Virus record (IMG/VR): IMGVR_UViG_3300032067_000004
Span: 1 to 46,488 of that record
Length of the DNA: 46,488 nucleotides
Source: a virus
Taxonomy: Duplodnaviria > Caudoviricetes
Reading direction: 5' to 3' (one strand)
Under the pieces are notes generated by a model. That model made no database searches. It was not told the origin of the DNA and worked only from the letters and a program-made list of their open reading frames with translations. This document shows, piece after piece, positions 1 through 46,488 of this stretch. Numbering within the stretch: position 1 is the first letter of the stretch; each line of letters opens with the position of its first letter. Made by a program: the position numbers and the translations under genes.

Positions 1-50
1 GCGGTATGGTTACTTTCTCATCTTCTTCCTCATACCTTGCGTGTCCAATG
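1..50. repeat. Terminal direct repeat (identical to 46439-46488); probable assembly circularisation overlap
   Basis: The first 50 nt equal the last 50 nt. The same 50-mer also occurs at 829-878 inside the paralogous gene. Confidence 0.9.
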
Positions 51-303
51 GGCTAACAACAGTGCAACAAGGGCAGCAAAGACAGCAGCATGGGCAGCAT
101 GGGCAGCAAAGACAGCAGCAGAGGCAGCAGAGTCAGCAGCATGGGCAGCATGGGCAGCAGAATCAGCAGCATGGGCAGCCGCAGATGCAGCACGGGCAGC
201 AGAATCAGCAGCAGAATCAGCAGCATGGGCAACAAGGGCAGCAGAATGGGCAGCATATAAACTTGCCATTGAAGATGGTTTTAATCTTCTTTCCAATCAA
301 TGA
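1..303 (+). CDS. 3' part of Ala/Trp-repeat (AAW/AAES) phage protein, copy A; starts at 46301 and wraps the join (about 146 aa)
   Basis: Continues in frame from 46301 across the 50-nt overlap; near-identical to 691-1161 outside the repeat tract. Confidence 0.8.
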   Translation, partial: AVWLLSHLLPHTLRVQWANNSATRAAKTAAWAAWAAKTAAEAAESAAWAAWAAESAAWAAADAARAAESAAESAAWATRAAEWAAYKLAIEDGFNLLSNQ

Positions 304-355
304 AAGACTTGTGCACATCTTGATGACATTCGGCCCTAATTTGTAATTTCACAAA

Positions 356-655
356 ATGAAAGATACACTCAAGGCAGTTCCTACAAAGAGTGAAGGCATT
401 GGCTATATCAAATTTGATCGAAAAAAAGGAACACGCATTCATACTGTCGGCGCCGAAGCTATCGAATTTCTGGAATGGTATGAGAAAAATAATCGGCTGC
501 AATTCACTATGCTGCCATTTCAACAATCCAACTTTTTGTTAGCTTACAAAAACCAAGGTGTATGGCGTTTCACTCAAGCTTTTCAAACGCTAGCTGATGC
601 GATTACTTATCTTTCCCCTTCCAGACTCCGAGTTTTAATTGAATACACATCATAA
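356..655 (+). CDS. Hypothetical protein
   Basis: 99-aa ORF with its ATG directly after a palindromic motif. Confidence 0.65.
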   Translation: MKDTLKAVPTKSEGIGYIKFDRKKGTRIHTVGAEAIEFLEWYEKNNRLQFTMLPFQQSNFLLAYKNQGVWRFTQAFQTLADAITYLSPSRLRVLIEYTS

Positions 656-690
656 GACGACAAAACAACGATTCGAAAGACTTCCAATCT

Positions 691-1161
691 ATGAAAATCC
701 AACTCACCCTTGAACAAGTTCAATCTTACTCCCCTTGCTACACAGAGGAAAAGTTAAAATCTTTTTTTCCAAACAACGAACCCAGAGAAGTAACTTTAGA
801 ATCTCTTCTCTCACTTCCACTTCGGGATGCGGTATGGTTACTTTCTCATCTTCTTCCTCATACCTTGCGTGTCCAATGGGCTAACAACAGTGCAACAAGG
901 GCAGCAAAGACAGCAGCATGGGCAGCAGAATGGGCAGCATGGGCAGCATGGGCAGCAAAGACAGCAGCAGAGGCAGCAGAGTCAGCAACAAGGGCAGCAG
1001 AATCAGCAGCAGAATCAGCAGCATGGGCAGCAGAATCAGCAGCAGAATCAGCAGCATGGACAGCAGCAGATGCAGCACGGGCAGCAGCAGAATCAACAGC
1101 AGGAAAGTCAGCATATAAACTCGCCATTGAAGATGGTTTTAATCTTCTTTCCAATCAATGA
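691..1161 (+). CDS. Ala/Trp-repeat helical phage protein, copy B
   Basis: 156 aa; unique N-terminus followed by an AAW/AAES/ATR/AAKT repeat tract. Confidence 0.8.
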   Translation: MKIQLTLEQVQSYSPCYTEEKLKSFFPNNEPREVTLESLLSLPLRDAVWLLSHLLPHTLRVQWANNSATRAAKTAAWAAEWAAWAAWAAKTAAEAAESATRAAESAAESAAWAAESAAESAAWTAADAARAAAESTAGKSAYKLAIEDGFNLLSNQ

Positions 1162-1208
1162 AAGACACGATTGATTGAAACCAAATTTTAATTGAATACA
1201 CATCATGA
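1158..1208 (+). pseudogene. Internally deleted relic of the 356-655 gene
   Basis: Reads MKDTID*NQILIEYTS* versus MKDT...LIEYTS* for 356-655; nt 1186-1215 match 632-661 with one mismatch. Confidence 0.6.
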
Positions 1209-1354
1209 GACGACGTGAAACAAGTGGCAAACCTGAACCAAAACACCAACTCGAAAAACTTCCTACAAGAAAGGAAATGCAAGCAACCAATCCAAAATAC
1301 AAAGTCACTTTTCGTGACGGTGTAACTTCACTATTCAATAAGAAAAAGAAATGA
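1205..1354 (+). CDS. Small basic hypothetical protein (49 aa)
   Basis: ATG-TGA ORF filling the gap, with ATGA overlap into the next gene. Confidence 0.45.
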   Translation: MRRRETSGKPEPKHQLEKLPTRKEMQATNPKYKVTFRDGVTSLFNKKKK

Positions 1355-1623
1355 ATACTCTAATGTTTCTATCAGGAGTAGGTATCGGCGCATTAACCTC
1401 AATGTGCTTACTTTGGTGGGTAGTTATAAAAAGCGTTAAAAAAATCAAACAAGATGAAGAGCATCCATACCTTACGCTCATGAAAGAGCGCAATGCAATC
1501 GCGCAAAAACAACTTGATCTTCAAGTAAGTCATGTCGAGCAAACAAAGAAACAAATTGCGGAATGGAATTCACAAATGACACCTCCATCCGCAGCAACCT
1601 TTATTCATCCAAATGAATGCTGA
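1351..1623 (+). CDS. Hypothetical single-pass membrane protein
   Basis: N-terminal hydrophobic segment followed by a basic, coiled-coil-like tail. Confidence 0.65.
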   Translation: MNTLMFLSGVGIGALTSMCLLWWVVIKSVKKIKQDEEHPYLTLMKERNAIAQKQLDLQVSHVEQTKKQIAEWNSQMTPPSAATFIHPNEC

Positions 1624-1688
1624 ACGAAACAAGTTTTTTCGTCTTCTTTTTCTTCTTGTAATATCTATCCTCACTTCTTATTACTCTT

Positions 1689-1883
1689 ATGCCCAACGAA
1701 ACCCGCAAACTCCGATCCAAGTTCAAAACAGCCAAAATTCTCGCTGATCATATTGCGATTCGTGCAAAACTTGTAAGCTTACAAATGCACGTCACTTTCA
1801 CTCCAGAACCTGAATCATTCATGGCGTTCGCTCGTCGAAGAGGGATTCGATACAACGGAGCAAATGCAGGAAGAGGATATTGA
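1689..1883 (+). CDS. Hypothetical protein
   Basis: ORF in a tightly packed operon. Confidence 0.55.
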   Translation: MPNETRKLRSKFKTAKILADHIAIRAKLVSLQMHVTFTPEPESFMAFARRRGIRYNGANAGRGY

Positions 1884-1893
1884 AAGATAGTTT

Positions 1894-2205
1894 ATGCTTG
1901 CGACTGTTCAAAGGACTTGCTACCGTTCAGATGGCATGCCTTACATGGAACATCGCACGTATGATCAAGCATTGAAATTATGGGGATGGAGTGACAAATC
2001 AATTGACGCTTGGATTTTTGAAGATTGGGATATTGCAGAACAGCATATCAAACTATTGAAACTCCAAGGCGAAAAGAAATTTGTTGCTCCATTCGTCCAC
2101 TCCAAATCTGAACAAGAAAAACGAAAATTTATTTTAGAAGCTTACAAAAAAGGTATTTCACCTGATGAAGCTTACCGCCAGTTAGAAAAAAGAAATTTAG
2201 CATGA
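1894..2205 (+). CDS. Hypothetical protein
   Basis: ORF in operon. Confidence 0.6.
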   Translation: MLATVQRTCYRSDGMPYMEHRTYDQALKLWGWSDKSIDAWIFEDWDIAEQHIKLLKLQGEKKFVAPFVHSKSEQEKRKFILEAYKKGISPDEAYRQLEKRNLA

Positions 2206-2212
2206 ACAAATA

Positions 2213-2494
2213 ATGGATAAAACTTTCTGCGACAGTTGCAAACAGGAAAAGACGGACAAAAATACATGGCAACGTAGTGATCGAATCACAGTCCCAATCA
2301 CAACAAAACCTTGGCTTAAAGATTATACTGTTGATGTTGAAATTTCTGTGCATAATGATTACAATTGGATTTGCAAAAATTGTCAACTTAGTGCAGTATC
2401 AGCATATCTAAAGAAACAATTCCTAGCTAATTTGTTACCTAACAAAATCAAGGTTGGTAAATCCAAATCAAAAGCTAAAAAACCTCGCAAATAA
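2213..2494 (+). CDS. Hypothetical Zn-finger protein
   Basis: Two CxxC pairs (CDSC, CKNC). Confidence 0.6.
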   Translation: MDKTFCDSCKQEKTDKNTWQRSDRITVPITTKPWLKDYTVDVEISVHNDYNWICKNCQLSAVSAYLKKQFLANLLPNKIKVGKSKSKAKKPRK

Positions 2495-3207
2495 TGGACC
2501 TTATCATTTCTCCTTTTGTAGAGCGGCAGATTTCAGAAATTCTCGCACCGCTCAAGAAACCTGAAAAGTGGATGGCATTCAATCTGCCTTTCTTTCCTAA
2601 ACCTTTTGCTATTGTGCGCATGGAAGGGCAGCCAGGAACAGGAAAAACAACGATAGCTCGACATATGGCGAATCAAGTCAGCACACGATCTTCCATTATT
2701 AATTTTGCTGATGTTGCCAATTCACATTTTTCTGAGACAGAAACGAAAATCACAACAGCTTTTGCGGAAGCTACAAAGAAGAAAAAGAATACTCTTATCT
2801 TTGAAGAAGCGGACGCGCTTTTTTGGGACCGAAGCATGATCAATGAAGATAACATCCTAAATATTGGGATAGTTAATACTCTTCTTGTAGAGATCGACAA
2901 ATGGAAACAGCGGCAAATTCCTTCTCTACTCCTATTCACAACCAATCATCCTGACTTGATTGATAAAGCTTTGGAATCTCGAATCACAGACGTTGTTAAG
3001 CTGCAACCTCCCATTGGTGAATTGGCAGAGCAAATGTGGATTTCCAAATTTCCAAAGAATTTGAAATATGACAAAGCGGATATTTCTGCAATGGCAACAT
3101 GGGGTTGCACACCTCGCCAAATGGAAGATGCTGTAATTCATGCATGTCGTCGCGCTCTTCTTGAAAATCGTGCAGTAAGAATCGAAGATATACATCAGAA
3201 TTCATGA
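2494..3207 (+). CDS. AAA+ ATPase (classical AAA type)
   Basis: Walker A GQPGTGKT, Walker B LIFEEAD, sensor TTN and DKALESR arginine-finger region. Confidence 0.9.
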   Translation: MDLIISPFVERQISEILAPLKKPEKWMAFNLPFFPKPFAIVRMEGQPGTGKTTIARHMANQVSTRSSIINFADVANSHFSETETKITTAFAEATKKKKNTLIFEEADALFWDRSMINEDNILNIGIVNTLLVEIDKWKQRQIPSLLLFTTNHPDLIDKALESRITDVVKLQPPIGELAEQMWISKFPKNLKYDKADISAMATWGCTPRQMEDAVIHACRRALLENRAVRIEDIHQNS

Positions 3208-3584
3208 AAACTCCCATTATTGTAAAAATCAAAAATAAATCCTCTGAAATTTGGTATATTGATATTGAAGAAGGGGACAATTTGGATGAAAAAGTCAAAA
3301 GCATATTACCTAAAACTCTTGCATTCGACCAACTTATCGGATTTGTTTGCTTTTGTGAAAGTTGTCAACATACTTTTCTTTTGCAAATGGCATATCTCGC
3401 AGGACAAATTGGAGAGTTTATTGACGCAACTTCACTTGATGTAGTGCGACAATTCATTGTAGATGCTAATCCAAATTCAATGATTGCAGAACAGCGTCCC
3501 TGCCATCTACTTACAATTGATATGCTTCTCTCTTGTAGAAGTGTGTTGCAAAAAATTCCTGAAAATATTGTCATTAAAGATTGA
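3204..3584 (+). CDS. Hypothetical protein
   Basis: ATGA-coupled ORF containing CFCESC. Confidence 0.6.
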   Translation: MKTPIIVKIKNKSSEIWYIDIEEGDNLDEKVKSILPKTLAFDQLIGFVCFCESCQHTFLLQMAYLAGQIGEFIDATSLDVVRQFIVDANPNSMIAEQRPCHLLTIDMLLSCRSVLQKIPENIVIKD

Positions 3585-3608
3585 CAAATAATAAATTTCT
3601 GCTATATT
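3581..3608 (+). promoter_or_regulatory. Sigma70-type promoter
   Basis: TTGACA-16-TATATT with an extended -10 TG. Confidence 0.7.
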
Positions 3609-3619
3609 AACACTATCAA

Positions 3620-4066
3620 ATGAGTATTCTTAAAGAACAACATCGCCGTAAGTTGTCTCCGCGTGTCTCTTCTACAAAAGAAGAGACGGTAAAAAAAGCT
3701 GCGGAAGAAGTTTTAGCTGGTCAGCTTGCGGTGACTGATGTTCAAAAGAAATACAAAATTGATTTTGTCACATTACAAAACTACATCAGAAAAGAATTTC
3801 CTACTGATGTCGAAAAATATGATTTTCTAGAAAACGTCATGCAAGCCAATGCGATGATGGCAGCAGGACATTTTGCGGATAAGGTAGGTGAGCTATCTGC
3901 AATTGATGCCGCCCGCGCCGCTAATATGTTTGCTAATACTGCACTTTCAATCAAAAAAGCCAGAGAAGACGGGTTCAAAGAACGCCCAATCAGTATTGGA
4001 GTTTTAATCAATCTCGAAAAAACCCTTAAAAATGTAACTCCTGCAACTGTCACAATCAATGAGTAA
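3620..4066 (+). CDS. Putative HTH DNA-binding protein (psq-like HTH; could be a small terminase or a regulator)
   Basis: KAAEEVLAGQLAVTDVQKKYKIDFVTLQNYIRK resembles an HTH. Confidence 0.5.
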   Translation: MSILKEQHRRKLSPRVSSTKEETVKKAAEEVLAGQLAVTDVQKKYKIDFVTLQNYIRKEFPTDVEKYDFLENVMQANAMMAAGHFADKVGELSAIDAARAANMFANTALSIKKAREDGFKERPISIGVLINLEKTLKNVTPATVTINE

Positions 4067-4286
4067 GCCAAAGAAAAAAACAAAACGCGCCGCCTCCTTG
4101 GTGCCGGGGATTATTCAAGTATTGAAGACAAGTTCCAGATTTACTTGCAAATTCAGTGATCTTCCCGAATCCTACAGAAACCAACCCTATAATCTTGCGT
4201 CAAAGATTGCATCTCGGGGAGGAATACAAGTCAGAGCAGTGTTTAATAAAGATCAAGACGCATTTTGCCTAATTAGACAATCATGA
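4059..4286 (+). CDS. Hypothetical basic protein
   Basis: Overlapping coupled ORF. Confidence 0.6.
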   Translation: MSKPKKKTKRAASLVPGIIQVLKTSSRFTCKFSDLPESYRNQPYNLASKIASRGGIQVRAVFNKDQDAFCLIRQS

Positions 4287-4612
4287 AAGCTACCCTACAA
4301 CCATTCTACGACAATCTCATTTTGGAAGCAATCGAGGCTGCGGATCGCACATCATCGGGAATTATTATTCCAGAAGCACATCGAGTGGATCTTTCACAAG
4401 GAAAAGTAATTGATAAAGGACCCCTCGTTTCTGATTCAATTAAGCTCGGCGACATTGTATTTTATGCGCCACATAGTGAAACGCGAATTGCGTGGCGTGG
4501 AAATAAATATCGTATTGTCGCTGAAAGTAATTGCCTCGGGCGAATTCGCGAAGAGGAATCGGAACCCCATCCAGAACTGAATTTGGAAGGTAACAAAACC
4601 GATGCCGCTTGA
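4283..4612 (+). CDS. groES: Co-chaperonin GroES (Cpn10) homolog
   Basis: LQPFYDNLIL...TSSGIIIP...GKVIDKGP...IKLGDIVFY pattern. Confidence 0.9.
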   Translation: MKATLQPFYDNLILEAIEAADRTSSGIIIPEAHRVDLSQGKVIDKGPLVSDSIKLGDIVFYAPHSETRIAWRGNKYRIVAESNCLGRIREEESEPHPELNLEGNKTDAA

Positions 4613-4961
4613 ATGTCCTGCAAATTACTTTGGTAAAGGTAAGGATTACATCCTCCAACCTGACTTTGCCGAAGAATTTGATCGTCGATGGAAAATTTGG
4701 GAGAAAGAAAATCCCGAAGACCCTACAGGAGAAAAAGCATTAGCTTTCTATGAATCTTCGCAATCTACAGAAAGAAAAGAAGAGACGGCTAATCAAGGGC
4801 AAACCGAAAAACAAGCTCTCGAAGATACTAAAAAATTTCGTCTTGAACTTGATGCTCAAGACATAGAGAGACTGAAAGCATATGCAAAATACAAGCGAAA
4901 ACGCCCCCGCGACATCATTACCCTCTGGATCAAAACCTATACCCCTGAAGTCCACGGTTAG
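4602..4961 (+). CDS. Protein with a C-terminal ribbon-helix-helix (CopG-like) DNA-binding domain
   Basis: KFRLELDAQDIERLKAYAKYKRKRPRDIITLWI has a beta-alpha-alpha pattern. Confidence 0.55.
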   Translation: MPLECPANYFGKGKDYILQPDFAEEFDRRWKIWEKENPEDPTGEKALAFYESSQSTERKEETANQGQTEKQALEDTKKFRLELDAQDIERLKAYAKYKRKRPRDIITLWIKTYTPEVHG

Positions 4962-5076
4962 CCACGAAGATTTGATCCAAAGAATGCGAGGATGCAGTTT
5001 AGCTGTAATTCGCCAACGTCTTGTAAAACTCACAGAAGAAGAATACACTGCGGTTGTAAAACTTTTCAAACATTAA
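4882..5076 (+). CDS. Hypothetical protein
   Basis: Short ORF overlapping the previous gene and ending at a motif. Confidence 0.4.
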   Translation: MQNTSENAPATSLPSGSKPIPLKSTVSHEDLIQRMRGCSLAVIRQRLVKLTEEEYTAVVKLFKH

Positions 5077-5085
5077 TTTTGTAAG

Positions 5086-5280
5086 ATGACAAATCTCATA
5101 TCCACACATAAATTAACTGGCTACCGTATGGTGTGGCGCGGTTATAGATATGGTTGGATATGGGAACCAACTTTCACAATTGTCCTTATAAAGACAAGTG
5201 AAACGCGTTGTGTCAGCAACGTGAAACGACCAACATTGCGCTGCAAGCGCCCACGTCAGGAGGCATCTACTTATGGTTAA
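5086..5280 (+). CDS. Hypothetical protein
   Basis: ATG embedded in the palindromic motif. Confidence 0.45.
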   Translation: MTNLISTHKLTGYRMVWRGYRYGWIWEPTFTIVLIKTSETRCVSNVKRPTLRCKRPRQEASTYG

Positions 5281-5414
5281 TTACACCCACCTTGGACGGG
5301 TGGGAACCTGCAATTTGAACTGACATTCAACACAGGCAACATAATAACTGGCAACCGTGACAGATTCCGCGGTATAAGGTTAAGTGGATTATTCCGACAG
5401 ATAAAATTCGCAAT

Positions 5415-5469
5415 TGGGGAGAGGTGTTAGACCAATGCCTCGCAAGTTTAACCCTCTCCCCATTCTTTT
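5415..5469 (+). terminator. Long hairpin, probable terminator or structured RNA element
   Basis: TGGGGAGAGG/CCTCTCCCCA stem plus inner GTTAGAC/GTTTAAC stem, followed by TTCTTTT. Confidence 0.5.
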
Positions 5470-6789
5470 ATGCTTGATCAATTAGACGATAATCAAAAAC
5501 GCGCGTTAGATATGATGGCTGAACCATCTTCTCCAAATGTGTTTGTTGCATGGTGGGCAATGGGGACTGGCAAAACACGTTTAGCTCTCGCCGCGTTTTA
5601 TTTGTCAGATTACAAAGATTGTATTATTGTCTGTAGGAGAATTTCATTTGAAGATTGGATGGATGAAATGGAAACAATTGGATTTAATAATGCCAATTGC
5701 TATACCAATGATTATCAACCAACCAATCTAGTTAAATTGTCATGTCACAAAAATCCTAAAAGGATTCTTTTTTTGTCAGCAGGTGATCTTAAAAACATTC
5801 CAATTTACTTTCCAAAAGGTCAAATGTTGATTGTTGATGAACTTTACCTCTTTTGCAATGCACAAGCCAAACGATCTATCCTTTTGCGTCAAATGTCATT
5901 ATTTTGTTCTGCGAGGATTGGTTTATCAGGAACCATCATGCCATCGCGAGACAATACTGCAATCTTTGGTCAACTTGCTGCTCTTAATGCACATCATCCA
6001 CTTGCTTCTGGAACAACAGAATTCCGCCTTCGATTCCAAGTTAAATCGAAGACAAAATATGGCATTAGCTATGTTAATAAACCGAATTCTGACCAAGCAA
6101 TTAACGCACTTATCAGCGATCGAGTTGATTGCTACTTTCCTGAAAGTCGCCCGACACGAATACAACTTTGTAAACTCGACAAAACGAAAGAGCAAGAATT
6201 AGCAATTAAAGAGCTAAAAGAAACCTATAACCACAAAGATAAATCATATAAATATGCTCTTCAAATTGTTCATGCTATTAATGGCATTAGCAATGGATGG
6301 TTTGTTAATTCGGATAACAATTTGGAATATTACAAATCATCGAAACTCGAAAAATTATTTTCTTTGGTTGATGATATTGTTGCAGGTGGACATCGTGTTG
6401 TCGTGTGGTGTGCTTATCATGCTGATATTTCTCGAATTGCTAAAGATCTAAAACATCCGTGGTTGGAATTTTCTGGGACTACTCCTTTTTCTTCTGTAGA
6501 ATGGCAAAGTGGTAAGTTTTCAGTTGTGCTTGCAACAGAAGCGATGGGTGCATCAGTCAATCATTTTAAGCACGTTAAATACGCAGTCTATTACTCAATT
6601 AATTACAAGTATTTAGATTTGCAACAATCAATGGCTCGCCATGAAAGGAAAGGTTCACAACATGATGGCGCGCATTACTACTTTTTACAGACACGAGGAA
6701 CGATGGATGCCCGAGCTTATCAACTCGTAAGTGATTCGCGTTCTACAGAAGAAGAAATAATAAAAATACTAGCAAATGAATCTTGGTGA
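5470..6789 (+). CDS. SNF2-like superfamily II helicase
   Basis: WAMGTGKT, IVDEL, LSGT and QSMARHER motifs. Confidence 0.9.
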   Translation: MLDQLDDNQKRALDMMAEPSSPNVFVAWWAMGTGKTRLALAAFYLSDYKDCIIVCRRISFEDWMDEMETIGFNNANCYTNDYQPTNLVKLSCHKNPKRILFLSAGDLKNIPIYFPKGQMLIVDELYLFCNAQAKRSILLRQMSLFCSARIGLSGTIMPSRDNTAIFGQLAALNAHHPLASGTTEFRLRFQVKSKTKYGISYVNKPNSDQAINALISDRVDCYFPESRPTRIQLCKLDKTKEQELAIKELKETYNHKDKSYKYALQIVHAINGISNGWFVNSDNNLEYYKSSKLEKLFSLVDDIVAGGHRVVVWCAYHADISRIAKDLKHPWLEFSGTTPFSSVEWQSGKFSVVLATEAMGASVNHFKHVKYAVYYSINYKYLDLQQSMARHERKGSQHDGAHYYFLQTRGTMDARAYQLVSDSRSTEEEIIKILANESW

Positions 6790-6964
6790 TAATCCACTAG
6801 CAGAAGAATATCGGGCAGCATCACATGATTGGCAAAAGAAATGGAAAGCTGCCGATGATGAGTTACAAAAAGCTAAACAAGAAATTGTAAGCTTACAAAC
6901 TAAACTAAAAGAAGCTGGTGAATTAATTGCACTGGCTAAAACTATTTTACTTTTTTATACATGA
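6776..6964 (+). CDS. Hypothetical coiled-coil protein
   Basis: Heptad-like ORF. Confidence 0.55.
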   Translation: MNLGDNPLAEEYRAASHDWQKKWKAADDELQKAKQEIVSLQTKLKEAGELIALAKTILLFYT

Positions 6965-7128
6965 AAGGCTTTGTTTCTGTAGAGTCATATGGACAGGTGC
7001 AGGAAATGAATCGTAAGAATTTGATGCTCATACATCAGATGCGAAAAGAAATGATTGAGTTGAAAAATCAAAATCGTCAACTCAAGAAATTTTTAAAAAG
7101 AGTGTCAATACTACTTGACAGAAAGTAA
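6961..7128 (+). CDS. Hypothetical small coiled-coil protein (55 aa)
   Basis: ATGA-coupled ORF MKGFVSVE...LLDRK. Confidence 0.5.
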   Translation: MKGFVSVESYGQVQEMNRKNLMLIHQMRKEMIELKNQNRQLKKFLKRVSILLDRK

Positions 7129-7143
7129 CTTTTGTGATATTAT
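7115..7143 (+). promoter_or_regulatory. Sigma70-type promoter
   Basis: TTGACA-17-TATTAT with an extended -10 TG; ATG 7 nt downstream. Confidence 0.75.
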
Positions 7144-7150
7144 AATAAAA

Positions 7151-8104
7151 ATGAGTGATCCAATCTTTTCTCCCCATATTCTTCGCGCTGAAACTTTGGA
7201 AGATGGTGTTACGCAATCTGAACTTTCAATGTTTGATGAATGTGCGTTTAAATGGAATGCACGGTATAACTGGCTTTTACAGCGTGCAGATCATTTTCCT
7301 TGGCCTTTGTTCGTAGGAGCAGCGTGGCATAATTTTCAGGAAGCCTTTCACAAAGACCCAAATTGTGATGTTACAAAATTTGTTGAGCCAGTAATTCCGG
7401 GTAATATCGCTCGTGATTCTGAATTTGAGAAATGGTTGGATTATTGGGCATGTGTGATGCCTGCATATCAACAAGTATATGCAAGGATTTATGAAGAGGA
7501 ACGCCATCATGAGTGGTTTATTGTAGAAGAAGAACTTTCCGCTAATTTGTTAGATTTCAAAATTCGTGGAAAGATTGATCTTGCTTCTGAAACCTTGAAA
7601 TTTATTCGAGATTTTAAATCGACTGCATCAGCTTGGCTTACGGCTCCAGACGGGTGGCAATTTAAGTTACAATTCATGACTTATTGCTGGCTGATGGTTC
7701 AAAACTATCCGAAATGGGGGAAGAAGAAATTTGCATTTCAATTGGATATGATGCAAAAACCGGGACTCAAACAAACAAAAGCGGATGGAACTTGGACTGG
7801 ACATATTACTCGCGTTTGCAATGATATTGCTTCTCGTCCTGAATTTTACTTTCAGCGATCTTCGTGTGACATATTTCCAGAAGCAATTAAACGATTCGAA
7901 GATGAAGTTTTAGTGCCTAAGCTTCAACGTCTGGCATTGGTTCGTGATAATCCTGCTGAGTGTGAGTCAATTATCTTGAACAAAAACACTAATGCTTGCA
8001 ATTCATTTGGCAACCGTTGTGAATTTTGGGATATTTGTGAAAAAGGATGGGATGTCTCCAAATTCTTTTTTCAAAATCGTGAAATCAAACATCAAGAGCT
8101 ATGA
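7151..8104 (+). CDS. PD-(D/E)XK exonuclease, Cas4/RecB-like, with probable Fe-S cysteines
   Basis: N-terminal Cys, E...RGKIDL...DFKS and C-terminal CxxxxxxCxxxxxC. Start moved to the ATG downstream of the promoter. Confidence 0.85.
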   Translation: MSDPIFSPHILRAETLEDGVTQSELSMFDECAFKWNARYNWLLQRADHFPWPLFVGAAWHNFQEAFHKDPNCDVTKFVEPVIPGNIARDSEFEKWLDYWACVMPAYQQVYARIYEEERHHEWFIVEEELSANLLDFKIRGKIDLASETLKFIRDFKSTASAWLTAPDGWQFKLQFMTYCWLMVQNYPKWGKKKFAFQLDMMQKPGLKQTKADGTWTGHITRVCNDIASRPEFYFQRSSCDIFPEAIKRFEDEVLVPKLQRLALVRDNPAECESIILNKNTNACNSFGNRCEFWDICEKGWDVSKFFFQNREIKHQEL

Positions 8105-8292
8105 TCACACTTGATCTTACAGAAGAAGAAGCAGAATGGCTTCGAGATCGAATGCAAAATCCTTTACATGAAAATGAATCATATACAGATGAACAACAAC
8201 GGCATTCATTTTTTACCGTCCTTAATGAAGGATTAGGGCAGGGGCATCGAAATAAAGAATTCGTAAATGGTCCTGATGATATTCCTTTTTAA
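8101..8292 (+). CDS. Small acidic protein ending in DDIPF
   Basis: 63 aa; C-terminus matches the bacterial SSB acidic tip. Confidence 0.65.
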   Translation: MITLDLTEEEAEWLRDRMQNPLHENESYTDEQQRHSFFTVLNEGLGQGHRNKEFVNGPDDIPF

Positions 8293-8502
8293 ATGAAACT
8301 AAACGATTCTTCTCTAATGCCTTTTGGAAAACATAAAGGAATAAAAATGATAGATGTCCCAGCCCAGTATCTTTTATGGCTTTGGGATAATGGCGTGTAT
8401 GCAGAACCATCTAAACCTATTCATCAGTATATTAAAGAAGTCTTTTCAGTTCTTGAAATAGAATGTAAAGATTACATTGTGCAACATAAACCTTTAAAAT
8501 AA
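8293..8502 (+). CDS. DUF3820/ExoX-C-terminal-like small protein
   Basis: MPFGKHKG...DVPAQYLLWL signature. Confidence 0.8.
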   Translation: MKLNDSSLMPFGKHKGIKMIDVPAQYLLWLWDNGVYAEPSKPIHQYIKEVFSVLEIECKDYIVQHKPLK

Positions 8503-8521
8503 TTTGTAACCTCACAAAATT

Positions 8522-9436
8522 ATGCCTCCACTAAAAGCACCTCCTCGTAAACCAACGACAGCAACAGTCACTCCTACAAAACCTCTCGCACGTCGAACAT
8601 ACGCAACGGGAACAGAAGATGGACTTCCCGGTGAAGCAACTGACCAAGATGTAAAAATGCAAAATCTCCGTTGGATGATTGTTGCACCTCCAGGTTGGGG
8701 AAAAACACAACTGATGTTCAATTTCCCAAATGCTCTTAATCTTGCTGTAGAAGAAGGCCATAAATTTATGGCAGGATTCAAAATCATTATTGACGAATGG
8801 GAAGGAAGTGCAGAATCGACAGACAGCGATGATAATTTGCATATCTCGTTTTTGGAAGCTGTCAAACGTATCGAAGAATCTCAGCGTTTCGAATTCATTT
8901 CGATTGATACTGTCGATGCACTTTGTAAAATGTGTGCGGATTACTACACTTCTACAAAGAAAGTAGAGCATATTTCAGACCTTGGAGATTACGGCAAAGG
9001 ATATGATTTGGCTCAAAATGATCCAATGCGCAAGGCACTTACTACGATTTTCAAATCAGGCCGAGGTATTGGATTGATTACACATCAGTATGTTACTCAA
9101 TCCAACTTCAAAAAAGGAGTTGCAGCTAAAAAGGAAACCACTCTTCCACCCGGTATTTTCAAGCTTATCATGCCACAAATGGATATTGTGGTTCATGGTG
9201 AATTTGGTGGAATTCGCGAAGGCCAAAAGCATCGTGATCGTATTCTAAAATCAGAGGGAAGTGAAGACATCCTCGCGAAAAATCGTGGTGGAATCCTGCC
9301 TCCTGCATGGATTGTTCCTGTTGATCCAATTGAAGCACAAGCTCAAATCAGAGAATTTTTTACTGGTTCAAAAGAAGAAAGAGCCGCTCGCGTAAAAGAA
9401 GCACACGAACACTATCTCAGCTTTTACGAAGATTAA
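8522..9436 (+). CDS. Sak4-like (AAA_24) P-loop ATPase / recombinase
   Basis: APPGWGKT, ISIDTVD, LITH; sits between the exonuclease and SSB genes. Confidence 0.8.
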   Translation: MPPLKAPPRKPTTATVTPTKPLARRTYATGTEDGLPGEATDQDVKMQNLRWMIVAPPGWGKTQLMFNFPNALNLAVEEGHKFMAGFKIIIDEWEGSAESTDSDDNLHISFLEAVKRIEESQRFEFISIDTVDALCKMCADYYTSTKKVEHISDLGDYGKGYDLAQNDPMRKALTTIFKSGRGIGLITHQYVTQSNFKKGVAAKKETTLPPGIFKLIMPQMDIVVHGEFGGIREGQKHRDRILKSEGSEDILAKNRGGILPPAWIVPVDPIEAQAQIREFFTGSKEERAARVKEAHEHYLSFYED

Positions 9437-9494
9437 TTTCAGGTTTTGTAACCTGACAAACCAAGCAAACAAAACAAACTAAATCAGACATACT

Positions 9495-10052
9495 ATGCCC
9501 GTTCTCAAAAAACCCAACGCTCCTGTTGCTACACCTGCAAAAGCACAACCCGTCGCTAAAGCTCAACCTGCGGCTGCAAAATCAAAACCAATGGATGCTT
9601 TCGGTCAGCGATTGTCGGAAATCGACGCGAAGGAGGGACGTAGTTGGAATGCCCCATTGCCGGGGACTTACAATGCGCTCATTGTCGAAGCACAAGGAGT
9701 AACCGACAATCTCAAACAAGCCGCATATCTGGAAGTGATTATCGCAGATGAAGAACCAGCTTCTGAATATGGCAAAAAATGCCGTATTTACTGGAACTTC
9801 TTCAATGACAAGGGAGAAGAAAATACAGATGGCATGGCTTACTTCAAATCCGCTTTCGCGATGCTCGGATATGAGACTCCGACAACGTGGGACGGAATGT
9901 GTGAAGACCTTGCGGCGATGGCAGCCGAGGGTATGTGGGTTATTATCACGGTTGCCGAAGCGAAAAAATCCACAAAGGCAGGTGCAGTGAATGTTTATCT
10001 TGATTCGGTTCCAGACAATCAAGATGAAAAGCCAGCGATGCCAACAGCGTAA
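9495..10052 (+). CDS. Phage ssDNA-binding protein (DUF669-like)
   Basis: PLPGTYNALIVEA motif; located after the Sak4-like gene. Confidence 0.65.
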   Translation: MPVLKKPNAPVATPAKAQPVAKAQPAAAKSKPMDAFGQRLSEIDAKEGRSWNAPLPGTYNALIVEAQGVTDNLKQAAYLEVIIADEEPASEYGKKCRIYWNFFNDKGEENTDGMAYFKSAFAMLGYETPTTWDGMCEDLAAMAAEGMWVIITVAEAKKSTKAGAVNVYLDSVPDNQDEKPAMPTA

Positions 10053-10150
10053 TCCTTTTCTAAGGAACGCCGCACAGTGGTCGGAGAACCAAGAACTCCC
10101 AACCGCTGGCAGACCGGATATAGTCTGCCTTATCCCCTTTATAACATGGC

Positions 10151-13066
10151 ATGTCAAATCTGATTGATTTCATTTTCAAAAATGTCGATTTTCAGGCATA
10201 TTACAAACTTTATTTTCCAAAATGGGATGGCAATCATAATACAAACGTAACTTGCCCTTGGGCAACAAATCATGAAAAAGGAACAGACAAACGAGCATCT
10301 TTCTCTCTCAATATCAATGCGACAGGAGGATGCTTTTGTCAATCTTGTGGTAAACGTGTGGGGTCGATCATTCATTTTGAAAAAGAAATCACCTCTACAG
10401 AAGATGATGAAGCAGCAGCCACGTCTATTTACTCAAAGTTTTTCCGTCCCATACTTTCAACTCCCGGCAAAGTAGAAGAAAAACTTCATCCATTTAAAGT
10501 TGGTCTTAAAGGTTCTCCCAAAGTTTTTGTAAGCTTACAAAATGAAATCGGCATTTCTAACGCGACAATCGAGCGTTTTAACCTTGGATGGGATGCCAAA
10601 GTCAGGAGAGTTACGATTCCTATATTGGATGGCTTTGGTCAACTCCTCAACATCCGTTATTACCGCTTGCCATCAATGCGGGAGAATGAGAATTTTCCGA
10701 AATTTCTTAACCATTTAGAAAATAAAGACAAAGACAATGAAGTGGGTTATGGTTCACCTGCTTCAATTTTTCCACATAATCCACTTTTTTCTCTATGTAG
10801 AAGCAAACATAAACCCGAAGTTGTGTTCTGGATGACAGGTGAAAGAGACACGCTTAAGGGGTGGGATGATGGAATTCCCTCTTTTTGTTATACAACCGGG
10901 GAATCAGCATGCAAAAAAGAATGGGCTTTAGAACTTAAAAAACTCAATGTTTCAATCGGAATTGTTCAAGACAACGACAAAGCAGGAAAAGAAGGAGCGA
11001 AGAAAAGGCTTGATTTATTAGAAGCGGAAGGAATTCCTGCTTTCATTATTGAGATGGAAGGAGAGGGAATTAAAGATTATTCTGACTACAGAAGAGAAGG
11101 AGGAACTGCTAAAGAATTTGTTGAATTTGCAATACAGCTTTCGAAAGAAGCGCCGGGGAAGGAGAATGGAGAAGAAACGGAAAGCGAAATTGAAGAAGAG
11201 TATCATTCTTTTGCAAAAGTTTTCGACCCTACAAAAATAGAGAATCAAGGAATTTTTAATGTTTCTGACATAAGTAGTAACACTAAGCTTCTTAATAAAC
11301 CTATCAAGGTTAAAGCTATCGTATCAGGGGTAATGCCGCGTTCATTTTCCATTCCTCATGTTTTCGAAATAGGAGGAAAACTATATCGTCTTTGCGTCTC
11401 ACGTGAAATGTTGGAATTGATAGGAGCACCTGACAAAGACATTATTCGTGCAGTGCATGTTTGGCTCAATACCAAAGCTCATGTCAAATTTATAGAACAT
11501 CTCACTATTACTGAAGTTGAGATTATTCCTATGGTTCAGCCGGGAATTGAGATCATATACAAGAATCAAAAATGTTATTTTATTGGGCAGCATATCGAAT
11601 GCAACAAGCCTTATCTAATGACTGTGATTCCAACTTCTGAAATGAGCAGTCAGGAATCAGTTGGAATGATTACCGAAATTGAACCTGTTTCCAATATTTT
11701 GGATTCTTACAAATTTGACGATGAAAGTTATCGAAAGTTATCTTCTGAATTTCAAATCGACGACAAAACTAAAGTTATTGACGGATTGCGTTTATTGGCT
11801 CACTCTATCTCTACGCATTATAGCGGCATTCATAACCGTGATGATGTTCATATTGCTGCTTTACTTAGTTGGATTGCACCCCTTCGCTTTGAATTTCCTT
11901 TTGAGGGAATGCAGCGTGGATGGCTCAATACCTTAATTTTAGGTGATACTGAAACAGGAAAATCAAAAGTATGCCAAAAACTAACGGACCTTTTCCATTG
12001 CGGCGTGTTTATCAGTTCGGAATCATGCAGTTACGTTGGACTTGTCGGAGGTGCTGTAAAGAGTTCAAGTGGGATGTTCCTCTTGAGATGGGGAAAGATA
12101 CCATTATACAATCGGCAGCTTGTAGTCATGGAGGAATTATCTGGATTGACTACAGAGGAAATATCTTGGATGTCAGATATTCGTTCGTCGGGAATTGCGC
12201 GATACGACAAAGCTGGTTTGACGGGAGCGACCGCTGCACAAACCAGATTGATCTGCCTCTCAAACGTGCGTGGCAAAGGCCGTAGTTTGTCAGATTACAA
12301 TACAGGCGTTCAAGCGGCACAAGACCTAGTTGGGCACAACGAAGACCTTGCAAGATTCGATCTACTTCTTACAGTAACCGATGATGAAGTAGATGGAAAA
12401 GTAATTAATAGTGATCGTTCTACAGAAGAAAGAAAGCTTTTTTCTTCTGTAGAGTTGGAAGCGTTTAAGGAACTTGTAATGTTTGCATGGTCTTTAAAAC
12501 CTGAACAAATTGATTTTACGTTAGACGCTTATCGTGCTTGTTTAACTTACACGCTTAAAATGTGTAGCGTGTATCATCCGAGTTTACCAATTTTTAAATC
12601 AGGTTCAGGACGATTAAAGCTTGCACGTGTTGCTTTAGCAATTGCTTGTATTCAATTTGCATGGGATAATGATAAGAAGAGATTAGTTGTAACTGAAAAA
12701 CATGTAGAAGGGGCGGCTGATCTTCTTAATCGATTTTACAAGAAACCTTCATTTGGTTATGCCCGATATTCTAAAGTGCAATATGACCTACAAAAAGTTA
12801 CTAATGAATCAGAAGTCATTGCAAAGATTAAAGAAGTATTCAAAGATAAGATTAGTGATTTTCTATTGTATATCTCACATACAGTTGAGTTTACTAAACA
12901 GGAAATCAATGAATCAATGGGAGTTCATGTTATGTATGCAGAACGGATTATTTCCACTATGTTCCTCTCAAATCTCCTTAAAAAAGGAGAAGGATACAAC
13001 AAATGGGCATTATCCACGGCGGGCAGGAAGTGGGTGGAACGCAAGCTCAGTGAATTACAGCATTAA
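10151..13066 (+). CDS. Primase-helicase fusion: Zn finger, Toprim primase and MCM-like AAA+ helicase
   Basis: CPW..H..C..C; GERDTL and QDNDKAG (Toprim); LGDTETGKS, GLVGG, VMEEL and ARFDL (MCM-type). Confidence 0.85.
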   Translation: MSNLIDFIFKNVDFQAYYKLYFPKWDGNHNTNVTCPWATNHEKGTDKRASFSLNINATGGCFCQSCGKRVGSIIHFEKEITSTEDDEAAATSIYSKFFRPILSTPGKVEEKLHPFKVGLKGSPKVFVSLQNEIGISNATIERFNLGWDAKVRRVTIPILDGFGQLLNIRYYRLPSMRENENFPKFLNHLENKDKDNEVGYGSPASIFPHNPLFSLCRSKHKPEVVFWMTGERDTLKGWDDGIPSFCYTTGESACKKEWALELKKLNVSIGIVQDNDKAGKEGAKKRLDLLEAEGIPAFIIEMEGEGIKDYSDYRREGGTAKEFVEFAIQLSKEAPGKENGEETESEIEEEYHSFAKVFDPTKIENQGIFNVSDISSNTKLLNKPIKVKAIVSGVMPRSFSIPHVFEIGGKLYRLCVSREMLELIGAPDKDIIRAVHVWLNTKAHVKFIEHLTITEVEIIPMVQPGIEIIYKNQKCYFIGQHIECNKPYLMTVIPTSEMSSQESVGMITEIEPVSNILDSYKFDDESYRKLSSEFQIDDKTKVIDGLRLLAHSISTHYSGIHNRDDVHIAALLSWIAPLRFEFPFEGMQRGWLNTLILGDTETGKSKVCQKLTDLFHCGVFISSESCSYVGLVGGAVKSSSGMFLLRWGKIPLYNRQLVVMEELSGLTTEEISWMSDIRSSGIARYDKAGLTGATAAQTRLICLSNVRGKGRSLSDYNTGVQAAQDLVGHNEDLARFDLLLTVTDDEVDGKVINSDRSTEERKLFSSVELEAFKELVMFAWSLKPEQIDFTLDAYRACLTYTLKMCSVYHPSLPIFKSGSGRLKLARVALAIACIQFAWDNDKKRLVVTEKHVEGAADLLNRFYKKPSFGYARYSKVQYDLQKVTNESEVIAKIKEVFKDKISDFLLYISHTVEFTKQEINESMGVHVMYAERIISTMFLSNLLKKGEGYNKWALSTAGRKWVERKLSELQH

Positions 13067-13075
13067 TTTTGTAAT

Positions 13076-13636
13076 ATGACAAAAACAGAACTTTGTGAGA
13101 AGTGTGGATTAGGTTTTCAATGTCACAAAAATCAAAACAATGTCAAAGGATGGGGGAATCCACAAGCGAAATTGGTTATTCTTTTAGATTGGCCGGGCGA
13201 CCACTTTGCTGAAAAACTTTTAATTTGGATTCTTCAAAGACTTTCTTTGACAGAAAAAGACGTTTGGATTGATTATGTTTTCAAATGTCAGGTCACGCTA
13301 CAGAAGCCAAAAAAAGCATGGCTTTTGGAATCTTACAAAACTTGTTGGAATCATATCATTCGACAAGAAGTTTTCAATGCAAGTTCAGTTGTCGTTGCGG
13401 GAAATTGGGGATGTGAATTTGTAGTTGAAGGAAAGATGAAAGATAAACATGGATCGAAGGATGAAAAACGAGAAGTATGGGTTTGCTATTCCTTCAAGTA
13501 TCTTCTTATGAATCCTGCGGAATGTGTAGATAATTGGCGAGTGCTTTTTAAAGCTGCGGAAGAGGCAGGATTAAAACCTGAAATGAATTTGTCTGTGCCT
13601 GCTTTTGATTTTCCTGCCAAAAAACTTATCGGATGA
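13076..13636 (+). CDS. Family-4 uracil-DNA-glycosylase-like protein with divergent catalytic motifs
   Basis: CEKC...GWGNPQAKLVILLDWPG...FKC...C...YSFKYLLMNP. Confidence 0.7.
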   Translation: MTKTELCEKCGLGFQCHKNQNNVKGWGNPQAKLVILLDWPGDHFAEKLLIWILQRLSLTEKDVWIDYVFKCQVTLQKPKKAWLLESYKTCWNHIIRQEVFNASSVVVAGNWGCEFVVEGKMKDKHGSKDEKREVWVCYSFKYLLMNPAECVDNWRVLFKAAEEAGLKPEMNLSVPAFDFPAKKLIG

Positions 13637-15507
13637 ATACCATCTATTACGATTTGGAGTCTGATTCAGAACATCCACAATATGCCAACATGTCCTTGTT
13701 CGGCGCTTTAGAATGTGATGAACAAGGTAACGAAGTTGATTTGCGAGTTTGGGAAGCACCTTTTACAGAAGAAAAAATTGCAGAAATATCTTCTTTTCTC
13801 TGTAGAGACGACGTTATACGTGTTGGATTTAACAATCTAAACTACGACGACTTACTTTCAGCTAACTATGGAATAAATATTCCAGAAGAAAATACACATG
13901 ATGCAATGCTGGCAATTAAAACTTGTCATCCAGGTTTGCCTGCACATGGTTGTAAATTTCTTAATTGGTTTTTGCTTGGTGATCCACATTGGCCTGAATT
14001 CGAATTGAAGCAGTCAGGGCATCGTTTTGGAAATTTAGTAGATGACAAATTGCGAGCATATCATCGTTGGGATTTATACCAGCATAAAAATCTTTGGGAA
14101 TATATCTATCCAATAGTAACAAAGGATGAACATTGGGAAGCTTACTGCATTGATATGGCAATGAAATTTCCTCTACAAGAGATGACATATGATGGAGGAA
14201 CTCTTGTAGATGTTGAAAAATGCAAAACTACGCTTGCTGATCTTGAACTTAGAAAAGAAGTAATTCAACGTGAGGTTCAAGAACTTTCAGGAGGCAAGAT
14301 TAAAAATGCCAATTCAAACCGACAAGTTGGTAAATACCTTGCTCAAATCGAAGATTACGTTTTTGATCTTACTGCAACAGGAGAATTTCAGGTCAAGAAA
14401 AAAGACCTTGTAGACATAGTGGGGATGACAGAGGAGAATATGCGAGGATGGAATCCCGGTAATCCTTTACCTGACGGAATATCTGAAATTGCACTTCTCG
14501 CTTGGCAAATGCGAGATAATGAAACCATAAGAAAATATGTCCATAACTACTTGGAAGCCGCATTGGGAACTAGTCTCGGTGGATGGATTCCCAATTCTTA
14601 TTCAATATCACGTGCCGCAACACGCCGCACCTTGTCCAAATCATTTTACAAGATCAACTTTCAAAATTCAACTGAGTCCATTGACGAATTTATGTTGGTT
14701 CCACCCGGATGTATCGGGTGGTGGATTGACTCTACACAAGTAGAGAATGTTGTTCATATTTACGAAAGTAATGATGTAGCAAGACGACGCGCCTATGAAG
14801 CAGATGAGGAATGGAATGAATATGTTTGGCTTTGTAACCGAATTTTGGGAGGTGACAAATCTAAAAAAGAATTGGAAGCTATCAAATCCAAGCGCATTCC
14901 GCATTGGTCAGTCTATAAAGAATTCAAAACGGCCAAACTGTCGTTAAATTTTGGTCAAGGTGCAAGAGCATTTTCAGATAAATTAGGACTGGAATTACAG
15001 AAAGGAAAAGAAATTTTCTCTGACATACATGTTGCTTGCCCGGCGATTCGACAACTCCAAGATAAGGTAGAAAGGAATCTTAATGCTTATGGCTATGTGC
15101 AAGACACTTTTGGTCATATCTATCAGGGTTTGGAAGCTTATAAAGTAGTCGCTTATTTAGTGCAGGGATGTGGCACAGGATCACTTCCTAAAGCACAGAT
15201 TCGTGCTAATTATGAAACATTACATAAATGGTCTGATCAGTTGGGTCAAAATGTAGGGTATCTTTGCAAAACAACTCATGATGAAAGTTCAGGCTTTTTG
15301 CGATTAGATATTGGGCATGATAATATTGAAGCAATTCTTTGTGAGTTAATGGAGAACATGACTTCTAAATTCTCGCCTAAATTTGACGACATTCCTTTAC
15401 GTGCAAAACTTTATTTGTCAGTTACAAATGCGGCTGATAAAAAGAAATACGAAACTAAAAACTATAAACAATCAATCACATATCCCGATGCTTATTCTTG
15501 CCGTTGA
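13633..15507 (+). CDS. polA: Family A DNA polymerase with 3'-5' exonuclease
   Basis: ExoI DLESD, ExoII GFNNLNYD; motif A IDSTQVE, motif B KTAKLSLNFG, motif C HDE. Confidence 0.9.
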   Translation: MNTIYYDLESDSEHPQYANMSLFGALECDEQGNEVDLRVWEAPFTEEKIAEISSFLCRDDVIRVGFNNLNYDDLLSANYGINIPEENTHDAMLAIKTCHPGLPAHGCKFLNWFLLGDPHWPEFELKQSGHRFGNLVDDKLRAYHRWDLYQHKNLWEYIYPIVTKDEHWEAYCIDMAMKFPLQEMTYDGGTLVDVEKCKTTLADLELRKEVIQREVQELSGGKIKNANSNRQVGKYLAQIEDYVFDLTATGEFQVKKKDLVDIVGMTEENMRGWNPGNPLPDGISEIALLAWQMRDNETIRKYVHNYLEAALGTSLGGWIPNSYSISRAATRRTLSKSFYKINFQNSTESIDEFMLVPPGCIGWWIDSTQVENVVHIYESNDVARRRAYEADEEWNEYVWLCNRILGGDKSKKELEAIKSKRIPHWSVYKEFKTAKLSLNFGQGARAFSDKLGLELQKGKEIFSDIHVACPAIRQLQDKVERNLNAYGYVQDTFGHIYQGLEAYKVVAYLVQGCGTGSLPKAQIRANYETLHKWSDQLGQNVGYLCKTTHDESSGFLRLDIGHDNIEAILCELMENMTSKFSPKFDDIPLRAKLYLSVTNAADKKKYETKNYKQSITYPDAYSCR

Positions 15508-15976
15508 TCCTTCTGTCAAAAATGTAGGTTTTGCACTTACTTGTGGAAATGGAAAAATTGTCACCTGTTTACATCATCCTCTAGAAATACCCCGTAATAA
15601 CCCCCTAAGACTTCAATCAATTGCAGGTGATATATTAAATCGTCTTCATCTGCTACTGGCAATTTATCAATACAAAAAAATCACGCACCTTGTAATCGAA
15701 TATCCGCAATTCGAAAACTCAGTGCGTGGTGAGGTAGCGGCGCGCCAAGGTTATACCTTAGACCTTGCTTATGTGTGTGGAGAGATCGTTAGGTATTGTG
15801 CTTTACATACTTCGAATGTTAGATTACCAACTCCGCTACAATGGAAAGGGAATCGCCCCAAAAAAGCTACTGAACTTGAAGTTCAAAAGAAATTTGGAAT
15901 GTTACAAATTTCGGAACATGAATATGACGCTTGTGGTTTATTGCTTTGGGGTTTAGAGGAGATGAAGCTTTTTTGA
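15488..15976 (+). CDS. RuvC-like Holliday junction resolvase
   Basis: MLILAVDPS, VIEYP, PxxWKG and HEYDA motifs. Confidence 0.8.
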   Translation: MLILAVDPSVKNVGFALTCGNGKIVTCLHHPLEIPRNNPLRLQSIAGDILNRLHLLLAIYQYKKITHLVIEYPQFENSVRGEVAARQGYTLDLAYVCGEIVRYCALHTSNVRLPTPLQWKGNRPKKATELEVQKKFGMLQISEHEYDACGLLLWGLEEMKLF

Positions 15977-16417
15977 TAATGCTTCTAAAATCTCAAGAGG
16001 ATGTGTAAAAGCATGCTTTGCTTTTGTAGGCGCTTTGCCTAATGACTCTTTAATCGCAGCCCAAAAATCTTCTTGTCGTCTTAGCTCAAGTTTTTCACGA
16101 ATTCCATCTGCACCTTGCCTGATTGCTAGTTCAGTTAGTTCAGGCGTAAGAACTCCCGAAATGATTATTACGATCAAATCGGGATTTCTTTTTTTCATCT
16201 CTTTGATCTGAGTTACAGTATAATTCGCATCTTCTTCAATATTTAGATTCAAATCCAACAACACCATATCAGGAGGTGGAATCTTGTCTAATTCGTGAAA
16301 TGCGTTTGTAAGATTTGTTACATGAATGGAGTTAATCTCCAATCTATCCAGATTTCCACGCCACATACGGGCAATTTCTGGACGGTCTTCCACTATTAAA
16401 GCCAGTGGGTTGCTCAT
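15953..16417 (-). CDS. Stand-alone response regulator receiver (CheY-like) protein
   Basis: LIVED, PDMVLLDLNL (phospho-acceptor Asp), IIISG and GADGIREK. Confidence 0.9.
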   Translation of the reverse strand: MSNPLALIVEDRPEIARMWRGNLDRLEINSIHVTNLTNAFHELDKIPPPDMVLLDLNLNIEEDANYTVTQIKEMKKRNPDLIVIIISGVLTPELTELAIRQGADGIREKLELRRQEDFWAAIKESLGKAPTKAKHAFTHPLEILEALSKKLHLL

Positions 16418-16641
16418 TTTTTGGTTAATGACTGATCAATTTCAGCAAGAATACCTTTGGCTTCTTCTTTCAAAGGACTTGCTACTAACGGCGAAGCAGC
16501 CAATCTTAAAAGGTCAACACGTTGTCCTCTTGCAATTGCCTCTTCAATAGCTTTCATTTTTGCTTCATTACGAATCATAAACCACGCCAATACAATTCCT
16601 AATGCGCCTTGAGATAAGAAATATTTCCAAACTTCGTCCAT
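16414..16641 (-). CDS. BhlA/UviB-like single-TM holin-like protein
   Basis: FLSQGALGIVLAWFM transmembrane segment followed by a charged tail. Confidence 0.55.
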   Translation of the reverse strand: MDEVWKYFLSQGALGIVLAWFMIRNEAKMKAIEEAIARGQRVDLLRLAASPLVASPLKEEAKGILAEIDQSLTKK

Positions 16642-17021
16642 TAATGATAGGGGATAACTTGATTAAATACTCCTGAAAATTGTTGTGCTATGTCTAATTC
16701 AGTAGAAGTTTTTACCCATGTAGGTTCAAAAGATTGATTGTCCATTACATAGGTGCGCCCTTGATCATCAAAAATAACAATCGCATGATCACCATTTTTA
16801 TTGTCTGTAGTATGTTGCCAATGATAACATACTACTTTTGATTTGATCCTCGCTTGTTCAAATTTGTTATGTAATGCGTAAGCAAAAGGCAAACATAAAT
16901 TGTTTTGTCCTTTTCCTATAGTAGAAGATTTTGCAATCTTTCTTGCTATAGTATCTCCAATTCGAATTTCTGTGCAGGAAATTTGTAATCCTACAAAAAG
17001 AAGAAGTAAAAAATATTTCAT
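16641..17021 (-). CDS. Lipoprotein with a transglutaminase-like Cys-His-Asp triad
   Basis: Signal peptide ending LQISC; NLCLPFA...GDHAIVIF...YVMDN. Confidence 0.65.
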   Translation of the reverse strand: MKYFLLLLFVGLQISCTEIRIGDTIARKIAKSSTIGKGQNNLCLPFAYALHNKFEQARIKSKVVCYHWQHTTDNKNGDHAIVIFDDQGRTYVMDNQSFEPTWVKTSTELDIAQQFSGVFNQVIPYH

Positions 17022-17698
17022 TAAAAACGAAGTAATCCTACATAAACCGTTGCAGGTAAATTGTAGGTATTAACGTTGTCTGCATTTCCGAAATTAACCG
17101 TGACATTTCCAGAGTTCGCAACAGCATAAAATGATACCTGCGCATTCATTTCCGAAGTTACGCGAACAACCGGATAATCAGCTGACGTAGCCCCCGTTAT
17201 GCTTATAGTAACGGATGTAGTTCCTCCAGGACTAAGGGTTCCTCCTAGGCTAGCATTCCCCGAACCTACGACACGTGAAAGTTCATAAGTAGAACCAGAA
17301 GGATCAATAATCCAAGGGGCATTACTTAAATCCGAGTAAAAACGAAATCCACCGCTTGGTGTAGAGGGAATACTAGCTGAGTCAACTTGAAGAAAGTTCT
17401 GAACCTCCATGTCAACAGCGGCACTTCCTCCTGTTGAAATAGTGATTTTTCCACATCGAAGATTTTGCCATCCTCCTAAATAAAGAATGTCTAACCCACC
17501 TCCACGATCTTGTAGATAAGTTCCATCTGAACCATCGAAAGTGCATTTTACTGTTTTGATATTTGGAATTGCATTAGTGCCTCCAAAAAAATCAGTAACA
17601 GACATTTGATAAGAAGCACCCGATTGAACAACGTAAATTGTTCCACCTGCACTAATATCTGTTGCAATTGTCAATTGAGAAAGTTTTTCGTCAGCCAT
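17021..17698 (-). CDS. Putative tail fibre / virion structural protein
   Basis: MADEKLSQL N-terminus; Gly/Ser/Thr- and beta-rich; in the late operon. Confidence 0.55.
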   Translation of the reverse strand: MADEKLSQLTIATDISAGGTIYVVQSGASYQMSVTDFFGGTNAIPNIKTVKCTFDGSDGTYLQDRGGGLDILYLGGWQNLRCGKITISTGGSAAVDMEVQNFLQVDSASIPSTPSGGFRFYSDLSNAPWIIDPSGSTYELSRVVGSGNASLGGTLSPGGTTSVTISITGATSADYPVVRVTSEMNAQVSFYAVANSGNVTVNFGNADNVNTYNLPATVYVGLLRF

Positions 17699-17700
17699 AA

Positions 17701-17833
17701 CTATTCAAGAAGAAGTTTGTCTCCTGTTTCAAGAAGAAGATGATCTCCCGTTTCTACCCGTTTCTACAAGAAGAGAAGGAGCAGATGGAGGAGGAGTTCC
17801 ACCTGTTGGTGGGACTTGTAAAAGAAAAAGCAT
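17701..17833 (-). pseudogene. Small LLxETGD-repeat virion-type gene frameshifted by a 10-bp tandem duplication
   Basis: Removing one CCCGTTTCTA copy (17747-17766) gives a 40-aa ORF ending LLVETGDHLLLETGDKLLLE*. Confidence 0.65.
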
Positions 17834-17834
17834 A

Positions 17835-18116
17835 TTAAGCAAAAGGATTGGTTACAGGAGTTGGAAGATAGATCACATCACAAGTTCCTGAAGTAAGAGT
17901 TAGCGATGCTACATATTCCAACCAATGCCCAGCAGGGAGAGTAAAGCTATCGACTGCGGCTCCTGAAGCTGGATTTGGAGGATTTACCCGAACTACACTT
18001 GCTAATGCGCAATCGGTAAAAGCACGAATAAGTAGGATATTTTTGATCACTGTCGAAGAACCATCAATGGTTTCAGCACAGCCAAGTGGCACAATGTTTT
18101 TATTTCCGTCACTCAT
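17835..18116 (-). CDS. Hypothetical virion protein
   Basis: ORF in the late operon. Confidence 0.6.
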   Translation of the reverse strand: MSDGNKNIVPLGCAETIDGSSTVIKNILLIRAFTDCALASVVRVNPPNPASGAAVDSFTLPAGHWLEYVASLTLTSGTCDVIYLPTPVTNPFA

Positions 18117-18135
18117 ATTTTTGTAAGGTTACAAA

Positions 18136-21100
18136 TTATTGTTGTGGGTTTATTCTTTGGTTGAGTTGATTCACGATTTTATGGACTGCAAAAACGTAAC
18201 GATCTGTTGCTCTTTTTTTGGCTTCTTCTGAAATCCCATTTTGTAAAAGAACATCACGAAGATATGCTCTTTCATTTGCAATATCGGATTGCGCACCTTT
18301 AACTGAATTTGATACAGCAATATCAGGTTGCAATTGCGATTCATCAAGCCCAATCGTATTACGAAGCAAAGCGCCTTTGATAGTAGAGGTGCGACCAGTC
18401 TTCATATTGACTTGATTAAGCGATCCTCCTAATTCTTCGGGTGCAAGTTTATCCCAATCTCCTCCAATTCCCGGTGTTAAAGGAGGTGCAATTTGAGACA
18501 ACACATTTTTAGTTCTATCCCATCCGTCACGAAAATCACGTTGTGTATGTAAATCCTTGCCTGTAACTTGTGATGCAATAAGATTCAAAGCAGGTGAATT
18601 ATCAATACCTGCAATCGGATTGTTAGCTAGCGCCGCTCTATAATCGCCAGCCGCCAACGAACGCCCCAATCCAAGATAATCTCCAAATGGCATAAGAGGA
18701 GTGATGTCGTAGTAATTAAACGATCCATCTTTATTTCTCGACATTGGAAGTTTAAAACGTGGCCTTGAATAGTCTTGCGTGGCGTTATTCCCACGTAGCC
18801 AATCAGCTTTGTCTTTTGGCGAAAGATTGTTAATTGCTTGTTGTTGTGCAAGAAAAGGGAATACAGAAAGAGCAGCAAGAGAAGCACCTGAAACCAAATC
18901 ACCTTTTGCTGCATCTACTGCCATGTTTTTTGTAATCCTTACAATTTCATGTGAATAGCTAAGAAAAGTAGAAACAAGAGGAATTTGTCTCCCCATTTTA
19001 ACCCAATTGGGAACATTACCATAATCCATTGTTCTACGTGACATGAATTCTCTTGCTGCATCTGTCACTTCCTGACTCAAGTGCATTTGATCTAATGGGA
19101 CTCCCAACTCTTTTGCTGACCTTTTTGCCGCGGCAATGAATACCGCAGTGCGAACAAAATCATCAGGTTTAGAATAAACACCATGCACAAATCCACGTGC
19201 CTTTTGAAATAAATCCCAAATCTTATTGTCTGTAGTGCCATCAAGTAATTGGCGAAAACCTTGATCTAATTCTCCTTTAACTGGATTTGCTGACAAGGCT
19301 CCGTTACGAGTTGCCCATCTTCCAATATCTGTTGTGTTATCTTTGAATACAATATTGAAAGCAGTTGAAAGAGCATCAGCATCATGCGCTGCCTTACCCA
19401 TTACAAGGAACATAGGAATCTGTGCAAAATTGCGAGCTTGCGTAACAGGATTCCAAACAAGATGAGTTTCTTTGTAAATACGATTAAAGTTAGAAAGTCC
19501 TTTTCCCATTTGATCTTGTAACATTCCAAAAGGTTGCATAGCATCATCAAGTTGTGCATGCACATGTCTTGAAACAAAAGAACCTTGCATCAACGCCATC
19601 GAAGGATTGTCATTTCCAATTGGAATGTAAGCTTTTAATTCATTCAACTGATTTGTCAGAGTGCGTTGCATTCTTGGATCAGAAGCCAAAGCTAACTTTC
19701 CTTTTAAATCATTAATTGCCTTGTTATATTGCACTTCACTTTCAAATCGTCCTGGTAATCCACTTTCTTCTATTGCACGTGTAAGATCAAGCAACTGATG
19801 TGAAGCTTGTGCAGCAGGCAAAAGTTTATTAAAAGTATCTTGAATAATTTGAGTTGGGTTTGTATGAGTGCCTAGCAATGCTTGTCTTACTGCATCAATC
19901 TCTTTCCTTCCAGTAAAGATATTTCCATTAATATTGGCATCGTCTGTAGCAAATAAACCTGCTTTTCGTCCTGCGCCAATAGATTTTAATTCCTTTATTT
20001 GTTGCGTAACTACAGCACGCAAAGATTCAGGAGTAAATAAATTGTTAAAAGTATCCGCAGCATTTGGAGATACATGATAAATCTGCGTTCCGTAGGTGAT
20101 AGGTATTGGACCCTTTTCTACAGAAGAAAGAAAATCATTAATTTTGGTATGTGCCAAAACATCCATTGTTTTTTGTATTGTGGCATCATCCGGGTAAAAC
20201 TTAGGATCAGTTAGAATGGAATGGGCGCGCGTCGCATATTGCCCCATCGTTCCTACTAACTTTCCAGCTTGTTTAGGCCCAGCAGCAGCATGAATTACTT
20301 GCATTAATGAGTCAAGATTACCACGAGTAGTAATTGCGTATTGCGCAAATTTCTTATCTTCTGGTGTGGTTGCCAATCTCATTAGTGCATCCTGTTCACC
20401 TTTTAGCAGTTGATTTTTTACAGAATTTGTAACATGCCAAATTGTGACTCCATCTCCTTTGGTATTAGTTGAAAGTTGATCATCAAGCTGCATCCATTTT
20501 TCAGGATAATTCGCTTTTTGAGCAGCAGTCAATTTATTCCATGCACTTCCCTCGCCCGAAATCATCCCTCCTGAATTCAAAAGATTTTGAACTTCAACTG
20601 GATCATTTAATTGCCCGCGAATATAACGTGTAGTTGCTTCTGCAAAAGAATCAGAAGGTTTAACTTTACCATTCTCAGCAAGAGCTTTGATTTGTTGATT
20701 TAAAATATCATCAACAAATCCTTGCGCTTTAAGCTTGTAATCTTTGAAAGTCTCCGCCATTTTCCGCCATCCTAGCACATCTTCTAATCCTTTCATTGCG
20801 CCAGCCCACATTCCTGCATGATTACCAACTGCCATTCCAGCAGGAGTAGTAATAGTATCTTGTGAAAAATTTTTTACACGTTCTGCGATAGTGGCATCAG
20901 GAACTTTTACATTTGGCGCTTTAACTTCTTCTCCTACAATTCCTTTTAAATCACGAAAAGCTTTTGAACCTACAGTTCCCAATCCAAGCACAATCAATCC
21001 TGCTGCAATTGTTGCACCCATATCACCTTTTGTTCTTTGATATGTTACAACTCCGGTTAACCCTGCTGCACTCATTATCGCAAGTGTTCGTAGTGTTTTT

Positions 21101-23337
21101 GGATCAGCAAATCCCGCTTGCGCTTTGTTTGCTGCTTTCATACTCAAGGCTTCTGCATTCTCAGGATCATTTTCTTGTAAAAATTCACGAAGTTTTCGAG
21201 CAGCAATTCGAATTTTTAAAGAATCATTACCTTGTTTTGCTTGATCCAGATTTGCTTGCAATTGCGCTTTTGTATCTGCAATTTGCTTTGCTTTTGCTAT
21301 TTGATCAGCATCTTCTGATTTTTCTACATTTAAATGCTCTTGAACATTTTTAGGTGCAGGAGGATTAGGCTGTTCAACTAAATCTTGGCTATGCAAATTT
21401 CCATTTTGCTTTGTTGTTTGTCCTGCTTCCTTCGCAACTTCTAAAGCTTCTGCTCTATTCGTAGTAACACGAATATTGCCAGATTTGTCACGTAACAAAA
21501 ATCCTGATTTATCAGCAGCAAGTGTTTCAGCAAGGTTAGGACCATCCATTTGCTGATTCATAATAGATGGATAATCAAATTGTCCCGCTGGCCCACGGTG
21601 AGTTGTATTCCAATCGGTTCCTGCTAGATGAGTTTCCCCATCAGTAATTACAGTTGAAATAATATGTGGGCCATCCATTAATGGTTGAATGTTCATGGTT
21701 GTTCCATCAGGCATCAAGACAGTTGGAAGCTCTTGTGCCTTTGGTTGCGCCATTTTCATCAACAATGCAGGGTCTTCTGTTGAAGGTGTTCGCACTCCTG
21801 CTGCACGATTTTTTATTGAAGCTTGAGACCAATCTCCTGAAGATAATTGAGAAATATCACCTGCTTCATGCATTGCGGCAATGATTCCTGTTCCTTTTTG
21901 ATAAGGAATTTTTGCTTCATCTAAAACATCAGAAATCTTTACATTTGGAGTCCCTGAATCTTCAGCAAGAGAATTATATGCATCTATGATCGCTTGTTTT
22001 TCTTCTGTAGAACCTTCAATTTTAGTTGTATTTTCTTTTGAATTGAACACATCATAAGCCATTTGTTTCATTGAATTAGGCGGCGCTTCTACAGAAGAAG
22101 AAGGCTTTAAAGATTCTGGCTGATTGGCATCAGATAATGAAGGAGCAGATTGTTGAGTGGGCGTTGATTCAATTACTTTTGGCTCGCCGGGATTTGTCGA
22201 AAGATGATTTTCGATTTTGTCAGATGACAAATTCAGACCAGATGGAGTTTCATCTTGTGGATGTATAATTTCGGATTGTAATTCAGGAGATTCAAGCTTT
22301 AATCCCGAAAAAATATCATGAGGTTGTAAATCCTCTGTAGTATAAGGTTGACTATCCGAAATTGATTTTGAAAAACGATTAGATTCCAAATCTAATCCAG
22401 AAGGAGTTACTACTGTATTTGTTAAAGGAGACTGTAATGGACCTTGATCTTGAGACAATTTTAAATCTGTTACTGAATCAATAGGTGCAGGAGAATTCTG
22501 CAATTCATGCAGATTATTAATTGCTTGTCGTTCAGAAGTCATAATATTTAATCCTGAATTCTCTACAGAAGAAAAAACATCATGAGCTTGAAGATCAGCA
22601 GGACTATACGTTTCTGTGCCAGCATCTCCGAGATTAGATAATGGATTTGGCTTTTCACCAAGTGCCATTAAAGCTTCATCATACAAGCCCGGCGTATACG
22701 TAGGAGTTGTCACATCCAAGTGAGCACCCGGCAACATGTTCATTGCGAAATTCAATCCTGCTCCAAGATAGTTGCCAGATTTGTAACCTTCCAAAGCTGA
22801 GACTCCTGCTAGTGGAAGGATACGTGCAGCACGTGGCAGACTCGATTGTAGCACACCTGATACTAATCCAAGTCCTCCTTGATCGGCAGCGAGATCAGGA
22901 GACTCTTTAATTGAAGAAATAAAATTCGCTCCACCTTGTGCAAGTCCTTCTGTTAATGCGGCACCTGCACCTAATCCTTTTGCAATTTTACCTACTCCAA
23001 CATAAGGAACCATCCATGCAGCCATTTCAGGTGCAACTGTATTTAATGCAATATCGGTAATCCCTTTGGATGGCCCTACATCAAAAGTAGGAAGCAAATG
23101 TTTTGCATAGTCGATTTCTTGTTGCCCTTGTTCGGGATTTTCATTTACAAGCGCATCTAAACTTGCCGCACTTGTAGCTAAAGCATTACCCACATTAGGC
23201 AAAATATTTGCAACTTGCTTTAACCTTTTAAATGGAACTTCCGCGGAATCAGGTTGAGTTTCAATCGGCGCTGTTGCATTGCCTACTGGTGATAAATCAC
23301 CATAAAGAGACTGTAACTCACTATCGGAAAAAGGCAT
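18136..23337 (-). CDS. Large internal virion / DNA-ejection protein (1733 aa)
   Basis: Size, position and helical C-terminal region (NPVTQARNF, DYGNVP...PLVSTFLSY) typical of podovirus ejection proteins; internal hydrophobic segments. Confidence 0.65.
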   Translation of the reverse strand: MPFSDSELQSLYGDLSPVGNATAPIETQPDSAEVPFKRLKQVANILPNVGNALATSAASLDALVNENPEQGQQEIDYAKHLLPTFDVGPSKGITDIALNTVAPEMAAWMVPYVGVGKIAKGLGAGAALTEGLAQGGANFISSIKESPDLAADQGGLGLVSGVLQSSLPRAARILPLAGVSALEGYKSGNYLGAGLNFAMNMLPGAHLDVTTPTYTPGLYDEALMALGEKPNPLSNLGDAGTETYSPADLQAHDVFSSVENSGLNIMTSERQAINNLHELQNSPAPIDSVTDLKLSQDQGPLQSPLTNTVVTPSGLDLESNRFSKSISDSQPYTTEDLQPHDIFSGLKLESPELQSEIIHPQDETPSGLNLSSDKIENHLSTNPGEPKVIESTPTQQSAPSLSDANQPESLKPSSSVEAPPNSMKQMAYDVFNSKENTTKIEGSTEEKQAIIDAYNSLAEDSGTPNVKISDVLDEAKIPYQKGTGIIAAMHEAGDISQLSSGDWSQASIKNRAAGVRTPSTEDPALLMKMAQPKAQELPTVLMPDGTTMNIQPLMDGPHIISTVITDGETHLAGTDWNTTHRGPAGQFDYPSIMNQQMDGPNLAETLAADKSGFLLRDKSGNIRVTTNRAEALEVAKEAGQTTKQNGNLHSQDLVEQPNPPAPKNVQEHLNVEKSEDADQIAKAKQIADTKAQLQANLDQAKQGNDSLKIRIAARKLREFLQENDPENAEALSMKAANKAQAGFADPKTLRTLAIMSAAGLTGVVTYQRTKGDMGATIAAGLIVLGLGTVGSKAFRDLKGIVGEEVKAPNVKVPDATIAERVKNFSQDTITTPAGMAVGNHAGMWAGAMKGLEDVLGWRKMAETFKDYKLKAQGFVDDILNQQIKALAENGKVKPSDSFAEATTRYIRGQLNDPVEVQNLLNSGGMISGEGSAWNKLTAAQKANYPEKWMQLDDQLSTNTKGDGVTIWHVTNSVKNQLLKGEQDALMRLATTPEDKKFAQYAITTRGNLDSLMQVIHAAAGPKQAGKLVGTMGQYATRAHSILTDPKFYPDDATIQKTMDVLAHTKINDFLSSVEKGPIPITYGTQIYHVSPNAADTFNNLFTPESLRAVVTQQIKELKSIGAGRKAGLFATDDANINGNIFTGRKEIDAVRQALLGTHTNPTQIIQDTFNKLLPAAQASHQLLDLTRAIEESGLPGRFESEVQYNKAINDLKGKLALASDPRMQRTLTNQLNELKAYIPIGNDNPSMALMQGSFVSRHVHAQLDDAMQPFGMLQDQMGKGLSNFNRIYKETHLVWNPVTQARNFAQIPMFLVMGKAAHDADALSTAFNIVFKDNTTDIGRWATRNGALSANPVKGELDQGFRQLLDGTTDNKIWDLFQKARGFVHGVYSKPDDFVRTAVFIAAAKRSAKELGVPLDQMHLSQEVTDAAREFMSRRTMDYGNVPNWVKMGRQIPLVSTFLSYSHEIVRITKNMAVDAAKGDLVSGASLAALSVFPFLAQQQAINNLSPKDKADWLRGNNATQDYSRPRFKLPMSRNKDGSFNYYDITPLMPFGDYLGLGRSLAAGDYRAALANNPIAGIDNSPALNLIASQVTGKDLHTQRDFRDGWDRTKNVLSQIAPPLTPGIGGDWDKLAPEELGGSLNQVNMKTGRTSTIKGALLRNTIGLDESQLQPDIAVSNSVKGAQSDIANERAYLRDVLLQNGISEEAKKRATDRYVFAVHKIVNQLNQRINPQQ

Positions 23338-23338
23338 A

Positions 23339-24787
23339 TTAAGGTTCTTGGAATTGAGCTAAATCACTTGCAATTTTAGCTGCATCATCGGGTGTGGCAT
23401 CCACAAAAGTATTGGAAGGTTTCATTTCTGGAATTAAGGGAATTTGTGGCCCATTAACTCCAAAATAAGCATTATAGCCACGCTGCCCTGCATTAAACAA
23501 TCTCAATAGAGCGTTAGGAAATGCAGCAGCCGTATTTGCAACAGTAGGGACTACTGCATTTAAATTGTCAGGATTGGTAACTGCATTTTCAATAGTAGTC
23601 ATCGCAGTGTTACTTGCATTACGTAAACCACGTCCAATCTTAGATGCAAGGTCTTGTGGTTCTGAATTATCAACAGGGTTAGCTGCTGCCACTACAGAAG
23701 TAGAAGAATTAGGTTTTAATTGAAGCGGGTTTTGATATTCGTAGTTTGTTCCGAGTTGCATCGTTCCTTGATAATTGTAAGGTGACAAACTCATTGTTGA
23801 TGTTGAATCAGTTGGAGTGGCTGAAGATGGATTTGTAATTTGAACTCCATTTAATGCAGTCTCAAGTGAAGAAGTAGATGGACTTGAACTTGCCAATCCT
23901 GCTCTTCTATCCAAAATGGCTTGCATTTGATCAGTAGACATTGGAGGTGTAGCGGCAGCACCAAGTGTCCCCGAAGGATTCATATTAACAGGAATTTGTT
24001 GTCCTGTAGCTGCACGTGCATCAAGAATATCTTGAAATTGTGCAGTAGTTAATGGTTTTGGAACAGTGGGAGCAGTATTTGGATTTTGGTTATACGCATC
24101 AGGAACTGAACCATCTTTTATTGCACTATCTAAAGCCATTTGCTGCATTGGCGTAAATGGCACTTTTATCTTACGTGTTCCTGCGGGAAGCGTCGGATCA
24201 TCTTCCCATGTGAAAGGAGTTACTTTTCCTGTTTTTGGATCAGTATCAAATTGCACTTTGCCACTTGCGATTCCATCTGTTACTTGCCCTTTGAATTTTT
24301 GCAAAGCCGCATCATGAGCATCTGTTTGCTTTTGAATTGCAGCTTGACCTTGTTCTGGATCAAGAAATTGCGCTCCACCTGCCTTAATAATTCCAGCTTG
24401 CACGGAGGGAGGTTGACTAGCCCACCTCTGCATAAGAACTTGCATCGGAGGTGCATTTTTTGGATCATATCCAAATACTTTTGACAATGCAACTCTGACT
24501 GCTTCATGTTGCGCATTTGCATCATCAGTATTTTGTGATGTTACAATTTTTCCTTGTTGAATTTGCGCAGCTTGATCAGCGGCAAATGTATTCCAATCTT
24601 GTTGTCTTTGTAGTGAAGCTGCATTATCTTCTTCACTTGGAGATGAATTAATTTGTGCAGCAGTCATTCCTATTGTGCTACGAGGCACAACTGTTGCATT
24701 TCCATCTATTTGAGCAGCAGTTAATCCATTGTTAGGAGAACCTCCTAACACGGGACTGCCATATTGGATTGGTCTACGACGTGCCAT
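23339..24787 (-). CDS. Putative internal virion (ejection) protein
   Basis: Q/A/P-rich; middle gene of a three-gene cluster. Confidence 0.55.
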   Translation of the reverse strand: MARRRPIQYGSPVLGGSPNNGLTAAQIDGNATVVPRSTIGMTAAQINSSPSEEDNAASLQRQQDWNTFAADQAAQIQQGKIVTSQNTDDANAQHEAVRVALSKVFGYDPKNAPPMQVLMQRWASQPPSVQAGIIKAGGAQFLDPEQGQAAIQKQTDAHDAALQKFKGQVTDGIASGKVQFDTDPKTGKVTPFTWEDDPTLPAGTRKIKVPFTPMQQMALDSAIKDGSVPDAYNQNPNTAPTVPKPLTTAQFQDILDARAATGQQIPVNMNPSGTLGAAATPPMSTDQMQAILDRRAGLASSSPSTSSLETALNGVQITNPSSATPTDSTSTMSLSPYNYQGTMQLGTNYEYQNPLQLKPNSSTSVVAAANPVDNSEPQDLASKIGRGLRNASNTAMTTIENAVTNPDNLNAVVPTVANTAAAFPNALLRLFNAGQRGYNAYFGVNGPQIPLIPEMKPSNTFVDATPDDAAKIASDLAQFQEP

Positions 24788-24789
24788 AA

Positions 24790-25746
24790 TTAAGCAATTT
24801 TAGCAAGTTGATTTGAAGCTTCTGATCGACCAGCAAGATAATTTTGGTAAGCTTGATAATCGTTTTGACCTGAAGTAACAACTCCATTGTTATTTGTAAC
24901 CCATGAACCTGTAGGCGCTTTAGTATTAGCAAGTATTGCTTGAGCAGCCGAAATTTGTTGATTAGTTGCAGTTTGTGCAGCTTGTGATTGTTGGGCTTGT
25001 GTAGAAAGTGCAGCAGAAAGATTGGCTTCCCGAGCTTGTTCTGCTTGAGCATTTGCAGCTTCTTGTGCTTGTAAAGCGGCATTTGTATTTGCAGTGCTTG
25101 CAGTAAGCGCCAATCCTGTTTGGTCGTTTGCATATGACAAACCAAATTGAGCTTTACCTGAATTGTAAGCTGCCAAACTATTAGTATAATTCTGTTGCAA
25201 GGTTGCGAGGTTATCTGCGATACTAGCAGCAGTTGTCAATGCGGTTTGTTTTGCAGAATCCGAATATTGACCTTCGGCTTGAGCAGCGGTTGTATCCGCT
25301 TGCATGTAAGGTAATAACGCTTGAGCACGCAACATCGCTGCTCCTGAACCTTGAGAAGCACCCGGAATTTGTGATTCTTGAAACTTAGTTGCCGCGGTAT
25401 TTGCAGCTTGAGTTCCTGTTGTAAGCGCAGCAGAACGAGCGGCATCAGTAGCTTTTAACGTGCCTGATACATCATAAGCAGTAGGAATGTTATTGTAAAC
25501 ATCCTGTAATTGTCCAATTGCTTTTTGAACTCCTGAATCTTGAAAAGGTGCATAATCCGCAGTTCCTTTTGAATAAGCGGTATCAAAAGCTTGAGTAGTT
25601 GCTGTTGGAGTCATTCCAAAAAGGTTTGGACTCGCAGCAGTAGCATTTACAGGAGTGGTTTTTGGGCTAACCGAATTCACTCGACTAATTGTATCGAGTG
25701 CATCATTTAGGCTGTTAGTCCAATCGCCTGTGTAAGAAATAGCCAT
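24790..25746 (-). CDS. Putative internal virion (pilot/ejection) protein
   Basis: A/Q/T-rich helical protein. Confidence 0.55.
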   Translation of the reverse strand: MAISYTGDWTNSLNDALDTISRVNSVSPKTTPVNATAASPNLFGMTPTATTQAFDTAYSKGTADYAPFQDSGVQKAIGQLQDVYNNIPTAYDVSGTLKATDAARSAALTTGTQAANTAATKFQESQIPGASQGSGAAMLRAQALLPYMQADTTAAQAEGQYSDSAKQTALTTAASIADNLATLQQNYTNSLAAYNSGKAQFGLSYANDQTGLALTASTANTNAALQAQEAANAQAEQAREANLSAALSTQAQQSQAAQTATNQQISAAQAILANTKAPTGSWVTNNNGVVTSGQNDYQAYQNYLAGRSEASNQLAKIA

Positions 25747-25766
25747 AATTTTGTGAGGTTACAAAT

Positions 25767-26003
25767 TTATACAAGATTTTCACCGTCCCAGACTTTAATA
25801 GTAGAAGTTCCTGAACTCCAATCAATAACAGGTTGACCTACTGCAATACCAGTAGGTAAAGATTGATTTGGACCTACTACAATTGGAGGCATTGCAGTAT
25901 TTAACTGATCAACTAATCGAATCAACTCTTGCATTGCAACTGCTCCTGTTTGATCATCAGGAAGAGCAGAAGGATTCAAATTAAGAACAAAACGGTTATT
26001 CAT
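25767..26003 (-). CDS. Hypothetical virion protein
   Basis: ATGA-coupled ORF. Confidence 0.55.
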   Translation of the reverse strand: MNNRFVLNLNPSALPDDQTGAVAMQELIRLVDQLNTAMPPIVVGPNQSLPTGIAVGQPVIDWSSGTSTIKVWDGENLV

Positions 26004-28126
26004 GTTAGAGTGAAGTTATAAACACGAGTTGCTTCATATGATCTTTCTACTAAAGCAATTCCAAATGTTTTTCCTTTCTTTGTAGGGAAATTAATTTTGT
26101 TAAACCAAGCATCAAGATCACTATCATTATTTAACGTAAGAGATTGTGAAGCTTGTTGTGCATGTTCTGGAAAAAATTCAACAGTAGGAAGTTGCGCATC
26201 TGTGATAGTAGCCCAATATTCACGAGGTGCTTTGTCTACAGATGGTTCCCCACCATCAAAGTATTTTAACATACGAAGCTCAATAAGTCCAATAAAAAAT
26301 AACCATTGACCCGTAATTAATCCAGTATCTACAGAAGTAGAAGGAATCGGATTTAATACCTGTTCAAAAATTAATGTATCGCTTGTCGCTCCGGTAATTT
26401 TGACAACTTGTGTATCTAATCCTGCGGAATTTGTAATCAAACAAAAATTGCCAATCAATCCAGAATCAAGTGGATTGAAATCATCTTGGCCTTCTGAACG
26501 TGTTATCGAATTTGAAGTAGCACTATTGATAAAACCACTGACTAATGAATCAATAGGTAGCCAATTTCCATAAGTGGTCGTATCAAAAGCTTTTCCTACA
26601 AAACCATTTTCAGTTCCAACTATAATGCTTCTTAATGAAGTATTAGGGTCTTCAACAGGTGCAGAACATAAAATGCCATAGTCATAAAGAATTCCCCAAT
26701 ATCCAGTAGGTGCATGTTGATAAATACAGAGATCAAACATTGCAACCGGATTAGATTGATCGGCAGCCGCAGATGAAAGCCAAATCAAATTACATTCTGT
26801 AACTGGATCATACAATCCATGACACAAAAGTTGCAATGATCTATTCTTTGTGAGGCTACGCAATAGGATAGAAATCGGGCCAGAAATAGGGGTTTGGGTA
26901 TATCCATCGCACATTAATACAGCAAGATTTTTATAATCAAATCCCCATAATACTTGTCTTCCTTGGAAAACCGCAGGAAATTGAGAAAAATGGCTAGTAA
27001 TGGAATATAGATTAGAAACTTGTCTTTGAGTCTGTGCAAATGCGTCAGTATCCGATGTTTGTAAAGAATAGGTTACACACAAAGCTGGATATTCCATATC
27101 TAGCTTTAAAAGCTGTTGAGCAGGAACAATACTAATTGCAGTTCCAATTGAACCCCCTACTTTTAAAGCCCAAAGAGTGGGAACATAGGCACCTGCAATA
27201 TTATATTCATAACCCCATTGAAATGGATTACGATGACCTGAACGGTAAAGCGTTGCAGATTGTCCTATGATTACAATATTACCTGTTGCCGTAGTTGGAA
27301 GAGTTAGATTATTTCCTTCTTCATCTTGAACTTGTCCCGTAAATTGTCCAGTTTGCGAAAAGATGTATGTCCCTCTTCCATCTATTCCGCCTGACGTGAT
27401 GTTAGAGAAAGTAATAAATTGTCCATTTCTTCCACCATAAAATTGATCTGTAGCTGGATTTTGTAAGGTTACAATTCCTCCTGTTGTCCATGAAGCTACT
27501 GCATTAAAAGGTTGATTTGCCCATCCCCAAAAATAAGAACCGTCCCAAACAACAAATCGAAATTGTGGCGCAACAAAATTAATGAATTGAAGAACATCAT
27601 TACCTGTTGCGGTCAAAAGATTGTCAGTAAAAGTAGTAGTTCCCGTTCCTGCTACATTGGCAACTTTACCTATAAAATTTAAATTTCCAGCATCAGCAGC
27701 CAATTTTGCAAGTTCTTCGGTTGTCTGTAATCCTGTTCTGTATATATAAATAGAAGTAACAAGCGAGCTTGAAGAATACTTTACAGTCACAGTATTCTGT
27801 CGTGTTCCTGACCCTGCAATTTGATAAGGAGCACTTTCAGGAGAAGGATTGCTATATATTACTGCTGCTACTAATGGAAAAATATTTTCCATTACATAAA
27901 CAAACATGTAAACAACCCAATCACCATTAGTTAAAGTTCCTGAACCTCCATCTGCTACAGTAGGAATAAAAGTAGGAGGTTGAATACCTGCTGGAATTTG
28001 TTCTCCATTTTGTGATAACAAATAAGGAGGTTCTTCCCCATTTGCAATCAACATAAGCCCAATTTCTTGAGCATATGCAGCAGAATTCTTTACTCGATTT
28101 TGTAATCCTGTAATTACAACAGACAT
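26000..28126 (-). CDS. Putative tail nozzle / tail tubular protein B-like
   Basis: 708-aa beta-rich protein just before the ejection genes. Confidence 0.55.
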   Translation of the reverse strand: MSVVITGLQNRVKNSAAYAQEIGLMLIANGEEPPYLLSQNGEQIPAGIQPPTFIPTVADGGSGTLTNGDWVVYMFVYVMENIFPLVAAVIYSNPSPESAPYQIAGSGTRQNTVTVKYSSSSLVTSIYIYRTGLQTTEELAKLAADAGNLNFIGKVANVAGTGTTTFTDNLLTATGNDVLQFINFVAPQFRFVVWDGSYFWGWANQPFNAVASWTTGGIVTLQNPATDQFYGGRNGQFITFSNITSGGIDGRGTYIFSQTGQFTGQVQDEEGNNLTLPTTATGNIVIIGQSATLYRSGHRNPFQWGYEYNIAGAYVPTLWALKVGGSIGTAISIVPAQQLLKLDMEYPALCVTYSLQTSDTDAFAQTQRQVSNLYSITSHFSQFPAVFQGRQVLWGFDYKNLAVLMCDGYTQTPISGPISILLRSLTKNRSLQLLCHGLYDPVTECNLIWLSSAAADQSNPVAMFDLCIYQHAPTGYWGILYDYGILCSAPVEDPNTSLRSIIVGTENGFVGKAFDTTTYGNWLPIDSLVSGFINSATSNSITRSEGQDDFNPLDSGLIGNFCLITNSAGLDTQVVKITGATSDTLIFEQVLNPIPSTSVDTGLITGQWLFFIGLIELRMLKYFDGGEPSVDKAPREYWATITDAQLPTVEFFPEHAQQASQSLTLNNDSDLDAWFNKINFPTKKGKTFGIALVERSYEATRVYNFTLT

Positions 28127-28132
28127 ATTAAT

Positions 28133-29080
28133 TTATCCGTTTATACCGTAAAGACTGAAAATTGATCCTGTAATCCAATTTGATCCATATTGAGGGGTAA
28201 TAACAATAGATGTGATAGCTGAAGTATTCAACCACGATCCAACTGTTGAAATTGCGAATTTTCCAGAAGAATTTCGATATGAAGTTGAAATGGATTGCCA
28301 ACTCTTACGAAAAATTGTATCAGAATACCCCGGCAACATACAAGAAAATGATCCCGCAGTAGGACCTCCAGTTACTGAAGCAGACGTTCCTAAAGTTCCT
28401 AGAACTCGAGGAAGGTCAGTATTTGATCCAGAAGAAGATCCATAGTAGCCATATGCACTCATATAATTTCCAGATGTAGAATCTCCATTAAAAGATACAA
28501 GTGCATTTTCAAAATCTCCAGAGCCAATTGAATTACTTGCCCCATGACAAATAAGTTGAAGATGAGTATAAGTTCCAGGTATAGAAGAGAAAGTAATAGA
28601 AGATGTTGTGCTTGAAAGCTTTTGCCCTGAAATTAATACCATATCCCCACTTCCACCCCCACCTCCGGTCCCCCATTTTATACCTCCAGTTTGAGTGCTA
28701 TCTGCGGTAAGCACTTGCCCATCTGACCCCACTCCAAGGCGTTGTAGAACAGAAGAATTGCGGATAATGAGGTCCCCTTTTGTAGTTGTAGGATCAGTTA
28801 ATGCGGTTGCGAATTGAAGACCTGTTGCACCTCCATTTACTTGTAAAAATTTACCTGATTGTCCAGTATACGAATTTGGAACATCAGCTAATCCAGTAAA
28901 AACAGTGGTTCCCGGACTAATAATAATCCAAGAGGTATTATCCGCAGAACGCCTTTTTACTATTCCTGTAGAAATTTTTAACCAATAAAGGTTTGCGCCT
29001 ACTGCACCTGGATCAGCTTCTTGTATAAAATTAAAAGCATCATGCAATTCATAGCCTGAAAGTTGTGAATGAGTGCTCAT
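28133..29080 (-). CDS. Tail fibre-like structural protein
   Basis: TTKGDL...RLGVGSDGQVLTADS...GIKW motif, Gly linker and a SSITFSSIP...SLYG C-terminal domain. Confidence 0.7.
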   Translation of the reverse strand: MSTHSQLSGYELHDAFNFIQEADPGAVGANLYWLKISTGIVKRRSADNTSWIIISPGTTVFTGLADVPNSYTGQSGKFLQVNGGATGLQFATALTDPTTTKGDLIIRNSSVLQRLGVGSDGQVLTADSTQTGGIKWGTGGGGGSGDMVLISGQKLSSTTSSITFSSIPGTYTHLQLICHGASNSIGSGDFENALVSFNGDSTSGNYMSAYGYYGSSSGSNTDLPRVLGTLGTSASVTGGPTAGSFSCMLPGYSDTIFRKSWQSISTSYRNSSGKFAISTVGSWLNTSAITSIVITPQYGSNWITGSIFSLYGING

Positions 29081-29421
29081 GAAATTTGAACAGTGATTGG
29101 AATATTGGAATTGTTATATACCAAATTTCCCTCATTATCATAGAGGTAATCTTGTGGTTGTGGTGAAATTTCAGTTATATCAAAGATTTCAATTCCAGTA
29201 TATCTTTGAACAACTACCTTACGCCCGAATTGATAAATCGACATTGCACCCCCCGTATCTAATCCTACAGAAAGAAGAGATTTACCCGGAATTCTCCCAA
29301 ATGCTCCATTAATTGGAACGCCGCCACTACAGAGAGAAAATACTCCAACCTTTTGTGCAGTCGGCGAATTGGCAGGTTCACTGCCAGCATAAAATTCAGC
29401 TTCTCCTTTTGTAGCTAACAT
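29077..29421 (-). CDS. Hypothetical virion protein
   Basis: ORF; shares an R-x-PGK-x-L segment with the N-terminus of 30178-31053. Confidence 0.55.
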   Translation of the reverse strand: MLATKGEAEFYAGSEPANSPTAQKVGVFSLCSGGVPINGAFGRIPGKSLLSVGLDTGGAMSIYQFGRKVVVQRYTGIEIFDITEISPQPQDYLYDNEGNLVYNNSNIPITVQIS

Positions 29422-29437
29422 TTTGTGAGGTTACAAA

Positions 29438-30181
29438 TTATGAATTTTTGATTGCGCCAACACAATGCAATTTTATTAAATTGTTTAAGTAAGGCCAATA
29501 AAGATAAAAAGTATTTAGATTTGAATTATTGACTAAAGGAAATGAAGCTTGTGCTCCTGATGTTGATCCTGACAATCCTTGTAAAAAAGTAGTTAAAGTG
29601 GTTACATCATCACCTTCAGCGGGTAACGAGATTCCAGTTTGAGTTGCCCAATTCATATATAAAGTTTGATTAATTGGATTGTATATGAATCGAATGCCTA
29701 ACATCGAAAAAGGAGTGCTAGTTACTCCTTGTGAAAGATCGGCTTGAAAAAGTGTTCCCCCATTTTGTTGAAAATTACCATTATAAATACAAGTAGGAGA
29801 TAACCAACCTAGCGTATTGACTCCTGCATTTACTTGTGAGGGTCCACCCATTAATCCTGCTAATCCTACGAAATTTGGATTTCCTGCAACATCAATGGCA
29901 GAAGACAAACTTTGTGATATTCCAAAATTGAATAAGTTAGCTAGATTATCTTCTAACTGTCTCTCATTTACTAATGCAGAAGTTGAACCACTAGTTCCAC
30001 ATTCACAATGAATAATGCCAATGGACATATCATTCCATTGACCTGAAAAAAAATCTCTGAAATAATAAGCACGTGGAGGAAGAATTAATCCGGCATCTCC
30101 TGTGCCATTAAATTGATATAGTTGTCCCCAATCAGCAGCGGTTGGCATAGCAATTCCTATCGTTGGAATAGTTTCGATCAT
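29438..30181 (-). CDS. Hypothetical virion protein
   Basis: ORF in the late operon. Confidence 0.6.
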   Translation of the reverse strand: MIETIPTIGIAMPTAADWGQLYQFNGTGDAGLILPPRAYYFRDFFSGQWNDMSIGIIHCECGTSGSTSALVNERQLEDNLANLFNFGISQSLSSAIDVAGNPNFVGLAGLMGGPSQVNAGVNTLGWLSPTCIYNGNFQQNGGTLFQADLSQGVTSTPFSMLGIRFIYNPINQTLYMNWATQTGISLPAEGDDVTTLTTFLQGLSGSTSGAQASFPLVNNSNLNTFYLYWPYLNNLIKLHCVGAIKNS

Positions 30182-31053
30182 TGGACTTTATTATAACTTG
30201 CATCAGCATATACATCCCAAATTGCAGGAGTAGGCCAAGGAGGTCCGGGGCAATCGCCAACTAGCAATCCAAGTTGTTTATTACTCATTCTACCATAACT
30301 TACACCATGAAAAAATCCTTTTTGACCTACAAGAATAGCTAATACTGAAACTGTATCCAATACAGGAGAAGAAGGATTTAACCTGTAACGAATAATATCG
30401 TCAAAGGTTACAGTTGGAGTTCCTTGCCCTTGGCATGCATTATTAGCTTGGCCTTCTTGGTGTTGTAGCAAGATAGAAGGTGCATAATGATTAGGAGGAT
30501 AAAGATAACCTGGACTCGTTGGATCAACAGGTGTTTCAGGAGTTGTTGGAGTAGAAACTGGAACAGGTTGGAGAGAAGGTGTATTTGAAATTCCACCCAC
30601 TGGAACACTAGCAAAAATCTTAAAAGGATCAATTATCCCTTGGATAATTGTTTCACAAATTCCAACTGAATTAGGCCAAATGCCTGCTCCCCATAAATTA
30701 GAAATTAAGCCATCAGGAGAGTAGCCTGAGAAATCGTCAAACCAAATTGCATTGTTTGGAGGTAATGCTGGAATCGTAATTGTTGGAGGAGTAACAGGAG
30801 TTATTTGAATTGTTCCTCCAAAATCAGTAAGCATATAATTTCTGCCATACGTATTGTAAAATACATAAATGGCAGAAACAGGACCATTTTCTACTTCTTG
30901 TAAAGTCTTACCGGGAAATCGCTGATGCAATCCGATAAGTGCAGGATACCCACCACTAACCAACTGCAACTGTTTAAAGTCTTGTTGGTTAATGCCTGCA
31001 AAGGCAAGTGTAGTTTGTCCTTTACTTTCCAGCATATTCTGCGCGCGCAGCAA
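30178..31053 (-). CDS. Hypothetical virion protein
   Basis: ORF in the late operon with Pro/Thr linkers. Confidence 0.6.
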   Translation of the reverse strand: MLRAQNMLESKGQTTLAFAGINQQDFKQLQLVSGGYPALIGLHQRFPGKTLQEVENGPVSAIYVFYNTYGRNYMLTDFGGTIQITPVTPPTITIPALPPNNAIWFDDFSGYSPDGLISNLWGAGIWPNSVGICETIIQGIIDPFKIFASVPVGGISNTPSLQPVPVSTPTTPETPVDPTSPGYLYPPNHYAPSILLQHQEGQANNACQGQGTPTVTFDDIIRYRLNPSSPVLDTVSVLAILVGQKGFFHGVSYGRMSNKQLGLLVGDCPGPPWPTPAIWDVYADASYNKVQ

Positions 31054-31612
31054 TTAAAGCTTCATTTGCCATTCCTCGCATTACCTGCCCTTTTGCTGTA
31101 TCCTTCATAAACCACATGCGAGCCATTACAAAAAGTTGGAGAACATTTTCCAATGCAGGAACAGGAATTACATCCGAATCATTCAGCAATTGTGGCCTTT
31201 TGTAATATGACAAATTAATTTGATCACCTGTATTAAAGGCTGTATATGGATAAACAAAAATTGTCTGTCCTTGAATCACATAGAAATTTGGATACCCTTG
31301 AAAATTTTGTAGAAAAGTAGAGTATATCCCTTTCACTAATTGTTTAGCATTTGTCCATTGTGGATTTATATCAGGATTTGGAAGATACATCATATTTTCC
31401 AAAAGCTGATAATCAGAGGGTAACGAAAAAGAAGAAGTCTGATCTACAGAAGCAGTAAAAATATAGCTAGTGATTAAGTCACTGTATTTATGTTTTCCTG
31501 TAAGCTTTGTAAGTTCTTGATTGATTAGCCAATCAATTAAATTCTGATATTCACGAATACCTTGAATCATCGCTTCCGCGCGAATCAAATCTCGAAGTTC
31601 AGCTAAAACCAT
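31022..31612 (-). CDS. Head-tail adaptor / tail tubular protein A-like, paralog 2
   Basis: FSLPSDY...GYP..Y...VYP...YYKRP pattern. Confidence 0.65.
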   Translation of the reverse strand: MVLAELRDLIRAEAMIQGIREYQNLIDWLINQELTKLTGKHKYSDLITSYIFTASVDQTSSFSLPSDYQLLENMMYLPNPDINPQWTNAKQLVKGIYSTFLQNFQGYPNFYVIQGQTIFVYPYTAFNTGDQINLSYYKRPQLLNDSDVIPVPALENVLQLFVMARMWFMKDTAKGQVMRGMANEALIAARAEYAGK

Positions 31613-31615
31613 TTG

Positions 31616-32218
31616 TTACTCCTTTTCTTCTGGAAGGTCTTTCGTATAACCTTGTGCAGCTTGTTGAATATCACCAGTAAGCATTTGAGCAACTGCCATG
31701 TCATCATCATGAAACATACGCACACGGCGAATACTAGCTGCAATAATAAAAGGTTCGAGGCGAGGGATTGGATTTTCTTGAGTGAGTATTTCTTCTGTAA
31801 CAATAGGAGGAATTTTGTAATATACCAAATTTATAAAATCTCCTGTTACAATTGAAGATGAAGGATTAACAAAAATCTGATTATTTTCAATAATTTCAAA
31901 GGATTTAGGATGCCCATACATTCCAATAGGAGCAGGTTGTGCTGCTCCGTCTTGATCAACTAATCCCCAAACACGTCCTGTATCCGCATCATTGAAAAGA
32001 ATTTCATGCCATAGATAAAAATCTTGTGGCAGATTAAAAAGTGAATTCCCTGTTGTTAATGGAATCTTTTCTGCTTTTCTTAATTCCCACGGACGATTAT
32101 TTTGAACAGCTTCTTTAAACTGTTGATTTATAATTCCAAAAACTATTTCATCAAGGGTATCATCTTGTTTGATACGTGCCTCTCCCTTGATTTGATCTAA
32201 CATTTCTTGAAAAAGCAT
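31616..32218 (-). CDS. Head-tail adaptor / tail tubular protein A-like, paralog 1
   Basis: FNLPQDF...GHP..F...VNP...YYKIP pattern. Confidence 0.65.
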   Translation of the reverse strand: MLFQEMLDQIKGEARIKQDDTLDEIVFGIINQQFKEAVQNNRPWELRKAEKIPLTTGNSLFNLPQDFYLWHEILFNDADTGRVWGLVDQDGAAQPAPIGMYGHPKSFEIIENNQIFVNPSSSIVTGDFINLVYYKIPPIVTEEILTQENPIPRLEPFIIAASIRRVRMFHDDDMAVAQMLTGDIQQAAQGYTKDLPEEKE

Positions 32219-32220
32219 AT

Positions 32221-32271
32221 GAAAAAAGTAAGAAGGGGCGGAAACCGCGCGTCTACGGTTCCGCCCCTTCT
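32221..32271 (-). terminator. Intrinsic terminator after the capsid genes
   Basis: AGAAGGGGCGGAA/TTCCGCCCCTTCT stem followed by TACTTTTTT on the minus strand. Confidence 0.8.
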
Positions 32272-32297
32272 ATCAGACACTCCCCCTATGAAGTTGT

Positions 32298-33053
32298 TTA
32301 GGCATCCATGTAAATGTTCATCTGACCAGCAGTAGATGCAATATCTCCGCCTGTCAGCGTGGCATTCGCAAATGAACCATTGCTTAAGGTTTCAGTAGTT
32401 GCAACTGAATTTGCTCCGGTTCCTGCATTAATAGCAGTCAATGTGACAACACCCGCCAAGGAAGTTGCAGTTACACTCGCATTTGCAACTGTTCCTGTTC
32501 CATATGTTGTGCCTGAACCTGCTCCCGCATTAATAGCAGAAGCAAGATTTGCTGCCATCGCGGTAATATCCGCGCCAATTAATACGTTGTTTGCTGTATT
32601 TGTCAGCACAGTGTTGAACGTATATGTCTGTCCCCCAATTGTGACAGTTTGAGTATTCGCGCTTGTGGTTGAAGTAATCGTCAATACTCCTGTTGCTTTT
32701 ACAGCATTAGAAGTAAATGAAGCGGTAATTGTGGTTCCCGCTGTAATTTCAAACTTCTTTTCTGTAGCGAAACCTACTGAACCGGGAGTAGAATCTCCTG
32801 CGGCAAAATAGGCACTCGGGTTTCCAGTATTTCCAATCAACAGCGCGTTGCTGCCATTGGTTGTTGCAGTATTCGTATTAACGCAAATGCGGAGCAAAAC
32901 TGGCCCATTTCGGCCAGTCCCCGGATCAGCGACAAGTTGAATCGACTGCGACTGACCAACAAGAAGTTGCCATTGTTTCTGGACCCTGATGACGGGCAAA
33001 ACGTCATTTGGGTTTACCAGATTAAATGGTCCTTTTGCGTGTCCGCGGCTCAT
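32298..33053 (-). CDS. Putative capsid decoration / fibre protein
   Basis: Thr/Ala/Gly-rich beta domain (TVTIGGQTYTF...ANLASAINA) directly after the major capsid gene. Confidence 0.55.
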   Translation of the reverse strand: MSRGHAKGPFNLVNPNDVLPVIRVQKQWQLLVGQSQSIQLVADPGTGRNGPVLLRICVNTNTATTNGSNALLIGNTGNPSAYFAAGDSTPGSVGFATEKKFEITAGTTITASFTSNAVKATGVLTITSTTSANTQTVTIGGQTYTFNTVLTNTANNVLIGADITAMAANLASAINAGAGSGTTYGTGTVANASVTATSLAGVVTLTAINAGTGANSVATTETLSNGSFANATLTGGDIASTAGQMNIYMDA

Positions 33054-33078
33054 GTTTTTGTAAGCTTACAAACTTTGG

Positions 33079-34005
33079 TTAAGCTGGACCAACCGCACCA
33101 ATCCCACGCGCGGTTTCGTATCCAGCAGTGAACCGCATGCGCATCGCACTGTAATAAACATGAGGATTATCCCCATATACTTGCAACGGCGTGATTTCTG
33201 GCGCAACACGGTCAATCAAGGTCAACCCATACTGCGGCGCGCTCACATCCCAACCCACATACCAGAAGTTAGGATTAGTCAAATACCGAAGTGGAACGCA
33301 CTTGATATTAAACATTTTTGCCGCATTATTGCGATTATCCGTCGTGTCCGGATTCATCTGCGAATTGACGACAGACCATGCTGCCTCTACATAAGCAGAA
33401 TTAATCCACGGAACAAACAAATTAACCGATCCTGTGTAAGAAATCGGCATATTGTTGGTATCCGTCAACAACATCAGCAATTGAGTGATGGCATTGAAAA
33501 CCGATTCAGTCGTGATTGGAACTGCGGACGGAATGATATTCGTCCAATTTCCCGAACCATTTTCACGTGGATGTGCAACGGAAAACAGAGGTTGCCCGTC
33601 AATTGAATATGGCATTGTTGAAGTGCCACTATTCAAAATGTCAGCAGCAACCATATCCTTGATTACCACTGCACCTCGAATCATTGACTTTGGACGATCA
33701 GCAAGAAGCTTCCAAAGTTCATCTTCAATCGACTGTTTGTCGATTACATATCCCAGCCGATACTGGACAGGGATGAACATCGAAGGGAAACCCTTTGGAG
33801 GCATCGCAATTGGGAGAGGTTCAGTATCCCGATTACGGAAAGGAAGTCCCAATCCACCGATATAATTTCGCTTCTCAAACGGACGAGAAGAGGATTCTTC
33901 TCGCATGTAGTTCGGGAATTCCTTTGGGAGCAGCGTATACATCTCATCCTTGAACAAGGAAAAGTTGTAATCGAAGTGCTCCGCGATTTCTTCCATGATA
34001 ATCAT
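33079..34005 (-). CDS. Major capsid protein (HK97 fold, Mu gpT-like)
   Basis: IDKQSIEDE and DGQPLFSVAHP motifs; 308 aa; downstream of the scaffold gene. Confidence 0.85.
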   Translation of the reverse strand: MIIMEEIAEHFDYNFSLFKDEMYTLLPKEFPNYMREESSSRPFEKRNYIGGLGLPFRNRDTEPLPIAMPPKGFPSMFIPVQYRLGYVIDKQSIEDELWKLLADRPKSMIRGAVVIKDMVAADILNSGTSTMPYSIDGQPLFSVAHPRENGSGNWTNIIPSAVPITTESVFNAITQLLMLLTDTNNMPISYTGSVNLFVPWINSAYVEAAWSVVNSQMNPDTTDNRNNAAKMFNIKCVPLRYLTNPNFWYVGWDVSAPQYGLTLIDRVAPEITPLQVYGDNPHVYYSAMRMRFTAGYETARGIGAVGPA

Positions 34006-34026
34006 AGATTTGTAAGATGCTAAATG

Positions 34027-34572
34027 TTAACCGATTTTCTGTTGTGCTGCGGCTACCACTTCCACGATAACCACTGGATTATACGTGGCAGAAGTTTGCG
34101 CGGTTCCTCCCCACTGTGATGGGATGTCCACTACAGTAAAGAAAAGATTGGAAGTATCGGAAACATTCAAGGCATGATTTCCATTTCCGAGTTTGATAAT
34201 CCCATAACTACTACCTTTAGTGATAGCAGAGAGTTGTGGCGCACTGTTTGCCTGCCCCACATGACCAGAAGAATCTGTCACTGAAACAGTAAAACGCTGA
34301 CCGGGTAGCGCATAAGGAAAATGCTTTGTCCCAAAAGGGATGTAAGGCATTGTAGGGAGAGTGCCTGATGGCTGAGAAACATCTGGCACTAATCCACACG
34401 ATGAGGTTCCACCTGTTGCAACGGCTGCCAACACTCCGGCAGTCAACACAACAAATGTGTGAGCATTGAAGGTATTAGAACCGTTGTCTAGTCCCAATTC
34501 ACCTCCAATATTTTCTGGTCGGTTGGTTAGGCTCCGCGAAAACAATTGCGGAGTCGTCATTGGCATATCCAT
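34027..34572 (-). CDS. Putative capsid cement / minor head protein
   Basis: Beta-rich ORF immediately upstream of the major capsid gene. Confidence 0.55.
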   Translation of the reverse strand: MDMPMTTPQLFSRSLTNRPENIGGELGLDNGSNTFNAHTFVVLTAGVLAAVATGGTSSCGLVPDVSQPSGTLPTMPYIPFGTKHFPYALPGQRFTVSVTDSSGHVGQANSAPQLSAITKGSSYGIIKLGNGNHALNVSDTSNLFFTVVDIPSQWGGTAQTSATYNPVVIVEVVAAAQQKIG

Positions 34573-34614
34573 TTGCTAGGGTCTTTCTTGGTTTGTTTTT
34601 GTTAGATTACAAAA

Positions 34615-35238
34615 CTATTGAAGTTCAACTTCGCTAGCTTCGTGAAGGCGGGTTGGCTTGGCTCCCGTAGACTGCCCTGCCATATAGACAGAACCTTCCT
34701 CTTCTTCCTCGAAAAGCTTACTATACTTTTTCAAGACAGAATGAGAAAGCATTCCTCCCACATCTTCGGGATTTTCCGCAGAAGCCGCTTCTGCTTGCTC
34801 GCGCCGAATACGTTCACGGCTAGTTTGAGCGTAAATTTTATTACAAGCACCTTGAAGTGCGCGTGGACGCATCATCAAAACGAATTTTCTTTTACCAATT
34901 ACTCGCGTAAAAGGTTCCATCACAGGAGGTAATTTTGGACGGTCTGGAAGCTTCTTTTTCTTTTCTTCTTCGGTTAGTCCAGTCAAAATTTCCAGATATT
35001 TCTGTTCGATAATGGCTTCTGTTTTTTCACGATTAACAACTTTGTAAACTTGCCAACCATCTGCTGCAACATTCGCATCAACAAGAATTTCTTTTTGCTG
35101 TGCTTCAATCACACCTGCACCTTCTTCTTCCCAACGAGAAGTCATATTCGCTGGAAAACCGGGAGGAAGAGCAAATTTTGAGCCAGTAAGTGGATTCGCA
35201 ACCGTTCCTGCTTCGAGAATTGAAAGTCCTTCGATCAT
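34615..35238 (-). CDS. Hypothetical head-region protein
   Basis: ORF between the scaffold and capsid genes. Confidence 0.6.
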   Translation of the reverse strand: MIEGLSILEAGTVANPLTGSKFALPPGFPANMTSRWEEEGAGVIEAQQKEILVDANVAADGWQVYKVVNREKTEAIIEQKYLEILTGLTEEEKKKKLPDRPKLPPVMEPFTRVIGKRKFVLMMRPRALQGACNKIYAQTSRERIRREQAEAASAENPEDVGGMLSHSVLKKYSKLFEEEEEGSVYMAGQSTGAKPTRLHEASEVELQ

Positions 35239-35239
35239 A

Positions 35240-36139
35240 TTATTTCTTCTTTGCAGGCATTCCAGCAGTCATAAAACCTGTGATTTTGCTCATGATGTCA
35301 GTCGTTTGTGGATCACGAGCAACAGGCGCCCCATTGTTGTTTCCATTTTGTGAGGTTACAACTGTGCCTCCTCCTGACATTCCACCACCTTTACCAAAAC
35401 GCGGAACAGCGTCCTCCACTTTTTCTTTTTTCAAAGCGTCAGGATTTGTGCGAGCAAGTTTTCCGTATGCCATGTTTAGCAAATGGTTAAGAGTTTCGGC
35501 ATTGACAACTCTCCCGTTGTCTTTGAGTTGTTTAACCGCAGTGTAAATTTCTTGTTTGATTTCCGGAATTCGGAAAGCATCTGAGTTGGCTGTTTCAAAA
35601 TCCGAAACTGCTTGGTCTGATTGAACATTACCAACTCCTCCTGCAACCTGTGCCAATTTTGAATCGAATTCCTTTTGATTTTCTTGGTATTCAACCTCGA
35701 AAAGCTTGGCATGGGCCAAAGCAACATCAGGTTTGATTCCTTGTGCTTCAAAACGGGCTGCGCGGGCCAAAATACGCGCATCAGCAGTATTTGGCGGGTT
35801 TGTGTTAGAAGCAGAGGCATTAGGATCGAGATTGTGACGGCGCACAACAGTATCCAGCTTATCCGCTCTGGCTTGCTGATTTCTCCCGAATTCTTGTGCT
35901 TTTTCTGCTCTAGTGTTTGCATCTGTGACTGTTTTTTGTAAGGTTACAATACCTTCTCTTGCGGCTGTTACTTTTTCACGAACACTGTCTGGAAGTTCAT
36001 CCAAATCAATGCCTTCAAAATGTTTCAGCAAGTCATTCGATGCGGCTGAGTCAGGCACAGCACCTCCTTGCATACGCAAGGCTTTTGCAAAAGTGAGAAG
36101 CGGTGAGGGACTCAACCACTTCTGCAACTCTTCACTCAT
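35240..36139 (-). CDS. Putative scaffolding protein
   Basis: Helical, charged, coiled-coil-like; start placed at the ATG downstream of the promoter. Confidence 0.6.
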   Translation of the reverse strand: MSEELQKWLSPSPLLTFAKALRMQGGAVPDSAASNDLLKHFEGIDLDELPDSVREKVTAAREGIVTLQKTVTDANTRAEKAQEFGRNQQARADKLDTVVRRHNLDPNASASNTNPPNTADARILARAARFEAQGIKPDVALAHAKLFEVEYQENQKEFDSKLAQVAGGVGNVQSDQAVSDFETANSDAFRIPEIKQEIYTAVKQLKDNGRVVNAETLNHLLNMAYGKLARTNPDALKKEKVEDAVPRFGKGGGMSGGGTVVTSQNGNNNGAPVARDPQTTDIMSKITGFMTAGMPAKKK

Positions 36140-36151
36140 TATCTTATTCAT

Positions 36152-36180
36152 AATATACACTATCTCTTGTCAAATGTCAA
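36152..36180 (-). promoter_or_regulatory. Sigma70-type promoter for the head genes
   Basis: Minus strand TTGACA-17-TATATT. Confidence 0.65.
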
Positions 36181-36390
36181 CAAGATTTGCATTATTTTTT
36201 TGGTTTGTTTGCGTTGTTGCCTGATATATTCAGCAGGCAAATCCTTCTCCTCTTGTGAATCAAGTTGATTCACAAGAGGTTGAAGAAAGTGTTTTTCAAA
36301 AAATGCTTCCACCTCCTCTTTTGGCATGTCACAAAAAGTGGCAATAATTCTTGCTTCAAATTCTGTATGCTTTTTAGGAGGCGTAGACAT
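36160..36390 (-). CDS. Hypothetical protein
   Basis: 76-aa ORF in operon. Confidence 0.6.
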   Translation of the reverse strand: MSTPPKKHTEFEARIIATFCDMPKEEVEAFFEKHFLQPLVNQLDSQEEKDLPAEYIRQQRKQTKKIMQILLTFDKR

Positions 36391-36867
36391 TTATTTGGTA
36401 GGTGTAAGTTCGTAAGTTTTACCATCCACAACAGCTGGAACTCCCATATGCACCTCATATTTCAGAATGTGTGCTTCAATTCCTCCTTTATTTGGATCAG
36501 AAGGAATTTCCAATGCTTCTGCAAGTGCAATTGAAATCTCACCAATATGATGAGATGGCCCTTTATCCCCCACAACTGCATTTACTACTTTTCCATTATT
36601 CGTATTCTGAACAACTACAGCACTGCCAAGCAAAACAGGTTTCACTTGTTTAAACATTGGAATGGGAAGGACAATGAATTTGTCTACTCGTGAATTTAAT
36701 GGCTTCCCTTTATAGTGAAGAGAAGTATCAGATTGAAAACATGGATCATGCTCTTTATTTCCTCCTGCTCCATCTCCATCAATGGTTGCTCCTGCCGTAA
36801 AAGTCAGGAGTTGATTTTCATCACAGATGTTAATTTCAACATCACCAATTGTTTCAAGAATTCTCAT
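36391..36867 (-). CDS. Glycoside hydrolase family 75 (chitosanase-like) protein, candidate endolysin
   Basis: IDGDG...PLNS...FIVLP...LG...AVVGDKGP...IGEISIALAEAL matches the GH75 motif order. Confidence 0.75.
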   Translation of the reverse strand: MRILETIGDVEINICDENQLLTFTAGATIDGDGAGGNKEHDPCFQSDTSLHYKGKPLNSRVDKFIVLPIPMFKQVKPVLLGSAVVVQNTNNGKVVNAVVGDKGPSHHIGEISIALAEALEIPSDPNKGGIEAHILKYEVHMGVPAVVDGKTYELTPTK

Positions 36868-36888
36868 AATTTTTGTTAGATTACAAAA

Positions 36889-37317
36889 TTACTTTCCGCC
36901 TCCATCCAACGGAATTGAAACATTTGCAGATGCTTCTGGTCCTGTTGCTTGAGAATCGCTTACGGTAATTGTTGCGCGGCTCCCTTTTGGAAGATTGAAT
37001 GTAGGTTGAGTAGCGCATCCTACAGAAAAGAAAAAGAAAAAACCGATAAGAATCAGCGGCAAAATCTTTTGTGAACCGTCTGAAAGTGCAACTTTTGCAG
37101 GATTGTTTGTCGCTCCGTTGCCAGAAACGTCTTTGTCTTTTGCTTGAGTGAAAGCAATGAAACCTGCAATGGTTGCAGCGGCGCCAGTTACCTTCGCCAC
37201 AATAGGTGCAGGCACCCAAGAAGACAAAGTGGTTGGATTTAGAGCCAAATACATGCAAAGCATGCAAAAAAAGCCAAAAAGAGTCGTTTTCCAATTATTA
37301 CCGAATAGCGTAGTCAT
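36889..37317 (-). CDS. Putative holin, with a third hydrophobic segment ending in a lipobox-like SVGC
   Basis: NWKTT start, 2-3 TM segments, next to the candidate endolysin. Confidence 0.6.
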   Translation of the reverse strand: MTTLFGNNWKTTLFGFFCMLCMYLALNPTTLSSWVPAPIVAKVTGAAATIAGFIAFTQAKDKDVSGNGATNNPAKVALSDGSQKILPLILIGFFFFFSVGCATQPTFNLPKGSRATITVSDSQATGPEASANVSIPLDGGGK

Positions 37318-39551
37318 TATTGTGCTGGATTTGGAGCACCCTGCATAGGTGCTGGGTTTTGTGGTTGTGCAGGTCCAGAAGGGGCGCGAACTGCACCTTT
37401 ATTCTGAATTTGCTGTTGTTTTAACTGAAATTCACGTAATTGTTGACGATGTTCATCCATCAACTGTGCTTCTTGAATCATCATCGCTTGCTTTTGTTGT
37501 AACATTACAAATTGCTGATGAATCTGAATTTGATATGCAAGATATTGAGCACGTGTCATCCCCTGATGAGGAGATGGAAGACCTGCCATTTCTTCATTAT
37601 AGGTTGAATTGACATCTTGCAAAAATCTTGTCTTTACTGTAATTGCAATTTGGTGATCTTGACTTGGATCAATTGCAATAACTTTACCATAGTATGTTTC
37701 AACTGCTTGTGTAGTTGCTGTTGAAACTTGAAATTCAAATCCATTATCCTTTACTGCATCCAATGCTTCCGTCAATCTCAATTCACGGAACAACGCTTTC
37801 CACAACATCGCTTGATCCAAAAATGGAGAAGTAGTCGAAGAAGCAATCGCCTGTTGTAAATGTTGTTGTTTTACAATGGATTCAATGAATGTTGAACCTA
37901 CATCCGTTTTAATTCCAATGGAAACTAGCAAATCTTGATCATCAAGAGGAGTTGCATCAGAAACTCCACAAATTCGATCACGAATACTTTTCGGCATGAA
38001 CATCTGCAAATTTTCCCAATGCCGGATAGCATAATTTTTGTAATGTGCTAAACTGAAACAATCAATATCAGCAGTAACACCTGACATGGAAGCTTGAAAC
38101 GCATTACTAGCTTCGGTTGCGGTTGTTCGTCCGCCCATTGCCTCTCCCATGATTGCGTCAACTGCTTTGCCTGTTGTGCGTGCTTTCTTGTCCGTTGTCT
38201 CGATGAAAATCGACGTTGTTTGTGTCGCATCATAAGGTTGCCGACGATTTACGTCATTTGGTCCTGTGACTTCATACCTTGCACCTGGACGATTAATATT
38301 ACTATTTGTCGCCGCAGGACTCCCCATTTGCACTTCTGTAGGTGGATTATTAATCCAATCCTTATTTAGAATATATTGTTCAGTTGCACGAACAATTTCT
38401 ACATAATGTGATTCCAGAATTTCGCCGATGGCTGGCGTATACATTCCAGAATCCAAATCAGGAATATGAGCACAACCAAATAAAGGTAATCTGCCATGCG
38501 GATAGAAAAGTTTTTGAATCCGAATCGGAACGATCTTTCCAGAAAAAAGATTATTGGCAAAGCATTGCACAATATATCTTTGAACTTTTGGTTTGTCTGG
38601 ATTGTTTCTTGTAGAAGGAAGTGTAAGGTAAGGGTAAAATGTCCACAAAGCTTCGCCTGAATACTCAGGACGCATTTGCGTCATAATTCCTTTTGCGCCT
38701 TGTGGAAGTGCATCAGTAAATGCCTTAGCTTCTGGCCCATACAACCACTGTGCCGCACCTAACTTATCCAAATTCAAAAATCCAAATGGATTTAACTTTG
38801 GATCATACTGATTTTCCAAAACCTGACTGCGAGGAACTACATCAAAGAAAAATGGACAAACTTGTTTCTCCATTTCATCAATTGGAAGCATTGGATTTAA
38901 CCAAAGCTTACGAGTTGATACAGGAGTAAAAGTAGTTCCAATATCTTTTACCAAGAGAAAGTCAGGAGAACGTGGATCAGGTTCAACATCAAGAACAAAA
39001 TCACAATGGGTGAAAGAATGCCCATAAAGATAATGATGCTGACATAACGGAGTATGTTTACCGCGAACATTTTGAGTTTCATTGTTCCAATCTAATGCCG
39101 CATTGGACATTTGAAGTTTCCGATTTGTAGGATTATAAAATTGGTCTTCCAATGGAGTAAACAAGTTAGGAGGCATGTTATACTGCACTGGACGATCTTT
39201 CCACGAAATGAAATAATTCAATCGTGTCAAACGATCTACAGTATCAAAAATTAAAGTATCCGCAAGCTTGAGAGGGTCTTCACCTGCGAAATTGATTGTT
39301 GTCTCTTCTTGCTTTTGAACCGAACGCGCTTGAGATTTATCCCGTTGCGCTTTATACATTTCTTTCAATGTATCCCATTTTGCCTCAAACGGTAATCTTG
39401 TAGTAACCTGCGGCCAAATATAATCCGTGAACATTTGACTAAAGATTTTTTCCAATTGATCTTGAGAAAAATCTCCTGCAATATTTGGAGGAATTTTCGC
39501 AGCAATAGCCAACACTTCTTGTAATGTTTGTTGTCGAGCTACTGTAATCAT
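37317..39551 (-). CDS. Portal protein
   Basis: 744 aa, follows terminase; RTTATEAS motif and Q-rich C-terminal tail typical of podovirus portals. Confidence 0.85.
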   Translation of the reverse strand: MITVARQQTLQEVLAIAAKIPPNIAGDFSQDQLEKIFSQMFTDYIWPQVTTRLPFEAKWDTLKEMYKAQRDKSQARSVQKQEETTINFAGEDPLKLADTLIFDTVDRLTRLNYFISWKDRPVQYNMPPNLFTPLEDQFYNPTNRKLQMSNAALDWNNETQNVRGKHTPLCQHHYLYGHSFTHCDFVLDVEPDPRSPDFLLVKDIGTTFTPVSTRKLWLNPMLPIDEMEKQVCPFFFDVVPRSQVLENQYDPKLNPFGFLNLDKLGAAQWLYGPEAKAFTDALPQGAKGIMTQMRPEYSGEALWTFYPYLTLPSTRNNPDKPKVQRYIVQCFANNLFSGKIVPIRIQKLFYPHGRLPLFGCAHIPDLDSGMYTPAIGEILESHYVEIVRATEQYILNKDWINNPPTEVQMGSPAATNSNINRPGARYEVTGPNDVNRRQPYDATQTTSIFIETTDKKARTTGKAVDAIMGEAMGGRTTATEASNAFQASMSGVTADIDCFSLAHYKNYAIRHWENLQMFMPKSIRDRICGVSDATPLDDQDLLVSIGIKTDVGSTFIESIVKQQHLQQAIASSTTSPFLDQAMLWKALFRELRLTEALDAVKDNGFEFQVSTATTQAVETYYGKVIAIDPSQDHQIAITVKTRFLQDVNSTYNEEMAGLPSPHQGMTRAQYLAYQIQIHQQFVMLQQKQAMMIQEAQLMDEHRQQLREFQLKQQQIQNKGAVRAPSGPAQPQNPAPMQGAPNPAQ

Positions 39552-41470
39552 TATGCGAATTTGATTGAGTTGAAAAGTTGTCGTTGGTCTGGATTCATTG
39601 TATTTTGTGATCTTACAAAACTTTCGTAACGCAATTCAGGTAAGGCAACATAACACAATCCATCCAATTCGTCATCATCATAATCTTGAATAGTATCTTT
39701 TGTCAATCCTTTTTTTTCACCTTTTTCATATGTTCCCCAAAAGATATTTTGCATTCTTTGCAAAGCTTCTGCCACCCCCGGTTCCTCTACAAGAAAGAAA
39801 AGCTTTCCGCCGGGCGTCTTTTTTGTAATTGGATGCGGCAAATGTAATTGTGGCTTCAACATGTCATCAATTGACACCGCGCGTTCCTTTGGGCCAAGTG
39901 TTAGGGAAGGTCGAACGATAAGTCCTTCCTTTATGTAGTTGTTTGCGTATGGAACTCCCGTTGTTTCATCTGTTTTAAAACTATGAAAGTCCAACCAAGT
40001 CATTTGATATTTGTTTTCGGGATTGTCAACTTGCTCTTGCCACAATTTTGGATTTCGTGGATGTTGAACTTTTTTGTTACCTGACAAAATGATGATGTCT
40101 TCTGTTCGCTCTGAGATTGTGCGTTGAGTTGCAGTGTAATATCTGAAAATATATTTTGTGTTGTCACTAGCTAACGCCATGAATGCACAAGCTGTCATAT
40201 GCCCCCAACCCGGATCAAGTCCACGAAACAGGATGAGTGGTTTTGGCGCATACATTTTTCGCAACTCTACAAAGGAAATATGCAAAGCATGAAACTTCGG
40301 ATCATAATGTTTGAGAACGATGGGGGAAGAGGAGAAGAATTTTCCTTTGATACGTGCTTCACCCTCGGGTTTATTTTGCCAGTTCTTGATCAGGTCTTCT
40401 CTTTTCTCCTCGTCCATAATGTAATCTGGACAATCTTCAATGCCGAAACCTTCATAGATTGTTGGATGTAGAGGGAGTGGTTCTTCACCTTTGAAGACCT
40501 TATAAGCTAATGCCGCTTTGCCTCCTGTGTTGCGTGCTTCATAAGGTGTATAGTCCCATGATGCAAATGCAGGATACTTGTATCGCTGTCTGATTTCGTT
40601 GAAGATACTGGCCGGAATACCTTCTGACATCATGATTCCATCAACTGCACCTCCTGACCATTTGGTGTCTTCCATGTCATAGGACTTGAAGAGCACTTCT
40701 ACTTCATGTGTTGGATGAACTTTCGAATTTGTTTCGTAAGTTAGCTTTAGAGTTCCATCATACTCTGAAAACTTTTCAATATTTGCCTTTGGTGTCCATT
40801 TCAACCATTCCTTCATTACATTCTTTTTGTTCCAGTCTTGTGAAGGTCCACCTACCCAAATTGTCCGTTTGGCGTTGTTTGGTTTTGGGTTGGTTGTTTG
40901 TTGGTGTTTGAGGTAAAATTTGTAACATGCCAAATTTTCAGGAGCGTCTAATGGTTTACGTGGATCACCTTGTAAATTAGCATCCTGTAGAGCTTTACGA
41001 TAACCCTTGAGTAAATGGATGGAAGGTCGAGGGATTGTTTTAAAGGTTCGTCCTTTGTGATCTGTGAAAGATTGGAACATCATCCAATCAGGATCATTGG
41101 GAAGAATCCAAAGAAGTGCGTTTAGGACTCCTCCTGCTGTCTTTCCGATACGATTTGCATCAAAGTCAACAATGTAATCAATGCCATACAACCAACAGTT
41201 GAGTTTAAGTGTTTGTTCATAAGAAGGTTGCACCCATGCGAGTTCATTGTCTCGTTTAGATTTGTCTTTAAACTCTGCAATTCTCTCTTTAACTGAATCC
41301 AAGAGTGCATTGTATTGATTTGGAAAGAGTTCTTTAGCTTCTGTATCCAAAAGGATTACATTAGCCTCTTCGATCGAAATTTGTTCCGGTGTCGTTTGAT
41401 ACCACATTATAGTAGTGTAGCGTAGGAAGGTCAATATTTCAACGGATTTTTTACACGAGGTTCCTAACAT
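39551..41470 (-). CDS. terL: Terminase large subunit (start uncertain)
   Basis: ANRIGKT Walker A; RGLDPGWGH and DDELDGLCY nuclease motifs. Confidence 0.85.
   Translation of the reverse strand: MLGTSCKKSVEILTFLRYTTIMWYQTTPEQISIEEANVILLDTEAKELFPNQYNALLDSVKERIAEFKDKSKRDNELAWVQPSYEQTLKLNCWLYGIDYIVDFDANRIGKTAGGVLNALLWILPNDPDWMMFQSFTDHKGRTFKTIPRPSIHLLKGYRKALQDANLQGDPRKPLDAPENLACYKFYLKHQQTTNPKPNNAKRTIWVGGPSQDWNKKNVMKEWLKWTPKANIEKFSEYDGTLKLTYETNSKVHPTHEVEVLFKSYDMEDTKWSGGAVDGIMMSEGIPASIFNEIRQRYKYPAFASWDYTPYEARNTGGKAALAYKVFKGEEPLPLHPTIYEGFGIEDCPDYIMDEEKREDLIKNWQNKPEGEARIKGKFFSSSPIVLKHYDPKFHALHISFVELRKMYAPKPLILFRGLDPGWGHMTACAFMALASDNTKYIFRYYTATQRTISERTEDIIILSGNKKVQHPRNPKLWQEQVDNPENKYQMTWLDFHSFKTDETTGVPYANNYIKEGLIVRPSLTLGPKERAVSIDDMLKPQLHLPHPITKKTPGGKLFFLVEEPGVAEALQRMQNIFWGTYEKGEKKGLTKDTIQDYDDDELDGLCYVALPELRYESFVRSQNTMNPDQRQLFNSIKFA
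41406..41434 (-). promoter_or_regulatory. Possible sigma70-type promoter for the late arm
   Basis: TTGACC-17-TATAAT. It overlaps the ATG of MWYQ, so the promoter call and the terL start conflict. Confidence 0.45.
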
Positions 41471-41700
41471 GCTTTAACGCCGGCGGCATGGGGGTGGTGA
41501 CCGGGTGTGGTCAACCGCGCTTCTACAGAGGAAAAATCGGCCTTTCAAGACGCCAAACGACGAAAAACCCCATTTTGTAACCTCACAAATACGACGAATC
41601 GCCAAAAGTGCATGATTTGGCCCATTTTGTAATCTAAACACGGCCAATTGAGGTATTTACGTCCATTTTGTAATCCATTAAACACGCCATTTATTTAGAC

Positions 41701-42250
41701 GGCACACTTAGAAGGCACACTCTAACGGATGGCACACTCTATTACGTCAGACGGCACACTTAGAAGGCACACTCTACTAGACGGCACACTTAGAAGGCAC
41801 ACTTAGACCGTAGACGGCACACTTATGTCGCAAATGGCACACTCTAAACGGGTTAGGCCGTTTTTATTTTAAAACAACACATTGTTCTGACCCTCTCTTT
41901 ACCTACTGACTCTAAGAGTGTATGTGTGAGTATGTATATGTATATAGTGTTATATATACACTAACTAACATGAATATAGAGATATAGGGAGGAGGAGGGA
42001 CAATGTGATGAAAATAAATAAAAACAGCCCGGTCAAATTAGACGGCACACAATCCCACCTAACGGCACACTCCGCGCTTTAACGGCACACTCAGACAGCA
42101 CACTTTATTAGATAACCCACTTAGAGTGTGCCATTTACGCAATTAGAGTGTCCTTTTTATTTCTCAGAAGGCACACTCTGGAAGTGTGCCATTAGATGGC
42201 ACACTTAAGTGTCAGATGGCACACTTAGATGGCACACTTAGATGGCACAC
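41701..42250. repeat. GGCACAC(T) short-repeat clusters: 19 exact copies in two blocks
   Basis: 9 copies at 41701-41842; 8 forward and 2 reverse copies at 42044-42250. Confidence 0.95.
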
Positions 42251-42264
42251 TCTAAATGATTTAG

Positions 42265-42292
42265 TTGACAACTCGCCAAAATCGCCTATTGT
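42265..42292 (+). promoter_or_regulatory. Early sigma70-type promoter
   Basis: TTGACA-16-TATTGT. Confidence 0.6.
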
Positions 42293-42323
42293 GGTGTTGT
42301 CAGCCAATTTGTAACCTCACAAA

Positions 42324-42554
42324 ATGAACAATTCCGCCTCACTCGAAGCTAAATTCGCCATATTAGCGACTGAACTCCGCCTAGAAGCCGCTCAACTCGC
42401 TAAGGTATACCGCCAATATATCAAATATGGCAACCAAGGTCACCTCGGTGACTTCTACGCCGAACGCCAAGCGGCAAATTACAAGGCGCAATACCTTACC
42501 AAAAAAGCGGATTGCCAACGCATCTGTGACATACTCGACATCCCCGTTCGCTAA
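42324..42554 (+). CDS. Hypothetical early protein
   Basis: First ORF after the promoter and a palindromic motif. Confidence 0.65.
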   Translation: MNNSASLEAKFAILATELRLEAAQLAKVYRQYIKYGNQGHLGDFYAERQAANYKAQYLTKKADCQRICDILDIPVR

Positions 42555-42556
42555 CT

Positions 42557-42691
42557 ATGAAAACAACCAAACCTACACGCAAAACAGCCAAACCCTCTCC
42601 CACATTTCCCATCACCCGCCCACCACTCCAAACTCGCACCGACCGGATCAAAGAAATTTGGGCTCACGCCACGAAAGACAAGCTTGCCTGA
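42557..42691 (+). CDS. Small hypothetical early protein (44 aa)
   Basis: ATG 2 nt after the previous stop. Confidence 0.45.
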   Translation: MKTTKPTRKTAKPSPTFPITRPPLQTRTDRIKEIWAHATKDKLA

Positions 42692-42731
42692 CAACCAAGA
42701 CGAAACGCCAACCAAATCAAAAATCAAAACC

Positions 42732-42857
42732 ATGTCCGATAACCTAATCCTGATCGAATTCCTGAACGCTGATGGCTCTGTATCTTCTGCTCATGTAGTG
42801 AGCGCGAATGATACTTTCGACATCATTGCTTCCAACCTCCGCGCGACGATACTCTAA
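42732..42857 (+). CDS. Small hypothetical early protein (41 aa)
   Basis: A-rich leader; stop 2 nt before the next ATG. Confidence 0.45.
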   Translation: MSDNLILIEFLNADGSVSSAHVVSANDTFDIIASNLRATIL

Positions 42858-42859
42858 TC

Positions 42860-43192
42860 ATGACTGCCATCCTTACTACCTGCCTTGATTCAACGCGCAC
42901 ACAACCCGCACGAATTAAAGCCAGCGCGCCACACAAGAATCCAAAGATCAAACAAGAGATCACACTCCCGCTTTACAAGCTGAGACAGCTTTGTGAGTTG
43001 GCACAATGGCCTGTCAACCCGGCAAATGTTCACCGAATGGCAGCGAAACAATTGTGCTGGGAATATCGCTGGGAAGGCGAAGAAACCCTGCTCGGCGCGA
43101 ATTTCTCCGATGGTTACATCTGGATTTTTCCTGATCACTCCCCACGTATCATGGCTGACATTCCACCGATAGGCGAAAATAGTGAAAAATAA
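42860..43192 (+). CDS. Hypothetical early protein
   Basis: 110-aa ORF. Confidence 0.65.
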   Translation: MTAILTTCLDSTRTQPARIKASAPHKNPKIKQEITLPLYKLRQLCELAQWPVNPANVHRMAAKQLCWEYRWEGEETLLGANFSDGYIWIFPDHSPRIMADIPPIGENSEK

Positions 43193-43195
43193 GTT

Positions 43196-43235
43196 TTGAC
43201 ATTTCCACCCTGTCGGCTATTCTTGTAGCCGACAG
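43196..43235 (+). promoter_or_regulatory. Sigma70-type promoter with a 10-bp inverted repeat over the -10
   Basis: TTGACA-16-TATTCT; CTGTCGGCTA-ttcttg-TAGCCGACAG. Confidence 0.65.
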
Positions 43236-43292
43236 TAGGAAGTAGCAAAAATTGTTACCTCACAAAACCAAAAACCAAAAACAGAACTCCAT

Positions 43293-43949
43293 ATGGCTAA
43301 GATCGCTCAACCAAAAGCTCCCACCACGAAACAAGCTGCTCCAACCCCGGCAACTCCGACCAGCGCGCAAACCGAACAACCCGCGCCCGACATCAGCATT
43401 TTGGTCGGAAAACTGGAACCGCTCTTCGCTGCCCGTGTGGATGGCGAAAATGCGCTGAACAACAACTCACTTAGCATCATTATCGCTGTCCGCGAATTCC
43501 GCGAGGAGAATCCGACGCTCGATCGCAACGATTGCAGACTCGCGATCCAGACCGCTGTTGCCGCGAAATACGGACTAAAGCTGGCAGCCGTTCAGAACGA
43601 CAAGAAACCCGGCGAAAAGGGATACAGCGCATATACGCTCGTTTCCGCGCTTCTCTCGGCTGCATGGCCGAAAGGTGAGGCAGAGGAGAAGCGAGTGCAG
43701 AAGGCACTCGCGCAAGGCAAGGGTTATGTCGAAGTGCGCAGAGCGGCCAGCAAACCACAAGCGAACGGCGGAGGCGGAGGCGGCAACCCTCGCTTGATCA
43801 CTCCGGAAAACTTCGCGACAAAACTCGCGACGTTCCTGACTCAAGCGCAAGTAGACATCCCGAACAAGACGATGCCCGATATTCTGGATATGGCCGATGC
43901 TGCTATCAGAGCCATCCGGACGAGTCCAGCGGCACAGCCTGCTAGCTAA
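43293..43949 (+). CDS. Hypothetical early protein in its own transcription unit
   Basis: 218-aa GC-rich ORF bracketed by a promoter and a terminator. Confidence 0.75.
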   Translation: MAKIAQPKAPTTKQAAPTPATPTSAQTEQPAPDISILVGKLEPLFAARVDGENALNNNSLSIIIAVREFREENPTLDRNDCRLAIQTAVAAKYGLKLAAVQNDKKPGEKGYSAYTLVSALLSAAWPKGEAEEKRVQKALAQGKGYVEVRRAASKPQANGGGGGGNPRLITPENFATKLATFLTQAQVDIPNKTMPDILDMADAAIRAIRTSPAAQPAS

Positions 43950-43970
43950 GACAAAGAGTTGTAATCTCAC

Positions 43971-44001
43971 AAAAACCCGCTCTGCAAAGGGCGGGTTTTT
44001 T
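43971..44001 (+). terminator. Intrinsic terminator (possibly bidirectional)
   Basis: AAAAACCCGC...GCGGGTTTTTT. Confidence 0.85.
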
Positions 44002-44015
44002 GTTGTCATTATCAG

Positions 44016-44044
44016 TTGACAACTTCCCTTTAGTGTGCTATATT
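44016..44044 (+). promoter_or_regulatory. Sigma70-type promoter
   Basis: TTGACA-17-TATATT with an extended -10 TG. Confidence 0.75.
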
Positions 44045-44054
44045 GCTACACAAG

Positions 44055-44507
44055 ATGAAAGCACGTCCCAATCCTCACCTAATAGCTGCGATGCAGAAGG
44101 CGCTCGCACAAACGACCAAAACGGAAGTGAAGCCAGCCGAACAAACACGCTCGCTTGTTCCCATACCCGCACCAAGCATTCCAGAAGAATTAACCGGACC
44201 TAGACCAGCATCACACCCATTGCTAGATCGCTGGGCGATTCGAGGTATCAAGCTTTCTCCCTCCAAGGTTTCATATTTCGCTCTTTTGAAAGGCTCTTAT
44301 TTCTGTGTAGTGCGACAGACGGGCGAACCCCTCGCGATGACTCGTCACTTGATTGATCTATATAAAGTGCCAATGGGCGCAACCCTGATATCTGAAATCA
44401 TGGAAGAAAAGCCAATCGGACAAGCTCTGACTCCTGCCTTTATCTTTCACGATCTAAGCGGAGCATGCCGGGCGATCATGGCAACCCTCCCCGAATTTGT
44501 AAGCTGA
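44055..44507 (+). CDS. Hypothetical early protein
   Basis: ORF starting at the ATG 10 nt after the -10. Confidence 0.65.
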   Translation: MKARPNPHLIAAMQKALAQTTKTEVKPAEQTRSLVPIPAPSIPEELTGPRPASHPLLDRWAIRGIKLSPSKVSYFALLKGSYFCVVRQTGEPLAMTRHLIDLYKVPMGATLISEIMEEKPIGQALTPAFIFHDLSGACRAIMATLPEFVS

Positions 44508-44522
44508 CAAAATTCAACACCT

Positions 44523-45359
44523 ATGGAACTGAACATCACCGAAGACCAAATCCAAGCAACCCTCAAAGCGAGACGCTCGCAACGGATGGGCGCGAAGCTA
44601 TCAATCCCGCCCGCCCCTACAGAAGAGAAAGAGACAGGCGAAATTCGACACATCCTCCATCAAACAATTCATGATTTGATTGAAATGCGCGAAAACATTT
44701 GGATGGTAGGACCGGCGGGCAGTGGTAAGTCCAAAGTCGCGGAAATCGTGGCAGAGGAATTAGAGATGCCCTATTATGCGCCGCCTATCGGACGTGAGAC
44801 AACGAACGCGCAATTGTTTGGCTACTTCAATGCAGCGGGAAACTACGTGCGCACACCTATCCGTGAGTGTGTCGAAAATGGGGGCGTGCTTCACTTGGAA
44901 GAAATTGACTTTGCAAGTCCCGCTGTTGGCACTGCATTGAACGCATTGCTCGCCAATGAAAAGATTGGCTTCCCTGACTTAACAATTCAGCGGCATAAAG
45001 ATTGCATCATCCTCGCTAGTGCAAATACCTTTGGCACGGGTGCGAACGCAACCTATATTGGCTCAATGGGCTTAAATGCCGCAACGCTCGATCGCTTCAT
45101 CTTTGTAGATTTCCCTTACGACGAACGGATGGAAAAGCGCATAGCACCGAACAAAGATTTCTGTCTTCATGTTCAGTCCATTCGGCGCAAGGTCAATAAG
45201 CTTGGATTGAAGCATGTCGTTTCGCCTCGTGCCACAATCAAAGGCGGAAAAATGATCAACTCTGGTAAATTCACCTTGGAGCAAGTGGAAAAAATGGTGA
45301 TCTTCAAAGGATTAGACAAGCTGACCGTGGATAAAATCAACGCGACAAGCGACGTTTAA
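44523..45359 (+). CDS. MoxR/CobS-like AAA+ ATPase
   Basis: GPAGSGKS, LHLEEID and ASANTFG...LNAATLDRF. Confidence 0.88.
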   Translation: MELNITEDQIQATLKARRSQRMGAKLSIPPAPTEEKETGEIRHILHQTIHDLIEMRENIWMVGPAGSGKSKVAEIVAEELEMPYYAPPIGRETTNAQLFGYFNAAGNYVRTPIRECVENGGVLHLEEIDFASPAVGTALNALLANEKIGFPDLTIQRHKDCIILASANTFGTGANATYIGSMGLNAATLDRFIFVDFPYDERMEKRIAPNKDFCLHVQSIRRKVNKLGLKHVVSPRATIKGGKMINSGKFTLEQVEKMVIFKGLDKLTVDKINATSDV

Positions 45360-45360
45360 T

Positions 45361-46215
45361 ATGTGGGATACTGAAATTGAGATAATTCACAAGAATTATT
45401 CGACCCTCGAATCCTTTTTGGATTATTCACAACAGGATCACCCAAATGATGGGCCGGATTCGTCACGCTCTTCGTTGTTAGTCCGCCCACATTTCACGCT
45501 CACACGTTCCAAAGATGAAGCTTACGATCTAATACGTAAAGGCAATCCTGCGGGATTAGAGCGCATGCTGAAGATATTAGAAGCCTTGGAATCTAACATC
45601 TCACTACCAGCTACGCATGATGAATTTCTTTCTTCTGTAGACGGGTGCGCGCCAAATGTGGAAGCATACATTCAAGGGATTCCCGAAGACATGTTTGTAA
45701 TCTCACAAATTGAAGATGAGATGCCCCCTTCTTCTCTTGTAGTGCAATTGGAACTTACGGTTTCCGCAATGTTCTCACCTACTCAAATTGAATATGCTGG
45801 CGCAATTTTGTTTGCCGCTGCTCAAGCTTTGCAAATGCAAGGTTGTGCTGTGCAATTCATCCTCACTTATGCAATGAAAGATCGAGGGTTGGCGCATATC
45901 ACTACAATCCCCTTGCCTCGCAACACGGATTTGGATACTCAATCCTTTCTTCTCACACATCCCGCGATGTTGCGCATCCTCATGTTTTCAGCCTGGGAAC
46001 ATGAGCCAAAAGATATTCGGAATCGTATGGGATTCTGGAATGGAGGAGGGTATGGAACCCCGTGGCCTGCCTGCCCTTTGCAGGAGGGTTGCGATGTTAA
46101 ATTTAATCTACAAAGGCTTTGCCTTGCAATTTTGAGAGGAGGGACATCAATTGAATTTTGTCAATCACTTCTCCTTCAGTTAATCGAAACTAAATTTGGA
46201 ATGTCACAAAAATGA
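45361..46215 (+). CDS. Putative vWA-like partner of the MoxR/CobS ATPase
   Basis: Adjacent to the ATPase; DGCAPNVEAYIQGIPEDM and HPAMLR...GYG pattern seen in such phage gene pairs. Confidence 0.55.
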   Translation: MWDTEIEIIHKNYSTLESFLDYSQQDHPNDGPDSSRSSLLVRPHFTLTRSKDEAYDLIRKGNPAGLERMLKILEALESNISLPATHDEFLSSVDGCAPNVEAYIQGIPEDMFVISQIEDEMPPSSLVVQLELTVSAMFSPTQIEYAGAILFAAAQALQMQGCAVQFILTYAMKDRGLAHITTIPLPRNTDLDTQSFLLTHPAMLRILMFSAWEHEPKDIRNRMGFWNGGGYGTPWPACPLQEGCDVKFNLQRLCLAILRGGTSIEFCQSLLLQLIETKFGMSQK

Positions 46216-46258
46216 CTGGTCAGCGGGAATAAACCAATTTTAAATAAAACCGTCAATA

Positions 46259-46291
46259 ACAGTTGACAATTTGTCAACTGTGTGATATATT
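46259..46291 (+). promoter_or_regulatory. Sigma70-type promoter with a perfect 11-bp-arm palindrome over the -35
   Basis: ACAGTTGACAA-T-TTGTCAACTGT; TTGACA-17-TATATT. Confidence 0.75.
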
Positions 46292-46300
46292 AACCTTACT

Positions 46301-46488
46301 ATGAAAATCCAACTCACCCTTGAACAAGTTCAATCTTACTCCCCTTGCTATACAGAGGAAGAGTTAAAATCTTTTTTTCCAAACAACGAACCCAGAGAAG
46401 TAACTTTAGAATCTCTTCTCTCACTTCCACTTCGGGATGCGGTATGGTTACTTTCTCATCTTCTTCCTCATACCTTGCGTGTCCAATG
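46301..46488 (+). CDS. 5' part of Ala/Trp-repeat protein copy A (continues at the window start)
   Basis: Identical to 691-878 apart from two substitutions. Confidence 0.8.
   Translation, partial: MKIQLTLEQVQSYSPCYTEEELKSFFPNNEPREVTLESLLSLPLRDAVWLLSHLLPHTLRVQ

Follow-up and report, generated by a model that had tools for sequence, protein, structure and literature searches.

Palindromic sites such as matS and the Noc sites are host-protein sites which organise or move DNA. In the temperate Streptomyces phage phiC31, repressor c binds dispersed inverted repeats. The stoperators of Cluster A mycobacteriophages (L5, TipsytheTRex) are described as asymmetric 13-mers that are bound by a monomer, strictly oriented and carried by temperate phages (PMC9283540). 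In the lytic podophage phi29 the abundant dimeric protein p6 covers and organises the genome and affects the timing of transcription; p6 is described as reading bendability, not sequence, and as binding every 24 bases (PMC10899789). The phi29 DNA also carries host-protein sites, i.e. five parS sites plus 0A boxes (PMC2731898). The closest known case to the array reported here is the 17-bp dyad TGTTCGG-N3-CCGAACA of Cluster O mycobacteriophages. It was proposed to consist of sites for a dimeric protein, with function and binder given as unknown (PMC4351075). Since then, repeats of this dispersed dyad type have gone without an explanation in phages not obviously temperate. A literature search (subscription journals and supplements were outside its scope) found nothing on the present phage family or its motif.

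Here we analysed a phage record of 46,488 nucleotides, in the following termed the window. This soil phage and its relatives carry a two-armed motif about every 750 bases, spelled in its own way in each lineage, and the motifs are likely docking sites. Within a single phage family there are thus four or more spellings, genomes in transition, a spacing rule that can be measured, and a small protein as candidate. This makes the question accessible in vitro, with no host needed.

An evenly spaced dyad array in and between genes

The exact core TTGTNANNTNACAA occurred 38 times in the window, whereas 100 dinucleotide shuffles contained it 0.23 times on average and never more than twice. The preliminary description had reported at least 37 copies of a genome-wide palindromic site with less than one expected by chance, and both statements hold. 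All 37 listed sites are present; the exact site at 21485 had been overlooked, and the listed starts lie one base before the 14-bp core. The 16-bp form TTTG...CAAA ascribed to the sites is complete in 25 of the 38 exact copies and incomplete in the others, and the six one-mismatch variants that had been named are all real. With up to one mismatch 63 matches were found (4.0 expected). A matrix derived from 54 core sites, i.e. trained on sites which it then counts, scored 61 places at 12 bits or more versus 0.4 in 8 Markov samples. Accordingly, the true density is about one site per 760 bp, and the former estimate of one per 1.25 kb has to be revised (features are collected in Table 1).

Table 1. 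Features of the window discussed in the text.
Feature	Position	Strand	Remarks
Exact dyad sites, n = 38	341..45708		core starts 341, 536, 1771, 2432, 3765, 5079, 5602, 5737, 6885, 7363, 8504, 9446, 10527, 12287, 13069, 18121, 21485, 22217, 23775, 24533, 25751, 27461, 29423, 31200, 33058, 34599, 35348, 35936, 36873, 37497, 39605, 40074, 41575, 42309, 43252, 43959, 44497, 45695
Variant sites, n = 23, at least 12 bits	2134..46209		mostly TTGG- or -CCAA arms; 2134, 3061, 4583, 6322, 7547, 11699, 13325, 14035, 14845, 15894, 16983, 19516, 20144, 20427, 22781, 25163, 26431, 29111, 29912, 31815, 36321, 40920, 46196
Hybrid sites, n = 4	2134..38051		one arm in TTAG-lineage spelling; 2134, 14035, 34010, 38038
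Helix-turn-helix (HTH) gene, 148 aa	3620..4066	+	second candidate binder; homologues in G001 and G011
Ribbon-helix-helix (RHH)-like gene	4602..4961	+	weakest candidate; label from preliminary description and our reading; no family match
Non-coding region between divergent arms	41701..42250		19 GGCACAC copies (17 forward, 2 reverse); no dyad site inside
First early promoter match (42265-42292) and dyad site	42265..42322	+	site 42309 about 10 bases downstream, directly before ATG 42324
Sigma70-like promoter match, TTGACA-16-TATTCT	43196..43223	+	before candidate gene; consensus match only
Dyad site in operator position	43252..43265	+	about 22 bases past presumed transcript start of candidate gene
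Early gene, 218 aa (P0102)	43293..43949	+	lead candidate binder; all-helical, no known family; predicted homodimer, basic region 95-160 free
Dyad site, then intrinsic-terminator-like hairpin	43959..44000	+	closes candidate gene

As had been stated, the exact sites lie both within coding sequence (22) and between genes (13); three span a gene end. In 500 synonymous-codon shuffles the number of coding copies averaged 1.5 and never exceeded 5, as against 22 in the window, and the exact motif was realised at 22 of the 24 places which the protein sequence permits. This bears out the suggested selection at the nucleic-acid level. Chance or codon bias as a source of the array was ruled out by the dinucleotide and synonymous-codon shuffles and by the occupancy of permitted places.

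The 61 sites are evenly spaced. Mean spacing was 761 bp with a CV of 0.49 versus 0.97 for random placement, and this value was reached in none of 5000 random placements. Evenness survived when the 16 sites at gene junctions were held fixed (null mean CV 0.92, minimum 0.64); for the 38 exact sites alone it was modest (CV 0.72, P 0.015). Two (near-)complete genomes of relatives gave equivalent values, G001 with 59 sites (CV 0.50) and G011 with 73 sites (CV 0.51). Among six fragments evenness was not significant in two (L018, P 0.14; L009, P 0.056).

Individually, the site is a 14-16 bp dyad with degenerate arms. No covariation between the arms was detected relative to shuffled sites in the window, the TTAG lineage or G001; at free positions in the window, pairing was counted in 16 of 54 sites versus 18.4 shuffled and in 14 of 54 versus 17.3 shuffled. 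Therefore, the site is read as DNA. A dyad with independently varying arms is shaped for a dimeric DNA binder acting genome-wide, as had been supposed.

The non-coding region between the divergent arms is possibly an origin or packaging region. Contigs from four runs showed 20 differences, 19 of them within 41460-42180 and none in a dyad site, which are too few for a test of constraint. A depth step near 41.9 kb is not interpretable because the runs were chosen with the left part. Among the matching runs listed, none was of RNA.

Spellings and inherited positions in related phages

Related contigs had the same type of array in different spellings (TTAG-, TTGC- or TTGT- arms, spacer even or odd). 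At least four sites of one of four spellings were present in 25 of 25 tabulated related contigs of at least 3 kb, a tally that includes several near-duplicate contigs and leaves out L019 and L021 (<1.4 kb). In close relatives sites with changed letters occupied the same codon at 5 of 16 (L027), 3 of 13 (L013) and 2 of 3 (L101) mappable window sites, with about 0.1 or fewer expected. At six distant loci just 1 of 41 sites was at a shared position. Mixtures occur as well: L111 combines five TTGT with four TTGCA sites, and L102 has 17 even and 8 odd spacers. None of the four spellings was found in L010 and L011, which at 25-27% capsid identity are too distant for a test of co-absence.

Thus, conservation of the motif in relatives applies to the array, its density and often the position of a site; the letters change between lineages. 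This favours a phage protein over a host protein of the matS/parS/Noc type. Of the two kinds of binder which the preliminary description had allowed, phage or host, the former gains from the lineage spellings and the latter is disfavoured.

No cultured close relative was found: best capsid identity was about 28%, the primase-helicase reached 25-33% among the matches listed, and the candidate gene had no match. Locus searches with the primase-helicase and with a close alignment of the candidate also gave no match. A viral scan with the commonest exact site returned 66 loci, 60 with one core site, four with two and two with ten.

The candidate binder and the possible role of the array

Among the three proteins proposed earlier as binders, the product of 43293-43949 and the HTH protein have counterparts in relatives; for the RHH gene no homologue was found in the relatives searched. 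The proposal of 43293-43949 as the binder gene is supported by its surroundings, i.e. promoter match, flanking sites on both sides and terminator. The promoter match overlaps a 10-bp hairpin and may be a leader element instead. Relatives possess a similar gene at the same place, with significant homology only for some, and in the seven relatives displayed the gene at this position ends in a terminator-like hairpin with a T-run. When a profile was made from 39 homologues, leaving out the L102 gene, it matched L102:3701-4315 (E 3.8e-6 among 272 ORFs), which is located equivalently in a phage whose sites are spelled differently. For the counterparts in G001, L003, L004 and L007 homology was weak (profile-profile E 0.0024, probability 12%); after addition of L102 to the profile this group gave E 0.0058 and 0.034. 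The positional counterparts in L105 and L107 were not reached by the profile at E 2.

With our own alignment the candidate was predicted to homodimerise with a score of 0.82 (best control 0.01); of 30 solved dimers 20 scored at least as high, and of 23 single chains one did. At least 93% of contacts were shared between runs, with a pLDDT of at least 83. Residues 95-160 have a net charge of +6; the region is positive in 31 of 39 homologues, and the median for the flanking regions is -3. The domain model is confident (pLDDT 92.5; best Z 6.1, ParB absent among the matches listed). Pfam, sequence and fold searches gave no match to a DNA-binding family or fold, nothing credible came from sequence searches against solved structures, and a repressor with HTH plus stoperator domain was absent among the matches listed in fold and sequence searches. 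Accordingly, the case for DNA binding is one of charge, symmetry and context. A ParB-like fold, suggested by eye, found no match with Foldseek and VIA, either for the whole model or for residues 55-157. The phiC31 repressor c family is a weak atlas neighbour (score 0.81, below the tool's bar). This family, PF25746, was absent from the best 25 of 46 Pfam families for 40 members of the candidate family, and it matched none of G000, G001 and G011 at E 1, a search in which no positive control passed the cut-off.

We consider it quite possible, and prefer as explanation, that the about 60 evenly spread dyad sites dock a phage-made dimer, most likely the 43293-43949 product, which would coat and organise the genome and label it as self. 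The protein would be an early and abundant product of its own promoter-terminator unit and may damp its own expression through the leader site. In the predicted symmetric dimer, helices 30-93 and 168-209 would form the contact and leave two basic regions (95-160) free, each of which may read one half-site TT-(G/A)-(T/G/C)-N-A; the product should then prefer TTTGTAACCTCACAAA to scrambled or relative-type sites. Selection would act on the length of uncovered stretches and not on the control of individual genes. Hybrid sites would let protein and sites drift jointly, creating a private address per lineage. The benefit could be compaction, transcription timing or nuclease shielding. Rather more doubtful is a further-reaching version: an early homodimer of new fold coats the genome via private dyad sites at a pitch of about 750 bp, its specificity is re-tuned through hybrid sites, and coverage is confined in every lineage to DNA of that lineage, serving protection, self-recognition or DNA entry and not gene switching. 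If the candidate binds, its DNA-binding fold would be one that did not turn up in the searches; protein and sites would then provide orthogonal pairs in a natural series and document how a protein and 60-70 sites, many in essential genes, changed specificity jointly.

Stoperator-like silencing appears unlikely. Here a phage repressor, from 43293-43949 or the HTH gene, would block transcription genome-wide, hold a dormant carrier state and give immunity to phages of the same spelling. Sites are located about 10 and 22 bases past the two first promoter matches, and 18 of 59 gene starts have a dyad site inside -45..+8, which also fits gene regulation. The lineage spellings resemble immunity groups, and at gene junctions the sites show polarity with transcription (12:0 at position 5 versus 10, P 0.0005). 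However, no significant polarity was seen over all 54 sites (19:12, P 0.28), nor any in G001 (11:14), and the sense bias of TTGG variants (14:1) is explained in part by codons (0.19 versus 0.04). Six evenly spread sites in one 5.2-kb structural gene are more than silencing needs, and the site is a dyad, in contrast to the orientation-dependent 13-mers described for the L5 type (PMC9283540). Further, tyrosine integrase PF00589 was absent from G000, G001, G002, G011 and G012 (controls matched in 14/14) and resolvase PF00239 from G000-G002 (controls matched in 12/14), and no Pfam or PHROG match for ParA/ParB was seen among 60 ORFs.

The odds are poorer for a packaging address, in which the HTH gene would encode a displaced small terminase subunit that reads the dyads so that only own-lineage DNA is packaged. 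In our reading its product is terminase-small-subunit-like. It has HTH-like neighbours in the protein atlas and homologues in G001 (E 2e-4) and G011 (E 1.8e-15 with a profile including the G001 protein), and no small-subunit gene was identified beside the large terminase. The HTH gene thus is common to the family too, a point against singling out 43293-43949. Yet no terminase family match was found for it, small terminases usually form rings that recognise a single pac or cos region, and dyad symmetry and operator-like placement are left unexplained.

Slightly less probable again is an entry ratchet: the candidate, made from first-entering DNA, would bind emerging sites and pull the remaining genome into the cell. 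Under this reading a limit on gap length is to be expected, the candidate gene and the presumed origin or end region are about 1 kb apart, and no RNA polymerase was found among 60 ORFs. In phage T5 the second-step transfer is described to require the pre-early DNA-binding protein A2, by a mechanism given as unknown (10.64898/2026.04.02.716235). On the other hand, the record closes as a circle via a 50-base overlap, which does not fix the physical genome ends, a ratchet does not require lineage-specific sequence, and site density near the candidate gene equals that far away.

That the sites serve a borrowed host chromosome protein (matS/parS/Noc-like) is very improbable. The five parS sites and Spo0A boxes of phi29 are a precedent (PMC2731898), and the distant relative L111 has the TTGT spelling of the window. 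Moreover, 14 copies of the motif occur in the unrelated phage G008/G009, including 13 in about 7 kb of G009, with no homologue of the candidate found; therefore, the motif can arise otherwise. Yet phages whose capsids are 74-77% identical have different spellings, and single genomes contain hybrids and mixed spacers. The one cellular bin with a relative, G010, which is probably not the host, had 2 TTAG-type sites in 4.6 Mb versus 6 for the control. Least probable and disfavoured is an RNA hairpin involved in the start or coupling of translation: at many junctions a site takes up the gap ahead of the ATG, Shine-Dalgarno words are scarce in the genome (3 of 59 genes), and arms pair in folding with a mean probability of 0.42, but the antisense strand is similar (0.38), arms lack covariation in three lineages, variants that break an arm are frequent and 45 of 61 sites lie off junctions.

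Comparison with known systems

Host sites (parS, 0A, matS, Noc) are palindromes of similar length, used for organising or moving DNA. They differ in number, phi29 having five parS sites as described versus about 60 sites here (PMC2731898), and a change of spelling between close phage relatives is not expected of host sites. Features of ParABS were not observed: no ParA/ParB was found among 60 ORFs, and the window sites are evenly spread, not grouped near an origin. With phiC31 repressor c the array shares dispersed dyad sites bound by a phage protein, a binding which here is proposed; phiC31 is temperate, and PF25746 had no match in the three genomes searched at E 1.

Cluster A stoperators are similar in that more than 20 genome-wide sites are described in promoter regions and short intergenic spaces, with specificity diverging between relatives (PMC9283540). 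The window sites are mostly intragenic and have a predicted dimeric binder. The array does not belong to the Cluster A stoperator systems, given its dyad sites, the lack of family-wide polarity and a search for an integrase that found none. Membership of this class, which the preliminary description had named as an analogue, thus fails on symmetry and on the integrase.

The preferred explanation, i.e. docking of a phage-made dimer, would work like the coating by p6 as far as described (PMC10899789). Here, a sequence of 16-20 bp with about 22 bits recurs every 760 bases. A 22-bit sequence motif lowers membership in the p6 type, not the analogy.

The dyads of Cluster O come closest. Their description gives more than 30 copies, inter- and intragenic, at similar positions in relatives of a phage which is not obviously temperate (PMC4351075). 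Likewise, at least 30 dyads lie in and between genes here, and close relatives share the positions enumerated above (5/16, 3/13, 2/3). Sequence and host group are different, and the Cluster O dyads are described as denser toward one genome end, with invariant arms (PMC4351075). TGTTCGG-N3-CCGAACA with invariant arms is not the window motif, whose arms differ. In contrast to Cluster O, the family of the window has degenerate arms, even spacing in three genomes, spelling switches with hybrids, and a named candidate binder.

The dyad array and the genome that carries it

TTGTNANNTNACAA was found 38 times in the window, against 0.23 copies expected. The preliminary description, which proposed a stoperator-like or genome-organising site array, had listed 37 of these and overlooked the site at 21485. 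Matches with one mismatch numbered 63 (4.0 expected), and TTGG and CCAA were frequent among their variant arms. From 54 core sites a symmetric matrix was built; it contains about 22 bits, has flanks rich in A/T, and matched at 61 positions at a threshold of 12 bits, compared with 0.4 in Markov samples. Coding DNA contained 22 exact sites versus 1.5 in synonymous shuffles. The exact motif was present at 22 of the 24 positions which the protein sequence permits, compared with 0.07 in codon-order shuffles. Thus, amino-acid choice itself appears to have been shaped by the sites. The dyad array is a real feature of the window.

The 61 matrix sites were evenly spaced (mean 761 bp, CV 0.49, largest gap 2,108); this evenness was not reached in any of 5,000 random placements. 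With the 16 sites at gene junctions fixed and the others scattered at random, the CV of the null averaged 0.92 (minimum 0.64). The exact sites alone had a CV of 0.72 (P 0.015). Two related phage genomes, G001 (50.6 kb, 59 sites) and G011 (52.0 kb, 73 sites), yielded CVs of 0.50 and 0.51; evenness was significant in four of six fragments of relatives and not significant in two.

The record is a complete phage of 46,488 bases, closed to a circle by a 50-base overlap. At least half of the sampled words were present in six soil metagenome runs, one possibly the source. The genes encode a terminase (confirmed via relatives), capsid, adaptors, a helicase, a primase-MCM helicase, a family A polymerase, Sak4, RuvC, GroES and a CobS-like ATPase pair; RNA polymerase, integrase and partition genes were not found among the 60 ORFs. 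Promoter matches were of the sigma70 type. Shine-Dalgarno words were nearly absent (3 of 59 genes) and, despite the sigma70-like promoters, 29 of the 59 genes had an A at -3, a combination which may help in placing the host.

Features of the window and corresponding loci in related and unrelated phages
Feature	Position	Remark
Candidate binder gene	43293-43949 (+)	early, 218 aa; promoter match, dyad site about 22 bases into leader, dyad site after stop, terminator
Long structured leaders of candidate gene	43190-43240; upstream of L024:6994, L004:1149, L003:1298, L007:2025	common element GTTCTTTGA(C/A)A, then hairpins, in the four relatives; resembles antitermination boxA
HTH gene	3620-4066 (+)	same strand as neighbours
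HTH gene in G001	L023:17147-17728	strand opposite to neighbours
HTH gene in G011	L105:1707-2321	strand opposite to neighbours
RHH-like gene	4602-4961 (+)	
Non-coding region	41.5-42.3 kb	genes diverge from here
Iteron-like GGCACAC, 19 copies	41701-42250	irregular 13-22 bp units between divergent arms; most strain differences across aligned contigs lie within or beside it
Convergence of genes	near 15.96 kb	
Response-regulator receiver gene	15953-16417	lone
GH75 chitosanase-like gene	36391-36867	
UDG-fold gene	13076-13636	directly ahead of polymerase
GroES gene	4283-4612	
Low-complexity repeat gene	691-1161	Ala-Trp/Ala-Glu-Ser
Echo of its 5' part	46300-46488 into position 1	start region, about 100 codons
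Motif region in unrelated phage	L098:9262-16384 (G009 81.3-88.4 kb)	record of about 90 kb; also G008

Spelling of the sites in related phages

Loci retrieved by capsid and terminase scans were without the window's motif, and de novo scans showed another dyad in every locus. In relatives whose capsids were 74-77% identical, the site read TTTA(G/C)NANNTN(C/G)TAAA, the TTAG spelling; more distant ones had TTGCA-N4-TGCAA or TTGCA-N5-TGCAA. At least four sites were present in all 25 related contigs of at least 3 kb and one in L015 (1.8 kb), in a table of 26 contigs that includes several near-duplicates and whose spelling patterns derive from the same loci. None of the tabulated spellings was found in L010 and L011 (capsid identity 25-27%).

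In aligned genes, window sites coincided with a relative's differently spelt site in 5 of 16, 3 of 13 and 2 of 3 cases (expected about 0.1 or fewer), in six distant loci in only 1 of 41. This indicates that sites were passed on with altered spelling between close relatives and took up new positions across greater distances. Four hybrid sites in the window each have one TTAG-type arm; arms of the TTGT and TTGC types occur together in contig L111, as do even and odd spacers in L102. L102 also carries 45 copies of GTTGCAAC in 16.7 kb; as this is itself a palindrome, the half-site in that lineage is self-complementary. In the capsid tree TTAG lineages occupy several branches around the window's clade, so the TTGT spelling is probably derived. 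TTAG sites were also seen in a 5.4-kb phage fragment (L101) in a Cyclobacteriaceae bin; devoid of host flanks, it was probably mis-binned.

Candidate binding proteins

Covariation between the free positions of the arms was absent in the window, the TTAG lineage and G001, as is expected if each of two protein subunits reads one half-site. Junction sites were polar (12:0), all window sites were not (19:12), and likewise those of G001 (11:14); the bias at junctions may stem from stop codons and from the composition around gene starts. Codons account for part of the sense bias of TTGG variants. Very probably, a phage-encoded dimer binds the sites as DNA.

Three candidate binders were compared. For the RHH-like gene no homologue was found among the relatives searched, and the HTH gene is common to the window, G001 and G011. 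The product of 43293-43949 had 14 close homologues and 37 cluster-level matches, with virus-only atlas neighbours; Pfam, PHROG and fold searches gave no match. G001, L003, L004, L007, L102, L105 and L107 each have a gene of comparable length in the corresponding position, with a terminator-like hairpin behind it. Homology was significant to the L102 counterpart (E 3.8e-6) and weak to those of G001, L003, L004 and L007; sequence comparison found none to those of L105 and L107. A symmetric homodimer was predicted with a score of 0.82, the highest control scoring 0.01. Of 30 solved dimers, 20 attained this level, as did one of 23 single chains; repeat predictions shared at least 93% of their contacts, and pLDDT was at least 83. 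The region of residues 95-160 falls outside the predicted interface, and in 31 of 39 homologues it is basic. Context, homology, predicted dimer and basic residues together make this product the lead candidate, and we consider it somewhat more probably than otherwise the binder of the dyad sites.

Possible functions and known systems

That the sites remain evenly spaced within large structural genes suggests that the length of uncovered DNA is kept within a limit. For this reason we tentatively favor a genome coat, an effect read from the layout: the binding protein would cover the genome, organise the DNA and mark it as self. The motif also occurs 14 times, TTGG variants included, in an unrelated phage; 13 of these copies lie within about 7 kb, densely clustered in a non-coding part or standing singly ahead of repeated genes. 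Some genes of this phage we take to be WhiB-like. Since no homologue of the candidate was detected there, the coat model should not be over-read.

Silencing by stoperators is unlikely: those of Cluster A are asymmetric, oriented and monomer-bound (PMC9283540), the window site is a dyad, and the array thus does not qualify as a Cluster A system. An address for the terminase in packaging would agree with the HTH gene, which in our reading looks like a putative small terminase subunit; this gene had no family match in our searches, and the proposal is distinctly unlikely. T5 A2 is a pre-early DNA binder required for entry (10.64898/2026.04.02.716235); an entry ratchet is improbable for the window. 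Sites for a host protein have a precedent on phi29 DNA (PMC2731898) and are quite improbable here. That the sites act as RNA structure is hardly credible given the lack of arm covariation.

The phiC31 repeats, matS and Noc are further systems for comparison. No publication on the window's phage family was found in a literature search of freely accessible main texts. A functional analogue is phi29 p6, which differs in being sequence-independent (PMC10899789). Closest to the window array is a 17-bp dyad known from Cluster O mycobacteriophages, which has 34 copies in Corndog and whose binder and function are unknown (PMC4351075). The window array is a new form of a known, still unexplained kind of phage repeat.
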